Assembly: GCA_017499595.2 (NCBI GenBank)
Contig: CM039008.1
Location: 496,001-560,000 of the forward strand
DNA length: 64,000 nt
Reading direction: 5' to 3'
DNA from: Psilocybe cubensis
Taxonomy: Eukaryota
Shown here: piece by piece, positions 1 through 64,000 of the stretch
How the letters are laid out: the number at the start of each line of letters is the position of its first letter
Position numbering within the stretch: position 1 is the stretch's first letter
The notes under the pieces: generated by a model
Seen by the model: only the letters and a program-made list of their open reading frames with translations
What the model was told of the DNA's origin: nothing
The model's database searches: none
Program-made: the position numbers and the translations under genes

Positions 1-39
1 TGGCCCTGGGCATTGGCGAACCATGGGGTGGCGGGCGTA

Positions 40-836
40 GATGTCTGTTGGTCGGCGGGTGTCAATATATAGCGTCAACGCGCCCCACCCCGGAAGTCGA
101 TGAAGGGTGTCGAGGCAGAGTCCATCCCTCCTCCATGCTGGTCGGCGGACGTCAATACATGGCGTCAACGCATCCCCACCACCGGAACTCGATACAGAGT
201 GTCGACGCCTAGTCGACGCCTCCACTAACAAGGCCCCGACACCTCCCCACCACGAGTATCGGCTGAACGTGCTGGTCGGCGGACGTCGATACATGGCGTC
301 AGCGCATCCCACCACCGGAAGTTGATACATCGTGTCGAGGTAGAGTCCATTCCCGGCATCACTCGAGGCTGAATGTGTTGGTCGGCGGACGTCGATACAT
401 GGCGTCAGCGCATTCCCGGAAGTCGATGCAGCGTGTCGAGGCAGAGTCCATCCCCGACACCACCCCACCTCGAGTCTGGGCTGAATGTGCTGGTCGGCGG
501 ACGTCGATACATCGTGTCCACGCGTCCCCACCACCGGAAGTCTACGTCACGTCAAACGGCACCTCCCCACCTCAAGTGTCGGCTGAATGTGTTGGTCGGC
601 GGGCGTCAATACATAGCGTTAACGCGTCCCCAGGACCGGAAGTTGATACGTCGCGTCAAGGCAGAGTCAACGCCTCCACTAACGCATGAACGCTGCCTCG
701 AGACCACCCCACCTCGAGTGTCGGGTAGATGAGCTGGTCGGCGGGCATCGATATATAGTGTCAACGCAAACGCGACACATCTCCCGTCGTGAACTCATAC
801 CGCCGGGCGTCGATATATCGTGTTCGCGCATCCGTG
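40..836. repeat. Degenerate CpG-rich tandem array, at least 7 units of ~90-140 bp
   Basis: GGTCGGCGG core at 50, 140, 274, 380, 492, 594 and 736, each followed by CGTCRATAYAT-like and CCGGAAGT-like motifs. The array may extend left of the window. Confidence 0.85.
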
Positions 837-3800
837 GGTAAACTCCTCAGGGTCGCAGACGCGCACGGACCTATGTTCCGTCATCTGGAGACTAGAACTG
901 TGTCAATAGTTGTTTTTGGAAAGATATTAACTTGTACATACCTCGGGAACATACTTTCATGCCTTCAGGAGGATGGCTCTAGGATGTATTGGTGAACAAC
1001 TGCAAGATAAAAAGGTCAGAATAAGCTAATACAATGCACAGAGAGTACATACCAAAAATACAACGTCTGCACCCTCAGAAGCGCCCATGTGGCAGTCATA
1101 TTGTAGCAAAACTATTGAAAAAGGTCAGAAAAAGTGGAGGAACATCATGGAAAGACTTACAGAGTAGAGGGGACAGCAGAATGGAAAAGTCGAAAGCAAG
1201 GCAGCCGTGAACTCCTGGAATCAACTTTTAGTTTTTTGTTTGGCAGCACCACCATGAGCAAACATACCGACAAGGAGCTCAACTTGGCTTCAGACGCAAC
1301 CACGACCATGAAAAGGCCAGGATACGGCCAGAAAGACGCCCAGCATTATGGGCGCACATTGGTGGGTTCTCTCATTTGTACAAGCCTTTATATACTCATT
1401 TTCTGCCAAGATATTACATGAATTGTTAGGTTTTGTTGACGCGTCGAGCATACGCGCTGCGTTCAACAATCTTTGTTGATTCAAGGTACATTCTCTGCGC
1501 GTTTGAAGGTATGTTTTATTTCTCTCCGGTTGAACAGTACGCTATGTTGACGTTATCGGGTATGTTTGACTCCATTTTTTTCATTAGCTCCGGCACTTGA
1601 TTGACTGACGACTTCCTCACAAAAGATTTTAATGTAAGTTCTCTTTGCACAATTTTATTGGATTCATATTCCACTTCTCCATTTATCGACAGTAACGACG
1701 CGAATACGAACACTGCAACAGGACGCACGCTGCAAAAAATTGAAACCGGAGGGCGGCGTCAATGGTCAGGGTAGCATTTGTTTGAATAATCGTACGTTGC
1801 CGATTCCCCGAGTCTCTGTGCTATCCTGACAAACCTGAATTTGCTGGCAATCAGAATCTTACCCTGACTCTTCTGTTTCACCCACCACCACGTCTTTTCC
1901 CCTCTCCAAATTCATCCCCTCACTTCCACATTTTCTCCCCATTTTCACGGAGGATTGGATACACAGTGAGTATTCTTCAATGGTACAACGTGCAACGTGC
2001 TTACAATCTTTCAGGAGCTTTTGAAGCTACGCGTTGCTCCTGCAAACTCTTGTCCAAGAGTCCGTGCTTACTGGAAGCCACAGACGATTTCCCGTGTCAG
2101 ACACGAACAGGCGCCTCATGTCTGCGACTCCCCATCGTATTGGACTCTCAGACTACGCAATACCGAACCGTCAGGGAAAGTTTACCAGAGGTCAAGGCGA
2201 TTCAGGTTGTGAGTGGAGACTCTTCACGACAAGCAGAACTCACATTTTTGTCTGACAGTGTGCACGCGAACGCTGCTTTGTGAGTATCCTCTTGTCCTCA
2301 ATTTTATTTGTCTGCTAACTTTATTGCAGCTTCAGAGAACCGTGAAGACTTGACGCAGTGTTCACGCGCACTCGTCCTCAATTCGATATGTCTGCTAAAT
2401 TGATTGCAGCTTCAGAACCGTAAAGATTTGACGTGATATTGCTGGGACCGGTAGCTTGTACGTATCCACAATTTAATCCTATGAATAACACTGCATCATC
2501 CCTCTTGTTTAGGACATTATCGACCCTACTAACATCGCGTGTAACTCTCCAGAAATAACATCGAGGCATTACAATGGAGAATCTTCAGAATTCGGCCGTA
2601 GAATTTCCACCACATAACCTTTCCCCCATCCCCCATATCCGCTACTGTCCATTTCAAACACTTCTCTTGAGTTCCTGGCATGTGGACATCGGCTACATCC
2701 TCCCGGCATACGTCAACTGTGATGCTACTTGGGTGGTAAACGTAAAATAGCATTGGTTGATGCACAAATTTCGGGGTTCAACGAGAAGGTATGGTTATTT
2801 CATTTAGGTTCCTTCGCTTCAACTTCATTTTATAAGGTTTCTGTAGTCAGTATCGAGCTAAATATCGTTAAGCGCCGTGAATTTGTTTTAATATGAATAA
2901 CGTATTCTGCTCTTTTTTGACTCAACAAAGCTCGATTCAGTCTGGAATAATGTATAATTGCTCTAGCTACTACTCAGGGTCCGTAGATAGCTCCAAAATC
3001 GACGGAAAAAGTGCTTTGAAATGACATACGGACATGTTCTCCTCGCCTCCTTTAACACACTCACCCTCGTTTCCGAGGGCAAAATCGACTGGTAGGGCTT
3101 TAGACCTCGGCATCACTTCACTGACAATTAGCACCATACATTTCTGGAAGAGAATATGAGGTCATACCGGATACACAAGTCACAAGGCAAACATGCACTC
3201 TTCAAGATTAACTATGCCAAATTCGGGTTAATCTGGCAAACGGTCAATGTATTTCGGCCATGTCAGTGTCTAGTTAGCGTGTGCCAGCTGGAATACACGT
3301 ACCTGTAAAAAACATGAAGCCCCATTCACGTTTTACGGCAAGACAAAAGTCGCACCACATTCATCTCCTCCTCCCCCAAATCACGGATTAACACAATTCC
3401 AAACGTTTGCTGCATCTACCTGACATGTCAGCGCCGCATCAGTACATCCGGAGATAAGGAAGGTGAGATGTCGGCACTCTGGATGGCTGTAAAGTGTGGT
3501 TGAAAATGGTTTAACACCGAGTGTTCGGTTCATACGTATCTGCCCGTTGAACGGAAAACTGGGATTAATCTGCGCATAATCACTGTTGAATCGAGTATGA
3601 TATTTAGTAGTGGGTATAAATAGAGTGTAAGCTCGTACTCTTGTTGAGATTTGGAGAAAATTTGAGACAGGCATTTGTTAAGCGCCCAAAGCGTCATGAG
3701 AGCAATAACCACAAATTTTGCAGTCATAAAGTCATTATATTGTACCAAGTACATCAGAGAGTCAATGTAAGTGGTATACCTAAATGATACACACAGAGCA

Positions 3801-5689
3801 AAGGACATACCACAATGTCAATCAATTTTGTGGAAGAGATAACAAATGAAAACGGATGCGCATGCATCTTGTTCTCCTGGTTCAGTTCTCCGTTTCCAAC
3901 GCACCAAACATCTTTTCCTTGCATCTCGGGATAGCATCACGTCATGCTGTCACTGCTAGAGCAGATGCCGTCAATGTTCATGGAAGATTGGCAGAAATTG
4001 TTTGAGTGCGAACATACTTTGAATCGAGGGGACAGGGATGACATACCATGGCGCTATCGCTCAAATTGCATCTAGTGCGTCATTAACCACTGATTTACAT
4101 GTATAGATACGGGGAGTATATGAAATTACACAAGAGGTTGAGTGATTTTGACGAATATAAAATTTACAATGCACGCACTCATATATTTCTCAAATCCAAT
4201 GTGTTCGTTTGCAGATGCCGTTTTAACGCCATAGCCACTAATATACCTGTAAATATCGTACACCGTCAGTTTACAGACGGATAATGACTCGAGAGACCAC
4301 CAACAACTCACGAATGAATGACAACGCGAAATCACGACACAACCTCTCCTCCTCCCCCCATTCGCTCTAGCACTCGTTTCCAAACGTTTGCTTCGCTTGC
4401 ACGTACCCTTCATTGCACCCATCACCCCTAGCTCCGATCACGGCATGTGTCAGTCGAGATGTAGTGGAACAACTAGGTTGGATGAAGATGCGAGTTGGTA
4501 ATTGAATACATGGAGAATGAAATATACCCAACGGTGTTCTGTGCGGAAACGAGGTAAACGTCCGTATGGGGGTTGGTTTCTGGGTATACCATGATCTATT
4601 TCAGAGTAGTTGGGTCGCATCGAATGCACAGTGACGATGACATTGGAAAACGAAACGTACATAGGTGTCCTGTGATGATTTTCAATGAAAACATTGAATT
4701 TGGGTTAATCGGAAAAGATGGGTGTGGGTGTTGCACATAGTTAACATGCACCATAATCCTTAGCATGCACGATGAGTTTGGCAAAGATTTAGGATGGAAA
4801 AGTTGCGGGCAGGATAATGATACATGGATGCCGACATGCTCCCCATCCCCAAATTCGCCCGTTTCAACGATTCAAACGCTCGTTTCTCTCGGACCTGAAC
4901 ATCTTGACATCACGGAGTTTTATTCTCCGTACCTGTTCTGTAATGCTGCGATGGAAATTAGACTGGTGAGCATGGAAGATGTTGGAATTGAATGAAAATA
5001 CCGTGAATGCCCAGAGTGTAATTGCGCAGAGTCTAGCCTGGTTATCGTAAACGGGTTATGTTAATATGGCAACAGCTAGATCCTCCATGAATAGGCGATT
5101 CATCAAGTCCAGAGATGTGCAAAGAGGAAAGTTTGCAATGTTGAACAGCATCTAGAGCGAGTAATTCAAGGTTTACCACAGAAAAGCATCCATTCTTTAC
5201 AGATCAAAAATCCAGAGTTGAACGAGTCATTGAACAGAGGTAATTCCAGCAGGCATACATTCAGATGAGGACGATTCGAATCTCATATTTCGAAATCTAA
5301 TGAGCAGACGACGGCGCAGGTGAATGAAAGTCGAACCAAACATGTTGCTCAACCTCTCGCTTAGGTGGCGGACACACATTTCCCCCTTTGGACGGATATT
5401 CAACAGACATACGAATGCGGATACGAAAAGGTATAAAAGGAGGGTGGAGTTGACCTGGATTCCTCAGTTCGGTTCTCCCTCTCCTCCTGTTTTCCTCCTG
5501 CCTCGCCTCGCCTTGTCTGCCTACCCCGCCAGCCTTGACCACCTCGCTACGGTTGACAAAGTGAGTGCATGGGAGAGGCCAGCTTGACGTGGCAAACGTC
5601 AAGCGTCAGCAGCTGGTAAGTCATTTGTGACGCGCTTGTTGAAAAAACCGACATTTTCCAGGCAGTTGCGCGGTGAAGGATGTGTCCCT

Positions 5690-6025
5690 TGCTGAGAATG
5701 TCAGTATTCGCGACGTTTTTGTTGACCGAATTAATGCTTACCTGGTTTGCACAGCAATGACCCCGCCCCATGCTCTGAGAGAGGTGTTCGCGCTCCACGC
5801 GCTTAGAGGTGTTGTGGGCCGGACGCGCTGAGGATGTGGGTACCCGCTACGTGTTTGTTGAGAGAATTGCTGCTCACCTGGTTTGCATAGCAATAACAGG
5901 GGTGTCATGAACCCATACACTGAAGAGGTGCCCAGTCGGCCGGACCCGATGCGCTGAGGATATCAGTACGTGTGACACGTTTGTTGATATAACTACTACT
6001 CACCTAGTTTGCATAGCAACGTTCG
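5690..6025. repeat. Three degenerate ~130-bp tandem units, each with a minus-strand splice donor
   Basis: GCTGAGRAT at 5691, 5827 and 5953. CTYACCTRGTTTGCAYAGCAA at ~5737, 5873 and 5999; minus strand reads ...AG|GTRAG. Confidence 0.65.
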
Positions 6026-6425
6026 ACAGCTCCTACACGCTTAGAGAGTCGTTGTAGATGCAGCGTCCCCCCATTCCTATCCCTTTTCATGTCCGAGCAA
6101 TAACCGCCCCAAACCAAAGGAAAACCGCAAATGTAAGAAGTGCTTCGCATTGAAACTGGGAATCATTGCCTGGAATATGGTCGAGCAGTAGGCCGACAAT
6201 GCCCTGGTTGATCAGCGCTACACGATAAGACTCTAATTATCATTAATTTCTGAAGTGAAACAGAGAGTGCATACCATGGACACCTATGGCAGAAATGGAA
6301 CTCAGTACTGCTCTTTGAACCCGTTTTTGTGGGTGTTTTATCATATTGGAAAGTGTGTTTCCGAGTTCAGGACCTAAAAGCATGGGATGCATGCGTTCTA
6401 TTGCCGATATGAGACGACAATCGGA

Positions 6426-8291
6426 TTATACAAAGCCACAGTACGCACCATTCAGAGCCAAACATTTGAGTGTAGATCCCTTATCCATCGCAGAGAGAAT
6501 AAGAGAAGCGTCAATCAACCACTGTCGATGCAGAGGGTTTGTACAATTAGAAATCACTTCCGGAATATGATTGGTGAATTCGGCAGGTATCAGAAATCCT
6601 GAGCGTATCCGCACATGGATGTGGATGCAAATAATCAATTCAAGAATATCGTCTTGGAACATATCCCAATTTGACAGGGTCCCTCCCGGTTGCAGAAAAG
6701 CTACGAGTGAGCTAGCGCTCCAATTTAAGGAAGAATGGGTGGTCTGGACAAGAGACAGCATAACTGTAAGGTATGCTCGAGTTACATCGGAAGAGGTTTC
6801 AGTCTTGTCTAGGGAGGATAGAAGCTCCGTGATGTTGCGGGTCAAGACTCGTAATGGGTCTGCAATATACAAAGCCTCCTGCAACCTTGACGACATGGGT
6901 AGTCCCGCAATGGCACAGACTGGATCATCAAGTTTGAAGGTTCGCGCCAGTGAAAACAGACCAACGAGGACATCTGTCCTCAATTCGTCTGATGGAGGGT
7001 TTGAAACGAGCATGAGATGATATAAAGATGAGAATGTGTCGAAGATGCCCTTTGTCCATGTCCTACGTAGCTTGGTGGTGGACAAAAGGACATGATCGAG
7101 GTGGGTGTAAGAGCTGGTAACTCTCCGCGCCTTACGTCGGCGTTGGCGGGGAGTGAATACCAAGTGTCCAATTGCATCTGCCAGGAGAATGAGAGGAATA
7201 AAGACGCCAGGAATCTAATAAGAGATATGTTGATGTCCTTCATAGAATTCAAAGACCATCGCTTACAATTGGCAGCAAGCCAGATATCGGGGTATTAAAT
7301 GGGGAATTGGGATTGAGAAGCGGGCGAATGCTACATCCTAGGTAGAGGAGCATGGTGATGGCAATAAGCGTCGTCACAACTACCCCAATTCGCGGGTCGT
7401 CCTGAAACAATAAAATGACGAGGCCGCCGAAGAAGAGGTAAAAGGCAATGTGCAAGGTTATTGGCAGGGCATGTATAACAGCTCGTAGATGTCGCTGGTC
7501 GTCGCCGAAGAACCGTCGATGACGATTGCAGGCGTCGATTATAGGCAGTCCAGCTGATACAGGAATAAATTGGGATACCCACCCTTTCGCCAGGATTGTT
7601 CCAAAAGCACCCGTTAAGGCAAAGGTGAGGCTGACGAACCAGAGTCCATTCACCCATACCAAAGGTGATGAGGGTACAAAGGTTGTTGATAGTAGGGAAT
7701 TCTGACGAGTTTCCGACGACAAGGTTTGAATGAGGTCTCTGATCAAATTATTCGTGATAGCCTGAGGGTCTTGTTGGAGATCTTTTCGTGTCTTGATAAG
7801 AAAGGCAGTCAAAATGGCAGAAAACAGGCCCGCCTATAAATTGACGTCAGAAACAAAATTGTGGAACAAGCAAAACATACAAATATCAAGATGGTATCCA
7901 AGTCACAGTTCCATATTCTCATCAACTCTTCGCCTTTTGATTTGGTCAAGTCGAGGTACATCGACCAGACCTTTGCATCATCTGCTAGGTAGTCCGCGAA
8001 TGGGTTTCGGAGGTCTGCATTGGAGGTTGCCACGTATTCCCTAGCTGCCGTTTCAATGGATGCTCTCGATGGTGGCCGGTAGACTAATACGATTGTTGTT
8101 ATTGGTCTTTTTCAGGCGCATCTGAGGTAAAAAAACATACCCTTTGTGTCAGACAACCGTGATTCTGCCCTCTCCACGTCGCGGGGAAATGGAAAACGAT
8201 AAGCAAGCGCTGATAGAGTACTGGTCCCATTCCCTGATTGGATTCTCAGGCACCGTGCGACAATCTCCCAAAACGACGATTTCGCCTGCAT
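6426..8291 (-). CDS. DUF6535-domain membrane protein, multi-exon
   Basis: ORFs 7809-8033 (DDAKVWSMY...WNCDLDTILIF) and 7249-7812 (TAFLI...LQQDP...VWVNGLWFVSLTFAL...LAKGW) match the DUF6535 pattern. The gene continues in ORF 6426-7163. Start codon approximate. Confidence 0.75.
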
Positions 8292-8868
8292 GTGTTGTTC
8301 TTGAAGGTTTTCGCGTCTATGCCTGAGCAAGGTCGATAAATACGCCGTCCTCCTCGTTGCTTATAGTGAAAAAGTTAGACACTCGTGAGTCATACGCACC
8401 ATTGAATTTACGGTCGTGTGGCAATGCGAAGGGATTGGCACCCTGGCGGATTGGTTTTCCCAAATGATTTGCTGCCTCAAATAGAAATGCACTGGTTTAC
8501 ATACATGAATTGACAGCGATAAGTATGTATCGGCAGTTGACTTACCCTTCCATTGCTTCGAATCCCAAATAGACGCTCATTTGCATCATTCAATCATCTG
8601 GGAAAGTTAGTTTGGAAGGACCGAGGTTCGGATACGTCTCTCATCAGCAATACCGGGGCCAAGTAGGTAATGATCCGTAGTGATACGTAATTCTGTAGTG
8701 CCCATAGTAACGGTCCCATTTGGGTAACACACACTGATGTACCTGTAGCTTGGTACCAACGTGACATGGTACTCTGTAGTGATCTGTATTGTAACGCGAG
8801 TGCTGTGTAGCGGCGTGTAGCATGCTTACCATGGTCCATACCCCTCTGTATACAACTGACATACAAAT

Positions 8869-8939
8869 TGTAGCATACTACCACAGATTTGTAGCATGCT
8901 ACCACAGATTTGTAGCATGCTACCACAGATTTGTAGCAC
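8869..8939. repeat. 21-bp subterminal tandem repeat (TGTAGCATGCTACCACAGATT, ~3.4 copies)
   Basis: Units start at 8869, 8890, 8911 and 8932. The two central units contain the 12-bp palindrome GTAGCATGCTAC. Confidence 0.9.
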
Positions 8940-9206
8940 ATCATAACACACTGCAAATAGGTACAAAGGCATATATAGTATCCACTTTCATTTGTATAGT
9001 GTTGTGTGGCTATTCCTGCAAGTGCCAATATCACACTGAAAACCGAACCATTTTTGACTAAAATGGGCAATTTTAAAAATAGATAATCTATGTTTGGATC
9101 GGACCAAACATGTTTCTATTAGTAGATGCATAACTATTAATACGTGACGATCTAAATATGGTATCTTCTAATCCACACCCGGCAGCTGCCCCGCTCATTC
9201 ACCCAA

Positions 9207-11948
9207 CTACCCTTCTGGACCGTAATCTAGTTCCTCCTGTGGGATAGAATGGAGAGTCATCCTATAAGGGTTGGGGGGGTTCTTCGTAGGCCTCATAATA
9301 GCACTGATTATGGAGATCTAAATGATGCAAAGAAAGAAATGAATAAAAAAAGATACACACCATCCTTCCTCAGCCACTTCCCTACATAAGCGAGCCAAGC
9401 GAGGACCTTGGTTCAAGGTATCCTTCTCTGCCTCTGCTGCAACCAACATGCAGGCATCATACCTCAGGGAGTACTCCTCTCCCTTGAATTCAATACCCGA
9501 ACATGGACCACCTCTTGCAGGGTCAATCCCATCCCTCCACTCCTCAAGACAGTTGTGGATCTACAGCAAAATGCTTGTTAGCAAGGCAGTGCCAATAGCA
9601 GGAGAGAAATCAGAACTACACAACTGGCCACAAGCGCAAATGCTTTGTGGGGAAGCGATGTCTTGAAGAAATCCGTCTTTGTCTCCAGACCTTTGATGGG
9701 GACTGCAACCCCTTTTGTAGGATGGTAGAAGAAGTCCAGACAGATCTTCTTCACAAAAGGATGTCCAAATGGGACATCGTGATACTGGAAACAAATCAAT
9801 GAGTGGTAAGCCAGGTAAAATGGACGGCGAACTCACTCGGGTTTTGGCAACACCCCGGTGGTATTTACCATTGAGTAGCCAATATGCTACCCTGTCCTTG
9901 ATGTATTCGATCTCCCCCATCTGATTTTCAAACATATTGGGGTTCGCGGCGATGACCTCCGACGGGACTTCGAGGCCATACGCATTTTTGACCAGGGGTC
10001 TGATCATCGTCTTCAGTCTTCCCCGGAAGGTTGACGCGTAGACAAATGCCTAATGAGAACAGACACGTTAGTACGATATCCTTAAAAGAACACGCTAAAA
10101 ATATACCGTTACGGCGGTATTCCTGTCTAGGAGCGTTTTTTTCTCTGCAAAGTTATGTAAACCAATTAACTAAAATCACAGAAGACAGAACTTACTATCA
10201 GGCAACACTTTATCCGTGTTCATTCTTTCAAACACGGTTACTGCCATCTTCACACATCCATCGGCGACTAATAAGTGATTTTCCCGAGTGGGAAAGGGGA
10301 CCTCCTCTACTACATACAGGCACATCAGTTTGCGTGCAATTTTGAGCACATCTTTCCAGTAACCAGTAAAGGATGCAACTGAATGCTTGGATACTTCCCT
10401 AGCAGAAGAAGTACTGGACTTCTTATGAGCGATGTGTGCCTCACCAAGCACCTCATCATCGTCAGATGCTTCGTTGTTCTCCCTTGTCAAACCTTGGGAT
10501 ACGGCTCCTTGCGAAACAGCCGCCTTGCGCAATGCCTCAGGGCGAGGTGGCTTGTTCGCCCGATTACGACGACGGTGTTCTTGAAGAACATCCTCTACTT
10601 CCACAACCTATATCAATAATACATTAGCTAGACATTAAATACAGCAGAGAAATGATTACATGGGGGGAAGGCTGGCGGAGCAATGCCCTTGCTCTCCTCT
10701 CCTCTTCATCATCGGAAACTTCATCAACCACTGTCAAACATAGGTGGTAAGCAAACACGACATAAAGGTGGAGTTAAACCAACGCTGGGCAGCAGGCTCT
10801 TCATCATCTTGACCCGCGTCGTCGTAACCTTCATCACCGTCGACATATTGGAGAGCTTCTTCATCCCCAATATTCTCTTCATCAATTCCTTGCATGCATT
10901 CGTCCCCTGATGCTTCCTCAGATCGCCTTTCACCGTCACTATCCCCCTCTTCCTCCTCCTCATCTTCCTCCTGCTCTATGCCTTCGTAATCTTGTTGCTC
11001 CTCCTCGTCTTGATGGCTGATGCTAGCCTCTTGGTGGGCGTTATAGGCTGCTGGATGCACTGGCTGTTGTACGGGGGCATGTTGTGTTACAGGATGCACT
11101 GGTTGTTGTACGGGGGCATCGTAGTATTGGACAGAATTCTCTGCCGCAGGGGCAGCGTAACGCTGAACAGGATTTGCTGCGTGTTGTACAGGGCGCGGGA
11201 CAGGATGTGCTGCATGTTGTACGGGGCGCGGGACAGGATGTGCTGGCTGTTGTACCGGAGCAGCGGGGCGCTGGATGGGGGCAGTGGGTCTTTGGACAGC
11301 ATGATCAAGCTCTGAGTGCTCCTGATTTCTCTGAGCTGCACGTTGGATCTGGACAGGAGGGGGGGCACCCTGAGATTGTCGTGGGCTTGGTTGGACTTGT
11401 TGGACATCCCAAGGAGCAACTGAAGGCGTTGGCCTTGGTTGCATTTGAATAGGGGGACCTACATGCGACACAACGGTAACCTAGACGTGCTTGGAAGATA
11501 GCAAATTTAAGATTAGAACAGTAGACTCACCCCATTGCGAGGTTTCTTCAAGGGAGGCGCCATCTCATTTTCAGGCATGGCGCTAGTATCCACATTGGCG
11601 GCCCTTGACTTCCTCTTCCCAGCCTTCTCGAAGTCAATAAAAATGATGTTAGATGTTTTCTCCTGCCGAGCATTTACTCCACCAAGACCACGGGTGCTTC
11701 GGATAGGACGGCCATTGGGGTCTTTTTAATAAGGAGTTCAGTGAATCTCAACAAAGAAAATGCTAGTACAGACCTGCTTCAGGAGCCTGAGGTGGCTCGT
11801 TTTCTGCCACGGAGCTCGGACCCTGTTCAACCTCTTGTCCTAGATGGATAAAACATTAAGTATGCGGATGTAATGAGGATATATAGATGATACCTTCAAC
11901 CGTGGCATTGACAACCGCCTTTTTCTTTTTGGATCCTTTAGGTGGCAT
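9207..11948 (-). CDS. DUF6532-domain protein with basic N-terminus, P/Q/H-rich repeats and an acidic tract
   Basis: Starts MPPKGSKKKK (ATG 11948). ORF 10734-11471 has PVQQPAHP-like repeats and an E/D tract. C-terminal exons read PFGHPFVKKICLDFFY...LPHKAFALVASC...EEW...FKGEEYSLRY, matching the DUF6532 pattern. Exon limits approximate. Confidence 0.7.
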
Positions 11949-12219
11949 ATTGGGCTGGTTTGACGGTTGTAATGCAGAAATAGAGACAAGGGGTGGTGAA
12001 TTATGTCAAGCTACGATCCGGAGGTATGCGAAATTAGCATCTTTTCAAAATTTAAGGCGACGGACATCAGTCAAAAATATATCGTGCCATATAGAAATTA
12101 CAGGTACTGAAACAGTACCCCTATCTACTACAATATATCACATATACATTATAGTCAGATTCCATGTCCTACTTAGAGTTAAGTAAAGTTACATCTCAGA
12201 GGGGAAAAGACTGCACCTA

Positions 12220-12575
12220 TCATGATCGCGGATTATCCTGAGGGTGCATTAGAATAGGTATTCCCCGACTAATGAGGGATACCCGTAGACGGGCGATTTC
12301 GAGCTGGGTTTCAAACAGAAGATCTTCATTGGATTTATATGCTCGCATAATGTCGTCCATATAACAACGTAGCTCTGCCTGAACTTCTAGACACCTCTGT
12401 TCAGTGAGTTGAAATTGGTCAAGAGCCTTTTTAACGGCCTCTATGCCTTGATTCTAGAGGAAGGTGGATTAAAACATGAAAATAGACCTAAAACGAAGAA
12501 CTCTGCCTCTTCGGGTATGCTAGGGAGGCGGCGACTTTGAGGTTGCGAAGCGTTGTTGCTATTGGAATGGTTCAT
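12220..12575 (-). CDS. Small two-exon hypothetical coiled-coil protein (~100 aa)
   Basis: MNHSNSNNASQPQSRRLPSIPEEAEFFVL joins in frame across a GT..AG intron to EAVKKALDQFQLTEQRCLEVQAELR...LEIARLR...DNPRS*. Confidence 0.5.
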
Positions 12576-12742
12576 GATAAAGATAGGCAACAATTTGGTG
12601 TGGTGGTGGTGGCTTAAGTTCAAGACGATCAACACATTACGAACCATTAGCACTGTTGATTGCCGAAATACACTTAAATAGAATGACATAAAACCCGTAT
12701 ATGTCTACAAGTCCGTGTTCGAGATACAAGTAATGCTGCACC

Positions 12743-15102
12743 CTACATATTTACAACTTTGACACCACGGGACGGGGGGAAGATTTGAATCAAAGATGTT
12801 GTCGGAAAAGTTGGGAATGTATCACCGCGTTTCATACGAGTAACGGGATATTTATGTACAACGCAAATATCCTTGTCTATTGATCGTATCCTGAATATAA
12901 TCCCCATTGAATCGCCCTCAAGCGGTGTAACGAAGTCGTCCTTTTTTACAGGATGAATTGGAAACAACACTGATTTCGGTAATGTCAGTGTACGTCCCAG
13001 TAATGCTAGGTGGGCAGTATCGTCGGTAAGGCTGAGAAGTTCCATCGCCACTTGATGGTCGCCCTTGGATTTGTCTACGACTTTTAATCGTAATCCTTTC
13101 AGCTTATCGTATTTCGTATCTAGCCAGTGAGCGACGGTTGAGGGTAGTTCTGCGATTTCCACCGCCGAGTGTACAGGTATTGCTGAATACGGATTCCATG
13201 CAGGAGACAGAAAACTTGCTACTGTGGACGGCATTGGAGTTGCTCCACCAGAAGGCCCGGGGTCTTGAGCGGAATTTATATGTTCTCGGTTGCTTGAAAC
13301 AATGTCAGTAAGCACCTGACAGTCAACGAATCAAGTGAAACCACATACTGTATAATTAAATGTGATATTTTAATACGTTCCACCCTCTGGTTACGAGCTT
13401 CCAGCTCAACGTCTGCAAAGCCGTCGGGGGTAGTGCTTTTAACGATGCCATAGTACCCCTTGAATGTATTATTCCCGACAACGATGACACTCAAACCTAT
13501 ATAGACGTCGTTGTGGTCTCTTTCTCCAAGCTTTGACGAATGACGCTTTCGCGGGCGAAGAGTAGCATGGGCAGGGGGGACGTAGAATATGACTGTGTGG
13601 ATGGGCACAATGACCTGAAAAATGTGTTGAACACTACTGAGACAAAGAGAATGACAGTTCACCTACTTCGCGTTCGTGCTCTGGGGCGATAATACAAACA
13701 GATCTTCCATCAAAGTCTGACACCCATCCATGGAGATCTTTGTGATCCCCTTCAACGACTTCAACACTATCGCCTATCTGGAAAGCTGCACGTAGATCGT
13801 GTAGTGCAACTGCTTGTGTTATACCTTGGGAGGGGATGTGCACTTCCACCTCAGCGTCAGAAACACTCTTGACCGTTCCAAAAAGACCTAAGTATTCTCC
13901 ACCAATAATTTTGACTCGATCATATCGTTTCAGTCGAGTCATGGAGATGGCTTTCGAGGCTTGCGCTAAGGTCTCCGTCGTTACAAATGGACACTCGCGA
14001 AATTGCTCCAACTCGGACGATGTTGGGAGGACATTGGAAAGATATTTGAGATCGATGGCGTCGAAATCCGTGATAATAAATCCATCCTGGAATATCCTGT
14101 CGAGGTGCGATTTCTTGATGTTGTCCGGAGGTCTGGGGATAAGAACAACACTTTTCCGACCCTGGAATGTGAACACAAGGCCGGTAGCATTTGCGTAGGT
14201 CGTCCAAGCCTTACGCTTTCCAGCAACCTTGACCCACGATTGGTCTTCAGGGCGTGAGGGTGGGGGATGAGATAGGATCTCCATACATCTCTCCGAGGAT
14301 AGCCTAACTAAATGTGTCGGATTAAGCTCTCTAACGAGGCAGGCTAACGTATGCGCATGTTGCATTGATGGCGCCTCGACGTAGATTCTCCCAGGAATTG
14401 AGGATTGAGCGAAGACAGACCGGGCAAGGATGATGGGAAATGTAGGGTTCGTTGACATCTGCATAATTTTGAAAGCGACGGCCTCTTCGCGTCCAACCTA
14501 TCACTCGTAAGGTGATCAATAAATGCTGACTGAAGACTTATATTATTTTTGCGTACCTTGCAACCTATTTCATACATGATATCAGTCGCGGAAGGCATAT
14601 AATTATTATCACCAAGTCCTCCTGGTTGGGGATTGCCATATTTCTGTATAAGTTCTCGTGAACTAGATGGCTCTATATCATTGTCAGGACAAATTTTCAT
14701 GCGTGAAGGCAGAAGCATGGGCAACAAATCGCTCCATTCATCAGCGTTATCTGTATTTTGCATGGCATGATATAGCCGAGAGTGTGCAACACGTTCCTCA
14801 TCCTCAGAGAATTCATCGTTATCATTCACTGTATGTCAGAACCCATTAGCATCAGTACATATTGAGCAGAATATATGTAAATTATTGGAACATACGTAGT
14901 TGGCCCCCTTCATAATCAAGCTCTTCCGAACTTTCATCATCATCGGAAACCGCTGCTTCAATGTCTATGAAGGGATTAATGTCCTGATTTTTTGAGATCA
15001 TAATTAAATTTCCCTGAAGTTAGTGATTAGATGGAGGGTTGGATTAGTACACACTGTGCGGTTGCCTAGGCTGTCAAGTCGTCTGCGTTTATAACTAGAC
15101 AT
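12743..15102 (-). CDS. Spt5/NusG-like transcription elongation factor paralog (acidic N-terminus, NGN, several KOW motifs)
   Basis: Begins MSSYKRRRLD, then NPFIDIEAAVSDDDE (Spt5 N-terminal motif). NGN-like EIGCK...SVFAQSSIPGRIYVEA. KOW motifs YDRVKIIGGEYLGLFGTV, IGDSVEVVEGDHKDLHGWV and IGLSVIVVGNNTFKGYYGIVK...VELEA. A short GATP/SPAWNP remnant of the C-terminal repeat region. Confidence 0.8.
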
Positions 15103-15242
15103 TGTGGGTCTTAAAGACTGTTAATCGATGTTCATCTCACTTAATTTATCATCTTAACTTGTGATAATTTATTTTTAGATACTACACAACCTATTACTAT
15201 GATAAGACGCTATGATGAACGGAAAGAGAAAACATATGGTGA

Positions 15243-15443
15243 GAAACACGCTATTTCCGGAGCGATTCTTTAGGGTAGGTTTCCCGTCCTGAAGTCACGA
15301 GTTGGTTAAAAAAACGCCCCCTTACATCAGCCGCATCACCGTCACGGTGATGCGGCTGATGTAAGGGGGCGTTTTTTTAACCAACTCGTGACTTCAGGAC
15401 GGGAAACCTACCCTAAAGAATCGCTCCGGAAATAGCGTGTTTC
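15243..15443. repeat. Perfect 201-bp palindrome (100-bp arms, 1-nt spacer at 15343), with imperfect extension to 15207-15479
   Basis: 15243-15342 is the exact reverse complement of 15344-15443, checked base by base. Outer arms ACGCTATGATGAACGGAAAGAGAAAACA and ACGCTATGACGAACGGAAAGAAAAACA are diverged. Confidence 0.97.
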
Positions 15444-15768
15444 CAACTTGATTGTTTTTCTTTCCGTTCGTCATAGCGTAGTACCCCTCCCCATAGATTT
15501 AACATACATTCTAATAAAATAGACATAGACAATACTCTAGACACTCTATAATAGTTTTCGTTCAGTTAAAATTCATCTAGTTGAAAATTTGAGACACCAG
15601 AAAAAAACACACAAAAAAAAGTAAGTACCCAAAGAAATAGAATGCAGGGTGAGACGTTGAAGTTTTGTAGTGCAAGCCCAGAAGATTTCCCCCGTTGCCC
15701 GACTCCAAGCTGAAGAAATTCTGGCGTTTCCCTTCGAAACGCAGGTCGTTCGTCAGACTCTGGAAAAC

Positions 15769-18700
15769 ATGTTGCCAGAGTCGCACCCACTCCGCGTAGG
15801 TCTTAATTGGATTGCCATTTATGGTACTAATATCAAGTTTCTGTAGAGGATGGTGGATTTCCTCTGACGATATGAGGACTTCACCTTTTTGAATTACGAT
15901 GTTTCATCATCGAGCATGCGAGCGGCCATCAAGTATAGGCAAAGCTTGGCTGCCCTTCAGAACAGCATCGTAGAGACACCCTGCGTAACCTCGGCTACAT
16001 GGGAGCAGGCGGGTAGCTTATTTGCAGCATACCGTCTACTCGATCTCGTAGCGTTGTGGCCAGCAGCCTTTGGACCATCGTTGCCGGTAACCGTGCCCCT
16101 GAATGAAATACAGGCCAGCACAGGAACTAAGGAAATATTTTCACGGTTCAAGGTATGCGATCATGAAGTCACTCAATGTTAATTCTTAATTTTCAAACAA
16201 TTATTGTAGCTTGTAGATGACTTGAAGGACTGGCCGGCAATGCTCTGCTCTGCCAGGAAGCGCATCCTCAGAGCCGACTCTAAGTCGCACAGAAACATCA
16301 ACACCCCTTCTATCAGTGACACGCCGTCATCCGCTTTCACCCAGGGCGGGCCCTCGGAATCAACGCTATTACTCTGTCTGGCGCGTAACCACTTCAAGGG
16401 TGTTGTGGGGAAAATAATCGGGAATGTGTACTGCGCCTCGCTACACTACCAAATCTTGTCAGGAATGCGCGGTATGAAGGACGATGAACACGTTCTACCA
16501 GACATTCCAACGGACACGGCTACTCTTGCAAATCTCTAGTAAGTTTTCTTTCCTCTATTCATTGATACAATCTGCTCAACATACCCTAGTGCAAGCGGCC
16601 ATCCTGATGCTGCGTTGTTCCTCTCAGAGGTCACGCCATCTCATTTAAAAATTCCTCTGCATGTCGCCCTTTTCATATCCCCCATCCTTCTTTTTGTGAA
16701 TAAATCTTGGTATTCTAAGAAATGTGACCGGGAGCAGCTGCTTAAAGTAGGTGTATCCACATCCTCCCAGTTTAACTTGGATTAACGCACTCCTTTAGGC
16801 CTCAAAAGCGCTCGGTAATTGTCGCCCCCGTGTTCTGCGTGAAGTGGAGATGGAAATTTGGAAAATCATTGCAGCGCAAAATTGCGACATCCAGTCAGCC
16901 TTATATAAACTTGTTATCTCAGACTGCTGGATGGAATGCGAGCGGGTAATTGCACAAGATCCCGCGTTTCACTTTTTCATATGTGTGTTCTACGTACTGT
17001 AACAAAATAACAATTTAAACTAATAATTGGCCAGCGTCAACGAGCAGCGCCGAGGTTACAGCAAATTCTAACCTAGCAAGGCGCAGCACTGAACCACACG
17101 GTAAGTTATAAGCAAAGTCTGCGTCAATTACATGATTTAAATCCGTTTAAAACAGCTCAACTTCAGACCGTTTCCCATCATGGTGAAAAAACCACCTGTG
17201 AAGGGTCCGACGCAGACGCGGAGGGTGACGATGATCACGAAGTGGACACGACAGAAATGGTCAGCATGGGTCAACGGGAGAACGGGGACAATACGGTCCC
17301 TACCTCAAATATACAGCCTCCGGAAGACACGTCTTCAGTGGCTGGCAAGGATGTCAGCATGGGTCAACAGGAGAACGGGGACAATACGGTCCCTACCTCA
17401 GATATACAGCCTCCGGAAGACACATCTTCGGTGGCTGGCAAGGATGTGCCCACGGACGAGCAACCTGGTTTGCCGCGGAGTGATGATATTGGATCTGGTC
17501 TACTTCAGACTGAGAATACTGGGCCCTCATCTGCAGGGGATTGTGAGATGAACGTCGATCCGGAGCAAGCTGATGTCGACCATCAAATGGAGGATGGTCC
17601 ACATACCAATGGTCCAGAAAATTTGGGAGATGGCGGGGCTGGACAAGGAGCTGAAGGGTCTTCTGACGAGGCAAATCGTATGTCGGAAGTTCACGAGGGC
17701 GAAAAGCAGGGGCAAGACGGAGAACGACCCGACGAGGAGAACCGAATGTCAGAAGATGGTGAGGAGGAAAGGCCAGACGACAGTTCGTCGGACAATGAGA
17801 CCGAGAAGCAGGGGCAAGGGGATGTTCCACCAGTCCAGGAGGACAGAATGTCGGTCGATGGAGAGGGGGTAGGCCCAGAGCAAAACAATGATTCCTCAGA
17901 CATGGAGAGGAATACATTGGAAGACAGCCAAGGCGAAAAGGAGGGGGAGAACGCACCTCCTGCTCCTCTTATTTTGAGGATTCCTCCTGTTTCCCAGATA
18001 AACAGGAGCAAAAACACCACGGCTGACTCCTCTCAGAAAGGGAAAGGGAAGGGCCGGCAGGGCCTTTCCAAGCGGCCTCCCAAACGCAAGCCGACGCAGG
18101 CTACCGACACATTTGATTCGGACGACGACCTGTGTATTGATGTCGATCTGTACGACAGCAACACCACCCTTGATGTCGTCAGCACTCCGGAGAAGGTGTA
18201 TGGCACCAAAGTTTGGTCCACCTACAACGGTCGTGGCCAACTTAAAAGTTTCTGCGTTGTTGCCCATGTAAGTCATTCTCGATATTGATTTTTTCGTCAT
18301 TTATTTATTCTCCAAACAAGAGTCAAGCCGACGTGGATCGTGTTGAAAGGGTTCTGGAATTGGTCGAGAGTGACTACGTCGATGGAGTTCCATTGCACAT
18401 AGCACGTCCCGAAGAATCATGTTTTGCGGTATTCGACCGCAGCACCACGAAATCCATGTATCTGATGGAGTCTTTCTCTGAAAGGAACGTCGTCCTTATG
18501 TCTCCTTCTCAAGAGGAGTCTATTTCAACTTGCTCCGACGAGTTCTACAGCCAGGTACGTCGCCATATGGGTGATATGACGAGCACCAGGTCAATCCAAG
18601 GTGTGTTTCCTCTTCGATGTTTTGATTTTTCTTTCTGCGTCTCATGCTAATGGCCGTAACAGATATGTCGACCATGTCGTCTAACCCCATCGAGAGGATT

Positions 18701-20332
18701 AAGCGTGGGTCCCTCTCTCAGGTCATGGAAGCAGCGAGGATGAAAGGCAAAAGAGGAAAGATCCTCAATGCCCTCGACATCCCTTTACCTCATGCAGGCG
18801 CTCACTCTTTTGACTTGAGTACTGAGGCGGCTGCTCTTCGGGCTACATCTGGTAGCTGGAAGTATAGTACCCCCGTCCCATTTGGTGATATGTCATGGGG
18901 ACTCGTAGCTACAGAGGGGGCATTTTCAGATATCCATATCGATGCCAATGGTTTCTGTTCCTTCATCCAACCTCTTCATGGACTGAAGCTGTGGATTATC
19001 ATGTATCCCAGACGGTTGGATGTTGACCTTTCTTCTGACCGCCGTGTATTTCTGGGAGACAAGCTGGATTACGGGGAAACGCACCACCAAGACTGGATTT
19101 ACGAGGCGATTGTTCTCGATAACCAGTCAGAACTGTATGTGATTTTTGAATGTCCTACCCATTTGATTATATTGACGCTACTTTGAAAAACAGCTTCATG
19201 AGACCGAATACTCTACATATGGCGTATTCTATCTCCTCAGTGGTTTGCCGTGGCGGACATTTTTACTCCTCCACTTCCTTCGAAGAAACCCTGACAGGAA
19301 TCATTCACTGTTTTACCGCTGGATACAGGGCAACGAATACGAATCATTCAACGTCCCGATTTTTCCTGCAGCAAACCATACATTGGTTCTACAAGGTTTT
19401 GGTTGAAGGTGACAGCGACCCAGAAGGTATGAGGTTTTTTACCGTTTCCTACAAGATATCTGATTCTTTTCTTCTATTTTCTCTCAGATTTTTATGAAAT
19501 GTACCATGTCCCATTCTACAGTACGCAGTCCGGATACTCGAGCTTGATAGCTCTGTGCGTGTGCATGATCTTGGCAAATGCGCTCGACTACGAGACCTAT
19601 CGAAATCCCGATCAGATGTTCTCCACCAAGACTTCGGCACAGTTAGACGCATGGATGCGGTGGGATACCAACAGCCTGAGCGACGAAGAGCGCAAGGCGT
19701 GCATCTTTGCCCGTGGCGAAGCCTTGGCTATTCTAGAGTGGCTATGTCATCGCACGAAGTCCATCCACTACATGATTGAGACGGACAAAAACAAGGATGC
19801 ACAAAATATCATGGCGACAGAAAAGTTCCATGAAATGATACTTTGCCGCTATGCCCGTATGATTCTAGCCTACGACGCAGAAGCCAAACATAACAACATT
19901 GGTGGTGCCCCTTGCTGTACCGACACCAGTTTGCTTTTTGTCCAGCTTCAGGGCGTCTGCAGCGGAGAATTGAACAAGGTTATATGTCGCAGTATCGACC
20001 AGCTTCCTCGTTCCTCGGTCCCAAAGATGCTCAAGTTACCCGTAATCACTCTCATTGACTGTGATGCCTGTGCGGATTCCTCAACGCAATTGAGTAGGTG
20101 GACCAGTGTCTGCCTTTGGATATTCACTAACCACGTCACAAACTAGGAACTCCCAAGGAGATTCTGGAACTTGGTACGAGTGTGAGGGATAAACTGTATC
20201 TGGATGGCATGAAAGTCAAGCTGGAGAGCACAAATCCGAGTACGTGTGTTCGATTATGCCTTTACGTCGCAAATGCTTATCTCTTCATCAGAATCAGAGT
20301 CTGTTCCGCCTTCTAAACGACGGCGACTTTGA
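15769..20332 (+). CDS. Large multi-exon JmjC-like Fe(II)/2-oxoglutarate dioxygenase; 5' end uncertain, possibly disrupted
   Basis: WGLVATEGAFSDIHIDANG...GLKLW (HxD plus Lys) in ORF 18644-19186, and FMRPNTLHMAY...GGHFY (distal His) in ORF 19150-19497. Upstream acidic low-complexity exon 17242-18270. Ends PPSKRRRL*. In-frame TGA at 15865 in the predicted second exon. The N-terminal exons could be a separate gene. Confidence 0.7.
17260..17447 (+). repeat. 93-bp (31-aa) coding tandem duplication
   Basis: VSMGQxENGDNTVPTSxIQPPEDTSSVAGKD twice, starting at 17260 and 17353. Confidence 0.95.
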
Positions 20333-22652
20333 TATTGTACAACACATTGACACACATCTTGATTTACATACATGCCATGTTTTATTTAGTACTGAAAGGC
20401 GTGTATGTCCTGTAACATAATGACGATTGTTTTATTATCTGTAGTTGTGTGCTGCTCGTATCGCCAGACCAATACGCAAATTCTCGCTGGGATGAAAGCT
20501 TCTGGCTTTACTGTAACTGCTGTGCGTTTGAATTTATCATCAAGGTCAATGAAATCAACTAACTTACGTTTGTTGATGCTTCTTCCACCCACTTCAAAAA
20601 ATGTGTTAGTGTCTTTGTTCTGGTGCGTATATACAGTAAAGCTCTTCCGAAGCCCTCCTTGGATTGTACTACGGATTGGTTGAATACTAACCCATGTGAA
20701 ATTTGTTTGTATTAACGGAGACATAATCAGATAACATTTATAGACCCACTGCACGTTACTGAACATTACATTATCAGTTTTTTTTTCGTATCTTCGCTTT
20801 TGTATGAGTCGTTGTTTCAACATGGGAAAGGGCAAGGGCAAGAGAACTCAGGAAATCTGTGTGCGTTGTCCTCGATGCAACAAGCCATTCGCTAAGCATG
20901 CAGATGTCCAAAATCACATCAATCAACCAAAATCGGCATGTCGTTTTCAATATGAGAACGTTATGCATTTTCAGTCCAATCGTTCAAGCTCTACATCTAG
21001 ATCAGCAACCCCCGTATCTCGAGACCCTTCTCCCGAAATTGGTAATTTTATGGAAGTGGACTATATCGACAATTTTCTTGGCGCGTCATCAGAGATGGAA
21101 GATGACCCACCCCCCAAGGCATCAAAATACAACTATCCGTACGTGAAGGAGGATTATAACGGGGCTGGAAGAGCATTTGGAACAGGCCTTACATTCATGG
21201 ATCAGCTCAAACAGGATCAATTCGAACCCCAGCGGGCGGAAAATTTGTACTATCCTTTTGCCTCGAAAGATGAATGGGAGCTCTCCCTGTTCCTACTTCG
21301 CTCTGACATGAGCGTAGGAATGCTGAATGATTTTTTGAAACTTGAACTGGTAATTGAGCGTACATTCCCATCATTATTTATTTCAGCTGAGTCGATCCCG
21401 TATAGATAAAAAAACTCAACTTGTCCTACAAGTCGGCAAAAGATCTACGCAACCGGGCAGAGATCCTTCCCTCTGGTCCGCAGTGGAAGAGTCAAACGAT
21501 CATACCAGAAATACCAAGCAAAAATCAGCTAACGCTTTTTTACCGCGATGGATTGGAATGTATCAAGGCGCTTCTCATCAGTCCCTTGCTCCAAGATAGC
21601 ATGCACTTTAGCCCATTCAAGCTCTTCGACAAGTGCAACGAGATGATGCGGGTATACACTGAGTGGTTTAGCGGTGACATTGCGCATTTTATGCAGGTTA
21701 GTAGCAATGCCTTTGTCCAAGTTTGACGACAGTATAACAAGGTTCCCAAGGACCAGCTCCCAAAAGGAGCAACACTTGTACCTCCTATTATTTCCACGGA
21801 TAAAACCAACATTTCCAACATGACCGGAGGCCGTGTCGCCTACCCTGGCCTTATCAGCATTGCCAACATAATGATGAACGTTAGAAACAAATCGTCAAAT
21901 CATTTATTCCTTCTTTTTGTTCTTCTTCCCATACCAAAGTTTCTTCATCGCTCCAAAGCTGTGAATGGGATGATGGCAGCACGGCTATATCACCAGTGCA
22001 TGGACATTGCTCTAGAATCGGTCAAACAAACTGCGAGGGTGGGAACCACCATGGCAGATGCATTGGGGAATAATCGTTTCTGCTTTACACCGCTTGCTGC
22101 CCTTATCGTTGATACTCCAGAATCTGCTCTGGCGGCTTGCGTCGCAGGATCCACATCCTCTGTGACGTTGGCACAATACGAGACGTTTGGGGATTCCTTT
22201 CGCCACCCTTCCCGAACTGCAGATCATACAATCAACACCATCATGGCCATCAACAATGTTAAGCCCCCTAATCATCTCGAACCATATCTAAAAGAAAGCA
22301 AAAAGCACCGTCTCAATGGGGTTCACCTACCGTTTTGGAGAGATTGGCCCTTGTCTGATCCTTCTGCATTCCTTACACCTGAACCCCTTCATCACTGGCA
22401 CAAGATGTTCTGGGATCATGATGCAAAATGGTGCATTGCTGCAGTCGGAGGTTCCGAATTGGATTTTCGATTTTCGATTTTACAGCACCGCACTGGTTTC
22501 CGACACTTCAAGGAAGGGATTTCTTCCTTGAAACAAGTGACCGGTAGGGAACATCGGGACGTTCAGCGATACATTGTTGCTCTCATTGCAGACACAGTCA
22601 GTACACCCTTTATCTTAGCCATCCGGTCTCTGATGGACTTTCGGTATCTCGC

Positions 22653-23102
22653 TGTCAGGGCAACACTATAATCAGTGTGACAAGGCCACCAACAAAGATT
22701 AAGCAAGAGAGAGAAAGAGAGAGCAGAGGGAGAGTAAGAGAGCAAAGAGAGAATAAGAGAGTGAGAGAGATTCAATGGTTCTAAGAGATCACACCAATGA
22801 TAGTGGATATCCTAAGAGATTGAAGCTGAAGCTACAGCTACCTACAAGTCCAGTATTTATACTCTACAGCTATTCTAGAATATTCCCTACATTACATCAT
22901 AAAGGAAGGTTAAAGAATAAAAGTGACATCATATAGAAAAAGGATGAGTAAGACTAGGAATCATATAGAATTTACTAGAAAGAAGTGGAGCAAGAAGGCT
23001 GTGATGAAAGAAATAAACTATCTAATCAGATAATTGATAAGATAATGAAAGAATAAGATAATTCTGTGAAGATAAAGAGGGGAAACTGGAGAAACCCTGA
23101 CA
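22653..23102 (-). repeat. 3' LTR
   Basis: Identical by eye to 28615-29064. Confidence 0.97.
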
Positions 23103-26100
23103 TCACCCCCTCTCTAAGGCACATTTTCCACAATGTGCACATGGATGGGTTAGTTTAGAGGGTTTAAGAAGAGGAGGAGGTTCAGTAAAGTTAATAATAG
23201 GAGTGAAAGAAAGTCTATCAAAGGTCACAGCAGAAATCCTTCTAGGTGCTGAAGGATGTTTGGCATGGAAGTCCTTGATAGCCTTAGAAGCATTTTTCAA
23301 ATGCTCTGCAGGCTCCCAAGTGCATTCTTCATTAGGATAGTTCTTCCACTTGACCAAATATTGAAGTTTGTTTCTAAAAAGTCTGCTGTCCTTGATAAAT
23401 TCAACTTCCCACTCAGGATTTTCTCCTTGAATGACAGGAGGTGGTCTAGAAGGAGGCTTTCTTCCTACAATATCTGGGTGATAAGGTAGAAGTTTAACCA
23501 CATTGAACACTGGATGGATTTTCATGGTAGATGGCAGCTTAAGCTCATAGGCATTAGGGCTAATAACTTTGGTAATTTTGTAAGGCCCATATCTTTTATC
23601 ATCCAATTTCTTGGAGGGCCTATCAGTTTTGAGGTCCTTGCCATCTAACCATACCAAATCCCCAACTTTGTACTGAGTTGGAGTACCTCTGTGTCTATTA
23701 TAGAATTTAGCCATATCATCAGCAGCTTTTCTAAGTGCAGACTCTGCTTCTTTCCTGGCTTCTTCCATATTTTTCACAAAGGTATCCACAGTGTCCATTT
23801 TACTATCTCTAAGGGGTTCAGTGCCCATTCTGGGATGTCTGCCATTATTGAGCATGAATGGTGTCTGCCTGGTTGAAGCCTGAACTCTATTGTTATAAGA
23901 GAATTCAGCTAGAGCTAACCATTCAACCCAATCATCTTGTCTATGGTTTATAAAGAGTCTAAGATACTGCTCAATTTCTTGGTTAACTCTTTCAGTCTGA
24001 CCATCAGTTTGGGGATGGTAGGCTGTAGATGAGGCTGTCTGGATACCAAGTATTGAGTTGAGTTCTTTCATAAACCTTGAGACAAACTGTGGACCTCTAT
24101 CACACAGAATTTTAATGGGTAAGCCATGGTGTTTCCAGACATAATCTCTGTATAGTCTGGCTGTCCCTTCAGAAGTGACTTCATCTGTAGTAGGGATAAT
24201 GTGGATCATTTTACTAAGTCTATCCACAACCACCATAATGGCATTATACCCTTGACATTCTGGTAACCCCATAATAAAGTCCACAGAGATGCATTGCCAG
24301 ACATCAGAGGGAATCTCAGTAGGAATTAAAAGGCCAAGAGGTTTGGCTGGAAAGGTTTTGGTTCTGTTGCATCTATCACAACCTCTGGTATAGGCTGCAA
24401 TAAAATGTGACATTCCTGGCCACCAATAATTCCTAGAGACTAGCTCAATTGTCTTCCATTTCCCTGGATGTCCAGCAATGAAGGCATCATGGTGCAGTTC
24501 CACAATCTTTCTTCTAAGATCTTTGTCTTTGGGAACATACACCTTCCCCCTGTAGAGAATAAGGCCTTGTTCTTCTGACCATTCCTGTCCTTCAATCTTC
24601 TTGGTAGAAGATTTCTTGAGCTCCTGAACTGCCTTGACCACCTTTTCATCCATCTCCTTAGCTTCTCTAATCTTCTTAAGAAGATCATTTTCTGCACCAG
24701 TAATGGTAGCATGACCCTGCTTGAGAGCCTGGATTTTAAAGTAGGAAGGTTTGAGGAGAACTACATTTTGGTTATCATTTTCTCCCTTTTTATGATCTGG
24801 TCTCCTAGACAAAGCATCTGGCTTAAGAGATCTTTTACCAGGCCTATGATGAAGAGTAAAATCAAATCTGGACAGGAAGAGTGACCATCTGGCTTGCCTT
24901 CTGCTGAGCTTTTGGGCAACCATAAAGTACTCTAAGTTTTTGTGGTCTGTCCAAATCTCAAAGGAATGTTGGGTTCCTTCAAGATAATGTCTCCATTCAT
25001 CTAGTGCTCTGATAATAGCCAGCATCTCTTTGTCATGGATCTCATAATTCCTTTCTACTTCAGATAGACTCTTAGACATAAAGGCTACAGGATGCCATTT
25101 CCCATCTGATCCTTCCTGAGATAAAACAGCCCCAGTAGCATAATCTGAACTGTCTGCTTCAACTTTATATGGCTTGTTATCATCAGGGAAAATCAAGACA
25201 GGTGAAGAAGTGACTTTCTTCTTTAACTGGTCAAAGGCTTCCTGCTGTCTAAGACTCCATCTCCAGACTGTTCCTTTCTTTGTCAATTCATGAAGGGGCT
25301 TAGCAATGTCTGCAAAATCCTCTATGAACCTTCTATAAAAATTAACAAATCCCAAGAATGATTGGACATCCTTGACATTTTCAGGTTCAGGCCATTTAGA
25401 AACTCCCTCTACCTTGACAGGATCCATCTCAATCCTGCCTTGTGAAATGATTAGTCCAAGATATTCAATCTTTTCCTTTTCAAATTCACATTTCTCTGCT
25501 TTAAGGTAGAGTTTGTTCTGTTCTAGGATTTGCAGAACTTGCTTGACTACCTCTCTATGATGATCAAGAGTCTCAGTGAAAATTAAAATGTCATCCATGT
25601 AGACAATGACAACATTTCCATCAATGAGCTCAATAAAGATATCATTCATCATAGTTTGGAAGGTAGCAGGACTATTGGTTAAACCAAAGAACATGACCAA
25701 TGGTTCAAACAGCCCTCTATTGGTTCTAAAGGCTGCTTTCCATTCATCTCCCTTTTTGATTCTGACATTGTTAAATCCCCACCTAACATCAAGTTTGGTG
25801 AAGTATTTGGCTTTGCTGAGTTTGGTGATGATGTCAGAAATCAATGGAAGGGGGTAGGAGTTCTTGATGGTCATTTCATTCAGTTTCCTATAGTCCTGGA
25901 CAAGCCTAAGAGATCCATCCTTCTTCTTGACAAAGAATACAGGGGAGGCCATAGGTGACTTGGAGGGTCTAATCCTGCCAGACTTCAGATTTTCCTCTAA
26001 AAAGGCATCAAGTTCCTTTTGTTCATTGGGAGAAAGAGGATAAATCTTGGATCTGTAAGGTTCAGAACCAGGTTTCAGCTCAATAGCATGATCCCAAGGC

Positions 26101-26984
26101 TTTCTGTCTGGTAGCCTATCAAAAGATTCCTTTGAAAAAACACCTTTAAACTGATGATAGTGCTTAGGAACAGTTTCTTCAAAGGTTTTCTTAGGGGAAT
26201 CAGCTTGCTGATGAGACTCTTCTGCTAATCTTTGAGACATAGTAGAAGTAGCATTAATAGACTGCTTCTGAGGATGAAGGTATGAGATAAAAATTCTATC
26301 CTCAGGCTCAATCTCAGAATCAGAAGAATCTTCAATAGAATCATCTTCTTCTTCATCAAATTGAGGGAGTTTCCTCCTTTTGACTGCAGCTATTCTCTGC
26401 CTCTTTCTTCTGGCTCTTTTGGCTTCCATTTGGCAGTCAGAGGGACATCTAATAAACTGGACATCCCCTGTCTTCCAATCAACATCTGGATTATGGTGCC
26501 AAAGCCAAGTATGTCCAATGATAGCAGATTTGTCTCCCAAGTCACAAACAGCAAAGGTGGCCCTTTCTGTATGGTTCTTGTGTACCATAATTAAGTCTAC
26601 TTCCTCATGGATAGAGCCACTCTTGTTGAGAGTACCATCAACATTATAGACTGGAATGGCTCTAGGAAGTTTCCTTGTGTTGAGATTATGATACTTCACA
26701 AAACCAGAATGCAGAAAGAGGCCAGTAGCTCCAGAATCAAGTAAAGCATCAACAGATAACCTTTTCTCTGTGTCCATTGTCTTTAAGATGACAGACAAAT
26801 GGGTAGAGGTTTTAGGATTATGGTTGAGGATGTAGATCTTTTCAGGGAAGGTAGAAAGAGAGGAAGAAGAAGACATGATTTCTGCACCAGAATCTGAAGA
26901 CTGAGGATCAAGTCTGTCAATTTCATTTTCTAGTACATTAAATCTATTCCATTGGGACATGTCTTTCACCAATGGTGCTTCTAA
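23103..26984 (-). CDS. pol: Pol polyprotein: protease, RT, RNase H, integrase, chromodomain (reached by a -1 frameshift from gag)
   Basis: LLDSGA protease; YMDD RT; ADSSD...NYEIHDKEMLAI RNase H; HH-CC zinc finger, SVDFI, CDRG and GQTER integrase with GPY motif; chromodomain WEVEFI...YLVKWKNY...TWEP. Stop codon abuts the 3' LTR. Confidence 0.97.
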   Translation of the reverse strand, partial: LEAPLVKDMSQWNRFNVLENEIDRLDPQSSDSGAEIMSSSSSLSTFPEKIYILNHNPKTSTHLSVILKTMDTEKRLSVDALLDSGATGLFLHSGFVKYHNLNTRKLPRAIPVYNVDGTLNKSGSIHEEVDLIMVHKNHTERATFAVCDLGDKSAIIGHTWLWHHNPDVDWKTGDVQFIRCPSDCQMEAKRARRKRQRIAAVKRRKLPQFDEEEDDSIEDSSDSEIEPEDRIFISYLHPQKQSINATSTMSQRLAEESHQQADSPKKTFEETVPKHYHQFKGVFSKESFDRLPDRKPWDHAIELKPGSEPYRSKIYPLSPNEQKELDAFLEENLKSGRIRPSKSPMASPVFFVKKKDGSLRLVQDYRKLNEMTIKNSYPLPLISDIITKLSKAKYFTKLDVRWGFNNVRIKKGDEWKAAFRTNRGLFEPLVMFFGLTNSPATFQTMMNDIFIELIDGNVVIVYMDDILIFTETLDHHREVVKQVLQILEQNKLYLKAEKCEFEKEKIEYLGLIISQGRIEMDPVKVEGVSKWPEPENVKDVQSFLGFVNFYRRFIEDFADIAKPLHELTKKGTVWRWSLRQQEAFDQLKKKVTSSPVLIFPDDNKPYKVEADSSDYATGAVLSQEGSDGKWHPVAFMSKSLSEVERNYEIHDKEMLAIIRALDEWRHYLEGTQHSFEIWTDHKNLEYFMVAQKLSRRQARWSLFLSRFDFTLHHRPGKRSLKPDALSRRPDHKKGENDNQNVVLLKPSYFKIQALKQGHATITGAENDLLKKIREAKEMDEKVVKAVQELKKSSTKKIEGQEWSEEQGLILYRGKVYVPKDKDLRRKIVELHHDAFIAGHPGKWKTIELVSRNYWWPGMSHFIAAYTRGCDRCNRTKTFPAKPLGLLIPTEIPSDVWQCISVDFIMGLPECQGYNAIMVVVDRLSKMIHIIPTTDEVTSEGTARLYRDYVWKHHGLPIKILCDRGPQFVSRFMKELNSILGIQTASSTAYHPQTDGQTERVNQEIEQYLRLFINHRQDDWVEWLALAEFSYNNRVQASTRQTPFMLNNGRHPRMGTEPLRDSKMDTVDTFVKNMEEARKEAESALRKAADDMAKFYNRHRGTPTQYKVGDLVWLDGKDLKTDRPSKKLDDKRYGPYKITKVISPNAYELKLPSTMKIHPVFNVVKLLPYHPDIVGRKPPSRPPPVIQGENPEWEVEFIKDSRLFRNKLQYLVKWKNYPNEECTWEPAEHLKNASKAIKDFHAKHPSAPRRISAVTFDRLSFTPIINFTEPPPLLKPSKLTHPCAHCGKCALERG

Positions 26985-28108
26985 AAATTTTTCTTTTCCT
27001 CATCTTTCTGCTCCTTGCCTTCCAAGATTAATTTCCCAAAGTAGTCAGCCAGTTCTTCATGGGTCATAGCATTGATGTTAACTGATGACCTGCAGTTTAC
27101 AGCCTTATGACCAGGCTTTCTGCACTTGAAGCAAACAATTGGCCTAACTGACTTCCATCCAGAGTCAACCTCCATGGGAACTACATCTGGTTGCTTTGCC
27201 TGAGCACCAAAGGTCCTTGAGCTGCTGTTGGAAAAGACTGGAGGATTTGGAGTAGGCTTAGGAACAGCCTTGGGAGTTGGGGCTTTAAGGAAGGGAGAAG
27301 AAGAGGAGGAGGAAAGAGACTTGGTAAAGGCCTCACTCTGTCTCCACTGCCTATCTAGCCTAGTACTCCATTTAATCCATCCATCCAAGGTTTTGGGCAT
27401 GTCAGGAACATAGTAGACTGCATTCCTAAGATTTTCATTAAGCCCAGCCTTGAATTGGTCTACCAAAGCAGCATCATTATACCCAGTATCTGAGATCAGA
27501 GCCCTGAAGCTAGCAACATACTCATCAGCAGTCTGTCTGCCTTGCTTGAGCATGTGCATTTTATGCTTAGCTGTGTTGGAGGGGTCTGGATCTGCAAACA
27601 CTTCCCTAAATTCATAAACAAAGTCAGCCCAAAGACCTTCTTGGGACTGAGCATTGTCTATTACTTTAGTCTTCTCATATGCCCACTTCCCAGCAGTACC
27701 TCCTTTCATATGAGATAGAGCACAAATAACTTTCTGAAAGTCATCTGTAATCCCTTTCCCATAGAAATATAATTTAAGCTGACTGAGGAAGTTTTCTGCC
27801 TTCTCCATAGAACCATCAAATGGATCTGGAGGTGAGACTTTAATGGCAGAGTGTGAACAGGAAGGGGCAACATGAGGGGTAGGGAAAGAGTGAATATCTA
27901 GAGCAGCAGGTGGTGGTGGTGGTGGTGGTGGTGGTGGTGGTGGTGGTGATGGTGACTGACTGACTGGTTGCTGAGGGTGTGGTGGAGTGGATAATGACTG
28001 CTGCTGCTGTCTAAGAAAATTTAACTCTTGGGTAAGGAGCTGGACCTGATGCATGAGCTCTTCCACAGAAGGAGTGGTGGGAGGCAATTGGGAGGGGTCC
28101 ATGTCCAT
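26981..28108 (-). CDS. gag: Gag protein
   Basis: 375 aa with a poly-Pro tract, PDPFDG, LKQG...ADEYVASF capsid motif, VPMEVD and CFKCRKPGHKAVNC zinc knuckle. Confidence 0.95.
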   Translation of the reverse strand: MDMDPSQLPPTTPSVEELMHQVQLLTQELNFLRQQQQSLSTPPHPQQPVSQSPSPPPPPPPPPPPPPAALDIHSFPTPHVAPSCSHSAIKVSPPDPFDGSMEKAENFLSQLKLYFYGKGITDDFQKVICALSHMKGGTAGKWAYEKTKVIDNAQSQEGLWADFVYEFREVFADPDPSNTAKHKMHMLKQGRQTADEYVASFRALISDTGYNDAALVDQFKAGLNENLRNAVYYVPDMPKTLDGWIKWSTRLDRQWRQSEAFTKSLSSSSSSPFLKAPTPKAVPKPTPNPPVFSNSSSRTFGAQAKQPDVVPMEVDSGWKSVRPIVCFKCRKPGHKAVNCRSSVNINAMTHEELADYFGKLILEGKEQKDEEKKNF

Positions 28109-28601
28109 GGGTAGGGGTAGGTAGGCTCTCTGATGTGTGTGTGGGAGAAGCTATCTACTGAAAGTGCCCTTGAAACTATACTAAGTATTCTAAAAAAAAA
28201 TATCTATCTACTGGATACCCAGTTGTCACACCACTCAGGGCTCTAAACCTAGGATCACAGGGTTACTGGATATTTCCTAGACCACCAAAAACAGAACACT
28301 AGTAGGACTGTGTCTGCCCCAACAGTTGGTATCCCTATCTACTAAGTTCACACACAGCACACAACAGAGAGTAGGAAAGATGATGAGCCAAAGGTCTTGA
28401 GGAAAGGTCTTGAGGAAAGGTTTTGAGGAGGATGTTGAAGATTGGTGGAGATGTAGAGATTGGTAAGAAGATTGGTGAAGAGGTTGATGAAGAGGTTGGT
28501 GGATTGGAAGTGGAGGAAGAAGGTTGAGGTGATGGTGTTGAAGAGGTTGAAGAGGTGAAGAGTTTGGTGTTGAAAGAGAGATGGTGGAGTTGTCTTGAGA
28601 G

Positions 28602-28612
28602 AGCTTCAATCT
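28602..28612 (-). promoter_or_regulatory. Primer-binding site complementary to the element's own predicted transcript 5' end
   Basis: Minus-strand AGATTGAAGCT lies 2 nt after the 5' LTR. It is complementary to minus-strand AGCTTCAATCT at 28789-28779, which is 26 nt downstream of TATAAATA (28823-28816). Confidence 0.75.
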
Positions 28613-28614
28613 TC

Positions 28615-29064
28615 TGTCAGGGCAACACTATAATCAGTGTGACAAGGCCACCAACAAAGATTAAGCAAGAGAGAGAAAGAGAGAGCAGAGGGAGAGTAAG
28701 AGAGCAAAGAGAGAATAAGAGAGTGAGAGAGATTCAATGGTTCTAAGAGATCACACCAATGATAGTGGATATCCTAAGAGATTGAAGCTGAAGCTACAGC
28801 TACCTACAAGTCCAGTATTTATACTCTACAGCTATTCTAGAATATTCCCTACATTACATCATAAAGGAAGGTTAAAGAATAAAAGTGACATCATATAGAA
28901 AAAGGATGAGTAAGACTAGGAATCATATAGAATTTACTAGAAAGAAGTGGAGCAAGAAGGCTGTGATGAAAGAAATAAACTATCTAATCAGATAATTGAT
29001 AAGATAATGAAAGAATAAGATAATTCTGTGAAGATAAAGAGGGGAAACTGGAGAAACCCTGACA
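28615..29064 (-). repeat. 5' LTR
   Basis: 450 bp; TATA box at 28816-28823 on the minus strand. Confidence 0.97.
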
Positions 29065-30572
29065 CTCGCACAATCTCAAACAATCTCCGAGGCAATGTGT
29101 CTCAGAATTGAGCAGGCACTGCAAGATTTCCATGCCAATAAACAAGCCATCCTTGACGCGGGAGCACGTCGAGGTAAAAAAAACAACCCAATCGATAATT
29201 TCTATATTCCAAAACTCGAGTTTTTGCAAAGTGTAGTACACGCAATTAGACTAAATGGATGTGCAATCCAATGGTCTGCAGACACGACAGAGCATGCACA
29301 TATCGAGGTGGTCAAAGCCCCTTCCAGTTCCAGCAATAATCAAAGATACGAGCCTCAAGTTTGTCGATACCTTGATCGTCGTGACAAATTGCGCAATTTC
29401 GATTTGTTTACAGCTATACGAGAAATGAGGATTGATTTTCGGGCTATACACTCTGCAACAATTACGGATGAGGAGGAGCAGGAGGAGGGGGATGAGGGGG
29501 AGGAAAACGGCGAGGTTGTGATGGACACAACGTCAGAACTTCTTTCAACAATCATGCCGATGACAACCTTTCAATCAGCAAAGTCCAATCGCATTGTGGA
29601 TTACTTCTACAAAGCTAGTCTCTATGAGCGTGGCGTATTGGAAGGCCCAGTCCCCTACAGAACATTTTCTTGCAGCAAAAACGTTGTTGCCCATTTATCT
29701 AGGGATGCTAGTTCCAAAAGATTGCATATCGACGAGGTTGCGAGCATTTTTAAAATTCCCGACCTACGACCAGCAATTGCCGATTATGTGTCACTCATCA
29801 ATAAGGAATCAAATCCGAGACAGACCAATTCTCGAGGTTATCACATCAAGGGGATAACTGGCAGGCGTGTTTCTCCTCCCGGTTGTCCGTTGCCGTATTC
29901 AAAACTTGAGGTATGGCATAAGGTCCGTATACAGTCGACTGCGTACCAATACCCTCATGAGATCCTGGAGGCAGTCACACTTAATGCATATCCGCCATCT
30001 AACAAACATCCTTTTGGATACTTCGATTCAGCAATCATAAACGTGGATGAATCTGAGGAGTGGCCTCGCAGCGGGCTTCAAGGTAGTACTTCTTTGTGAC
30101 TTTTTTCCGAACCCCGTTGACCAGCCAATATTGTAGGCCATTCTGTCGTCGACATTCGTATTATTTTTCGCATTGTCGGAGAGACACCCAGTACTGTGTC
30201 TCCCGATATTACTGGAAGATTTCTCGCATACGTCCAACGTTTTGAGGTTTTAAATCAGCCACAGTCTCTAGGTTCTGCGATCCGTGGACCTTACCCAGAG
30301 CCAATAACCGGCATGTATAAATTAAAACAAAGTCAACGTACAGATAACACCATTATGGGTGGAATTTTACCATTGAATCAAATACGCTCCCTGGTTGATC
30401 TGGTCCCTCAGATGGGCGAGAAGGCAAGGCGAAGCCTTACTACACATAACAGTCATTCCACTAGCACCGAGTTCCGATTAAACAAATATTTTGACAAAGA
30501 ACTCTATTTGGCCCTGTCATCATAACATATCCACCTCAGGAAACCCACAAAGTTTTCAATCCCTAATGCACA

Positions 30573-31077
30573 TTGCCACTCAAATTATCACCCAACACGC
30601 CGGCCTCGTTGTACACAAAGACGACTCGGATCAATATCAACAGCCGCTTCTCACCAGTCCCGCTTTCTCACACTGTATCATCGTCACCTACTGCATATCC
30701 CTCCATCCATCTCATCTCTGCAGAATCAAGTCGTTCTCGCTCATCTTCCGCTCACCACCGCCCAAACTCCAAAGGATTCTTCCCAGAGTGCCTCTTCCTC
30801 TAAACAAAAATTCGCCTCCAGTCTTGTTGGTCCGTCCTGTCCTCAATTAGCGCCCATCTTGCCGGAGATACTCACTTTATTTTTTCAATTCCATTGCAGA
30901 TTAAGCTGTCAGCACCTTATCTGAGATCTGGCGCCCTCAAGACATTCCCTCCCTATTTCTACCCACTGAAGTCCTTTGAGGATTGAGGACATCTGGAAAC
31001 ATACTGCAGACAGCACTATGTTATCTCGAAGCCATTCGTCCCAAGGTTCCCAAAATTTGCAAGAGGAAAGCATTGGC
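30573..31077 (+). pseudogene. Degraded, internally deleted duplicate of the adjacent cyclin gene
   Basis: 30673-30952 matches 31109-31387, including the intron. 30969-31077 matches 31617-31726. TAA replaces CAA just after the splice acceptor. Confidence 0.8.
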
Positions 31078-32209
31078 CTCTCTCCCACAATCCATACCTG
31101 CCATGCCTCTGTATCATTACCTACTGAATACCCCTCCATCCGTCTCATTTCTGCAGAATCAAGTTGTTCTCACTCATCTATTCCACCCACCACTGCGCAA
31201 ATTCCAAAGGATTCTTCCCAGAGCGCCTCTTCTTCTAAACAAAAATTTTTTTCAAGGCTTGCCGGTCCGTCCTGTCCTCAATTAGCGCCCACCTTGCCGG
31301 AGATACTCACTTTATTTTTTAAATTCCATTGCAGATCAAGCTGTCAGCACCTTGTCCGAGATCTGGCACCCTCAGGATATTCCTTCCGTGTTCCTACCCC
31401 CCGCCAAAGTAGGGGGTAGCTCTTTTCCTCCTACTCATTCCCGTCCAACTTCCAAGCAGATCTCTTCCGATTTGCAATCCATAGCGTCTCATACACATCC
31501 AATACATCCACACAACAGTCATCCCTCCGTATCCGGCCATAACCCTTCCCCGACCCTCTTGCTTGCCTCGGGCACCAAATCCGATCAGATATTACCCCTC
31601 AAGTCTTTTGTTTATAAAGTCCTTCGCCACTCAAGGACATCTAAAAACGTACTGCAGATAGCACTATGTTATCTAGAATCCATTCGTCCCAAGGTCCCAC
31701 AGATTTTGCAAGAGGAAAACATCGGCATTCGCTCTTATGCTCAGCCCAAAAGCAGTATTCAGAAAGCTACCCCAGAAGAGCTGGCGATGGATGCTGAGCT
31801 TACTGCTCTTGAGAACTCCGGCAAGATCAACATCATCAATAATTTCATTGACAATTCTATGCAAACATTCCGTGTTGCCGATTCTGGTTCACAAGATCTG
31901 GCTGAATCGTGCATCTATCCACAAGACTCTCTGTCCAGCGTAGATGTGCAGGTCTCAACGGCTCCTCTTTCCACCACCCTTTCTTTGCCATCTCCCCTCC
32001 TGTGTCCCCGTAGAGCCTTTCTGGCATCCCTCATCCTGGCCTCCAAATTTTCACAAGAAAAGTGTTATTCTAACCGTGCTTGGGCAAGGTTATCTGGTCT
32101 CCCACCTCGTGAAATTGGTCGCTGCGAACGTGCCCTCGCACAAGCCTTGCAATGGCGACTCTGGGTCGGCAAATGCGCCTTTGGTGAGAGTGCTGCAACT
32201 GCCACATAG
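31018..32209 (+). CDS. Pcl/Clg1-type (PHO80-like) cyclin; start uncertain
   Basis: PLKSFVYKVLRHSRTSKNVLQIALCYLESIR and LPSPLLCPRRAFLASLILASKFSQEKCYSNRAWARLSGLPPREIGRCERALAQALQWRLWV form the cyclin box. Intron 31265-31334 joins SRLA|DQAVSTLSEIW. Confidence 0.85.
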
Positions 32210-32453
32210 TCTCAATAAGTTTCAACTTTCACGACCGCGCCATGTAGTACGCATTCTCAATAATCACTCTTTTGCTTGCCACCACTACGCGCGCTCCTCC
32301 CGCATTCAGTTAGATAGGCATCTTCTTAGACTAGCCTAGAAAAATCTATAGAACTTTGTTTTACGTATACAGAACCCCTGAAGAATTTTTATACCCGCGA
32401 AGTTTGTTTTCAGCTTGAATTCCAACTACGACAAAGTGAGCGTATCACACACC

Positions 32454-33004
32454 ATGCAAATCATCAGCTATGAGGAAATTTTACGAATCGAAGCAGAAGT
32501 ATTGGCCCCTACTTTCCCAGATCTAATACATCCTACAACTTTCCCAGAGGCCGCCTCACTTGCTTCTCAAAGACAGCAATACGACTTGGAAATGGCTCAG
32601 TTAGTTGAGCAGACCCAAAAAATGGTCCTTTTGACCGAGAACAGGCTGATACTGGCCATCCTGGCCCTTTTCAACGAAATTAACTGGACCACCCTGGACC
32701 CAAGGTTACTATCGTTGGCTAAAGCCAAGATTACCGAGGGTGACCAGTGGCTCAAAGCACGAGCCGTGAGTTTTCTGTTTCTTCAAGTTTCAAGTTGATA
32801 CTCTTGCTTAAGATAACTAGGAGGAGACACTTCGGGATGCAGACTCAGGCAGCCCCGAGCACATATTGACCCAAGGGATGTCCATTATAGCCAACGGCCA
32901 GATTCATATTCGAACGGTAGAGGTGAGTCACAGTGATAACTACTTTGTTTCTACACTTTCTTAGTAATGGGCAGGATCTCATACGAGAATGTCAGGATCA
33001 TTAA
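32454..33004 (+). CDS. Small three-exon hypothetical helical protein
   Basis: MQIISYEEILRIEAE...WLKARA, then GTGAGT..AG, EETLRDAD...RTVE, GTGAGT..CAG, DLIRECQDH*. The introns keep the frame. Confidence 0.6.
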
Positions 33005-34295
33005 TAGGGTCAAGATACTACATTGTAAATAGACACTTAATTGCCTTTAAAAATGTACATTTTATTGCTTGATATGATTGAAGAGCTTTACTGAGACCAA
33101 TCACATTGGACATCAAACTCTCCTAAGTCTGGAATCGTACATAGAGATAGCTAGGAAAATCCAAAGCTCGCAGTAGTAATGTTGGAATGCTACAGAGCTC
33201 AACGGAGCATCCCGCCGATGACACATGACGCTATACTGTCTACAGCCCACTTTGATGCTACATCCGGTTGGCAGGACAATACGTTGAGTTACCTCCGAAA
33301 ATCCGGATTTACTGATGCTGACGGATTCCCTGTGAATAGAAACTCAATAGACATGTAATTGGGTGCTATTTGCATGTTTAGAGCTGCGCCAATACGCACC
33401 TACACTTCCGAGTAGCATTGTGGCGGCCAGTCGAAACGAGAACTTTTTGAAAGTTGACGCCCCTTTTCAATTCTTGAGTCATCTTAAGTATGCCAAATGA
33501 AAGTGCTCCCTGCTAAGGGTTGAGGATAATCTGCGCAGTGCAGGTGCAGTGCATTGTTGATGGTTGATAGGCAAACGAGAAAAACCTTCTGTAGGACCTA
33601 GGACATCCTTCACCTTTGTTCTTCTTTAGTTTCCTCCAGGTTCCTGAAATGGCCCTTTGGAGAAGAATTGGATCACGCCTCGGACATCCGGATGCACCCC
33701 AGTGAAGTCATAAAGGTTTCCTTTGGTACAATGATCTCGCTCTGGGCAATTTCGGATGAACTTTCTTACTATGTCTCTCTGTATAAATTGTGCGTCAATG
33801 AGAAGCAGTCGACTCTTTCCCCCTTGCTCTCCGTAACAAATCCTCCCCAATAACGAGAACACCTCTAGTTCTCTTGCGACAGTGGCTGGACGTGTTGAAA
33901 AAAGCTCCAGGAAACGAGATAATACGACTCAGATTTTTCTTTCATCAAGTCGAGTATGGGCAGCGGCTTGTGGAAGTGGCTCTCTTCTGCATTCTTAGCC
34001 ATGACAAACGGGACACGAGGATTTCAAGGAGGTTACATCCCTTTAATCGGGAGCCCTCATTGTTTTGAGTCGGTACAGCTCATTCATCGTCTTTCTTTTC
34101 AGCATACAATGACATCTAAAATGCAGTGCAAAATGAGGAACGATCGACGGCAAACTCTCAAGTCTGACGGGAAGAAAAATTTTCGGCGTCCGTGTTCTTT
34201 GTGTCAAGGCTCCCGAGTCAAGCGTCGTCATCTTTAATCATGATATAAAAAGCCGTGAGGAAGAAACGGAGGGCACTGTTCTCCTTCCTCTAAAA

Positions 34296-35276
34296 ATGAC
34301 CCACACTTGGGTGGAATTTGGAATTTCGCGGATGGAGACGCAATTCCAGCTTTGGCTCGATGAAGTGTGTGACGACCGCTCAGTAACCCATGCGACGGAC
34401 AAGCACGTCCTGCATATCAAAATTGGACCCACCCTGGTTCCCGCTGACGAGTATGCGTTGTTGGAATTTGTGGAAATGCACATCCTTCGTCATCCCTATC
34501 TGCAATCCGTCAACGTAACCGCATTTTTGGGGACATGGTCCCGCAGACTGCACGACGAAATCGAAGGACGTCTGAATCTTACCGTTACATTCCGTGTTCG
34601 GCTTGTAGACCCGGAAAGGTACCTGGAGTACACCCAAACGTCGCTCGGTTCCCCAGTTCCGCTCCGAAATAAGCCATCAGCATTTACCCGTACCCCGTAC
34701 AAGGCCTCTGTGACCTTTGCATTGGATGGTATATCTAGACGAAGTCTTTTGGCAGTCTCGCACCTCAATAATATCTCCCGCTTGACGGTCCGTGGGCCAT
34801 ACAGTACAAAGTGGAGATCGATTCCTCAGCATATCGCACGAGCATCTGAAAACATTGTTAATTTTCTTGTCGGTTCGCGTGAAGCTTTGAGGGATCTGGA
34901 GGAGGTGACTCTGAGCCTCGATTTTCAGGACACGATCGACCCCATTTTGGTTGAACTCCAGCAGAATACCTCAATTGCTACGCTGACTTTGACCACGCCC
35001 ACGCGTTCTGTGAGTCCTGCGACGATTCTTAACACGGCCGTGGCCATCCAAAGCGGGATGGTATCAATATTTCCGAAACTTGTTGAGCTCATTCTGCCCA
35101 CTGTGTATGTCAATGCCAACAATCGCGCCCTGGGTAATGTTCTAGATTCCAGATTCGAATTTTGCACGGATAGCAGAGTCGCAGATGGCGGCGTATTGAC
35201 GATGTTCTATAATGGATCAGGACTTCGTTTGGTATCTCGGAAACCTCTCATATTTCTCCCTGTCAAGCTTTATTGA
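34296..35276 (+). CDS. Hypothetical protein (326-aa ORF; may have upstream exons from ~33690)
   Basis: Long uninterrupted ORF with protein-like composition; no family recognised. Confidence 0.55.
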   Translation: MTHTWVEFGISRMETQFQLWLDEVCDDRSVTHATDKHVLHIKIGPTLVPADEYALLEFVEMHILRHPYLQSVNVTAFLGTWSRRLHDEIEGRLNLTVTFRVRLVDPERYLEYTQTSLGSPVPLRNKPSAFTRTPYKASVTFALDGISRRSLLAVSHLNNISRLTVRGPYSTKWRSIPQHIARASENIVNFLVGSREALRDLEEVTLSLDFQDTIDPILVELQQNTSIATLTLTTPTRSVSPATILNTAVAIQSGMVSIFPKLVELILPTVYVNANNRALGNVLDSRFEFCTDSRVADGGVLTMFYNGSGLRLVSRKPLIFLPVKLY

Positions 35277-35735
35277 TTTGTGCTTCGTGTGGAATCTACT
35301 TTCAGTGGTTTTTATAGTTATGACCACACGCTCGTTCTCGTCTTCTCTCTCCTTTTATCTTTTATCATTATAGTAACCTATGCTTTAGTACCTCCATTAC
35401 CAGTGCATCGCTCTCATTTTTGTACTAAGTAGTAGTCAGACCTGTTCTATTTTTGTGTATCAACTATCATCAATGACCTTCTTGTCTGGTGGAGCCTTAA
35501 ACCTCTACGTCCATAAATTTACTACGTTCTTGGGTAAAAATCGATTTTCTTGATGCACTTTGTTGTTTTTCAAATAATTTCAATTTTCAAACTCACACAT
35601 GCGATTCCCGACGTTACCACGGAGCATGCCGAAACTCCGCTTAAAATTGATTCCGTGCAGATGATTCTGATCTTCTACTTTTTTTCCACCGATTTTATTT
35701 TCTTTTGTTTCTAAACTTACGACCCTTCGCTCACG

Positions 35736-37731
35736 ATGTCTTCTACCGTTCCCATCTCTGGTGCCGCCAATGTCACAGCGCCTACCCCCCAAAATACGCC
35801 GTTGAACCAGGCGCCTATCGCACTGGGTCTTTCGAGGCCGACGGTCCCAGACATCACGGAGGACAACGAGGGCGAAGCTGCTGAGGATGAGGGACCGTCT
35901 CTGGCTGGTCTCGAACAGCACATGCTTGGAATGGTGCAAGGAAAGCTCGCTGATCTGCTTGGAAAGAGCTCGGGATATATCGAGAGCCTGCCAGTGGAGA
36001 TCAAGTTGAATGTTGAGGCACTCAAGGGAGTCCAGGTCAAGCAAAATGAGCTGCACAACCAATACAAGAAGGAGTGCCTGGAGTTGGAGAAGAAGGTAGT
36101 TATCTCCTTCCATTTTTTCTTATTTTTCATCTTTTTTCTTCGATCATTCTCCTTCTGTCTTCATCCATCGATGCAGGGCAAATCGACAATCAGGTCGATC
36201 TGCGGCATGGAGGTCATCCTGATTTCTCACCTTTGGGGGGAGAGATATGGCTGATTATCTGAAATATCGCGATGTGATGAAATTCGTTGCGATAGCTGCC
36301 CCAGCGCTTTGTCACCAATTTCCTTCTTTTTTACCTCTTTTTTGCGATCAGGCCAATCTATGGAGCCTGGAAACATTCTCCACTATCATCGGGATTCCAC
36401 GGTTCATGCCTGTGATTGTCCATTATGCGATCAGTTGGCCCTGCTGCTCAGCATAGCGTTGGGTGTCTACTATTCCTGTGAAGCCTAAATTAGGCCACCT
36501 TTCCCCGTTAACTTTTCGGATTATTTTTTACCTTTCCTACACAACCGTATATTTGATGGTTCCATTTCCATCTTCTCGCCCATTCATATGTTGGAACCTT
36601 TCACTAACCTCAATTTCAGTACTTGGAGCTCCAGAAACCCCTCTACGAACGCCGCAGTGCAATCATTGCCGGTAAAGCTGCTGCTACCACCGAGGAGATC
36701 GAGGCCGGGGAAGAAGCTTCCGTAAAAGAAGATGAAGACTACGCTCCCCTGCCCAAGGATGTCAAACCTTCGCCTTCCGGTATTCCTGAGTTCTGGCTCA
36801 CTGCTCTCAGGAACCATGTTGGCCTGAGTGATATGATCACCGATCGCGATGCCGATGCTCTCAAGCACCTCGTTGATGTGCGTTTGGAATACCTCAAAGA
36901 AGGCGATGAAGCCCCCAAGGAGACATTAGGCAAGCCCGGCTTCAAGATCATCTTCGAATTCGAAAAGAACGATTACTTTACAAATGAGGTTCTTGAAAAG
37001 ACTTATCTCTACCAGGAAGAGGTCGGATACTCGGGCGATTTCGTTTACGATCGTGCCCTCGGAACCAACATCAAGTGGAAGGAGGACAAGGATCTGACGA
37101 AGGAGTTCGAGATCAAGAAACAGAGAAATAAGAGTGCGTCAAATTTTCTTCTTATCTAGACGCAAATCCTTATTTCCATATCGTTTTTCAAGACACAAAC
37201 CGAACCCGTCTAGTCCGCAAAGCTCGCCCCACTGAATCCTTCTTCAACTTCTTCTCGCCGCCCGTTCCTCCCACAGAAGAGGCTATCGAAAATGGGGACT
37301 ACGAAGACGACGAACTGCAGGAACTTGAGGAGAAACTCGAGGAGGATTACCAGATCGGTGAAGATCTGAAGGAGAAGGTGCTTTTGTGTTTCTGCAGCTT
37401 TCATCGTTGCTACTGAATACTGACACCTGCCTCTTAGATTATTCCTCGTGCCATCGACTACTTCACTGGAAAAGCCCTCGAGTATGAAATCATGGATGAC
37501 GAGGACGAGGATGACTATGAGGACTCAGAAGACGGTGATGACGATGACGATGAGAACCGATACGAAGATGTGCGTACATTTTCCATTCGATTTTGAACAA
37601 GCCATTCACACTGCTTGTAGGACTCTGACTCAGACAACGATGTCCCGGGTCGTCGGCGTGCGCCGCAGAAAGGCCGTGGTGGTGCCGCTGGAGGTGACAA
37701 GGTGAACCCAGAGGAATGCAAGAACCAGTAA
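35736..37731 (+). CDS. NAP1: Nucleosome assembly protein 1
   Basis: GYIESLP...LEKK|YLELQKPLYERRSAII, GIPEFWLTAL, FEFEKNDYFTNEVLEKTY, ESFFNFFSPP, IIPRAIDYFTG, an acidic tail and a terminal EECKNQ* CaaX-like motif. Confidence 0.95.
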
Positions 37732-38657
37732 CTGCCAGGATGTCGGTATCGTCTCGACTGAGCCACGATGGTGTTGGCCTCGGGGACTTAGGGCACTTTC
37801 ATTAGCCGAACCGGCGCATAACGCGTCAAGCGGGTGGTGTGTTGTCAATATCTTCCAGTCTTCCTGTCATCTGTCGCTTGTCGAAAATCCTACACATGTT
37901 CCACCACTTTTTATATGCCGACATACCATACATTCATCCCTTTTTGCGGACAACCGTCCCTTGTTTTTTTGTTTGCCTTCTATATCTTTTGTCCATGAAT
38001 TGCTCTCTCAAACAATTAATGCTTCCCTTCCCGTTCCGTTCCGTTTTTCCTAAATTTTCTCACCTCATTCCGATTAACTCAACCAAACGCGTTTCGTGTT
38101 AGCCCTTTGAAATTATATATTTTATATGGAGTCTCTTTTCCGTATGGCCTGAATTTACTTTTTTACTTTTCAAGTTTCAGTTCAGCGTGTCAGTGGAACT
38201 TCATGGTGTACGACTGTTGTGGCCACTCTTCATACGTGATAATCTTGAATCTGCCCTCTTTTAATTACTTTCTCTGCTCTTCATTTGCTTCTTCTGGTTT
38301 TTTTTTTTTTTGGCATGACGGATCATTTTCTCTCCTTTTTTTAATAGTCTTGGTTCTGTTTTTTTTTTTTTTTTTGCAAAATATGAAAGAGTCTGCACAT
38401 CATTGTCCCAAATTTACGTTTCCCGTGTTGTATAGTTTCAATGCTCAAGGATTTAAATCAATCCTGAAATGATAGACGAGGCAAAACCGCTATAGGTTTC
38501 AAAATGCCGTACAAAATATATGTACATGTATCGTTATACTGGTAACTGAGCTAAATAATTTACATAGTACAAGCATTAAGCAGACAAGCTAGTACAGGGT
38601 ATACATAGTACAGGGAGGTTAAGCGTAGCCCAACCCGTAAACTAATTCACGCAAGTA

Positions 38658-40291
38658 TTATCTACTGACCCTCCTAGTCCTGATGGCGGTGGGTAAAATA
38701 CACGAGCTGTTTCTACGAATAACGAGTGTTTGGATTTGATTGCGATTTTGATTATCACTTGGCTCGTCATAGACCTGAGTGTGAGTGGAGATGATATGAA
38801 AGTCACTGATGTTGTTTCCTTGTTGGCCGTTCGCTACTATGGATAAGTTGTTCCGTTCGGCCATGAATTGACAACGGATGTGGAGGAGCACACGGCTTGC
38901 GAGGATAGCATGCAGAGATCGTTGTATGCTGGTGGTTGATGATGTATGCAATAAGATTTACGAGGAGGGTAATACTAGATTAGGTGACATACGAAAGAAA
39001 CAGGTAATGAGTTCCTGGCTGTGGAATTGGGCAAAGAGTCGCGTTAGTTGTCGTTAGTATGATTAAAATAGTGGCTCGTTACAGGAAAAGTTCTGATGGC
39101 GACTACGTTTATACACGATAGAGCTAGGGACGGTGTGAGCCTTTGCCTCGACGGAACCGCCTGAAAAATGGAACAAAATAGAACTGACCAACTTGATAAA
39201 GGTAGTACATAACGCCTTGATGGATAGTTTCAGTATATAATAATAATATAACGCCAAAAATCGGCCATCGAGGAGATGTTTTCTGAGAACTCACCATCGC
39301 GATACACAACGTAGAATAGCGCAGAATTCCCTCCATGTTGATCTATTAATATGTTAAGCATCGAAGAGTCGTTAGTACTTTTGGGCGAGGGATACAAGTG
39401 ATAAACGGGGGTAATCCTGGGTAGTCGTTTGGATTAAGGGACTCACTCACATGCCTGAAATCCTGGTATCACCATGAAGATAAATATCACTGGATGCAGA
39501 TCGCGTCAATCACGCGGCGGCACGCTCAATGGCAACTGTTGAATGGATGTGTGGGTATAGTACGGACCTGTATCCCAAACCATAATGGTTACGAAACAGG
39601 CGAATAATATTTCCTCAGCGTTCAGGAGAAGGCAGCCTAGAAAATGTGGGTATGGAGGAGGCCCAACTATGTGATTAACCAGCCAGATGGGTGGAATGTC
39701 AGTGGTTGAACCTTGAAATATGCTGTGCGGTATCTCATACATATCAATGAGCTCAGAAATTTCGCCATGTAGCCGAAATCAGGAACCCATAATACGATAA
39801 AGGTCGTGCACAAGATGATAGTTGCGCGGGGCTCGCGGTTCCAGACGCCCCATGCTCGTAGACCGAGAAGTACTATGAGAGAAAAGTTAGCAAGCTGAAT
39901 TTTGCACAATCAACGAAGCGTACTTTCGCATAACGCTGTCCCCAATAGCATCATCCCTACACCTGAGATCAGCGGACTCTTCACGTGTTTGTTTCAATAT
40001 GAACGGACATCCCAGTGCTTGATAGACCTGCTGACAGTCTGAGATAGACAAGTTGCGACCAACTTTCTCTGTGAAACGAAACAGTATGAGGAAAACGTGG
40101 GCCAGGTAGGAATGTGGGCACTCACGGAAGAGAACAAGGAAAACGGTGTCTGCGAATGGGAGATACCGTTGGACGAGAAATAGCACTTTCATAGTGTTCC
40201 ATTTCGATCTCCATACTAGATCAACCTCCATGTCGAAGGTTATTAAGTAGTCCCATATATACAGTGCGGCAGCAATAACTAAATGCATCAT
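38658..40291 (-). CDS. DUF6533-domain multi-pass membrane protein; start approximate
   Basis: ALYIWDYLITFDMEVDLVWRSKWNTMKVLFLVQRYLPF; LRAWGVWNR; YRDGIFWRY-like and LHAILASRVLLHIR motifs. Confidence 0.8.
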
Positions 40292-42579
40292 AAGATTCCG
40301 TTAATTTTATGCATGGAAGGCATAACTGACCATCGAAATACTATGCAATCAATACAGGTTAAGATTTCATGCAAAGAGCAGTCAACACAGTATATAAACC
40401 TACCGATACAAATCGTATACTGTGTAGGAGCTTCATGTCTACGCCCGGATCGACGGGAACAGACATGATAAGAGACTGAGCGAGAAAGTGTTTTGGGGAA
40501 AGATGACGGTCGTCGAAAGGGAATGTGTGGGTAAAAAATGAAAGAGTTTGCCGTTTTATTTTCCTGCACAACGCATGGAGTACACCTTGGTGGCTAAAAC
40601 ATATAAGTATTTGATTGCGTCTCCGCCTGTCTCCGCCGTGATTAGATGGTGAGATTCGGGGCAACGGTGACTCAACAGCACTTGAATATGTCAGTTGTAC
40701 ATGATCTGCGTACTATGCGGATGGCTGCCATGAAAACGGCCTTTAGCGTCCACCAAAACATAACGATCAGCTGTGATAAAGTGTATGTTAATTTTCCATT
40801 TTTTCCCTGAAGAATGTAGGAGGCTGGGCTGTGAACAGGGTTTATATTTAGGATACATCTTTTGACGTTTCGGCGATAGAACAGTGGTGCGTTAATTCCG
40901 GAAGATCCTTGGTTGCTGCGCCAGGTCTTGTCGACGGTCGGGGTTTCTGGACAGGATGGGTCTACGATCGCAGTATTATTCGACACGTGTACCCGTCTTG
41001 TCCCGTCTTGATTCTCTTTCAAGGAGCAAAACCTGGTTACTGACAAAATGAGATGATTGGTCTGGGGCAGGACAGTAGGGTACTGATCGTGTTCAAATTT
41101 AAATATATTCAAGGATTCAAAGCGCTAACAAACTGGCTGGATGCATCGATCTTTAACGGGGTTTGCGCAAGTGGGTGGCGTACTGTCAATGAATTGTCAA
41201 TCGGGGGCGAAGCAAGGTTTCAATCCAAAACAATATCACGGTGCCTCTTCAAATTGGATTCGAACGTAGCGCGTCTTTAGAGGTAACATTTACTGTAATG
41301 TTGAAAGTCGATGGGCAAGTAGGTTATTTGTAGCAGAAAAGATCGGAAAGATGCAGGCTTGTCACGGTGTGAATCATATTTGGACGGATCAGTCGGACTC
41401 TAATCGGATATCAAAAATAGCTTCGGAGTTCAAAATATGATTTGTCAGGAATCGCTGTCACGACAACGTCACGATTCCCTACTCCCTCCTTGCAGAAGAC
41501 TTTGATATTTACAATTCCCAACGCCGAACATAGAGGCCCTAGGGTTGACGTTGAACGCCACCTTTACCCAGGAAAAACCAAGAATCTATACTTTCGAAGT
41601 AAGCATCATGTTTACTATGTGGTGCGATCCATCGGAATAAGCAGACGAGTCGGAACCGTGAGTAGTAACATGCTGACCCAGTTACGACGACGACAAACTC
41701 GGCTTCAAGGTCGCACTCAACTTCACTTTCTTCCATATTCACCAGGTACACAAGTACAATGAATGTTCAGGTGAGATCCACAAATATCCGGTCTGCCCTT
41801 GTTCACCTGTCATCGGTGTGATTTTCTAAGAAAAGCAACTTTTTGGCGCTACGCCAGGGCGTTAATTTTGGTCACCCGCTGCATATTCCCAGAGCGTCTT
41901 GTTCTACTATCCGGACAACTCTCATGTTTGGTTGCTCCTGAAAATGTGACGTACATGTTGAAGAGATCCTCTAATCTTCCATTCACAAAGTTCATGAGAT
42001 CTAACACAAATTCTACGCTTACTTGGCTCGTCCAAACCATAAGGTCAGTATCTGAGAGATTATAGTCTTCTTATTGATGCTGATATGCGCATGCAAGTTA
42101 ACATCACTCACAGAAGTCTCATCATGGACTGAGCAAGTGTTGAATTCCCTACAAGTCATCGGCTAAAACGCGGTACCTATGTTTTTGCTGGAGTTATTCA
42201 CTGCCAAGACTCTCCGCCACCAGTTCTTTTTGATCAGCCGGAAGACAACGATCAAGAAATTCGCGAAGAGGTCTGTCTTCATCACGAAACAGGCTGTTCA
42301 CTCCTCTCCATCGACAGTGACCATTCGTGTTATACAATTTTATTGACTGCATTTGTGATTTTGACATCTCAGTAAGTGTGAGATTGTTGTGTTGCGAGGA
42401 CAAGGATTTTCAAGGCTCCTGGCAACCCATATGCCTATAAGATGTGGGCGAAATGACGCGCTTCTCTATCTCATTTTGTTCCGTTCTCTTCCTTCTTTAC
42501 CTTTTTCCAGTTGACCCGGGTCGGTCTACCACTTTCTTTTCGTTATACTTCATATTTTTGTTGCCGGACACTCCTTTTC

Positions 42580-45148
42580 ATGTATCCTCAAACTTTCAGC
42601 CTTCTTTCTCTCTTCTTGACCAGCGTATTGGCCACTAATGACTGGTCCAAACCTTGTCTCTCTGGCGTTTGTGAATATGGTGCGTCATAAACAGGGACAT
42701 CTTGCCTTGATATACAACTTATCTGCTTTTAGACCTGCCTTCTTCATCTGGATCCGCTTCTGGAACATTGAAAATCGTAAGCTGCCAACTTTCATGGACA
42801 GCAGAAAAATACTAACCTCGAACACAGTGGGGGTCCAAAAATGACATTGGAGATATTACAACAGCAGCTGGTTGGGAAATTATTGATTGCTCTCCTGAAG
42901 CTCTGGATCAAGATATTCGAATTGTATGCAAGGAGGACAGCTCAGTTGATTGCTCTCGTCTTTTCAACAGTGGAGCCGAGGGAAAGATTGTTCGTTTGCC
43001 CGAAAATGTATGTTTTCTGTATCATCCCCTCTTGTTAATGTTTTCTTAGCTAGCCATGATAGTGTGGTCGCAGTGCTTTCGCCGTTGTAACAGATTCTTG
43101 GGTCTCGGAGGATCAATCTATTCCTCCAAACCTCGCTGCCTCCCTTTCTCGTCGCGATGGGTCTGCATCGCAAGTGAAGGCCCTTCGGCTTACTACCAAA
43201 TTCGATTCTGTGGATGTGTCAAAAAGGAAGAACAGGGCTGTCAATTTTGCTATTCAAGCTGCAAATTTCCCCGGTGCTGCCGGAAATGTTCAAGTTGATA
43301 CATCCAGACCCCGTAGACCAAGTCGTATCGCCCAACGCGGTTTTTCGGATTTCATAACAAATACACTCGGATGTGAGAAACTTCCTTTCATTGCAATTAT
43401 TTGGTCTATCGTTCAACTCTTTGCATTGTTATTTTAATTAGCTATCGCGTCGCTGAACAACTTCAACGTCGACAAATCGACGGCACTCGACCCAATCAGT
43501 GTCAACAAGACCTTCAACTTGATTGACCAGAAAGTATCGTGTCCTCCAGTAGATGCAAGCCTTAAGATCGACGTCACCACCGATGCGCAAGCTAACATCA
43601 CCATCGGTATTGCTGCTAGTGGCATCTTCGTTCCCCCTGTGATCCAAGAATTTGCTATTATTACTAGTATGTGATTTGGTTTGACCATTGTGGTTCCTAT
43701 ATTTACTTAGTTGGTTTTAGGTATGTCTGCTGAATTGAATGGCTCCGTCGACGTCGCCGCTGGAGTTACCGGCACTCTAGATTCTGGAAAAATCAACCTC
43801 CTGACTGTTCCTATTGGCGGCATTGATTTCCCTGGTATTCTTACGATTGGCCCAACCTTTGAAGTCAACGCACAGGCAATTGCCAAACTGGATGTTGATC
43901 TAGGCCTGACGGTTGGCGTCAATTATAAGGTTGATAATGCCCAGCTCGTCTTCCCTCCCAACAGCAACAGGCCATCTGGTGGATCGTTTAATGCTGGAAA
44001 TACACGTATGCTTTTTTACTGACTCAAGCATTACTTCATGGTATTTATCTTTGCTCTTTTCCAGCCCTCAAACTATCTGCAAGCCCTAATGCTAAAGCTA
44101 CTGGCACCCTTGAAGCCCATCTCATTCCCAGCCTCAACCTCGGCCTATCGGCTCTCAACGATGTCGCCAAAGCAAGCATTTTCGTTGAATTGGATGGTAG
44201 TGCGTCGTTGACGCTTGGACTGGAAGCAGCTGCTGAGGATATCCCGATTCTCAACGTTTCTTCGCCAGCGGAAAAGTCGAAGAAGGGTATCATGCAAATT
44301 CGTGGGGCCACTCAACCTGGTCACTACTTTTGGAGCCCACCGTTGATGCCAGACGAAAAGGTTTCTAGTACGATTGTGGACGAGAAGGTGCCCTCAACCA
44401 GAACGATGATGGAAGGTCCATCTGTGGTCACGGTAACTGTTACAGAGAAGGCTGGACACTGGACGACTCCCTCAGCTACGCCAACGACCTGGGACCAAAA
44501 GCATCCCGCGGCGACCACAATTATATTAAACGGTACACCATCTGGATATTCGACGAGTGCCTCAGCCACCCCTGGTACGATATGGGGAGGAAATCTTCCT
44601 TCTCCATATTCGAGTTCAAGTAGGGGCTTGGAACTTGAGACGACCTCCAAACTCATGAAGGCCACTGCCACCGGTACAAACACAGCATCTGCTCCAGCAT
44701 CTACTGCGACTGGTGGTACAGAAGGATCCGGCTCTTTCTCAGGATGCGTCGAAATAGGTGCAGGGCTGGACGTGAACGCCGGTGCTGACGCCAATTTTTT
44801 TGAACTTTTCAACACGGGAACCAAGGTGTCGTTGTTCAGCAAGAAGTTCGAGCTTTTCAAGGTCAGTTACGATTCTTCTCGCTACGAGGCGAGGTACTTA
44901 TGCGTTTGGTCGTGTAGAAATGCTTCGGCGATGCTCCTCAAACTCGACGGAGTTTACTCCCTTTGCTTCCGGTTCGCAGAGGCGTGGTGGCCACCCGGGA
45001 CATTGTTAGCGATCTCCTCTGTCCTGCTGCTGATACAACTGCTGCGCAGACCATTGTCGATCAAATTATAGCAGCTGCCGAGTGAGTTCAACACACCTAT
45101 TAACAGAACTCACTTCCTGACCATATTTTTAGCATCAAAGCAGTTTGA
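42580..45148 (+). CDS. Secreted cysteine-containing protein of unknown function with an S/T-rich insert
   Basis: Signal peptide MYPQTFSLLSLFLTSVLA; NDWSKPCLSGVCEY; DITTAAGWEIIDC; GAEGKIVRLPEN|CG; IPGILTIGPTF-like beta-rich region; canonical introns. Confidence 0.75.
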
Positions 45149-45581
45149 GAGCGATGCCCTCAGAAATAGTGCTGACTGGATCAGGCTGGTATACTATATA
45201 TGTTCCATTGGAAAGCTGGGGCACCAGGCGGCTTAGATACGCCTTTAGCACCTAGAGCTTGGTTTGCTTATACCATTTCTTAGGGGTACTCAGGGCTGTG
45301 ATCGAGGACTCCTTTACGCGGTGTTTTAATGGCCCTCTTCCTGGGCCAACTGCACCTTGTTGATTGCTCCTCTTTTTTGATTTATTTGAGCTTGGCGATT
45401 ATCTTTCAGATTATACCAGTAGTTACACGAGTGTTTATATAGTACAAACAATTTAAATGTAATTGCATGAATGAAGCAATTGTAATGTTGGGCGTGGGAA
45501 CCTTTACCCCAAGGACGACAAATATCTTAATGTCTCGCCCCTCTTGTTCTTGTACTATATCACAAACGTTCCCCTAACCGA

Positions 45582-48500
45582 ATGGCGGAGGCAACGCCTC
45601 ATACGTCCAATGCAGAAATAATTGCAAACGGTATGCTTTTACTTTTGGCACATTTGGTTCATTCATTGACGCGTCATGCCTAGTCGAACCACTCTACCAG
45701 GTCAAGTTGTTGGCGGCTCTTCGAAACGGTCAGCACCATTTTGGCAAGACGACCAACGTATCTTGCTGATAGCAGACTTGCGATAGGGGACCCGTCCGTA
45801 ATCCACCCATTTCTCGCCGAAATCAGTAAAGACAAGCGAAAGAGTGTGGATGGAGACATCGATACTGGCGCAGCAGCATTGCATCTCGCTGTGAGATGCG
45901 GATCAGGTAACTTGACAGTAAAGCTCATTGGCAGTCTATTTACACTTTTCTTTCTTTTGGCAGTTCAAACAGTGGCTTTACTTCTGGCCCATCGAGCTAT
46001 CTCGCCAAACGGCATTCACCCACCAGGATCTGGAACTACGGCTTTGCATCTGGCAGCTTCTCTTGGGAGAGCAGACGTTGTCAACCTTCTGCTGGAACAA
46101 GAAAACATAGACGATAGCATACGTGATAACCAAGGAAGGACTTGTAGAGATGTGGCAAGAAACAAAGACGTCATTCGGACAATTGATGGTGTGTTCATAC
46201 CTGAATCCTGGAATTTGTTCAACAATTTATGTTCTGCGCTCAGATTCTCGATCTCTTCTCAATACAACCTACCGAACGTTGCTGAGGAGCTACATCTTTT
46301 CACCAATCAATGATCCGCCAGTACCTGCCCTGATCCAATTTCTGGAATCGCCTAGAATCAAATTTGTGGATCTGTCATACCTTGACAACGATTCGGGGAC
46401 GTCTCTCTTGCATGAAGCAGCACGACGCAAAGACCTCCGGCTTATCGAGCTAGCTGTCAGAGCCGGCGCAGATGTATTCGTTCGGAATCGGAAGGGCAAA
46501 ATGGCTTATGAAGGGACTGGTAAAGATGATCGCGTTCGGGTCTTCCTGCGGCAATGTAAGTTACCTTTTACAAGGCAGTGTTGATTGAAACTGATATTTC
46601 TTAGTGGCCAATCACGACAAGACCTTAATTCAGAACTCTGCTCCGTTGACGGAACCGCCGGTGTTAAAAGGATATCTGAACAAATACACCAATGTAGCCA
46701 AAGGCTATAATACTCGGTGGTTTGTGCTGAGAAATGGGGTGCTTTCATGTTAGTGATGTCATTCAACTTAACCCTTGCCCTGACTAATCTCCCGCCGACA
46801 TGTACTGTCAGATTACCGACATCAAGATGACGAAACCGTTGCTAGCCGAGGCTCAATATCGATGAAAACTGCGGTGCTTCATATTGCAGAGCGTAATCGA
46901 TTTGAAGTGCATTCTCTGCCTTCGAAAGGAAGCCACAACTCTATCACACAAAAATGGTATATGAAAGCAAATCATCCCGTGGAAGCACATCGATGGACAG
47001 AGGCAATTAACAAGAGCATTGAGTGGTTCAAACAACGGGAAAATGGGATTGATAGCGACGCTTCGTCAATAAACGCTTCGAGACGAAGAAGTACGGATAG
47101 TGAACATAGCGGGATAAAATCGACACCATCGATGCAATCACAAAGTCTTTCAAGCCACCTGTGGAGGAAAAGTGCGCCTGGGGGCAGTGGCAGAGACCGC
47201 GATTCCATGACAGGGTCAACGTACACGTACATCGACTCCGCGGATGCCAGTCCAAACCTGATGCAAAATGACACAGTAGGACCCTCTGCTGCATCTCATC
47301 ACACAATCGAGAATGATGGCGGGGAGGAAGACAACGATGAAGAGGATTCTTCATCTGCAAACTCCGACGAGAAAACACCTCCGCACTCAAACTTTGAGCT
47401 TCAAGGTAGCGCCACCTCCACTCAGCTTGAGCTTTGTGCTCAATTAGCCTCGAACCTGTCTTTCACTCGCGATACGCCCCGTCGAGTACTTGAAAGCCAT
47501 CAAGCACTCCAGGAATCCTTGCGCATAACGCAGAATCTTTTAAACGACTTCTTGCAAATCACTAGGGAAAGGGAGGACTGGTGGGCCAAACAGCTGAAGA
47601 AGGAAAGAGCGCGCCAGCATTTCTGGGAAGAAAGTCTTGCTACTGTGGTTAAGGAGGGTGAAACCCTTGAGAGAGAGCTTAGGAACAGAAGCAGGAAACG
47701 TGGTAGTCGTGTTTTCGGTCCGAGCGCGATGGGTTCTTTCCACGAGAAGAAGAGACCGACGGCCTTGGGCCTGACCCCGACATCTTCGACACTGTCACAA
47801 CCTTTAGCTGAAGAGCCACCTTCACCTCAGGCGGACGGTCCTCCTCCACCTTCTGCAATTGTTAATACCCCTAAATATTCTCCGCCGCCTCCACTGCCCA
47901 TTCCTAGTTTTGCTGTTAGCCCCCCTACCCCTATCGATCCTATACCCCACCCAGTCGCCAAGAAGTCACCAATACGAAGCCCTGAGATTGCTATTGGCAG
48001 ACATCCATCTCCAATGTCGCTCGATGCAACAGCTATTAATCTTACTCAAGACTCGGTCATCGATGACGAATACGAGCGCGACACTGATGACGAAGACGAA
48101 TTCTTTGATGCCATCGAATCCAACAACCTTCCGAACTTGTACATCAACGAGGGCCTGAAGAGTCCGGCAAGCGACATGTCATTCTCACCGACCCAAGCTG
48201 CTGAACCATCTCCAGCCGAATTGCTGAGCTTGGCCACTCTCAAGGGTCCATTGCCTCAGGGAACCAATTTGGAACAGTATGCAGGCTACGCCCATCTTCG
48301 TAGCAGACTGGCAATTGGCAGTGACCAGCGCCCCAGTACAAGTCTATGGAGTGTTTTGAAGCATAGTATTGGCAAGGATTTAACGAAGATCAGTTTTCCT
48401 GTGTTCTTTAACGAGCCGACGAGTATGTTGCAAAGAATGGTGCGTTTGATTCTCTTTTCGTTAACGGGACAGGCATTAACGTGGTTTATTCCGCTTCGAT

Positions 48501-49951
48501 AGGCAGAAGACATGGAATTCTCGGAATGCTGTGAGTAAATTTACAATTCGTTCCTTAGTCCTTACGATTCTGATTCGGGTCAATTCCATTTCAGTGGATG
48601 TCGCTGCTCATGAGAGCGATCCTCTTCGGCGCATAGCATTCGTGGCTGCATTTGCGATGTCAAATTATTCTTCTACTATAGGGCGAATTGCGAAGCCTTT
48701 CAATCCTATGCTCGTTCGTCGCTTTCTGCTATGACCCAAATACTCATCTGAAATGACCTCATCCTTCCAGAGCGAAACATTTGAATATGTGAGGCTCGAT
48801 CGGCAGTACCGCTATGTATCGGAGCAAGTCAGCCATCATCCTCCAATTTCAGCATGTTGGGCAGAATCGCCTTCATGGCACTACTACGGAGAAGTATGTA
48901 TTTTGCAGTCTGTCGTGCTCCGATGTTTACTGATCATGTTTGCTTCTCAGGTTGACGCCCAAAACAAGTTTATGGGGAAATCATTTGAGATCAGGCCCAC
49001 AGGTGTCGCTCATGCCAACTTGCTATTACCGGAAGACGCTGCCCCCGAATATCCAAGAGCACAAGGCGAGCTCGCCAAAGGGAAGGTTTTGGAACATTAC
49101 AGTTGGAAGAAGGTTACCACGAACGTATCTGGATTCATATTAGGGTCTCCGACGATCGACCATTATGGAGATATGGTGGTATGTTTTTAGTCTCGATGTT
49201 GATCCAGGGTTGTGTGTCACTAAAATATGGTTCTTTGTATCTATAGGTTACGAATCATCGAACCGGAGATCAATGTATTCTTACCTTCAAACCCCGTGGG
49301 TGGCGAGGGAAGGATGCCTATGAGATCTCTGGTCAAGTTATCGACCACAATGGCCAAGTAGCATACGAGATCGCTGGTCGATGGAACTCCCAGCTAGTGG
49401 CGAAGAAGGTTGGATTTGGCAATGGTCAGCTTCACCCCGACATCTCCATGACAGGACCAAACTCTCCATCCGTCGCTCCTGAATACATCCTACTTTGGCG
49501 AAATTCGGATAAACCAGCTGGATCTCCGTTCAACCTTACACCGTTTGCCATTACATTGAACGATTGCCCACAGGATACTCTCCGACCCTTCCTGTGTCCC
49601 ACGGACTGTCGACTACGACCTGATCAAAGAGCGTTTGAGTTGGGCAAATACGAGCTGGCAAACGATCTGAAGTCGGCGCAGGAAGAAAAGCAGCGATCGA
49701 TTAGGAGGGCGAGAGAGGAAGGGAAGTTAGCGCCACATACCCCTAGGTGGTTCACGGCTGAAACAGATGGGGACACTGGAGAGAGGGTGTGGAGCCCTGT
49801 ACGGACACACGATCACAAGCTCGAATATTGGGAAGAAAGGGAAAGGGTTTGGGCAAACGGAGGAGGTGCTACATGGAAGGGCGTGGACCCGATATTCATC
49901 GAGGAACCTCCACTTATATCTGAGCTCTTGAAGAAGACTGCTAAATACTAG
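45582..49951 (+). CDS. OSH1: Oxysterol-binding protein homolog, Osh1/Osh2 type (ankyrin, PH, FFAT, OSBP)
   Basis: Ankyrin TALHLAA repeats; [89 protein letters not shown]. Confidence 0.95.
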
Positions 49952-50741
49952 TTGCCAGTGAGGGTTCGACATGGACATTGCAGGTTACCATTTTATCCTT
50001 TCTCTCTAGTCACATCTGTTTGTAAATTTTCTATTCCCGCCGTCGCATTCAGTTATTTCCCACTATTAATGTATTCAATAGAGAACCAAGGCAATCAACA
50101 CGTACTAGACGGATGCGAGTCCGGAAATCTACACCCCCATTTTTTTCTCGCCTCCGACTCTCATCTCCCCTTCCCCAATGTAAGTACACAACGAGGCAAA
50201 GTTCATCAATAGATGTATTGCTCGGACGACATTGCGTACATCCGATACCTACCGATGCATCGTTGTCCTGAGATTCCTTCCAGAATGTGAGAAGTATGCT
50301 GACTGCTTAGACGTGTCTAGAGCTCCATTAGAGACATAAAAAGGGGTATTTTGTACGATATATATCACGGAGGATAGTGGGGATTACCAAGGAAAAGATA
50401 GGTGGTGAGAGGTGGTGAGAGGTGGTGGCTAAGTGGGAGAACTGATTCCTGAGCGCGAGCTTTTAATCCAGTTTTGTGGGCGAAACCCTGCCGCTTTGAT
50501 AACCGGATGTTGGCCGGTGCATATGAGTTACCGAAAGATTGTAGGTCATTGTAGGTGCTACTAATCGCCGGATTCAGTGAGGAAAACCTTTACTACAATG
50601 TCCGCTTTGAATAATTTAATGCTTTTGTACAACTATAATAGGATGTTCCTATATGTACAAGCCTAGTTTCGAACCGACCCCGTTGATCCATTGAAATGTC
50701 TCCCGTAAAATCACATTGCAATGATGTCCATAAAAGATTCT

Positions 50742-53027
50742 CTAGGTCAAAACTTCGTCAGTTATCCCATGCCAGAAATCACATCGAGTCGTAAGCGCGT
50801 TGTCAACTTCTTCCATCGCAGAATTTTGGGGGTTGAATACGATGCGAGACAGTCCAGAATCGCTGCCTACCGGCTATACAAACAGTATAAGGTTCAACCA
50901 CCAGGTATCAGGAATTACAAATGAGGGACTAACCTTCCATTCCGGCCCAGATTTTGACACTGGCTTGCCTGTAGTCACAAACGATGTTATATATTCTCTC
51001 ATGGTCTCGAAGAGTGCTAAATCATCATCGTCTGCATCTAAAGAAGGGCTAAAGTACGCTTGAAGTTCATCCTTATGATGGGAACCTAGATGAGGATTAT
51101 CGTAGCTGCGACGTGATCAGTGTGTACAAAATATTGGAACCGGACACACGGCTCACCGATATTGGTATGCAGAGTTCCCAAAGGCCGGAACGGCAGGAGT
51201 CGACATCAAAGCGCTGCAAATATATCTAGCCTCGCCGTACATCTGCTGACCCTGCAGACTGACGTTGCCACCGAAGCTTTCCAAAGGATAAAGAGAAAAT
51301 CCTGTGGTTGTGATCGTTTCACTAGTCAGACTAGGATACTGTCCGACTAGGAAATTAAAGACAGTGGTTTCTGTTGCGTTCGGGAAAGATGTATTGGCCG
51401 CAGGATCCGGAACAGTGGAAGACCAATGAGCGCCTTCGTCTGTATTTGAGCCTGCAATGACGGGAACATGGGCAAATCGACCAGCCTTGTAGGCTTCAAC
51501 TGGTCTTTCCTTAATAAGGATGTTATCGACAACGGGGGCGAAAAGGAATAGGGTATCTGGCCGGGCAGCCAGCAAACTGCTTCCGGCCTTTGCCAACTTG
51601 GTGCTAGTGAGTTTACGAAGACAGTTCAGCTGTCCGTCCTTCGCAGCAGTCGTCCCGTTTCCGCATCCTCTAGAATGATGTCAGGTAATGATACGCACAT
51701 ATAAAAATATGATAAACCCACGCTAGCTCTGCAAATTGCTGAAAGATGCCTTCGTCGTAGTCATCGTTGAATGCCGGGGTATAGACAAGAGGAGGACTAT
51801 CCATTATTGCTGCATGAAAGAGGCCTTCGGTGTCTCCATTGTTTGCCATGAGCTGATAAAAGGAATCAGAGCCTAGATCAACATCAATATCTGCGCACAC
51901 TTACATGGTACATTATTGAACCAGCTCCTGCTGATTGTCCCCAGATTGTGACGTGGCTGGCATTAGATTCAAATAAAGATGAGAAGTAATGTATCTCATT
52001 ATGGATTTTATGGATCGTTGCTCACCCGCTGTCCCCTCCAAATTGACCAATGTATCTTTGGACCCATTTAAGAGCTGCCCTCTTGTAGTCAGAGTTAGCT
52101 GTAGTCAGCTCTACAATGCATAGTCAAAGATCATACCTGGTCCAAAAATCCAGCGTTTATTGCCCCACTTTCGGCGATTTCAGATCCTCCTGGAACCGAG
52201 GACGTGATTATCTTCTGGATGTTCATGTGGATAGTAGCTGCTACAAACCTAAGAAGCCAAACTGGCCAAGTCGGTATTCAAATGACGCAAAAATGAATGG
52301 TTGGGAGCTTGATGCCATGAGTAAATCTGGATGGAACTCATGTGTAGTGCCAATCTGGAATCCCCCACCTGCATAGCTAACGTGAGATGGACGATCGTGA
52401 TATTGAAAGAGAAACACGCCATACCATGGAACCATACTAGTACTGGGAGCTTATCGTTGACATGTGTATTGTTAGGCACGAAGATCTATAATGCGTTTGC
52501 TTAGCTAGATTCCCTAACAAAATGCAAAACACGAGAAAAATTGAGACTGACATTCGCAAATAGGCAATCCTCGGACGTCTCGTTCTTCACAAGAATTTGA
52601 TTTGTTCGAACGCATGAGAGACCAAACTTGACGGCCAAAAATTAGTGCTATCCCTGAGTAATCCTCATAAAATATGGCCAACCTTAGTAGCATTAACATT
52701 GCCCAGGTTTTGGGAAGGAGGAGAAACAGGGGCGGTCCATCGCATATCCCCGGTTGGAGGATCTGCAAACTTTATGCCTCGAAACGAAAATATCCCACTG
52801 GTCTTATTGTGCCTGCCCTTAAATGTACCATCTACAAAAATCAATTCAAATGATTAGCGTTGATGCGATTGCGATTAAAAAGTAACGTAAAAAAACGTAC
52901 AATCCAAGGTCACTGTGGTGCTTATGCGAGGACCTGTCTTTCTTGGTATGAGATTGCCTAGCACAAAAGTTTGAGGCAATAAGAGAAGAAGCAGGGAGAG
53001 TATATAGTAGTTTATCCTGTGCGCCAT
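50742..53027 (-). CDS. Secreted type-B carboxylesterase/lipase
   Basis: Signal peptide MAHRINYYILSLLLLLL; FADPPTGDMRW; EDCL; LPVLVWFHGGGF; EYRLGQFGFL; catalytic VTIWGQSAGAGS; GSNTDEG; ends RCDFWHGITDEVLT*. Confidence 0.9.
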
Positions 53028-56000
53028 AGGTCGCAGTGAATACTCTGAAGAAAGTCACAAAGGCAAGAGGTGACTTTATATAGCCGGGGAGAAACGGATA
53101 TGAGTTGATAGTTCTGTAATAAATGGATCATCCTGTCGATACAAGCAGTATGTAGTTCTCATGCCACGAGTTCCAAAATACTTCCGACAGACACCATGAC
53201 AGCCTCAGTCTTGGTTCGGTAAGATGGGTGTCGACATGCGTCATAGATATCCCGCTCTACAAATACACAGACCAATTTAAGAGGAAGAATTACAGAAGAA
53301 TATCGTCACCGTTGGTTTTTGAACGGGGTCTGTGGGGGAATTATGGTGTCACGAGCCTCCCAAAGTCTGCAAGCTCAGGCTGGCGAGCAACTCCACTATA
53401 TCTGAAAATAGCCTAGGACAACAGCCGAAATTCGTACATTTGAAATGCATGCTACGTACGAGCGTAAAGCAGTGGCGTATCGCGTCAAAGATAAGGAAGG
53501 ACGATATGTTGTCCCATAGATGGGTGTCAGACTGGGTGCCGAAAAATGGGATTGAAGATTGATGTATCGATGAAGAAGCGTTCAAGTCCAAGTTGCATAT
53601 TATCGTGCGAGCCCGGCAAAATCCGGTATTATGTAATACACGCGTGAGTCACATGGTTCCTCATCTTGCGCGTCACTGGTTTTGTTGCCATTTTCTTGGC
53701 TCAATCCATAATTGGTCGCGGAAGTCTGACGTAGTCACCAGTGATAATCATGCAGTTAAGGTTGTTTGTAAGGGAAAGAGAGCATTGCTCCTGGTCATGG
53801 ATAGAGTTTGATATGCCAATGAGAGCCCAGTAACTTGAAGATGCGGAAATCATATTATGGATTGACAGATGGAAATATTTTATGCGCTTCTATCTCGCCT
53901 ACTACTGGACAGCCTGAGCCTTCAACCTCGTAAAATGAGACTGTGGCTCAGAATGCAGTTATCGTGGGTCCGAAGCTGATATCGCAAATACTGGTCGGGT
54001 GAACAGATCCCGTTCGCAGCATATGATTGGGTACTGGGGGAGTGCAAAAACGATAATCATGGCTGACGTCGGAACCTTGAGTAGGACTTCGACACCCGTG
54101 AAACCCATATCATGGCGTCCGATGCGATGCCAACATGGTTACTCCCAAGGCACTGACACTTTATGGAAATGCCATAATTAACTGAGATTTTATAGCTTAA
54201 GTTTCGCCTTGGCATTCCAGGGCGCTCTCTGGCAATGACTTCGTAGAACGAGTCGTCAGAGCATTTCTCTACTCGTATGGTCAGGATGCTTAAGAAAAAA
54301 TTAAACAGTCCTGGATTGCGTATAGGGTGTTTCATGAACTTTGTCATACCTTGATAAGATATCTGGCTAGAAGAAGTAAAATTTTCGTGCGCTTGGAATG
54401 GATATTCTCACCTTGATGAAAGATGATGCTTCTGCAGCTGTCTTACCACTACTTGCTCTGTTACCGGCGTTTACAGATGATGTGACTAATGCAGGCGGAA
54501 CATCTGCGTCTTTCCATAATGATGTATCAAAATAAAGACTAATTCCACGGTGGATTACTCACAATAATATCTGGGACTCCAAAGCACAACTACGCCAGAA
54601 ACATCCTGATAATTCAAATTACGTCCTTCAAGTTGCTCTGGAGAGACCCAAAATCCTGTAAATTACTGAGTTCGCAAAGATCTATCTCCCAGAAGTGTAA
54701 GCAACATTACTGACAAGCTTCGATCCAACTGAGGAATATCTCACCGTCATCCAATCAATCACCATCAGTTCTCCGTCTTCTCTGATTTTTACCGTATCTC
54801 TTAACCTCATCCACTGCACCGGAAGAATCATTTTAAACGTCTTTTATCGCGCGTAGCATACAAGCAACGACATCACCATCAACGAAAGTTTCTTTGGACC
54901 TGAGAAAAGATAAAGAAGTGTAAGATTGTGCGCCAGAAAAATACAACGGATACTCACGTTTTGCGATTGTTCAGGTGGTCCAACGCAACGTCTGGATGAC
55001 CAATTCACCGAATCTGTCGTTGAGACCGGCCAAAGTTCTATCAGCGGTCGCTACTCGTGCGACCTTTCCATGGACTTTTACCCATATAAAGGGGGGATAC
55101 TAGACTCTGTAGTTCGTGTCAATCCTCTTTTTTGTGATTTAAATTACCCCCTGTCTGTGGTGCTGAGCCACCTCATCTCTGTGATGTTGAGCCGCCTCCT
55201 TTCTGTGGTGTTGAACCACCTCCTTTCCATGAATGTCGACCATAGAACTATCTGGAAGAGCCGCCGTAACTGACAAACGCCTGGCCCACATTCACCTGTG
55301 TTTACCTTGCCTGCCTGATCGTTAAGTGCTGGTGCTGGCCTACAGAGCTACTTCATACTCCTCGTCGTACGAATGATCCCGTTACTAACTCAAACGGGAC
55401 AAAGAATATGACCTCGGATGGCCTGTGTTATGGTCGGCATTGGGTGCATCGTCGCGCTTCAATTACGTTGATGCTATAGTGACCACAATATGAGCTGCAG
55501 GTGCACCAAGTACGTAGGAAAATAAGAACCCAAGATTGAAGGTGTCTTCCACGTACGACATATTGTAGGTCCACGAATGCTATATGATGGGAAAGGATAT
55601 TTAAACAGTCTGACAGGGTGTGTAAGAATGGTTAAAGCAGTCTTACTATTCATCGTTTTGCTTGATTGTGTGCAAGAAACATCTTGAGCGGTTGCGCAGA
55701 GCGGTGATTGACTCTTTGGGGAAATCTACAATCATGTGATTCGATAGTGGTAAGACGCCAATGCTCTGAGCGACTATTGGCGCACAGAGAAGATTTTAGA
55801 GAGCATGCCGTTCACTACCTTCAAGGTCAGATACAGATATTTCACGCTCAAAAAATTTCAACAGTAGAAAGGAAAACAGTTATAGCTTGTCAAACATTGT
55901 GCGTAGCAATCTTCGCACGTAACCTATGTACAAATGATGAAAGAAATAACGACCATGCGTGCTGCACAAAAAGCGACAGCAAGATATACAACAGGGGAAT

Positions 56001-56072
56001 GCAGATGCAAAATAGGTGAATATGATACAATGTTGAAAAAAGATTAGCGATGAACCACAAATTAGCAATATG

Positions 56073-59000
56073 TTACACAGAGGTAAAAGTGTGTACGGGT
56101 CCAGTGGCATCAATGCGTACGACACCGCAGGCCTGCAATCCAAGGCTTATGGCAAAGGAAAGGTCATCGTTGGACAGGTTGGGAGGGCCGAAAGTTTCTA
56201 TAATAGAATTTCAGAAAATGAGAATTTAGCAAGGAAAAAAAACAAGCTGCGTACCCACATCAGCTTCAGGCTCTTCACCTTCATCTTCCGAAGAACTGAG
56301 AGACGATAGAGAGGACAGGTCGCCAAACGGATCGTATGGCTTGGGTTCCGGACGATAGAGCGCAAACGTGTCGCTGCCAACGAAGTGCCGTAACTTACGT
56401 TGCTCCTTGCTTTTCTTCTTGGCTCGCTTGGTTTGCTTAAGGGCTGGCAGCGAGTGAAGATATTTGGCCACCGAACGCTTGGAGATGCCCCATGAACGTT
56501 GCACCGCTCCCACAAATATGTGCGCTTTCTTTGTCACCGGGATACTGGGCAAAGCAGGGACGACACCGATGTTGGAGAAGGCATCTACCGATGTATACGT
56601 CGCTCCGACACGCTTTCCGTTGAGATCGTACATGGTTGCAAAATATTGGGCATTTTGGGTCAGATCAGGAGGTGTCGCATGGCGGGGTTGTGCTGTATGT
56701 GAGGCAGGAAGGGTGTAGTGCGGCAGTATGTCGGGTGGTGGCGAGGATGGTAAAGGACGATTGCCGGGAGGCCGTTTACGGGACGAGACGTATGTCTCTC
56801 CTCGTTTTTTACAGCAGGCGGTACAGTTACAAAATTCTAAGCAACGCGGACAGTTGTCCGCCCAAACGATTTCGATGCCATCATAAAAAAGCTCATCAGG
56901 ATACCTGATTTCACAAGAATTAATCAACATATTCAAAGATTAACATGACCAACAAAAAACTCATACCGGGTTGTCAGACAACGAAGGCAAAACTTGGAAT
57001 CGCATGCAGGACAAACCATCTTGAGGATAGATGTTCTATTCCTGCACTGGTGACAGTACAATGATACCTCTTCCCGAGGCCAGTTCTCATTTTCTTGTCG
57101 ATATCTATCCTTTGATGACAGTGGATCGCCGCGCTCCTTTCGCGCTGGTTTGGGCGCAACTTCCGCCTTGGGTGGCAACGGCAATCCATCCCCGAAGCCC
57201 TCTTTTCTAAGGAACTCATCGACCTCAACAAAGTCCTGCAACTTGCGTTGTGTCCGCTGTCGTTTTGGCAGAATTCGAACAGTTTCCTTGTCCAGCTTAA
57301 CTTCGTTCTCTTGCAGACCGTCCTTCACTCCGACATCAGCTGCAGGCGTAGGCGAGGGAGCATGTTCGTTTCTAGCGAGTCCATGGTCGTGATCGACATC
57401 ATGGAATGAGGTAGATGATGCGCGCCGCGACTTCCGTTTCGGTAAAGCGATACGTGGTAGGGACGTTTTCATAGAAGGCGCACATTCTTCATCTGCCAAT
57501 GCTTTATCCACAGCTTTCACCTTTCCCTTACTGATATGCCTCCCATTTGAAGACACGTATACGATATCCGGCAAAGCATCCGAGGCATTCAACGATGAAG
57601 ATGACGCGCGTCGTTTCTTTCGTTTCGCGGGACGCTCCAAATCGTTATCAGGAACGACGGACGCTGAAGATGTCGGTTTCTCCCTCGATTTGACTGCCAA
57701 CACGTCCGCCAACGGCGTGTCATCATCCGAATCCGATGAGTCCGAAGAGATAGATACATGCCGCTTTCGTTTCTTCAGATATTGATATATCGATGCTGCT
57801 TGTGGCGGTTCGTACTCGCGGTCAGGGGTGTTCTCCGAAGAGGAAGATGGGAATACGATATTGCTGGATGACGCCGAGCGAGCTTGTACCCCAGAAGGGC
57901 CTGCGACAGGAGCAGTCGATTGCGTCCCGACGTCGCCGTTGTCATCATCGCTGGGAGGAAAGTCGTCTGCGTATTCAAGCAGGGGTTCTGAGATTTCTGG
58001 TGCCTCAGGCTCGATCACAGAACTTTCTACCAGTAGGGAGGGATCGATCGTCTCATATTGATATTCATTTTGAGGGGGAACACCCAAATCCCACGGATAA
58101 CCCAATTCAGGTTCCGTGCCATCAAAGGTCGATGCAAATGGAGCTTTGTCGTGATCAAGTCCATCGCTCAGGGCGTATAGTGTTGACAAAATCTGTCCAT
58201 TATTATCTAGACTGGCAGGTACAGCCGTGGATGATGAACCTGGCTGGAGGATAGGAGAGGGTGAGCGAACATAATTGTGAATGAAAATATCGTCGGAGTT
58301 GGACTTTCTGAAAGCTCCATGGGCACTGCCAGCGTTGGTATTAGATACATTGGACTGGAATTGGGAGGTAGCATCATGATGAGAGGAAAGAAGTCCAAAA
58401 GTTCGGAATGGTCGGTCAGCTTCGTATGGTTCATTGTCGATCGCCTTTCGCTTTCCAAGGGCTTTGGCGGATGGCGTAGATGGGCCAAGGGCTTCGTCGA
58501 GCTGAGAGCTCTGTCCTGGCTGTGGCACTGTACCCAAAGCATCCTTGACGAGCTGAGTGAGCGATTGCGTTGGTTGAGATTGTTGCGTCGAATCCGTGGA
58601 GGAGGAAGGAGAGATTGACTTGTAAGCTCCATGAGACTGAGGTTTGGCTACAGTTTTTCCCTTTGACGACTTCTCCTTCTCCTTCTTACGATACTGAGCT
58701 GCAAGATCGATTTTGGGAGAATACTCCTGCTGCTCTGGATGAGACTGGGCTATCTCAAATTCATCCTCGTCCGAATCATCTGTATATCCACCGTCCATAT
58801 CCCAACTGGTAGGTATCTTCCCCCCAACAGAGATTTCTTCTTCATCTAACAATGGTTGAGCAGGAATCCGATAAAACCAAGGTGTTTCTCGATTTAAAGA
58901 TCCGGTCCTCCTCCTAGAAGGGGAGCCATCTGTAGCAGAGGGGCTGAATGAATTTGAATGCCGTTGCTGCTTGATCCAGTTTCGCAGATGTCTAATGTTG

Positions 59001-60574
59001 AAGTCCCACATCTCGAAGGCAATAGGTTTCACCATTTTCACATTGAGGACAGTCGGACCAGTGTTCTCTTTCTCATCAGTAATTACAGACTTTGATATAC
59101 CGACCTTGGGTTGCGGCATTATCGGTACAGGTTGAGGTGTAGATTCTGCCACAGAGTTGCCGCCATCCGGTGTGGTCAGATCGATATCGACGCGTGTGTG
59201 CCCGCGCTTCTGTTTCTTTGCGGGGTTCTGATAGGGCCCATCGTCTTTATGAACACGTTTCTTGATCTTCAATTTTGACACGAATGAAGAGCTTTCGACA
59301 TTCGACGTGAGATCGATGACAATAGGGTGCTTGGATGAGCTAGCGATTGCGTTTTGTGGAGGTTTGGATTCTAACTCTTCAGGCTTCTTCTTCTTCTTCG
59401 CCTTCTTTGTCGCGCTTCGTACATCACAGAATTTGCTGTTCTCTGCCAACGCCAGATAGGCGTCCTCCAGAGTTCCATGGTACGTTACGGGAGGAGGCTT
59501 GTGGGAACGAGCTTTCTTGGTAGGATGGGACATCCATTTGTAGGCTGATATAGGTCCGCGCAGGGGAGGAACATCGACGTACAATGCCACTTGACGCTTA
59601 ACTACGGGAGGGGGTTTGGCAGACGGGGGCTCGGGAGTGAACAGGGGTCCGGAAGATCCTATGCGCTCTGAAGGCGATGGTGAAAAAAGTGAATTATGTC
59701 CAGAGTAAGCAGGCGATGGGACTCTGTTCTGTTGTAAAAGCGGTCAAATGAATGATAATCTACACAAATAAAAATACATACTTCTGGTTCTGTGTTTACT
59801 TTAGTAGGGGAAACCTGTGAGATAAGCTGTGAACAAGTGAATAATGAATCCTAGTGCCAACTCACCAATAACCTCTGTATATCGATCACCTCTACTTCGT
59901 CATCGTCATCTCCTTCTGCGTCTGTCGAATGTAATGATATTACTTCGATGTCTCTCTTAGGAGTCGGCGAGGGCAGTCGAAAAAGAGTAGCTTCCAACTT
60001 TTTGGCAAGTGCGGGTGACGTAGGCGCGACATGAGCATGAAATGCATGCAGAAGGGAGTTTTCAACAGGTACAAAGATTCTAGAGGTTTTTTGTGACCTA
60101 TTTGACGCGTTTATTGCTTCGTCCGGAGGGGTGGGCTTCATCTGCAAGTAATTCGTGAGAGGAAACAATAATAGAATCGCTCAAGCATACTAACTCTATT
60201 TGCTGGTGACATATTCTCTGTCGTGTTCTCATAGTCGGCAAGTCCGAATACACGCGCTTTTCTTCCGGTGTTGCTTCCGTCATTCTGTATAGTAAGATTA
60301 GCATCAAGTCTGACGCAAACAACGGTGACCCGCTCACAGTTGAGCTTGAGCTGATGGCTGCCTCTGAGTAGTTTGTCACATTGTTATGGTGTATAGATTC
60401 AGTGATGGCTGTCGAGATATCGTTCGTCGCCTTCACTTTTTCACTCTGCTTTGCCAAAACATGGGATCGGCTGTCCCATATGCTCGAGGGGCCCTGCGTG
60501 GAATTCTGCGTATCCAACGGCTCCGGATTCGATAGTCGGCCATCCCAGTTCTCTAGTGTGTAGCTTTTCATCAT
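56073..60574 (-). CDS. Large low-complexity nuclear protein with a zf-4CXXC_R1 zinc finger
   Basis: 885-aa exon 56933-59590. Spliced CHQCRNRT...CPACDSKFCLRCLTTR|YPD...CPRCLEFCNCTACCKKRG. Several basic NLS-like runs. Termini approximate. Confidence 0.8.
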
Positions 60575-63165
60575 CTTCCTTTATTGAAAGATAAACAAGT
60601 GTGAGTAGCAAGGAATGTCATGGACTCATGAATAGCAAAGTGAAGTCAAGCGAGAATAGAACGAACAATGGGTGCCCTCCCAAACTTGTGTGTGTGTCGC
60701 GTTACGTAATGCAGTGCCATTTTTCTTCCACGCGTTTTTTGCACGTTTTCAATTTAGCGGCGTGACTCACATCCGTGCCCCTATCCTCCCCTATCTTTGA
60801 TATACACAAGTTATTCTATGAACAATGAGGCGTATTCCATAGATAGAAAAGATGAGTGGTGGAAAGAAATCTACTTTTCAGAGGCGTTCAAGTAAGCATT
60901 AGTAATAATATATGTACAGGAATTGTGGAAATCATACTATACCCGGACTGTTGTGTCTATTAAGAGGTGAAAAAATGGTGAGCAAAGTGCACTGTAGAAA
61001 TGGCGAAAATGCAACTAATTCGAACATATTATCATCATTCCAGTTATTATTTTCGAGTTTGGTGGAATCTTCATGGATTGCGAGAGAGGTACAGATCTTC
61101 CTAGATACGGGCCATTCTACCCACATTCTACAGTATTTCAGGTCCATATACAATATATACAATTGTAATGATGTATCTGTTTAGTTTAAGCTTCATGGAT
61201 TACTTTCTTGGAAGCAAGGCAAGTCTCTTGTCCTCCCGCGGCGGTGTTGACTCTGCCTTATCCAATGTGACGCTTCTGAAGCCATGCAATATCATCTCCA
61301 TAGTTCTTACCAATGACATCGATATTTCTGACACTGATGAATTACATTATTTCTTTTGTGGAGAAATGCCAGAAACACAATCGCCCCTTTACCCTCCTAA
61401 GCGCCAAAGACGAGTTCTTCGATTCAGAAATGATGCCGTCTCGTAAAACGTTAGGAAATCGCTAAGAGATCACCCTACAAGTTACTAAATTCTACAGCGG
61501 GAATAAAAATAAAGATTTGAAGATATTTGTCTAGACATCGCTGCCTTCATTGTTCTAACACTTATGCCATAAATTTGATGGGCTATCAGTACAACTCAGC
61601 ATGGGCGTCAAACGATAGATTTGTCAATTTTGCTTCATTTATCTCTATAAAACACGAAGGTTACCCTGGATCGTTGATATTAATGTATCCTTATATATCT
61701 ATGTCTATTCTACTTTTATTTCCTTAGACAATCCATCCAGCCTTGGTGATTGTTGCTATTCATCGCGTTCCTATTTTTAGACTAACATCACACGGGGTGC
61801 TTTGCACTGATCGCCTGACGGCCCCACTTCACCTTTAAGCGTTGGCTCATAACACGAGACAAAGCATATGACCTTTATTGTGAATTTCGTGGAGGATAAT
61901 CTATATTCAAAAACGGAATACTCCAAAGTCTGGTTGGAGATGCACCAGTTGCGATTCGACGCCAACTAAACGAACTTTATTTATCTGGATCGAAACCTTA
62001 GTCAACTTTTCAATGTCCTTGAAGCTTTTCATGCAGAAAATCTGCCTTGTAGCTCCTGGGTCGCGCAGCGTATATTTGAAATCCTTTGCTTAACTGCTTG
62101 AACAATTAAAGGGGCCTTGACTATACCACCGCTTAGAATGATTTTAGCGCTACGGGAATGAACGAAGACAGTTCGCCAAAATCCATCTGTCCGGAGAATC
62201 AAAATTTTATCAGAACAACCTATCGGCAAAGGCCATAAAGTCAAGATGAGCACTGTATTCTGCTCGGGTAGAATGAACGCTCACAATGAAATTCATGTCT
62301 GGCGAAACACAAGAACGCCGTTCTGCGGCGCAAAGTGTAAGTATCTGTTTCGTGAAGTCCCGGTCTAAAGCTCCTCCACCACGACATTTGCTTCGTAACG
62401 CTCCGGCGGGAAGCCCAGATTCAGATCCAAGCCAGTGCCACGTTATTGCAGAATTGTGTTACGAGAGTCAAAATCAGGTAGCCTTTCATCTGGATTCTGT
62501 AATATACTTATGCTATGTGGTGGCATAAATCTGGATTATCTCCAGGCGCCATATTTGCGATACACCGAACGGCAATGCCACGTCTATTTAATTTACCTGG
62601 GCCTTAAATGCTTATTCCAGTCCATTCTGCAGTCAAATAGTATGCCCTGCCTTAGTGTAAAGTAGTAGTTGAAAGGCGTTTTTCGTCAATCCGTTGGAAT
62701 CTTGTTGAACGTTTTGCGTAAGTTGGAAAATGAAATTCGCATTTTCCCGGTCCATAGACACTAACTTGATAATCTTGATTTAACGACGTGGGATGCAAAT
62801 TACTGCAGGATTTCTTCATAGACTAAATGGCAAACGGCAAAACTACGTCCAGCTACAACTAACGCAGAATTACAGTCGCTGCAAACTGCACCGTCGTTGA
62901 TCAGATGTCTCTGTTCTTACAGAGTTGTACAGCGCAGAGTTCCTAACTTGATTGCGCTCGCAAATTTTTCTTCAAGAAAATTGGCACCAAGGATTTTCAG
63001 ACTTTCAAATATTTTATTTGACTTCACAGCTGTCAGGTCGATACTCCGCCAACTCAACGGGCTTTTAATCGTTACTAAGCATCTGTAACTATCACGAATA
63101 TGAAAGTCGAAACAGAGGTGGCAAAAACAATTATTGCGAACAAAATTAACCAGTCGCCGATAACC

Positions 63166-64000
63166 TCAGTTCCATTTGAGCGTCAAAGGCTGATTCAACG
63201 TCACATTAACCCCAAGTGCGACAAGCTTGGCCTGTTGAGGAGCATACGTCCACGACGACACGATTCGGTTATTCGCAGAAACAGACTTCGGCTTAGACCC
63301 GACGCCCAGAATGGTGATATCCTGCAATTTCGGTCCCACCTGGAACCCACCAGATCCACTGACAGTGAGCTCGTTTTTGGTCGCCTTGAACACGAGGTTT
63401 CGACTAGGTCCGGGTGGGTTGCTGATGCCGTCATCGAGGTAAGCACTGCCTTGTGCTAGACCTTGTGCATTGAGGGATACGAGGAGAGAGAACGGGCCTT
63501 GGCGAGTCTCCTCAATCGTGTACGCTGGTTGGGCGTGCAGAAGGATAACAGACCCACCGCGGATGTGGACGTTGATGTGGCCTAGCGGAGCAGAAAGTGT
63601 GGTTGGCTGACCAGGTGTAGTCTTGAGGACATCGTGGGTGTACCAATCGCGCCAGATCACCGATCCACGTCCGGGGAATACCCCTGCCATTATGAAATAC
63701 GTTCTCAACTCGGTTTGGAGGAAAACAAAAAGAAACATTATTACCTGATACTGTCGTAGCGTTGGGCAGTAAAACCGGAGTGACGAGGATGTCACCGCCA
63801 ACCAAGAACTGTGCGTCCACGCTGAAGAGCTCTGGCTCATCCGGGAACTCATAGAACAGCGCTCGCACCGGTGGCGTCCCGGTAGTAGACGAATTGGCAA
63901 AGAGAGTATACTGCAACCGGTCCATCGCACATCAATCTCACAAGTCAAAAACGAACGAAGAAATTTGACTTGCCCAGTAGGGAAGCAGAGAATACCGAAT
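63166..64000 (-). CDS. Glycoside hydrolase family 31 (alpha-glucosidase-like), 3' part; runs off the window
   Basis: GTPPVRALFYEFPDE...QFLVGGDILVTPVL; WRDWYT; APLGHINVHIRGG; GSAYLDDG. Confidence 0.9.
   Translation of the reverse strand, partial: FGILCFPTGQVKFLRSFLTCEIDVRWTGCSILSLPIRLLPGRHRCERCSMSSRMSQSSSAWTHSSWLAVTSSSLRFYCPTLRQYQVIMFLFVFLQTELRTYFIMAGVFPGRGSVIWRDWYTHDVLKTTPGQPTTLSAPLGHINVHIRGGSVILLHAQPAYTIEETRQGPFSLLVSLNAQGLAQGSAYLDDGISNPPGPSRNLVFKATKNELTVSGSGGFQVGPKLQDITILGVGSKPKSVSANNRIVSSWTYAPQQAKLVALGVNVTLNQPLTLKWN

What the first reader, a model, noticed from the sequence alone, without database searches (positions are those of the whole stretch)
8642..33317. Candidate giant Plavaka transposon carrying a chromatin/transcription toolkit (Spt5-like, JmjC, cyclin, DUF6532)
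Seen: about 18 kb, excluding the nested retroelement, with seven intron-containing genes around a Plavaka transposase, bracketed by inverted terminal and subterminal motifs. Established: Plavaka transposases are CACTA-related and linked to TET/JBP chromatin-modifier genes in basidiomycetes; no TET/JBP gene is visible here. Inference: this is one mobile unit whose cargo (elongation factor, putative demethylase, CDK-activating cyclin) lets it be expressed despite host silencing. I do not know of a description of this cargo combination.
Basis: partly seen in the sequence, partly recalled or inferred. Interest (0 to 1): 0.9.

Follow-up and report, generated by a model that had tools for sequence, protein, structure and literature searches.

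The report
Multi-gene Plavaka transposon in Psilocybe
This is a real, recently active 18-kb jumping gene of a mushroom genome that carries, besides its own transposase, copies of chromatin and transcription genes (a histone-demethylase-like gene, a shortened Spt5, a cyclin), which may help it stay switched on, though that has not been tested.

Summary
Window 8642-33317 is one PlavakaB DNA transposon: 24,676 bp, or 18,259 bp without a nested Ty3/chromovirus LTR element (22653-29064). Its ends read 5'-CATCAG..CTGATG-3', flanked by a 2-bp duplication (CT), as published for PlavakaB. TGTAG subterminal repeats lie inverted at both ends.

Raw reads of an independent strain rise about 5-fold in depth at 8642 and stay level across all left-hand cargo and the transposase. 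Reads entering 8642 carry many different flanks. Other copies lack the LTR insertion. Annotated Psilocybe cubensis gene models place the same JmjC > transposase > cyclin > ORF order, at 92-100% amino-acid identity, on contigs of 8 different lengths.

Cargo labels:
- JmjC: supported by profile and fold (KDM2/7/PHF8-like), not by Pfam.
- Spt5-like (NGN plus KOW): supported.
- Cyclin (PHO80 type): moderate support.
- DUF6532: weak support.
- TET/JBP: not detected.

The idea that the cargo defeats silencing is untested inference. The right end was not covered by reads. I found no description of this cargo set. Verdict: a new variant of a known kind (fungal DNA transposons carrying chromatin modifiers). 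Interest is moderate to high.

The parts
8640..8641 (.). left copy of the 2-bp target-site duplication (CT)
   Evidence: 2-3 bp TSDs are published for PlavakaB (PMC12730594 sec. 3.2.2)
8642..8940 (+). left terminus (CATCAGCAATACCGG) and subterminal repeat field: 9 TGTAG motifs, including a 21-bp tandem repeat of 3.4 copies at 8868-8938
   Evidence: depth step and loose ends of many different sequences at 8642
9318..11725 (-). DUF6532-like gene region (approximate limits), including a Pro/Gln-rich, acidic ORF at 10737-11480
   Evidence: Pfam DUF6532 E 7.2e-5, 23.2 bits against a cut-off of 24; ORFs; same multi-copy depth as the rest. No annotated homologue was retrieved.
12746..15102 (-). Spt5-like gene (acidic N-terminus, NGN, at least 2 KOW; about 600 aa; no match beyond the KOW region)
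   Evidence: Pfam on exons and on the 603-aa model of another copy, P0297; PDB Spt5 chains E about 1e-10; exon map; JR316_0004106 is 99% identical
15207..15479 (.). near-perfect palindrome (136-nt arms, 93% complementary, 1-nt spacer) in the intergenic region between the divergent Spt5-like and JmjC-like genes
   Evidence: position relative to the gene starts
15769..20265 (+). JmjC-like gene (about 1290-1350 aa, at least 9 exons): conserved N-terminal region, acidic low-complexity region with a 93-nt tandem duplication, then a KDM2/7/PHF8-like JmjC domain with HID (exon 18653-19141), GLKLW and RPNTLH (exon 19195-19425)
20963..22652 (+). Plavaka transposase gene, 5' part (N-terminal region and PF18759 domain), cut by the LTR insertion
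   Evidence: Pfam 1.1e-64; intact 996-aa homologue P0159 maps to 20963-21352, 21406-22668 and 29065-30522
22653..29064 (-). nested Ty3/chromovirus LTR retrotransposon (identical LTRs, gag 26984-28150, pol 23106-26999) with 5-bp TSD CTCGC at 22648-22652 and 29065-29069
   Evidence: other copies join 22652 straight to 29070
29070..30522 (+). Plavaka transposase gene, 3' part (DUF6830 and C-terminus), in frame with the 5' part once the LTR element is removed
   Evidence: Pfam DUF6830 1e-45
31319..32206 (+). PHO80/Pas1-type cyclin-like gene, preceded by a partial internal duplication (30680-30964 against 31113-31399; 30969-31058 against 31617-31706)
   Evidence: Pfam Cyclin/Cyclin_N below cut-off, E 3-5e-3; Atlas best clusters PF08613 at 0.91-0.93; the source names fused models 'G1/S-specific cyclin pas1'; colinear in 6 of the 15 listed models; duplications
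32412..32922 (+). small ORF or gene of unknown function (2 exons), last coding feature before the right end
   Evidence: 99-100% match to residues 2510-2661 of fused model P0288 from another contig; no Pfam family above cut-off
32941..33317 (-). right subterminal field (4 CTACA motifs) and right terminus (..CCGGATTTACTGATG)
   Evidence: not covered by the laid reads
33318..33319 (.). right copy of the 2-bp target-site duplication (CT)

Best explanation
Window 8642-33317 is one copy of a multi-copy, recently active PlavakaB cut-and-paste DNA transposon of a Psilocybe cubensis-like genome. This copy's transposase gene has been split by a young Ty3/chromovirus insertion, so it can now move only with transposase from the intact sister copies.

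The 18.3-kb element carries a fixed set of accessory genes between its ends. In order they are: a DUF6532-like gene, a shortened Spt5 paralogue (NGN plus KOW), a large JmjC protein of the KDM2/7/PHF8 type with an intact H-x-D...K...H centre, the transposase, a PHO80/Pas1-type cyclin, and a small ORF.

Shown: the boundaries (the left by reads, the right by sequence features), the copy number, the colinearity across chromosome-scale contigs, and the domain identities.

Inferred, at about 40%: the accessory proteins act on the element's own chromatin and transcription. The JmjC protein would remove or oppose repressive histone methylation, much as Epe1 does in fission yeast. The Spt5 paralogue would favour elongation through the long unit. 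This would be the histone and elongation counterpart of the TET/JBP genes that other Plavaka and KDZ transposons carry.
For: - Termini 5'-CATCA..TGATG-3' and a 2-bp TSD, as published for PlavakaB.
- Inverted subterminal TGTAG repeats, 9 of 59 and 4 of 68 window-wide occurrences.
-, raw-read run X13: flank about 50 per direction, element about 216-321 across 8670-22676.
-, contig word depths, flank against element: 84.9 against 202.4 in X1; 36-42 against 581-806 in X5.
- 372 X13 reads and 2 X5 contigs have loose ends before 8642, with unlike sequences.
- a 6364-nt contig (8909-15272) differs from the window at only 4 positions in both X1 and X5.
- the loose end behind 22652 (364 X13 reads, agreement 0.99) equals window 29070-29099, so most copies lack the LTR insert.
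- Cluster of P0160: 39 members, all named P. cubensis. The 15 listed lie on contigs of 8 different lengths. 10 of the 15 start with the JmjC N-terminus. 6 run on into the cyclin and 1 into ORF 32412.
- JmjC: H, D, K and W conserved in 145, 140, 142 and 142 of about 150 aligned relatives. Profile against PDB: ceKDM7A 1.1e-7; KDM2A and PHF8 about 1e-4, with the metal ligands aligned. AF2 model pLDDT 87.5; Foldseek top hits PHF8, KDM7, KDM2A and PHF2 at E 1e-9 to 1e-11.
- Spt5-like. Cyclin.
- A Spt5-like gene lies beside a JmjC-like gene in 3 of 80 metagenome loci, which are 2 distinct sequences.
Against: - The right end was not covered by reads; it rests on TIR, TSD and motifs, and that pair test alone is passed by 3 other pairs in the window. 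Colinearity with another copy is shown only to 32922.
- A better 16-mer match to the right terminus lies at 3437 and is unexplained.
- There is no expression, methylation or histone data, so the anti-silencing role is pure inference.
- Copies are near-identical, so they say nothing about selection on the cargo.
- A 63%-identical paralogue in the same species (P0002) has lost the HxD motif.
- The cyclin and DUF6532 calls are below Pfam cut-offs.
- The JmjC family is not generally linked to Plavaka: 0 of 80 metagenome loci carry a Plavaka ORF, 27 of them with at least 3 kb downstream.
- X1 may be the source of the window and is not independent.
Confidence: 0.85

Rival explanations
1. The element is real and mobile, but the accessory genes are passengers. 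They would be host genes or gene pieces picked up by the transposon (as in Pack-MULEs and many CACTA elements) that do nothing for the element and are spreading only because the element recently multiplied.
For: - All copies are near-identical (4 differences in 6364 nt), so nothing shows selection on the cargo.
- The cyclin region holds a partial internal duplication.
- The paralogue P0002 has lost HxD.
- The JmjC family occurs without Plavaka in 80 of 80 metagenome loci.
- The gene models are messy and fused.
Against: - The cargo genes are long, multi-exon and open: a 603-aa Spt5-like and an about 1300-aa JmjC.
- The JmjC metal and 2OG residues are intact in this copy and conserved across about 150 relatives.
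- The Spt5-like and JmjC-like genes are neighbours in two unrelated metagenome lineages at 28-37% identity, which suggests a functional pair.
- Three of the genes act on chromatin or transcription, as do the TET/JBP genes of related transposons (PMC12730594).
Confidence: 0.35
2. The true unit is larger and starts at 3437, where a 16-mer matches the right terminus in 15 of 16 bases. On this reading 8642 is an internal site.
For:: CATCAGTACATCCGGA at 3437 (1 mismatch). That is a better terminal match than 8642, which matches 12 of 15.
Against: - Depth is single-copy from 4001 to 8669 and rises only from the bin that starts at 8670; the loose ends pile up at 8642.
- 3437 and 33317 share no 2- or 3-bp TSD.
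- There are no TGTAG repeats after 3437.
Confidence: 0.02
3. This is a segmental duplication of a host gene cluster that happens to include a transposase, not a transposon.
For: Multi-copy depth and colinearity alone would fit a duplication too.
Against: - The boundary lies exactly at family-specific termini with a TSD.
- Many different flanks abut 8642 (consensus agreement 0.39 over 372 reads).
- Copies lie on contigs of 8 different lengths.
- Copy number differs between runs: about 2.4x, 5x and 16x the flank.
Confidence: 0.02

Closest known systems
PlavakaB DNA transposons of Agaricomycetes, including the TET/JBP-carrying families of Agaricus bisporus and Gymnopus confluens (Kojima 2025, PMC12730594; abstract and sections 3.1.5-3.2.3 read)
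   Same: Plavaka (PF18759) plus DUF6830 transposase; termini 5'-CATCA..TGATG-3'; 2-3 bp TSD; host group Agaricales; carries a chromatin-modifying enzyme gene as cargo.
   Different: The ORFs scanned gave no TET/JBP hit. The cargo is instead a JmjC protein, a Spt5 paralogue, a cyclin and a DUF6532-like gene. The paper's main text does not contain the words JmjC, Spt5, KOW or cyclin. Its supplements (family sequences, Fig. S2, Table S1) could not be seen and may hold similar elements.
En/Spm (CACTA) elements of plants (recalled; CMCT clade as defined in PMC12730594)
   Same: Related transposase clade, short TIRs, 2-3 bp TSDs, arrays of subterminal short repeats at both ends, multi-gene elements of 8-20 kb, frequent gene capture.
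   Different: Termini are CATCA, not CACTA. The accessory genes here are chromatin and transcription factors, not a TnpA-type DNA-binding protein.
Epe1 of Schizosaccharomyces pombe, a JmjC anti-silencing factor (seen only as titles and abstract openings in the listing: PMC7192584, PMC6317313, PMC6576747)
   Same: A JmjC protein that opposes H3K9me heterochromatin. It is a plausible working model for the element's JmjC protein, including a non-enzymatic mode, given that paralogue P0002 lacks HxD.
   Different: Epe1 is a single-copy host gene. No direct comparison with Epe1 was made here; the KDM2/7/PHF8 likeness comes from PDB chains.
Specialised NusG/Spt5 paralogues of bacteria (RfaH, ActX, TraB, LoaP) carried by or serving horizontally acquired operons and plasmids (recalled, no call)
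   Same: An extra NGN-KOW factor encoded with a long, foreign, silencing-prone gene set. This suggests the Spt5 paralogue acts as an elongation factor dedicated to the element.
   Different: Those are bacterial and recruited by ops-like DNA signals. No recruitment signal or activity is known here, so this is purely an analogy.
Plavaka-flanked 'giant repeats' and KDM4-like JmjC genes of endogenised giant viruses in Amoebidium (PMC11244446, passages read)
   Same: Plavaka transposases beside large multi-gene repeats. Mobile or viral DNA carrying JmjC histone-demethylase-like genes.
   Different: Different host and a different JmjC subfamily (KDM4-like, not KDM2/7-like). There the JmjC genes lie in viral insertions rather than in the Plavaka repeats, and those repeats were not described with defined termini.
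VANDAL21 (Hiun) Mutator-like element and its VANC anti-silencing protein in Arabidopsis (recalled, no call)
   Same: A DNA transposon that encodes its own factor to undo epigenetic silencing of its own copies.
   Different: VANC is a sequence-specific DNA-binding protein with no JmjC or Spt5 relation.

Membership tests
PlavakaB (CMCT clade) DNA transposon | Transposase with the Plavaka domain (PF18759), usually followed by DUF6830 | tested here: met
   PF18759 at 1.1e-16 and 1.1e-64 on two exons; DUF6830 at 1e-45. The intact sister protein P0159 scores PF18759 2.6e-85 and DUF6830 1e-46.
PlavakaB (CMCT clade) DNA transposon | Termini 5'-CATCA..TGATG-3' | tested here: met
   8642 reads CATCAG.. 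and 33317 reads ..CTGATG. Definition from PMC12730594 sec. 3.2.2.
PlavakaB (CMCT clade) DNA transposon | 2- or 3-bp target-site duplication | tested here: met
   CT on both sides. A 2-bp match arises by chance 1 time in 16. No empty site was seen directly.
PlavakaB (CMCT clade) DNA transposon | [quoted passage not shown] | not tested
   No reference PlavakaA/B sequences were available (supplements closed). In an alignment of 119 Plavaka transposases, P0159 keeps 57 of 59 highly conserved D/E/H/C/K/R/W columns.
PlavakaB (CMCT clade) DNA transposon | Multiple copies with homology ending at the termini | tested here: met
   Left end: depth step and loose ends of many different sequences at 8642. 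Right end: not covered by reads; colinearity with another copy reaches 32922.
JmjC 2OG/Fe(II) oxygenase, KDM2/7/PHF8-like | Double-stranded beta-helix fold like solved JmjC domains | tested here: met
   AF2 model of family member P0079 (pLDDT 87.5, pTM 0.90). Foldseek top hits PHF8, ceKDM7A, KDM7A, KDM2A and PHF2, E 4.5e-11 to 1e-9, TM 0.41-0.62. The model is of a homologue, not of the window's spliced protein.
JmjC 2OG/Fe(II) oxygenase, KDM2/7/PHF8-like | H-x-D...H metal triad and the 2OG-binding Lys | tested here: met
   The window has HID, GLKLW and RPNTLH. These align to H-V-D, G-E-K and H-A-V of ceKDM7A and KDM2A. They are conserved in 145, 140 and 142 of about 150 relatives, and H251 is nearly invariant in A1.
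JmjC 2OG/Fe(II) oxygenase, KDM2/7/PHF8-like | Match to the Pfam JmjC or Cupin models | tested here: not met
   No Pfam family for the window exons at E<=1, nor for 8 long relatives at E<=0.01. The profile against PDB does reach JmjC chains at 1.1e-7. It is therefore a divergent, unmodelled JmjC family.
JmjC 2OG/Fe(II) oxygenase, KDM2/7/PHF8-like | Histone lysine demethylase activity | not testable with these tools
   Needs an enzyme assay.
Spt5/NusG family | NGN domain followed by KOW domain(s) | tested here: met
   Spt5-NGN 4.3e-5; KOW 9.4e-8; KOW2_Spt5 1.2e-13 on the 287-aa exon. P0297: NGN 130-197, KOW 329-357 and 378-411. PDB Spt5 chains E 1e-10.
Spt5/NusG family | Full Spt5 architecture (5-7 KOW domains and a C-terminal repeat region, about 1000 aa) | tested here: not met
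   The model is about 600 aa, against solved Spt5 chains of 812-1122 residues. It is therefore a shortened paralogue. Absence of the C-terminal repeats is inferred from length and the lack of matches beyond the KOW region, not tested directly.
PHO80-type cyclin (PF08613) | Cyclin box recognised by the family model | tested here: inconclusive
   PF08613 at 4.9e-3, 17.7 bits against a cut-off of 21; PF00134 at 3.2e-3. Atlas feature search: best clusters 91-100% PF08613 at 0.91-0.93. phmmer against PDB found nothing. The source names fused models 'G1/S-specific cyclin pas1'.
DUF6532 (PF20149) | Match above Pfam's gathering score | tested here: inconclusive
   23.2 bits against a cut-off of 24, covering profile positions 55-101 of 194, on one exon. 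The neighbouring exons gave nothing.
TET/JBP-carrying transposon | A TET/JBP dioxygenase gene inside the element | tested here: not met
   No TET/JBP hit among the ORFs of the element that were scanned (most of those of 90 aa or more, plus a few shorter) at E<=0.01 to 1. The 'PE-type' TET/JBP of PMC12730594 is said there to be invisible to sequence profiles, so it cannot be excluded for the unassigned ORFs.

The most novel reading that the evidence does not exclude
The element encodes its own transcription and chromatin 'escape kit'. An Epe1-like JmjC protein would clear or block repressive histone methylation on its copies. A shortened Spt5 paralogue would act like bacterial RfaH, as an elongation factor dedicated to the element. 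The divergent Spt5-like/JmjC pair, with its 273-bp palindromic promoter region, would form a portable module that also occurs outside Plavaka in other fungi. If so, this would be the first eukaryotic transposon known to carry a private NusG/Spt5-family factor, and a histone-level counterpart to transposon-borne TET/JBP.
Probability: 0.25. Interest if true: 0.85.

Novelty: new variant of a known kind. Interest (0 to 1): 0.62.

Why it matters
Fungal DNA transposons are already known to carry TET/JBP DNA demethylases, presumably to escape methylation-based silencing. This element shows that a member of the same transposon family can carry a different kit that points at histone marks and RNA polymerase II elongation.

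It is young and multi-copy, and its copy number differs between strains. Both intact and disrupted copies exist, so it can be studied experimentally in a cultivable mushroom. It also gives a genomic context to a large JmjC-like protein family of Agaricomycetes that Pfam does not model (462 clusters at 50% identity). It likewise gives context to the many short Spt5-like proteins of Basidiomycota.

If the cargo really counters silencing, that bears on a wider question: how large DNA transposons stay active in genomes that have 5mC and H3K9me defences.

Tried and rejected
- No whole genome is held for the window, so copies could not be aligned end to end.
- The look-ups of earlier findings gave nothing on this genome or sequence; the Plavaka notes concern Naegleria and do not bear on this element.
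- The Spt5-like exon against longer proteins found no hit. Against near-length proteins it found only its own P. cubensis protein, so locus-tag linkage for diverged paralogues could not be tested.
- Pfam on the JmjC exons and on 8 long relatives found nothing. The label rests on profile and fold.
- phmmer of the cyclin ORF against PDB found nothing.
- Alignment A1 was too diverse for a collection scan. A narrower alignment, A2, was used instead.
- Test of a general link between the JmjC family and Plavaka: 0 of 80 metagenome loci by tblastn and by an HMM of 119 transposases, with a positive control on the window. I rejected the idea that this JmjC family is a standard Plavaka gene.
- Recurrent neighbours of JmjC-like genes in loci of 6 kb or more: none beyond the gene's own exons and the Spt5-like ORF. 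20 neighbouring ORFs gave only a DEAD helicase, a DUF6535 and the Spt5-like.
- 3437 as the alternative left end: rejected on depth.
- The breakpoint at about 5364 in the flank does not look like a transposon end, since no TGATG lies there.
- Iyer et al. 2014 (PMC3918813) is not held. The supplements of PMC12730594 are closed.
- X5 contig record 9 runs 167 nt past 8641 without fitting the element. This may be an empty site, but its letters were not shown, so I do not count it.

Full report
**What is there.** The window is basidiomycete DNA, and no whole genome is held for it. The closest annotated proteins, at 91-100% identity over exons, are all named Psilocybe cubensis by their sources. A Ty3/chromovirus LTR retrotransposon lies inside it on the minus strand at 22653-29064. 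Its LTRs are identical over 451 nt, its 5-bp duplication is CTCGC, and gag and a 1298-aa pol frame are open.

**Ends.**
- The left end reads CATCAGCAATACCGG. The reverse complement of the right end reads CATCAGTAAATCCGG, a match in 12 of 15 bases. CT flanks both sides.
- Kojima 2025 (PMC12730594, section 3.2.2, read) states that PlavakaB families end 5'-CATCA..TGATG-3' and make 2- or 3-bp duplications. This element fits exactly.
- The pair test alone is weak: 4 of 6415 CATCA/TGATG pairs in the window pass it.
- The ends also carry inverted subterminal repeats. TGTAG occurs 9 times in 8633-8932, of 59 on that strand in the window, and includes a 21-bp tandem repeat of 3.4 copies. CTACA occurs 4 times in 32941-33240, of 68.

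**Is it one mobile unit? Read evidence.** I found public runs holding 4001-14000. I then laid four of them on 4001-24000 at 80% likeness.
- Raw-read run X13 is a different study from the likely source. Its depth per direction is about 39-65 in the seven flank bins (4001-8669) and 216-321 in the 21 bins from 8670 to 22676. That is about five-fold, and level across the DUF6532-like, Spt5-like, JmjC-like and transposase genes.
- Contig word depths, flank against element, show the same step. They are 84.9 against 202.4 in X1, which may be the source, and 36-42 against 581-806 in X5. The ratios differ between runs.
- At 8642 exactly, 372 X13 reads and 2 X5 contigs run off to the left into unlike sequences (consensus agreement 0.39). 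This is what many insertion sites would give.
- One 6364-nt contig (8909-15272) differs from the window at 4 positions in both X1 and X5, so the copies are very young.
- Behind 22652, 364 X13 reads (agreement 0.99) and one contig each in X1 and X5 continue with a sequence that is window 29070-29099. Most copies therefore lack the LTR insert and have an uninterrupted transposase gene.
- The reading frame is continuous across that junction by coordinate arithmetic. The intact 996-aa sister protein P0159 confirms it.

**Is it one mobile unit? Annotation evidence.** The 90%-identity cluster of P0160 has 39 members, all named P. cubensis. The 15 listed lie on contigs of 8 different lengths. Many are fused gene models, which is useful here because they record gene order.
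- 10 of the 15 begin with the JmjC N-terminus.
- 6 continue through the transposase into the cyclin-like gene.
- 1 (P0288) continues into the ORF at 32412-32922.
- All match the window's exons at 92-100% amino-acid identity.
- A 603-aa Spt5-like model (P0297), 95-100% identical over its main exons (85-89% over the N-terminal ones), sits on a contig of the same length as one of these.

Together these cover the right-hand cargo that the reads did not, to within 395 bp of the right terminus. The right terminus itself remains supported only by sequence features.

**What the genes are.**
- Transposase: Plavaka PF18759 plus DUF6830, at 20963-22652 and 29070-30522.
- Spt5-like, 12746-15102 on the minus strand: acidic N-terminus, NGN, at least two KOW domains, about 600 aa, with no match beyond the KOW region. 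PDB Spt5 chains score E about 1e-10. The Atlas search shows many clusters of short KOW1_SPT5/NGN proteins, commonest in Basidiomycota.
- JmjC-like, 15769-20265 on the plus strand: see the next paragraph.
- Cyclin-like, 31319-32206: only sub-threshold Pfam hits. The Atlas's best clusters are 91-100% PF08613 at 0.91-0.93, and the source names the fused models 'G1/S-specific cyclin pas1'. A partial internal duplication precedes it.
- DUF6532: 23.2 bits against a cut-off of 24, on one exon.
- TET/JBP: no hit among the ORFs scanned. The profile-invisible 'PE type' of PMC12730594 cannot be excluded for the unassigned ORFs.

**The JmjC call.** Pfam sees nothing in the window's exons or in 8 long relatives.
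- The exon at 18626-19183 contains HIDANG..GLKLW, and the next exon contains RPNTLH.
- A search of 1.84 billion representatives found 462 clusters at E<=1e-3.
- Across the 150 best relatives, the H, D, K and W are kept in 145, 140, 142 and 142.
- A profile of 34 relatives hits solved JmjC demethylases: ceKDM7A at 1.1e-7, and KDM2A, PHF8 and KDM7 at 1e-4 to 1e-3. The metal ligands and the Lys align.
- An AF2 model of a 545-aa member from Galerina (pLDDT 87.5, pTM 0.90) has PHF8, ceKDM7A, KDM7A, KDM2A and PHF2 as its best Foldseek matches, at E 4.5e-11 to 1e-9.

**How general is the association?** A metagenome scan with a narrower JmjC alignment gave 80 loci totalling 537,640 nt.
- None holds a Plavaka ORF, by tblastn or by an HMM built from 119 transposases that does find the window's exons. 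27 of these loci have at least 3 kb downstream of the JmjC gene, where the transposase sits here.
- A Spt5-like NGN/KOW gene lies within a few kb of the JmjC-like gene in 3 of the 80 loci. These are two distinct sequences, because L002 and L023 are 99.9% alike.
- So the JmjC family is not a standard Plavaka gene. The Spt5-like/JmjC pairing does recur at 28-37% identity. This hints at a module that this Plavaka lineage picked up.

**Mechanism.** Shown: a cut-and-paste element with family-typical ends, recent multiplication, and a fixed accessory set. This copy is disabled in cis by an LTR insertion but keeps both termini. Inferred: the subterminal TGTAG arrays are transposase binding sites, by analogy with En/Spm (recalled). 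Inferred at about 40%: the JmjC and Spt5-like proteins, transcribed divergently from a region holding a 273-bp palindrome (15207-15479), keep the element transcribed. They would do this by opposing repressive histone methylation and by aiding elongation. This would parallel the role proposed for transposon-borne TET/JBP (PMC12730594, abstract) and the host factor Epe1 (abstract openings in the listing). The main rival, at about 35%, is that the genes are passengers. Nothing here measures expression, marks or selection, and one paralogue (P0002, 63% identical) has lost HxD.

**Novelty.** These searches found no paper describing this cargo:
- 'Spt5 + transposase + Agaricomycetes': 0 papers.
- 'DUF6532': 1 paper, a domain census.
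- 'JmjC + Plavaka': 2 papers, on Amoebidium, where JmjC lies in viral insertions.
- Searches on P. cubensis transposons and on Spt5 paralogues: nothing relevant.
- The main text of PMC12730594 lacks the words JmjC, Spt5, KOW and cyclin.

Not seen: that paper's supplements, Repbase, and Iyer et al. 2014. I rate this a new variant of a known kind.

Noticed in passing
window 3437-3452 (+): A 16-mer, CATCAGTACATCCGGA, matches the element's right terminus (reverse complement) in 15 of 16 bases, in left-end orientation, 5.2 kb upstream of the real left end. It has no TSD partner and no TGTAG repeats. It may be a lone end of an older or related element.
   Followed up: partly
window 52044-52343 and 52316-52331 (+): A weaker terminus-like 16-mer (2 mismatches) lies beside the window's second-highest cluster of TGTAG motifs (3 in 300 nt), next to a carboxylesterase gene. 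It may be a remnant end.
   Followed up: no
window 15207-15479: A near-perfect palindrome (136-nt arms, 93% complementary, 1-nt spacer) lies between the divergent Spt5-like and JmjC-like genes. Reads pile up or are cut there, and small deletions are seen at 15336 and 15372.
   Followed up: partly
window 4001-6000 (left flank): Structural polymorphism in the flank. X5 has depth of about 0-7 over 4001-6001. Loose ends lie behind 5364 (246 reads in X13, agreement 0.95) and before 5322 in X1. No transposon end is visible at 5364.
   Followed up: partly
window 22653-29064: The nested chromovirus is itself high-copy. X13 depth is about 1500-1600 per direction over the LTR, about 30 times the flank. 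It looks intact. Joints such as 9164 to 22652 (18 reads) suggest another copy of it inside another copy of the Plavaka element.
   Followed up: partly
window 21074-21204 and 21084-22459: Variant forms of the transposase gene occur among the copies. In one, 129 nt is replaced by 8 nt (seen in X5, X7 and X13). In another, 1374 nt is deleted (27 reads in X13). These may be non-autonomous derivatives.
   Followed up: no
protein P0002 (and members P0153, P0154): A second JmjC-like lineage in the same species, 63% identical, with at least two gene models on different contigs. It has ARISPNG in place of the HxD motif, so it may be non-catalytic.
   Followed up: partly
window 46-772: An array of about 100-140-nt direct repeats (6-7 copies, 60-90% alike) lies at the very start of the window.
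   Followed up: no
window 6429-7833 (-) and L039 8976-10343: A DUF6535 gene directly flanks the element on the left. Another DUF6535 ORF lies about 7 kb from a JmjC-like gene in metagenome locus L039. This is probably coincidence between two expanded basidiomycete families.
   Followed up: no
window 17260-17445: A 93-nt tandem duplication (96% alike) lies inside the acidic low-complexity region of the JmjC-like gene. It is in frame, giving two 31-aa repeats.
   Followed up: no

Follow-up and report, generated by a model that had tools for sequence, protein, structure and literature searches.

An 18-kb DNA transposon of the mushroom Psilocybe cubensis carries its own intact, though trimmed, gene for Spt5, a protein that universally assists RNA polymerase II (Pol II). 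The gene occupies positions 12743..15102 of the window (the whole 64,000-nt stretch analysed, positions 496,001 to 560,000 of contig CM039008.1), and it is an intact Spt5 paralogue of the NusG/Spt5 family, not the canonical orthologue. To our knowledge, Spt5/NusG is the sole transcription factor family present in all life. No description of a transposon-borne Spt5 was found in a search of the full-text literature that covered subscription papers only in small part. The transposon and its contents were assigned as follows.

8642..33317, plus strand: PlavakaB DNA transposon bounded by CATCA..TGATG and a 2-bp target duplication (CT in this copy); about 18.26 kb once the inserted retroelement is discounted
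9170..11948, minus strand: cargo gene with weak DUF6532 matches (best E 7e-5, just below the Pfam cut-off); limits approximate
12743..15102, minus strand: Spt5-like gene, 694 aa (spliced reading frame, Pfam, PDB sequence matches, 14 copies)
15207..15479, no strand: 273-bp palindrome (z -37.6) with perfect 100-bp arms at 15243-15443, separating the Spt5-like and JmjC-like genes, which are head-to-head
15642..20332, plus strand: JmjC-like cargo gene or genes, possibly more than one (H-x-D...H motif, Atlas lead); limits approximate
20804..30522, plus strand: Plavaka transposase (C2H2 finger, PF18759, DUF6830; Pfam), split here by a retroelement
22653..29064, minus strand: Ty3/gypsy chromodomain LTR retrotransposon within the transposase (identical LTRs of about 451 bp, 5-bp target duplication)
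31286..32206, plus strand: cyclin-like cargo ORF (Cyclin_N E 0.003, below cut-off)

The boundaries of the element were set from the flanks of its copies, which share common ends at 8642 and 33317. When the genome was searched with the protein, 17 candidates were scored and 16 matches were obtained, namely 14 copies at 99-100%, a fragment at locus D (36%) and the host SPT5. The initial annotation had described the gene as transposon-borne, and it does indeed lie within an 18.3-kb element present in those 14 copies. Target duplications of 2 bp matched in 12/12 copies with both ends in one stretch (of the 14 copies in all), and the transposase matched PF18759 at E 1e-64. PlavakaB is defined by CATCA..TGATG termini and a 2-3-bp target duplication (PMC12730594); because the termini, the target duplications and the PF18759 transposase agree with this definition, the carrier was assigned to PlavakaB. 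In another natural copy of the element, the transposase is uninterrupted. In two DNA runs from one study the element is covered about 12-fold, starting at 8642, and one of these runs also contained the empty site; the insertion is therefore polymorphic and recent. An assembly artefact was ruled out by this depth in two runs, although their independence from the assembly is uncertain. The right flank of the element (33318-33500) was found again at three nearby sites of the same contig (C11:451472, 478007 and 494539), and the element therefore landed in locally repeated sequence. The gypsy chromovirus-type element at 22653-29064 looks intact, and its LTR or relatives of it occur in or around other Plavaka copies (C3, C7). 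Elsewhere in the window, positions 46-772 hold about seven imperfect direct repeats of about 41-77 nt, spaced 90-142 nt apart in a GC-rich stretch, and positions 56226-59533 (minus strand) hold long ORFs with weak zf-4CXXC_R1 matches.

The other cargo was also examined. In the JmjC-like gene, which is head-to-head with the Spt5-like gene, the H-x-D...H triad looks intact and spans an intron (19135-19193). Atlas placed the gene at 0.93 to a cluster that is 15% JmjC and at 0.91 to one that is 40% JmjC; no match supporting a JmjC identity was found in Pfam, in PDB sequences or by comparison with host JmjC. Its dN/dS was 0.52 (CI 0.36-0.75) against an 83%-identical Plavaka relative. The cyclin-like ORF is under purifying selection, with a dN/dS of 0.30 against an 84%-identical relative on C2; partial repeats at 30673-31399 accompany it. 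One might speculate that a cyclin adjoining an Spt5 with a conserved TP/SP site hints at a kinase link.

The model of the Spt5-like gene comprises six exons (15102-15055, 15013-14896, 14828-14557, 14497-13667, 13614-13349 and 13292-12743, minus strand) and five GT-AG introns of 41-67 nt each, the first of which (41 nt) is the least certain part of the model. The reading frame begins with an ATG at 15102 and ends with a TAG at 12745-12743, with no internal stop, so that start and stop codons fall exactly at both ends of the interval originally proposed. Pfam found, in order, Spt5-NGN (E 4e-5, above cut-off), KOW2_Spt5 (1e-13) and KOW5. Spt5 chains made up 14/16 matches in a PDB sequence search (best E 5e-10). 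Moreover, exon 4, modelled with AlphaFold from a 55-row alignment (pLDDT 88.9), matched, at E 9e-14, the Spt5 of Pol II complexes, and the best fold matches of all modelled exons were Spt5, with Tudor/Agenet readers at lower ranks. Pfam, PDB sequence and fold thus agree on the arrangement that marks the NusG/Spt5 family, an NGN followed by KOW domains, and bear out the earlier observation of Spt5 motifs in the expected order. An insensitive word-index homologue search with exon 4 returned none among longer proteins and one same-species copy among proteins of near length.

The domains of the protein were delimited as follows.

14557..15102, minus strand: exons 1-3, acidic N-terminus, conserved F-I-D-I-E-A motif and first NGN strand (alignment to host SPT5 and relatives)
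13667..14497, minus strand: exon 4, NGN (G182, Y185 and E187 conserved), KOW1 (deletion of about 38 aa, altered YxGD motif), KOW2 and KOW3 (Pfam, alignment, AlphaFold/fold match)
13349..13614, minus strand: exon 5, end of KOW3 joined nearly directly to KOW5, without KOWx-KOW4 or linker (Pfam, alignment)
13190..13240, minus strand: single CTR-like module TP...SPAWNP (sequence, 11-row alignment, repeat count)
12770..13130, minus strand: KOW6-KOW7 tandem (model and fold match); limits approximate

The host possesses a canonical SPT5 of 1136 aa at a separate locus (G000:C13:951-955 kb). Both this host protein and the transposon-borne one have 99%-identical named counterparts recorded for Psilocybe cubensis. 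The possibility that the transposon-borne gene is the only SPT5 of the genome was thereby ruled out, and its status as a paralogue upheld. The strong divergence noted initially is evident from an identity of about 25% to the host protein, whereas most canonical SPT5s of Agaricomycetes reach 67-89% over the host NGN-KOW3 exon. The protein retains the acidic N-terminus, NGN, KOW1-3, KOW5 and KOW6-7, and it lacks KOWx-KOW4, the linker and most of the C-terminal repeat region (CTR), so that the KOWx-KOW4 and multi-repeat CTR of canonical SPT5 are not found in it. It is therefore shorter than canonical Spt5, as first described (694 versus 1136 aa), although much of the shortening comes from the loss of KOWx-KOW4 and the linker and not from the CTR alone. 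The initial annotation had credited the protein with almost no C-terminal repeat; most of the CTR is indeed lost, but one CTR-like unit is still present, and within it W and P are invariant in 11/11 aligned rows and TP is found in 10/11. The C-terminal exon was modelled as a KOW6-KOW7 tandem from an 11-row alignment (pLDDT 69 overall, <50 in the linker), and its top fold match was human 5ohq (TM-score 0.75 on the target). Plant KTF1/SPT5L has a long WG/GW Argonaute-binding tail. A long WG/GW-rich tail was looked for in the Spt5-like protein and is absent, the C-terminus consisting of one short repeat and KOW6-7.

The NGN G/Y/E residues are common to the Plavaka-borne protein (family A), the host protein and 94-98% of relatives; E187 is presumably an Spt4-contact residue. 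One Spt4 gene was found in the genome, of which three short exons are available. In KOW1 of family A, the deletion of about 38 aa is not present in the closest relative, and the positions G241, G249 and D250, conserved in 81-100% of relatives, are altered; family A is more eroded in KOW1 than its kin. All five introns have a host counterpart of the same phase in the corresponding region, and two of them, at the start of NGN and at the end of KOW3, are in exact alignment with it; the four host introns missing from the Spt5-like gene sit in or beside deleted parts. Because of these matching introns, we conclude that the gene was captured as DNA; a retrocopy origin is ruled out by five introns in host phases.

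The wider family was surveyed with a search profile built from three transposon-borne copies: 1635 clusters matched at E<=0.001 and 626 at 1e-10, totals that include canonical Spt5s. Thirty matches were looked up, and these came from Psilocybe, Panaeolus, Flammula, Pholiota and Dendrothele, with one canonical-like Coelomomyces protein and the rest metagenomic; such proteins are labelled in databases as SPT5 or NGN-domain proteins. Among the 150 matches listed, 23 non-canonical proteins of at least 550 aa were taken as long relatives. A KOWx-4 profile matched 0/23 of these and did not match the family A protein, whereas it matched 4/5 canonical controls. Units of the W-D/N-P type numbered 1-2 in 20/23 of the long relatives among the matches listed; across 108 canonical proteins the median was 4.

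Within the P. cubensis genome, at least 35 Spt5-like loci of several sequence families were found. When the flanks of seven locus types were inspected, A lay in Plavaka, B after a Helitron RepHel, and C/H, D, E and F by an EnSpm Transposase_21. In 6/7 locus types, a transposase lies no more than about 10 kb from the Spt5-like gene, and three superfamilies (Plavaka, Helitron and EnSpm) are represented; at locus G, no transposase was found among the 15 ORFs scanned. The Spt5-like gene and the transposase belong to one repeated unit in A, B, E, F and H, and in B, E, F and H two copies each share a 15-17-kb unit with both genes. Locus D (L055:8379-8753 and L056:1-1188) is a truncated remnant that runs from KOW2 onward without an NGN, is closest to family A, and adjoins a Gti1/Pac2 fragment and an EnSpm transposase. 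In family C/H, an ORF with a TET/JBP-like H-x-D...H motif, seen by eye, is divergent from the Spt5-like gene (L053:6430-6885 and L111:6184-6639, both minus strand). Between C and H this ORF shows a dN of 0 and a dS of 0.03; its identity was not confirmed in Pfam or PDB.

In a 34-row IQ-TREE analysis (a subset of a 131-row FastTree), the diverged proteins formed one clade (100/99) beside a canonical Agaricomycete clade (100/99); because the branches are long, this monophyly may partly reflect attraction. The family A gene, present in 14 copies next to a separate host gene and outside the canonical clade at 100/99, thus lacks the single-copy, canonical-clade character of SPT5 proper. A recent capture from Psilocybe SPT5 was rejected, since nesting with Psilocybe/Galerina SPT5 gave a p-AU of 0.011, in a test for which the group was chosen after tree inspection and the branches are long. 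Family A paired with the metagenomic protein P0105, and its identity to that sister lineage is about 33%. Relatives of P0105 at 82-94% are encoded at 11 metagenome loci, and in L119, L120 and L127 a probable CMCT-type transposase lies downstream of the Spt5-like gene. CMCT-like motifs were recognised by eye in this neighbour, for which Atlas pointed to DUF6830/DUF4218 (0.91). It is called a transposase only with probability because it gave no transposase match in Pfam and only a weak match (E 0.011) to the family C transposase.

Selection was assessed by a counting method with transition weighting and bootstrap bounds, in which pairs are not independent. The expectation that copies of the gene evolve under selection held for the diverged sister and cousin lineages, which are under purifying selection, but not for the 14 young family A copies, which drift neutrally. 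Premature stops occur in 3/14 of the young copies, and 11/14 are open. Among the variants in the left 14 kb of these copies, C>T at CpG accounts for 168/267 sites, with C>T at 13% of CpG sites versus 0.7-2.3% elsewhere (about 6-20-fold); this bias suggests that the element is methylated and a target of silencing. Because neutral drift is expected for any gene newly inserted, it is no test of function in the young copies. For the sister lineage, 7/11 metagenome loci were used (one duplicate and three partial loci were left out), and all seven NGN-KOW3 exons are open. This exon gave a dN/dS of 0.32-0.39 in 15/15 pairs with dS >=0.19 (upper bounds <=0.63), and the closest pair gave 0.70, with a CI that includes 1. 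Values for C versus H were 0.40 and 0.29, and E versus G gave 0.16, with 0.59 for the second half. Exon 6 of the sister lineage is under weaker constraint (0.63, CI 0.39-1.01). Transposases from the same elements, used as controls, gave 0.28-0.59; the Spt5-like family is therefore under a constraint similar to that on its adjoining transposases. Since the host SPT5 is separate and the diverged copies are constrained, neither a sole SPT5 nor neutrally evolving copies were found at the level of the family.

The adjacent palindrome reported initially is real, with the perfect arms listed above, and its centre is deleted in 5/14 copies. It was rejected as a separate MITE, given that 26/27 palindrome matches are confined to the 14 element copies; a lone 76-bp, 90%-identical piece of the arm lies outside them (G000:C11:190183-190258). 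A strong hairpin about 340-370 nt upstream of the N-terminal motif was found in A and C/H, that is, in 2/6 lineages scanned and with differing sequences, against a background in which 1/150 windows scored >=12. Scans of B, E/G, F, five loci of the sister lineage and the host gene gave no such hairpin. The suggestion that the protein is recruited at the palindrome is therefore not supported, the hairpin being absent from the closest sister lineage. In both A and C/H, the hairpin-bearing Spt5-like gene is head-to-head with a dioxygenase-like gene. In EnSpm C/H, the same hairpin of about 45-59 bp stands before the Spt5-like gene and the transposase (L053:9197-9239, L054:8375-8421, L111:8959-9002 and L112:8050-8108); both arms have changed in concert between C and H, and the loops differ. 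The palindrome thus resembles a feature of the promoter region that certain elements have, more than a conserved site at which the Spt5 paralogue would be loaded.

Distinct roles have been assigned to the modules of Spt5: the NGN/KOW1 DNA clamp acts in elongation, the KOWx-4/KOW5 RNA clamp with the linker acts in pausing (the KOWx-4 role was worked out in metazoans and need not hold in fungi), and the CTR acts in PAF1C recruitment and termination control (PMC9467590; 10.1101/2024.07.25.605161 agrees on these roles). Because the family keeps the DNA clamp and drops most of the RNA clamp and CTR, we infer a substitute Spt5 that would favour read-through. The carriage of related copies by several unrelated kinds of transposon, together with their retention under selection, suggests that the elements supply a tool for their own transcription. 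More specifically, the gene may encode an element-supplied Pol II elongation factor that lacks the pausing clamp and aids transcription through silenced repeats, a reading to which we give an even chance. In such a scheme, an ancestral intron-containing fungal SPT5 would have been captured as DNA, would have lost KOWx-KOW4 and every CTR unit but one, and would then have been handed among Plavaka, EnSpm and Helitron transposons. The protein would bind the Pol II clamp via its NGN, replacing host Spt5, and the NGN would probably pair with the host's single Spt4. The DNA-clamp core for elongation would be kept, and the RNA-clamp half and most phosphorylation sites, which serve pausing and termination, would be gone. 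Pol II with the element's Spt5 would cross long methylated element DNA more readily, and the transposase would be expressed; for targeting to its own element, the palindrome would offer no general answer. In favour of an element-supplied factor are the intact frame with its Spt5 domain order, the conserved NGN residues, the family-wide losses, the carriage by three superfamilies, the constraint on diverged copies and the CpG bias that marks the element as a target of silencing; TET/JBP cargo of fungal transposons and plasmid PrfaH serve as precedents. Counting against an element-supplied factor are locus G, with no transposase found, the erosion of KOW1 in family A, and a constraint that is moderate and regionally weak.

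The same losses could also describe a decoy that does not stimulate elongation but takes up the NGN site of Pol II, or sequesters Spt4 or a partner that binds the CTR, and so bars host Spt5-dependent pausing, termination or silencing factors from element transcripts. The family-wide absence of KOWx-4 and most of the CTR, the eroded KOW1 of family A and a single Spt4 gene to compete for are in keeping with such a competitor; yet the protein keeps six KOW modules and one CTR unit, beyond the needs of a plug, and general competition with an essential factor ought to carry a cost when 14 or more copies are present, so that we regard a decoy as unlikely. The gene might instead be a passenger, its family function past or never present, with the Plavaka of family A now carrying a decaying copy. 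KOW1 damage specific to family A, neutral-looking variation with stops in three of the 14 copies, and the truncated locus D without NGN would all fit. Neutral drift, however, would not allow a 694-aa, five-intron frame to stay open despite divergence to about 33% identity with its sister, and dN/dS is well below 1 in sister and cousin lineages; a passenger is accordingly judged distinctly improbable.

Two further roles may be considered. The protein could guide target choice by tethering the transpososome to marked chromatin or to Pol II, as KOW tandems that fold like Tudor/Agenet readers (in lower-ranked matches) and the usual proximity to a transposase might indicate; but the top fold matches are all Spt5, and the gene is common to enzymes as unrelated as DDE transposases and the Helitron RepHel, which leaves this role only a slim chance. 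Alternatively, it could act on the silencing or host-serving side, like plant KTF1/SPT5L or Paramecium Spt5m, by driving non-coding transcription that restrains the element or benefits the host. This is very unlikely in our estimation, given that the copies sit within mobile, recently active elements without a fixed host locus and that the protein lacks the long WG/GW-rich tail which we take as a KTF1 feature, even though known eukaryotic Spt5 paralogues do work in silencing or non-coding transcription (PMC5416832). We thus favour the element-supplied elongation factor.

The specialised eukaryotic Spt5 paralogues found in print are host genes, and a transposon-borne family would differ from them. 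With a large family kept by selection on transposons of three unrelated superfamilies, elongation control would join the means by which transposons evade silencing. Moreover, the family is a natural deletion series, with hundreds of diverged proteins that have NGN and KOW1-3, the long relatives among the matches listed being all without KOWx-4 and mostly with one CTR unit; the contributions of the RNA clamp and CTR to pausing, termination and heterochromatin in fungi thereby become directly testable.

Compared with canonical Spt5 (the large subunit of Spt4/5 or DSIF; PDB 5xon_W, 8qsz_Y and 5ohq), the paralogue shares the order acidic N-terminus, NGN, KOW1, 2, 3, 5 and 6-7, and it shares five introns in matching phase and region, two of them exactly aligned. 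It differs in being about 25% identical, in having no KOWx-4 or linker and one CTR unit, and in being multi-copy cargo of a separate, fast-evolving clade. Plant KTF1/SPT5L/RDM3 and Paramecium Spt5m are likewise diverged second Spt5s next to a housekeeping copy, and Spt5m is also described as lacking the classical C-terminal repeat domain (PMC5416832); KTF1 and Spt5m are, however, host genes for silencing or germline non-coding transcription, whereas the mushroom gene is carried by a transposon. Closest in distribution are the TET/JBP dioxygenase genes, a single gene family that has moved between Plavaka, EnSpm, Helitron and further basidiomycete DNA transposons, for which an anti-silencing role has been proposed and is unproven (Kojima 2025, PMC12730594, whose main text contains no occurrence of Spt5, KOW, JmjC or cyclin). 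That cargo is a DNA-modifying enzyme, and the Spt5-like cargo an elongation factor. The VANC proteins of Arabidopsis VANDAL elements are transposon-encoded helpers with a proposed role against host silencing (PMC5735166, PMC10398659) and in that sense resemble the role proposed here; they belong to another protein family with demonstrated sequence-specific action, whereas an anti-silencing action of the Spt5-like gene is a prediction. Alike in logic are the plasmid-encoded NusG paralogues PrfaH, which is needed for plasmid transfer (PMC11880322), and ActX (PMC7819879), in which a mobile element has its own NusG/Spt5-family factor. These are bacterial and recruited at an ops-like sequence, whereas the mushroom factor is eukaryotic and multi-KOW, has a predicted function, and showed no conserved recruitment site. 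By this analogy we tentatively propose, as a broader and somewhat improbable extension, that mushroom DNA transposons may have evolved a dedicated Spt5 that resists pausing and termination, and may pass it from one to another. Such an Spt5 would reprogramme host Pol II on these elements as one part of a kit that also comprises a JmjC-like demethylase and a cyclin, and it would be a eukaryotic counterpart of the RfaH-type antiterminators of plasmids.

Follow-up and report, generated by a model that had tools for sequence, protein, structure and literature searches.

A perfect palindrome of 201 bp lies between two divergent genes within a PlavakaB transposon of Psilocybe cubensis. It is probably, if not securely, to be regarded as an ordinary hairpin, both self-correcting and fragile, that is derived from a duplicated regulatory module within a very young element. 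Its symmetry would then reflect youth and passive homogenisation, with no dedicated maintenance.

The palindrome and its host element

The window is the whole stretch of DNA that was analysed (64 kb, C11:496001-560000). The features under discussion are itemized below by their position in the window.

15243–15443, no strand: perfect palindrome with arms of 100 bp and a 1-nt centre (C at 15343), established by arm comparison, folding and the centre states of 14 copies
15207–15242, no strand: outer left arm, a 21-bp block (15207–15227) with one CpG-type mismatch followed by a 15-bp scrambled patch (15228–15242)
15444–15479, no strand: outer right arm, a scrambled patch (15444–15458) followed by a 21-bp block (15459–15479)
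15350–15397, + strand: conserved arm core of ~48 bp, with a mirror copy at 15289–15336; it occurs unpaired at C11:190183-190258 and in a second family of giant repeats
15325–15361, no strand: inner core CATCAG..CTGATG, sharing 7 bp with the left end of the element and containing a recurrent breakpoint (15330/15356); recognized post hoc
8642–33317, + strand: PlavakaB DNA transposon with ends CATCAG..CTGATG and a CT target duplication, present in 14 genomic copies
12743–15001, − strand: Spt5-like gene with NGN and KOW domains, the first ATG at 15001 being 342 bp from the palindrome centre; 3′ limit approximate
15621–20240, + strand: large JmjC-like gene, with homology to P0002 from 15652; start codon not fixed
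21406–30524, + strand: Plavaka transposase gene (PF18759, DUF6830), interrupted here by a retroelement
22653–29064, − strand: nested Ty3-type LTR retrotransposon with identical LTRs, a 5-bp target duplication and CpG o/e of 0.00

The arms (15243–15342 and 15344–15443) pair at every one of their 100 positions on either side of the central C, and each contains 8 CpG dinucleotides, just as the sequence-only reading had described. This is the sole perfect palindrome in the window with arms longer than 12 bp, the next-longest arm being 12 bp, and the chance expectation for perfect arms of 100 bp is ~1e-54. Folded as DNA it has a calculated energy of −163.6 kcal/mol (z = −33), matched by none of 100 shuffled sequences. 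The divergence previously noted in the outer ~35 bp, with its CpG change, is also present; there are 9 mismatches over 36 bp (15207–15242 with 15444–15479), including a CpG-type mismatch at 15216/15470. They are unevenly spread, eight in one 15-bp patch and a single difference in the outermost 21 bp, and so may reflect as few as two or three mutational events. The CpG at 15469–15470 in the outer right arm is mutated in two copies, and no nearby template for the scrambled patches was found beyond matches of 7–8 bp. The outer remnants are equidistant from the centre on the two sides, and are thus what is left of an earlier repeat, imperfect but in register with the palindrome. AG is found at both outer ends of the palindrome; inspected as a candidate target duplication, it extends to 2 bp only. 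The CpG decay reported for other duplications in the element is seen, CpG-type changes making up 3 of 4 differences in a 93-bp tandem pair, 7 of 27 in a 219-bp pair, and 4 of 8 and 2 of 17 elsewhere.

In the available text of the paper that describes it (PMC12730594), PlavakaB is defined by a Plavaka transposase, CATCA..TGATG ends and a target site duplication of 2–3 bp. The host element has all three features, and is a PlavakaB DNA transposon like those of the Agaricomycotina. Its transposase matches PF18759 with E values of 1e-64 and 1e-16. The left CATCA end is present in all 14 copies, and the right TGATG end and a 2-bp target duplication in 13 of them (one duplication being counted across two separated pieces); the right end of the remaining copy is missing from the stretch that was fetched. 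The main text of the same paper mentions neither an internal palindrome nor Spt5 cargo, its sole use of ‘palindrom’ referring to the borders of TET genes. Without the nested retroelement the PlavakaB element is 18,259 bp in length, and the palindrome is located 37% of the way along it. The retroelement contains no CpG at all over 24001–28000 (o/e 0.00), while the host transposon has a ratio near 0.9 and is decaying at its CpGs; the LTR has about 20 further matches in the genome. The PlavakaB element interrupts one of the tandem units of a repeated host segment (window 1–8641 and 33318 onward; C11:438k–500k), of which the other units are empty sites. Outside the element, an array of seven 41-bp repeats at a spacing of 90–142 bp occupies window 46–772. 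Within it, a cyclin-like cargo gene (30680–32209) is preceded by decayed partial duplicates of its own 5′ part.

The palindrome is placed between the divergent Spt5-like (−) and JmjC-like (+) genes, both of which lie within 1 kb. The JmjC-like gene begins recognizably ~280–310 bp from the centre, and its intron at 15621–15670 was placed by eye from the homologue. The JmjC identity is a lead, with Atlas hits of 0.87–0.93 at a recognition below threshold; a Pfam scan of the gene gave no hit, and a PDB sequence search with the exon gave no match. No resolvase or Rep family was detected among 40 ORFs of the window scanned against Pfam, in which short exons are only partly covered.

The genome (46.6 Mb in 21 contigs) contains 14 copies of the palindrome region with unique flanks, and the palindrome is present in nine of these. 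Short reads from two other samples carrying the same species label (X16 and X17, both runs from one study) cover all 30 bins across the region. Together these rule out an artefact of assembly, which the sequence-only reading had allowed as a possible source of the fold-back. At the centre the depth falls to ~30% of that of the flanks (~157 compared with 500–570 in X16, and ~155 compared with 450–500 in X17). The reads include a form shorter by 6 bp (30 and 6 reads for its two placements in X16, and 16 and 12 in X17), a 175-bp deletion (10 reads in X16 and 11 in X17), and further one-arm deletions and duplications. The change of C15343 to G is found in 25/95 and 24/76 reads, where reads inside the arms may be placed in either orientation; 38 and 70 reads lie wholly within the arms and are ambiguous in this way. 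The two samples also contain a diverged fragment corresponding to window ~15411–15655, at approximately single-copy depth and preceded by tandem repeats of a 9-bp word of the arm, which was not found in the present assembly. Two contigs, X10 and X11, are near-identical to the PlavakaB family and broken at the palindrome, and therefore provide no outgroup.

Variation among the copies

The copies are labelled W (that of the window) and A to M. Their eight centre states are the following, written as arm length/centre base/arm length where the centre is a single nucleotide.

Copies W and A: 100/C/100
Copies D, E and M: 97/G/97
Copies F, H and I: 97/C/97, F with one CpG change at 15436
Copy G: 88/C/88
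Copies J and K: asymmetric loss of 27 bp, leaving 77-bp arms and a 20-nt spacer
Copies C, B and L: asymmetric losses of 114, 128 and 175 bp, respectively

Nine copies therefore retain a 1-nt centre with arms of at least 88 bp, two are spaced and three have lost the palindrome. There are four kinds of asymmetric deletion in five copies. Five deletions, each removing at least 18 bp compared with the 97-bp form, are concentrated in the 1% of the element that the palindrome occupies. One-armed copies are found at C6:3593k and C3:4053k. The palindrome is thus not stably kept, contrary to the suggestion that it is actively maintained; the 1-nt-spacer form has been lost in 5 of the 14 copies, almost wholly in three. 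Its absence from other copies, which had been named as an outcome that would count against that suggestion, is accordingly found in part.

A tree was constructed with the palindrome masked and, there being no outgroup, the root assumed to lie among the long-branched copies. It contains at least eight changes of the centre. The 100-bp arms are confined to the clade (A,B,W), which has a support of 98 when CpG sites are removed, and 76 and 97 on neighbouring branches with all sites. Given the assumed root, the 100-bp form would therefore be derived from the 97-bp form by a gain of 6 bp that kept the symmetry. Its sequence combines the beginning of the C form with the final part of the G form, as would be expected of the product of an out-of-register template switch. 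On the tree, copies with G and copies with C at the centre are interspersed (D with G, F and H with C, E and M with G, I with C), which requires at least two flips, located between I and the pair E and M, and between D and the pair F and H; several inner branches here have support near 50. Transversions are rare elsewhere in the element, where they make up 22 alleles at 346 sites. In the assembly the spacer is thus present in both orientations with the arms unchanged, three times as G and three times as C, and the reads contain both letters; as reads can be placed either way within the arms, the orientation of the flips is that of the assembly.

Copies J and K share one asymmetric deletion, and are located at different sites with different target duplications. 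They would thus have transposed after losing the 1-nt centre, possibly in trans, and this form is therefore not needed for mobilization. Copies C, G and L share a mirror-equivalent breakpoint (15330/15356) located just inside CATCAG, accounting for three of the five deletions. The probability of three shared breakpoints by chance is ~0.003–0.05, depending on the range assumed, and the coincidence is not predicted by plain slippage.

The family is very young, with a divergence of <0.5%. Over ~18.26 kb the copies differ from that of the window by 8 (the nearest) to 84 substitutions, and five substitutions are private to the window copy; CpG transitions constitute 218 of the variant alleles at the 346 sites. 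The number of changes expected in the 200 bp of the arms of the window copy is just 0.05, or 0.08 counting CpGs, so that the perfection of these arms despite 8 CpGs each, which had been taken as a sign of maintenance, carries no weight. Across all 14 copies the inner arms have one variable site where 4.9 are expected (P = 0.044), and there are three variable sites in the outer 72 bp. The deficit is borderline, and could also result from polishing with short reads or lower methylation. Were the outer events two or three in number, the scrambled patch being taken as one event, the probability that none would fall within the inner 100 bp is 0.07 or 0.02, respectively. CpG changes are not raised at the palindrome across the copies.

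The arms are probably homogenised as a by-product of their structure. The earlier proposal that they are either homogenised or selected is favoured in its first part, by the deficit of variable sites and by the inversion of the centre between close copies. Between copies the centre varies in the manner described, and no new substitution common to both arms was seen within any of the 14 copies.

We propose that a cis-regulatory module became inversely duplicated in the intergenic region between the Spt5-like and JmjC-like genes. The resulting long and nearly spacerless palindrome would fold into hairpins or cruciforms. Switching of the polymerase template between arms could then copy one arm onto the other and invert the centre, giving the G/C flip and the 6-bp gain, while slippage, or cleavage of the hairpin followed by end joining, could delete the centre or a whole arm. 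One physical property would thus both keep the arms alike and destroy them. Template switching, cruciform cleavage and a promoter role are what we infer from the pattern of variation and the location.

The first of these has been described in yeast. In the available text of PMC8604942 and PMC13100816, intermolecular template switching at quasi-palindromes (the Ripley model) makes the arms identical and inverts the spacer with the arms unchanged; events recur at one site, upstream of genes, and expansion of inverted repeats at promoters is frequent. The yeast arms are ~7–25 bp in length, whereas those in Psilocybe are 88–100 bp with a 1-nt centre, and the Psilocybe palindrome differs further in residing in a mobile element, of which 14 near-contemporary copies record the events. 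The fragility corresponds to what is known of long palindromes, where, in the available text of PMC7999016, long arms of high identity with very little spacer promote hairpins, breaks and deletions, and asymmetric central deletions leave a spaced and more stable repeat, as in copies J, K and B. Unlike those cases, nine of the 14 Psilocybe copies keep the 1-nt form, which is the least stable, and one clade has gained symmetry. The copies, <0.5% apart, constitute a natural time series in which flips, deletions and one symmetric gain have accumulated much faster than point mutations. How template-switch repair is weighed against deletion through hairpins thus becomes measurable in a basidiomycete. 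Each intact copy is a likely fragile site.

The arm module and selection for symmetry

The arm core is found in a second giant repeat, where its score is 47; of the 1,584 window-strands of 1 kb that were compared, the unrelated ones score no more than 33. There it is unpaired, and lies in the same orientation ~870 bp upstream of a homologous JmjC-like gene. The arm is therefore most simply explained as a cis-module, and a putative promoter, of which inverted duplicates arose twice, in one case adjacent and in the other far away. The distant duplication is found in two of seven copies of the other repeat, which have a second segment of 482 bp, 95.6% identical, inverted and 26 kb away in front of a WD40 gene; the remaining five have one copy of the motif only.

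The other giant repeat has at least seven near-identical copies (C12:1679k-1732k and C2:597k-653k, with others on C1, C7, C9, C10 and at C12:1371k), extends over >50 kb where followed, and carries WD40, CSTF2-hinge, kinase and ABC-transporter-like cargo. Two of the copies contain the JmjC-like homologue together with the 482-bp inverted duplication. Where the repeat was followed, no transposase was identified and its ends were not found. The possibility that the arms are the ends of a nested 26-kb element in this sister region was rejected, as in most of the seven copies the identity of the segment continues past the motif in both directions, over 9.8 kb, and the segment is therefore no element end.

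A single arm of 77 bp with 90% identity is located among host genes at C11:190183, and both palindrome arms share every difference from it. This stretch (L037:5183-5258) has ATG on both sides and lies in a small inverted repeat, which is itself flanked by repeated host genes. An inserted foldback element or MITE is not indicated, since outside the family the searches, whose counts are lower bounds, returned one single arm of 77 bp and no independent copy of the palindrome with other flanks. The motif is also not a splice site, as the intron would be too short at 37 nt and the single-arm copy lacks GT. It was not found in the viral contigs searched. A palindrome of 214 bp and 84% identity in a decayed copy on C8 (L039) has no sequence relationship to that of the window, and is situated amid nested insertions.

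It is possible, although we regard it as doubtful, that the symmetry itself is selected. The palindrome would then be a bidirectional promoter or enhancer whose two mirror modules drive the Spt5-like and JmjC-like genes, and copies without an arm would be dead ends. The symmetric bidirectional promoter of the sequence-only reading is favoured by the central position between the divergent genes, close to the start of each, and by conservation of the arm core. The two 482-bp segments of the other repeat face outward to the WD40 and JmjC-like genes, copies of the motif are alike within a family and unlike between families, and in yeast the expansion of an inverted repeat raised expression 4-fold at GRE2, in the available text of PMC13100816. 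Loss of an arm is confined to three isolated tips of the tree, but this position is also expected for rare recent events. Against the proposal, J and K were apparently mobilized, possibly in trans, with their shared asymmetric deletion, and only one copy of the motif was seen in five of the seven copies of the other repeat.

Selection for symmetry is thus unproven. The equal-length diverged outer arms suggest that the palindrome is older than the burst of copies, and an old palindrome would not survive neutrally at the observed rate of loss (five of 14 copies within ~0.1–0.5% divergence). The element lineage may therefore have been under some selection, and the presence of the 1-nt form on inner branches despite this rate leaves room for it. 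One-armed, spaced and perfect copies coexist in one genome, where the effect of symmetry on the expression of flanking genes is directly comparable.

Palindromes at other Plavaka loci and the remaining explanations

Short palindromes (score ≥12, spacer ≤12) are present at 7 of 20 other Plavaka loci of the genome and 10 of 49 metagenome loci, compared with 3 of 24 control loci. Their density is 25 in 509 kb at Plavaka loci compared with 4 in 239 kb in the controls (P = 0.023; none in 60 shuffles), although many of the controls are repeat-rich and they are not random samples of the genome. The test is generous, as some of the loci are related to one another and two of the 11 matches in the same genome seem to belong to the LTRs of a nested element. 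None of these palindromes has arms longer than 41 bp. Two Plavaka families of 72% identity share a perfect palindrome of 25 bp (L105:5149-5173 and L107:5270-5294) with the centre base flipped; it is located ~30 bp inward from a probable end of the element. A complete PlavakaB of 16.6 kb with 67% transposase identity (L128) has no internal inverted repeat and no such palindrome. An obligatory resolution site is therefore unlikely, which tells against the replication or hairpin-resolution role suggested earlier.

The most elaborate explanation, which we judge improbable, is a symmetric control centre that renews itself. The Plavaka transposase, or a partner, would cut the end-like core, and with every transposition the repair of hairpins would flip and extend the arms and make them perfect again. 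The mirror modules would drive the Spt5-like and JmjC-like genes in step, and the short palindromes of other Plavaka families would be smaller versions. Its enzymatic part taken as a reading in itself, in which the core mimics the element ends and is nicked or cut so that hairpin intermediates regenerate, flip, extend and trim the palindrome at an element-driven, resolution-like site, appears quite improbable. The core does read CATCAG-CCG-CATCAC..GTGATG-CGG-CTGATG, with a 7-bp match to the left end, and the end-like 7-mer occurs seven times in the element, both strands and the end itself being counted. Yet the match is short and post hoc, and the breakpoint shared by C, G and L, although adjacent, lies inside the end-like motif and not at its edge. 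The short palindromes near transposases and the flipped 25-bp palindrome would be in keeping with such cutting, but the enrichment has non-random controls, the complete relative is without an inverted repeat, 38 of 49 metagenome loci have no palindrome at a score of 12, and the ORFs scanned include no resolvase or Rep family. Renewal of the palindrome by the element's own transposase would, if real, be a function new to cut-and-paste transposases, but the basis for it is thin.

Hairpin telomeres and concatemer-junction resolution sites with flip-flop forms occur in parvoviruses, poxviruses and phage N15. The Psilocybe palindrome resembles them in its odd length and in having two inverted forms of the centre. 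It differs in being internal, with a centre of variable length (eight states) that is often lost, and in the lack of a resolvase in the ORFs scanned and of a palindrome in its close full-length relative.

A single recent fold-back might have created the inner 97–100 bp just before the burst, with no homogenisation since, such that the variation would be plain deletion or assembly error. The low divergence of the family is compatible with this, as are the outer mismatches if these were only two events (P = 0.07) and the G/C flips, which the reads leave unconfirmed. It is nevertheless a very improbable account, as symmetry remained perfect when the youngest clade gained 6 bp and the variable arm sites are too few; moreover the copies are resolved by private SNPs and unique target duplications, which would argue for accurate long reads. 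A source of hairpin RNA feeding silencing or self-regulation is the least credible, for while a read-through transcript should fold into a 100-bp stem (calculated for DNA) and the available text of PMC4728375 proposes such a function for palindromes in Sirevirus LTRs, read-through is least expected between two divergent gene starts, all Rfam matches are far below gathering scores, as for any long hairpin, and CpG changes are not elevated. The Sirevirus palindromes are similarly fast-evolving and in a transposon regulatory region; they differ in being several and short, in a retrotransposon LTR and with siRNA evidence, the Psilocybe palindrome being known from sequence (PMC4728375).

Among the sequences searched there was no intact diverged sister with the Spt5/JmjC region, the relatives of 83–87% identity covering the 3′ half only. 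The Spt5/JmjC cargo is present in none of the 49 metagenome loci, and protein searches returned only two matches for each. These loci are short-read contigs that would break at a long palindrome, so that absences from them weigh little. No description of an internal Plavaka palindrome was found in the literature searched, which included few subscription titles. Two metagenome loci have inverted repeats with arms of 36 bp (L121:4639-4727, where the contig ends) and 30 bp (L155:2661-2727). Upstream of another Plavaka transposase are two imperfect palindromes of ~70 bp with the same centre (L092:4427-4493 and 7224-7296), and a long array of short hairpin units (L092:7540-9090).

Follow-up and report, generated by a model that had tools for sequence, protein, structure and literature searches.

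A young, intact retrotransposon of Psilocybe cubensis that contains no CpG and may be invisible to CpG methylation defence

Young, active transposable elements (TEs) are usually rich in CpG, and CpG is lost as methylated, dead copies age, according to a section of PMC7431005. The locus studied here, at positions 22653-29064 of a 64-kb stretch of Psilocybe cubensis DNA (the window), raises the question of how an element can be young, intact and mobile with no CpG at all. The original prediction claimed that the LTRs, leader, gag and pol hold no CG, where roughly 250 would be expected. Counting confirmed this. For these 6412 bp the base composition (A.298, T.291, G.221, C.189) predicts 268.9 CG, and 0 were present. 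The number was 0 in each part (expected: LTR 13.4, leader 21.0, gag 59.0, pol 157.4) and in each of the 1-kb bins from 23001 to 28001 (39-52 expected). The flanks and the target site duplication (TSD) do carry CpG, as had also been claimed. The left flank had 1084 observed versus 1226 expected (o/e 0.88) and the right flank 1696 versus 1856 (o/e 0.91). The CGs closest to the element, at 22650 and 29067, both lie within the TSD copies CTCGC. The CpG-free tract is 6417 bp long and its borders are exactly the LTR termini; the second-longest CpG-free run of the window is 230 bp. The element keeps 215 GC dinucleotides, so the absence of CpG is not a general poverty of C or G.

An artefact of assembly or read conversion, or a chance effect, could in principle give such a count, and we give it practically no weight. 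C and G are kept outside CpG, the CpG-free tract stops where the LTRs stop, and independent raw reads agree with the sequence: in the Illumina run X19, which covers the element, 87368 of 121513 mapped reads are at least 99% alike. With a mean of about 240-269, a Poisson count of 0 has negligible probability.

Judged by its sequence, the element is an autonomous Tf1/sushi-like chromovirus, a Ty3/gypsy LTR retrotransposon of the Metaviridae. Its own features lie on the minus strand, an orientation absent from the original prediction. The 3' LTR (22653-23102) and the 5' LTR (28615-29064) are each 450 bp long, contain 0 CG, begin with TG and end with CA (TGTCAG...CTGACA), and are identical at 450 of 450 positions. 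The pol frame (23103-26999) is open from stop to stop over 1298 codons, with the first ATG at 26960. It carries, in this order, an aspartic protease (DSG motif), RT, RNase H, integrase (zinc-binding domain, core and SH3) and a chromodomain. The Pfam matches were RVT_1 (1e-37, aa 344-505), RT_RNaseH (5e-39, aa 593-699), Integrase_H2C2 (7e-20, aa 812-869), rve (3.5e-10, aa 889-983), SH3_Tf2-1 (4e-18) and Chromo PF00385 (2.5e-15, aa 1184-1233). The protease was recognized by the DSG motif at aa 75-77 and a weak Pfam match below the cut-off (gag-asp_proteas, E 1.4e-4). The integrase follows RT and carries the chromodomain at its C-terminus, which is the order of Ty3/gypsy chromoviruses. A polypurine tract (PPT), read directly as AGAGAGGGGGTGA in the sense direction (23103-23115), adjoins the 3' LTR and overlaps the pol stop codon.

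The gag frame (26981-28108) encodes 375 aa with a Ty3-type capsid and one CCHC zinc knuckle (Ty3_capsid 3e-10, Retrotrans_gag 4e-9, zf-CCHC 3e-4). It is in frame 2 and pol in frame 1; pol is open from element nt 2066 and overlaps the end of gag at 2084. The slippery heptamer A_AAT_TTT (26984-26990) stands just ahead of the gag TAG, with pol in the -1 frame. A hairpin at 26949-26975, 8 nt downstream of the gag stop codon, is a candidate frameshift stimulator (104-nt fold, -28.5 kcal/mol, z -3.2 versus 200 shuffles). No TGG was found next to the LTR as in a tRNA-type primer-binding site (PBS). Instead, a putative PBS AGATTGAAGCT (28602-28612; element 453-463) begins 2 nt after the 5' LTR. It is the exact 11-nt complement of LTR 276-286, a match with a chance of about 0.002 by our own estimate (20 x 440 x 4^-11). 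The transcript would begin with the putative self-primer AGCTTCAATCT (28779-28789, LTR 276-286), which lies 34 nt downstream of where a TATAAA box starts (LTR 242-247, window 28818-28823). This is a putative Tf1-type self-priming arrangement, in which both the transcript start and the primer cleavage are putative.

The element has inserted into a Plavaka transposase gene and disrupted it. The upstream half of the frame (21727-22652, plus strand; Pfam Plavaka 1e-53) has normal CpG content, and the downstream half (29070-30099, plus strand; DUF6830 9e-46) continues the same frame. The two TSD copies, each 5 bp long and containing a CG, lie at 22648-22652 and 29065-29069. When the element was excised in silico, an open Plavaka frame of 651 codons was restored. 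The empty site was present in raw reads of another strain, with the joint 22647 to 29065, where 5 letters fit either side. In run X19, where the flank has a depth of about 547, 176+176 reads carried this joint; in run X13 one contig did. The depth of X19 on the element was about 1465, which is about 2.7 times that of the flank. Loose ends at the LTR termini in X19 (464-564 reads each) had an agreement of 0.34-0.36, and such low agreement indicates further insertion sites. The empty site and the depth ratio together point to a low-copy, recently mobile family. No further copies or fragments were found in the window by blastn and tblastn. Run X14, guessed to be RNA and possibly low-coverage DNA, gave 6 short contigs on the element and 0 on SPT5 or the other flanks.

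The element is thus young and mobile, with identical LTRs, open gag and pol, slippery site, hairpin, PBS, PPT and an empty site in another strain. The claims that an intact LTR retrotransposon had recently inserted in a basidiomycete, and that this copy had not decayed in place, therefore held. RIP-like hypermutation signs were absent: there were 0 stops in 375 + 1298 codons, C was retained outside CpG and GC content was 41% (about 46% in the flanks). Since the LTRs are identical and no stop codon is present, the CpG-free state was inherited rather than acquired in place.

The avoidance extends to codon choice and to codon junctions. All 91 Arg codons of gag and pol are AGR (AGA 58, AGG 33) and none is CGN. 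No NCG codon was found, which is the codon usage that the original prediction had expected. Codon junctions of the form C-G numbered 0 versus 21.1 + 67.8 (about 89) expected. Host ORFs of the same window use CGN: a 936-aa ORF has 39 CGN and 13 AGR, and the SPT5 exon 11 CGN and 7 AGR. The product of the 936-aa ORF is 99% identical to a Psilocybe cubensis protein, which places the host in this species or very close to it; a search with the SPT5 exon gave no scoring hit. A CGN codon that is deaminated comes to encode Cys, Trp, His or Gln or becomes a stop, but never turns into AGR, so the AGR-only Arg usage goes beyond deamination alone.

This codon pattern bears on a reading by mutation pressure only, in which 5mC deamination or RIP-/MIP-like premeiotic hypermutation removed CpG and purifying selection kept the survivors. 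There would be no escape from silencing; being CpG-free would protect against further mutation, not against silencing. Passages of PMC4352252 and PMC3318451 document CpG-biased C-to-T mutation in basidiomycete TEs. The lower GC content of the element is about what 269 CpG-to-TpG/CpA changes would produce. Positions 25766-25767 read CA here and TG in a diverged relative from run X13, which looks like one ancestral CpG that was deaminated on opposite strands in the two lineages. However, with 915 TG+CA sites, a mutation-only model is expected to reach 3 or fewer CpGs only if the rate of CpG decay exceeds that of the back-transition by a factor of at least about 150. It also has no way to produce the AGR-only Arg codons by deamination. 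Nor is there a clear TG/CA excess over the flanks. The mean rho(TG,CA) was 1.18 in the element and 1.12 in the flanks, and the regression of the relatives predicted 1.30 at zero CpG, which gives no clear sign of a fresh deamination footprint. Furthermore, the part of Horns et al. (PMC3318451) on Agaricomycotina describes no strong RIP-like pattern in three species.

More distant relatives show what ordinary decay looks like. DNA was available for 114 related elements, at 27-60% aa identity. A metagenome scan gave at least 597 stretches, with relatives at 38-60% aa among the matches listed. A search of genome contigs with an alignment gave 29 mis-binned loci (35-59% aa), and the same contigs searched with a single protein query gave no match. 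Viral contigs gave 5 related loci (27-50% aa). None of the 114 listed elements was CpG-free, and their longest CpG-free run was 1335 bp. Among those of at least 4 kb (n=85), an ORF of at least 700 aa was present in 0 of 23 with CpG o/e below 0.6 and in 32 of 34 with CpG o/e of at least 0.8. These 85 listed loci follow the usual rule of CpG loss with age, and the less CpG they hold, the larger is their TG/CA excess (r -0.74), a trend that would fit mutation pressure. An ORF of at least 700 aa was found in 49 of the 114 listed loci, and in all 49 the ORF had a CpG o/e of 0.557-1.3. The CpG-poor relatives are all ORF-dead and the element is intact, so it is not a product of ordinary decay. Moreover, the most depleted dead relatives listed get down only to o/e 0.195. 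Lineage selection would still be needed to sort the survivors of mutation, which makes this reading overlap with the one we prefer. As an explanation by itself we consider mutation pressure unlikely.

Closer relatives were compared for the same trait. The diverged relative in run X13 (about 3000x depth) had 39 listed differences within about 400 bp, and none of them makes a CpG (40 of the 268 read-mapping variants were listed). At these 39 places 12 of 117 possible changes would make one (P about 0.016); over the element sequence 13.7% of random substitutions would. Six listed loose-end strings of this relative (151 nt) also contained 0 CG. Relatives at 60-85% aa were compared as proteins only. 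In the close-paralog clusters of relatives at 70-85% aa, among them at least 6 full-length copies of Psilocybe cf. subviscida, 26 Arg exchanges were one-step only from AGR (24 of them R/K) and 4 were reachable only from CGN, versus 2 AGR-only and 5 CGN-only exchanges in a CGN-rich control pair (Fisher p 0.005). A tree-based Arg-exchange test gave weak evidence, since only one of its three indices separated the clade from the controls. The ratio (R/Q+R/H)/(R/K) was 0.19-0.23 in the 60-85% clade versus 0.53-0.65 in CGN-rich controls. CGN-only neighbours over T, I and M neighbours (2.5-3.0 versus 2.9-3.5) and RK/DE (0.96-1.19 versus 0.85-1.07) barely differed. An A/T-rich codon bias could also account for a preference for AGR. 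The few direct data (39 differences and 151 nt) and this indirect, protein-level codon evidence suggest that the lack of CpG is common to the closer relatives. Together with the dead CpG-poor relatives, the lack of CpG in the listed parts of the X13 relative and the AGR spectra lend modest support to the claim that the lineage purged its CpGs while remaining functional.

The distribution of relatives also bears on a foreign origin, by which the CpG-free state would come from another host, whose CpG regime is harsher, through recent horizontal transfer and would tell nothing about the defences of P. cubensis. The copies are few and near-identical, and sequence words of the element stretch occur in sequencing runs under several organism labels, but the labels are codes that might stand for strains or closely related species. 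The dinucleotide signature and GC content of the element are unlike those of the flanks (AG 1.39 and CT 1.37 versus 0.96; GT 0.71 versus 0.91), although TE composition is commonly unlike host genes. Horizontal TE transfer in fungi is reported in a section of bioRxiv 10.1101/2025.06.16.659975. Against this, the closest named relatives (84% aa) are at least 6 full-length copies in the congener Psilocybe cf. subviscida, which fits vertical descent inside the genus, and no donor candidate was found among the relatives searched. We regard a foreign origin as improbable.

Selection at the level of RNA or cDNA would be another way to remove CpG uniformly. A ZAP-like host factor might sense CpG in the transcript or in unintegrated cDNA. 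The genomic RNA represents every base of the element, and uniform avoidance in LTRs, leader and ORFs is compatible with such a sensor. Fungi are not known to have an RNA restriction factor that senses CpG. Vertebrate viruses suppress CpG to evade ZAP, as a section of PMC11670115 states. However, TpA, which is typically suppressed in RNA viruses too, is alike in the element and its flanks (0.69 versus 0.72), and the 49 listed intact relatives keep CpG o/e at 0.56-1.3. Such a mechanism appears very unlikely here.

We consider lineage-level selection under CpG-specific methylation and deamination to be the probable cause, with moderate confidence. TE cytosine methylation in the hosts would be essentially CpG-specific (DNMT1-RFD and DNMT5 in Agaricomycotina). 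Methylation would silence the copies that carry CpG, and deamination of 5mC would later destroy them. Sub-lineages poorer in CpG would remain transcribable and lose fewer copies to deamination, and the family would ratchet down to zero CpG. CpG would be removed wherever synonymous or neutral alternatives exist, and the state would be inherited via the RNA template. CpG methylation and CpG-targeted mutation would then find nothing to act on in an element without CpG. We infer both the link of CpG absence to methylation and the escape from silencing. CpG methylation in Basidiomycota is described as confined to TE-rich regions and strongly CpG-specific in a part of PMC13297926. In these fungi, DNA is not known to be methylated at any site other than CG. 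The host DNA of the window, including the Plavaka transposon, has a near-normal CpG o/e (0.88-0.91) and thus gives no sign in the window of strong CpG methylation or deamination. In the literature searched, nothing paired Psilocybe cubensis with cytosine methylation, and a term search of its draft-genome paper (PMC8220353) found no mention of methylation, repeats or transposons. More tentatively, lineage selection may have gone as far as a stealth coat: a fully CpG-free lineage that is neither methylated nor deaminated, still transposes and has kept the trait across at least 15-30% protein divergence in Psilocybe. We hold this stronger form to be possible rather than probable. Low copy number is unlike the naive expectation for an element unseen by any defence, so controls other than CpG methylation probably act on the family.

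The element resembles known systems only in part. Like Tf1/Tf2 of Schizosaccharomyces pombe and Tj1 of S. japonicus, it has a PR-RT-RH-IN pol with a C-terminal chromodomain and a Tf2-type SH3. Named homologues at 55-57% aa, annotated as 'retrotransposable element Tf2 ... type 1-like', occur in Lyophyllum shimeji. Tf1 has a single ORF, whereas the Psilocybe element has gag and pol in two frames linked by a -1 slippery site. It also differs from Tf1/Tj1 in having no CpG and an agaricomycete host. As in Tf1/Tj1, its putative PBS is complementary to an LTR 11-mer just downstream of the TATA box (a section of PMC4600332). A shortage of CpG is shared with CG-deficient basidiomycete TEs (Clutterbuck 2017, Fungal Genet Biol 104:16, as cited in PMC11451569 and PMC10787394). 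Passages of Amselem et al. 2015 (PMC4352252) and Horns et al. 2012 (PMC3318451) give as the accepted cause that repeats are methylated at CpG and then deaminated; for Pucciniomycotina, the same passages give TpCpG hypermutation. The depletion described there is partial: copies differ from one another by C-to-T changes, the mark of decay. In the Psilocybe element, by contrast, it is absolute (0/269), and the element is intact, polymorphic, low-copy and recoded to AGR only.

Avoidance of a defence-targeted motif has a parallel in TE lineages of Microbotryum lychnidis-dioicae, where work cited in PMC3318451 describes a paucity of TpCpG at places where C-to-T would be nonsynonymous. That paucity is of a trinucleotide, partial and position-specific under hypermutation, whereas here a dinucleotide is absent everywhere, including non-coding parts. 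Vertebrate viruses suppress CpG strongly, but not to zero over 6 kb. CpG-suppressed vertebrate RNA viruses and retroviruses (a section of PMC11670115) are an analogy only: the parasite likewise recodes without CpG and keeps its proteins, but the sensor evaded is ZAP, a vertebrate RNA-binding protein. No description of a wholly CpG-free autonomous TE was found in the literature searched, although Clutterbuck 2017 may note CG-poor elements that keep their ORFs. We rate the element as an extreme form among known CpG-depleted basidiomycete TEs.

The Psilocybe element breaks the rule that relates CpG to age: it is young, intact and mobile with zero CpG. Dating by CpG decay would misjudge the family as ancient, as would masks that target RIP-like or CpG-poor sequence. 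If the proposed cause is right, a genome defence that reads a single dinucleotide can be fully evaded by synonymous recoding, and selection on a TE lineage can be strong enough to keep the count at zero where about 270 sites would be expected. If the stealth reading is true as well, this would be the first autonomous transposon from nature to lack CpG altogether, and it could serve directly as a control for what CpG methylation contributes to fungal TE silencing. CpG-free and CpG-bearing families in one nucleus form a natural experiment in a cultivable fungus, and their comparison would show the role of other layers (H3K9me, RNAi) in limiting the family. As read from its sequence, the element may be a natural case of a transposon invisible to CpG methylation defence.

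The LTR retrotransposon at 22653-29064 (6412 bp) contains no CG dinucleotide, whereas 268.9 are expected from its base composition, and every 1-kb bin holds 0 CG versus 39-52 expected. The observed/expected ratio (o/e) of CpG in the window outside the element was 0.88 on the left (1084 observed, 1226 expected) and 0.91 on the right (1696/1856). The CGs closest to the element, at 22650 and 29067, each fall within one copy of the target-site duplication (TSD, CTCGC, 5 bp). Since both copies carry a CG, the limits of the CpG-free tract (6417 bp) coincide exactly with the LTR termini; no other stretch of the 64-kb window goes without CpG for more than 230 bp. GC occurs 215 times in the element, and the remaining dinucleotides also occur. 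These counts bear out the original prediction that the element lacks CpG while the flanks and the TSD have it. An artefact of assembly or conversion as the cause of the CpG absence is refuted and has practically no probability left: the element is covered by independent raw Illumina reads from another strain (X19), where 87368 of 121513 aligned reads were at least 99% alike.

The element is encoded on the minus strand. Its LTRs (22653-23102 and 28615-29064, 450 bp each) are identical at 450/450 positions and end in TG...CA; a long CT-rich tract is found in the U5-like part (LTR positions ~335-400). The gag ORF (28108..26981, minus strand) encodes a 375-aa protein that has a Ty3-type capsid plus a single CCHC knuckle. 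The pol ORF (26960..23103, minus strand, open from 26999; 1285-1298 codons) encodes RT, RNase H, an integrase zinc-binding domain, the integrase core, a Tf2-type SH3 domain and a chromodomain; the only signs of the protease are a DSG motif and Pfam matches below threshold. The pol frame is -1 relative to gag, with the heptamer A_AAT_TTT directly before the gag TAG and a hairpin (z -3.2 for the 104-nt fold) starting 8 nt past the stop codon. No tRNA-type TGG was found at the priming site. An 11-mer 2 nt past the 5' LTR is perfectly complementary to LTR positions 276-286, a segment that starts 34 nt downstream of the start of the TATAAA box, and this arrangement matches the self-priming layout of Tf1 and Tj1 as described in the accessible part of PMC4600332. 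A polypurine tract adjoins the 3' LTR on the same strand. Its LTRs, gag and pol domains, frameshift, self-priming layout and polypurine tract place the element among the Tf1/sushi-like chromoviruses (Ty3/gypsy superfamily), as an autonomous member.

X19 shares its coded species label with a run that contains 0.89 of the words of the stretch. In X19, a joint from 22647 to 29065, at which 5 letters fit either side, is spanned by 176+176 reads, about the number expected of a fully empty site at such depth. The identical joint (22647/29065) was found in one contig of a second run, X13. The assembled strain carries this insertion, which X19 lacks completely or almost completely. The empty site in raw reads and the identical LTRs support the recent insertion that had been proposed, and the proposal of identical LTRs with open ORFs (gag, and pol as a 1298-codon frame) also held. 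Mean X19 depth was ~547 on the flanks and ~1465 in the element interior (2.7x). At the LTR termini, reads continue into many different sequences (464-564 per terminus, agreement 0.34-0.36), which indicates further copies elsewhere; no further copies or fragments were found within the 64-kb window. The element family has few copies, and these hardly differ from one another. Among X19 variants in window 12000-31999 (at least 10% of reads differing), there were 143 transitions versus 17 transversions, and reference G>A (62) and C>T (35) exceeded A>G (30) and T>C (16). Because the reference element has no CpG, any such C-to-T type differences within it, whose positions are mostly unlisted, are non-CpG changes in other copies.

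The insertion splits a Plavaka (KDZ-type) transposase gene on the plus strand into two halves (21727-22652, Plavaka match 1e-53; 29070-30099, DUF6830 match 9e-46), both with near-normal CpG and CGN Arg codons. Taking out the element and one TSD copy gives a 651-codon open Plavaka frame, which has single-copy depth in X19 and is intact in the empty allele. The retrotransposon has knocked out a possibly live Plavaka DNA transposon. Just downstream of the frame are direct repeats of ~290 bp (30673-30964 and 31109-31399, 87% alike), which may be terminal or subterminal repeats of this transposon. Elsewhere in the window, a 936-codon ORF (56933-59743, minus strand) matches a 1390-aa Psilocybe cubensis protein with 99% identity over the full ORF length, so the host is P. 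cubensis or a very near relative. The same ORF has a weak zf-4CXXC_R1 match (E 4e-4, below cut-off), a zinc finger of the CDCA7 type, which is tied to CpG methylation maintenance in other eukaryotes. A 277-bp stretch at 15207-15479, ~700 bp from SPT5 exons, is self-reverse-complementary at 94.6%. In X19 it shows a 6-bp deletion variant (15336), read-start pile-ups (15294 and 15327) and small joints (15231-15347), and this palindromic spot is probably unstable.

The CpG avoidance of the element reaches the codon level. All Arg codons (91/91) are AGA or AGG (AGR), and TCG, CCG, ACG and GCG are never used, as expected by the original prediction. In host ORFs of the window, the CGN/AGR counts were 39/13 for the 936-aa ORF, 11/7 for an SPT5 exon, and 14/4 and 15/9 for the Plavaka halves. 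Deamination of CGN gives Cys, Trp, stop, His or Gln codons but never AGR, so the Arg codons were not tidied by deamination alone. No C|G codon junction exists versus 21.1 + 67.8 expected, and C-ending codons make up ~1/4 of the codons preceding non-G-starting codons. Non-coding DNA also has 0 CpG (13.4 expected in the LTR and 21.0 in the leader). Compared with the flanks, the element has a slight surplus of TG and CA (mean rho 1.18 versus 1.12) and equal TpA (0.69 versus 0.72). AG/CT are enriched in the element (rho 1.39/1.37 versus 0.96 in flanks), in part because of the AGR codons, and GT/AC are scarce (0.71/0.79).

At the DNA level, the comparison set comprised at least 114 relatives with 27-60% aa identity to the pol of the element, taken from IMG/VR, metagenome contigs and mis-binned contigs of MAGs. 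Among the 114 listed, CpG o/e ranged from 0.195 to 1.45; none was CpG-free, and the longest CpG-free run was 1335 bp. Of the 85 loci of at least 4 kb, those with o/e below 0.6 had no ORF of at least 700 aa (0/23; median longest ORF ~260-280 aa), versus 32/34 for those with o/e of at least 0.8. The TG/CA excess climbs with falling CpG (r -0.74), and in all long-ORF loci (49/49) the ORF o/e was at least 0.557. Among the listed relatives, then, CpG shortage is normally a sign of dead, deaminated copies. With zero CpG and a 1298-codon open pol, the element is a complete outlier. A restriction that senses CpG on RNA or cDNA could also remove the dinucleotide, but intact related elements are CpG-normal, and to our knowledge no such factor is known in fungi; we consider this very improbable. 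Among the related loci, eukaryotic chromovirus pol is also encoded by 29 contigs (L083-L111) that are assigned to genomes or MAGs of bacteria or archaea, e.g. Pyrinomonadaceae, Alphaproteobacteria, Saccharibacteria and one Levilactobacillus isolate assembly; this is DNA of fungi or other eukaryotes that was mis-binned or came in as contamination.

Closer relatives, at 60-85% aa identity to pol, were compared as proteins only. X13 contains a diverged relative of the element over window 23900-25850 at a word depth of ~3000x, and of 9000x at the LTR edge, together with P. cubensis-like pieces at depth 2-4. A highly abundant sister-family copy thus seems to belong to a different organism in this data set. 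The 39 listed differences of this relative created 0 CpG, while 12 of the 117 possible substitutions there would (P about 0.016), and there is no CG in the 151 nt of the 6 loose-end strings listed for its contigs. The doublet 25766-25767, CA in the element and TG in the X13 relative, appears to derive from an ancestral CpG that each lineage lost on its own. We also used Arg exchanges: R/K is one base change from AGR and two from CGN, whereas R/H, R/Q, R/C, R/L and R/P are one change from CGN only. Near-identical paralogue clusters (92-99.9% identity) among relatives at 70-85% aa identity, including at least six full-length copies on separate contigs of Psilocybe cf. subviscida, gave 26 AGR-only-type exchanges (24 of them R/K) versus 4 CGN-only-type. 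The sole comparably close CGN-rich control pair gave 2 versus 5 (Fisher p 0.005 against the clusters). On trees, (R/Q+R/H)/(R/K) was 0.19-0.23 in the 60-85% clade versus 0.53-0.65 in controls at any branch-length cut-off; two other tree indices hardly separated them. In our view this moderately supports an old origin, within the clade, of AGR-only coding and, by implication, of CpG avoidance. Horizontal transfer from a foreign source would be compatible with the unusual composition of the element, but a multi-copy relative at 84% aa identity exists in a congener, and we regard a foreign origin as unlikely.

The element has 915 TG+CA sites, and a mutation-only equilibrium with at most 3 CpGs needs CpG decay at least ~150x the back-transition rate; ~13.7% of random substitutions in its sequence would make a CpG. 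New CpGs must therefore be removed very efficiently by something. Pure mutation pressure with purifying selection is a rather doubtful alternative, which overlaps with lineage selection because survivors must still be sorted by selection. Lineage selection is the best-supported reading. According to the accessible part of PMC13297926, 5mC in Basidiomycota, deposited by DNMT1-RFD and DNMT5, lies mostly in TE-rich regions and has a strong CpG specificity; C-to-T mutation of TEs biased to CpG is documented in the portions available of PMC4352252 and PMC3318451. Our literature search for P. cubensis cytosine methylation found nothing. Under lineage selection, CpG-bearing copies would be methylated, silenced and eroded, and sub-lineages with fewer CpGs would leave more descendants, down to zero CpG. 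At zero, the element would no longer be a substrate for CpG methylation or CpG-targeted mutation, and may escape silencing. Further controls still seem to act on the family, to judge by its low copy number (2.7x).

CpG-deficient TEs in basidiomycetes were reportedly treated by Clutterbuck in 2017. They are established in the accessible parts of PMC4352252 and PMC3318451, and the latter also raises the idea of a TE lineage thinning the target motif of a defence, for TpCpG in Microbotryum. Our literature search, covering any organism, brought up no report of an intact, mobile element entirely devoid of CpG, and we rate this element as an extreme new version of the known CpG-deficient basidiomycete TEs. 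The usual rule, as given in the available text of PMC7431005, is that TEs are rich in CpG when young and poor in it when old; this element inverts it.
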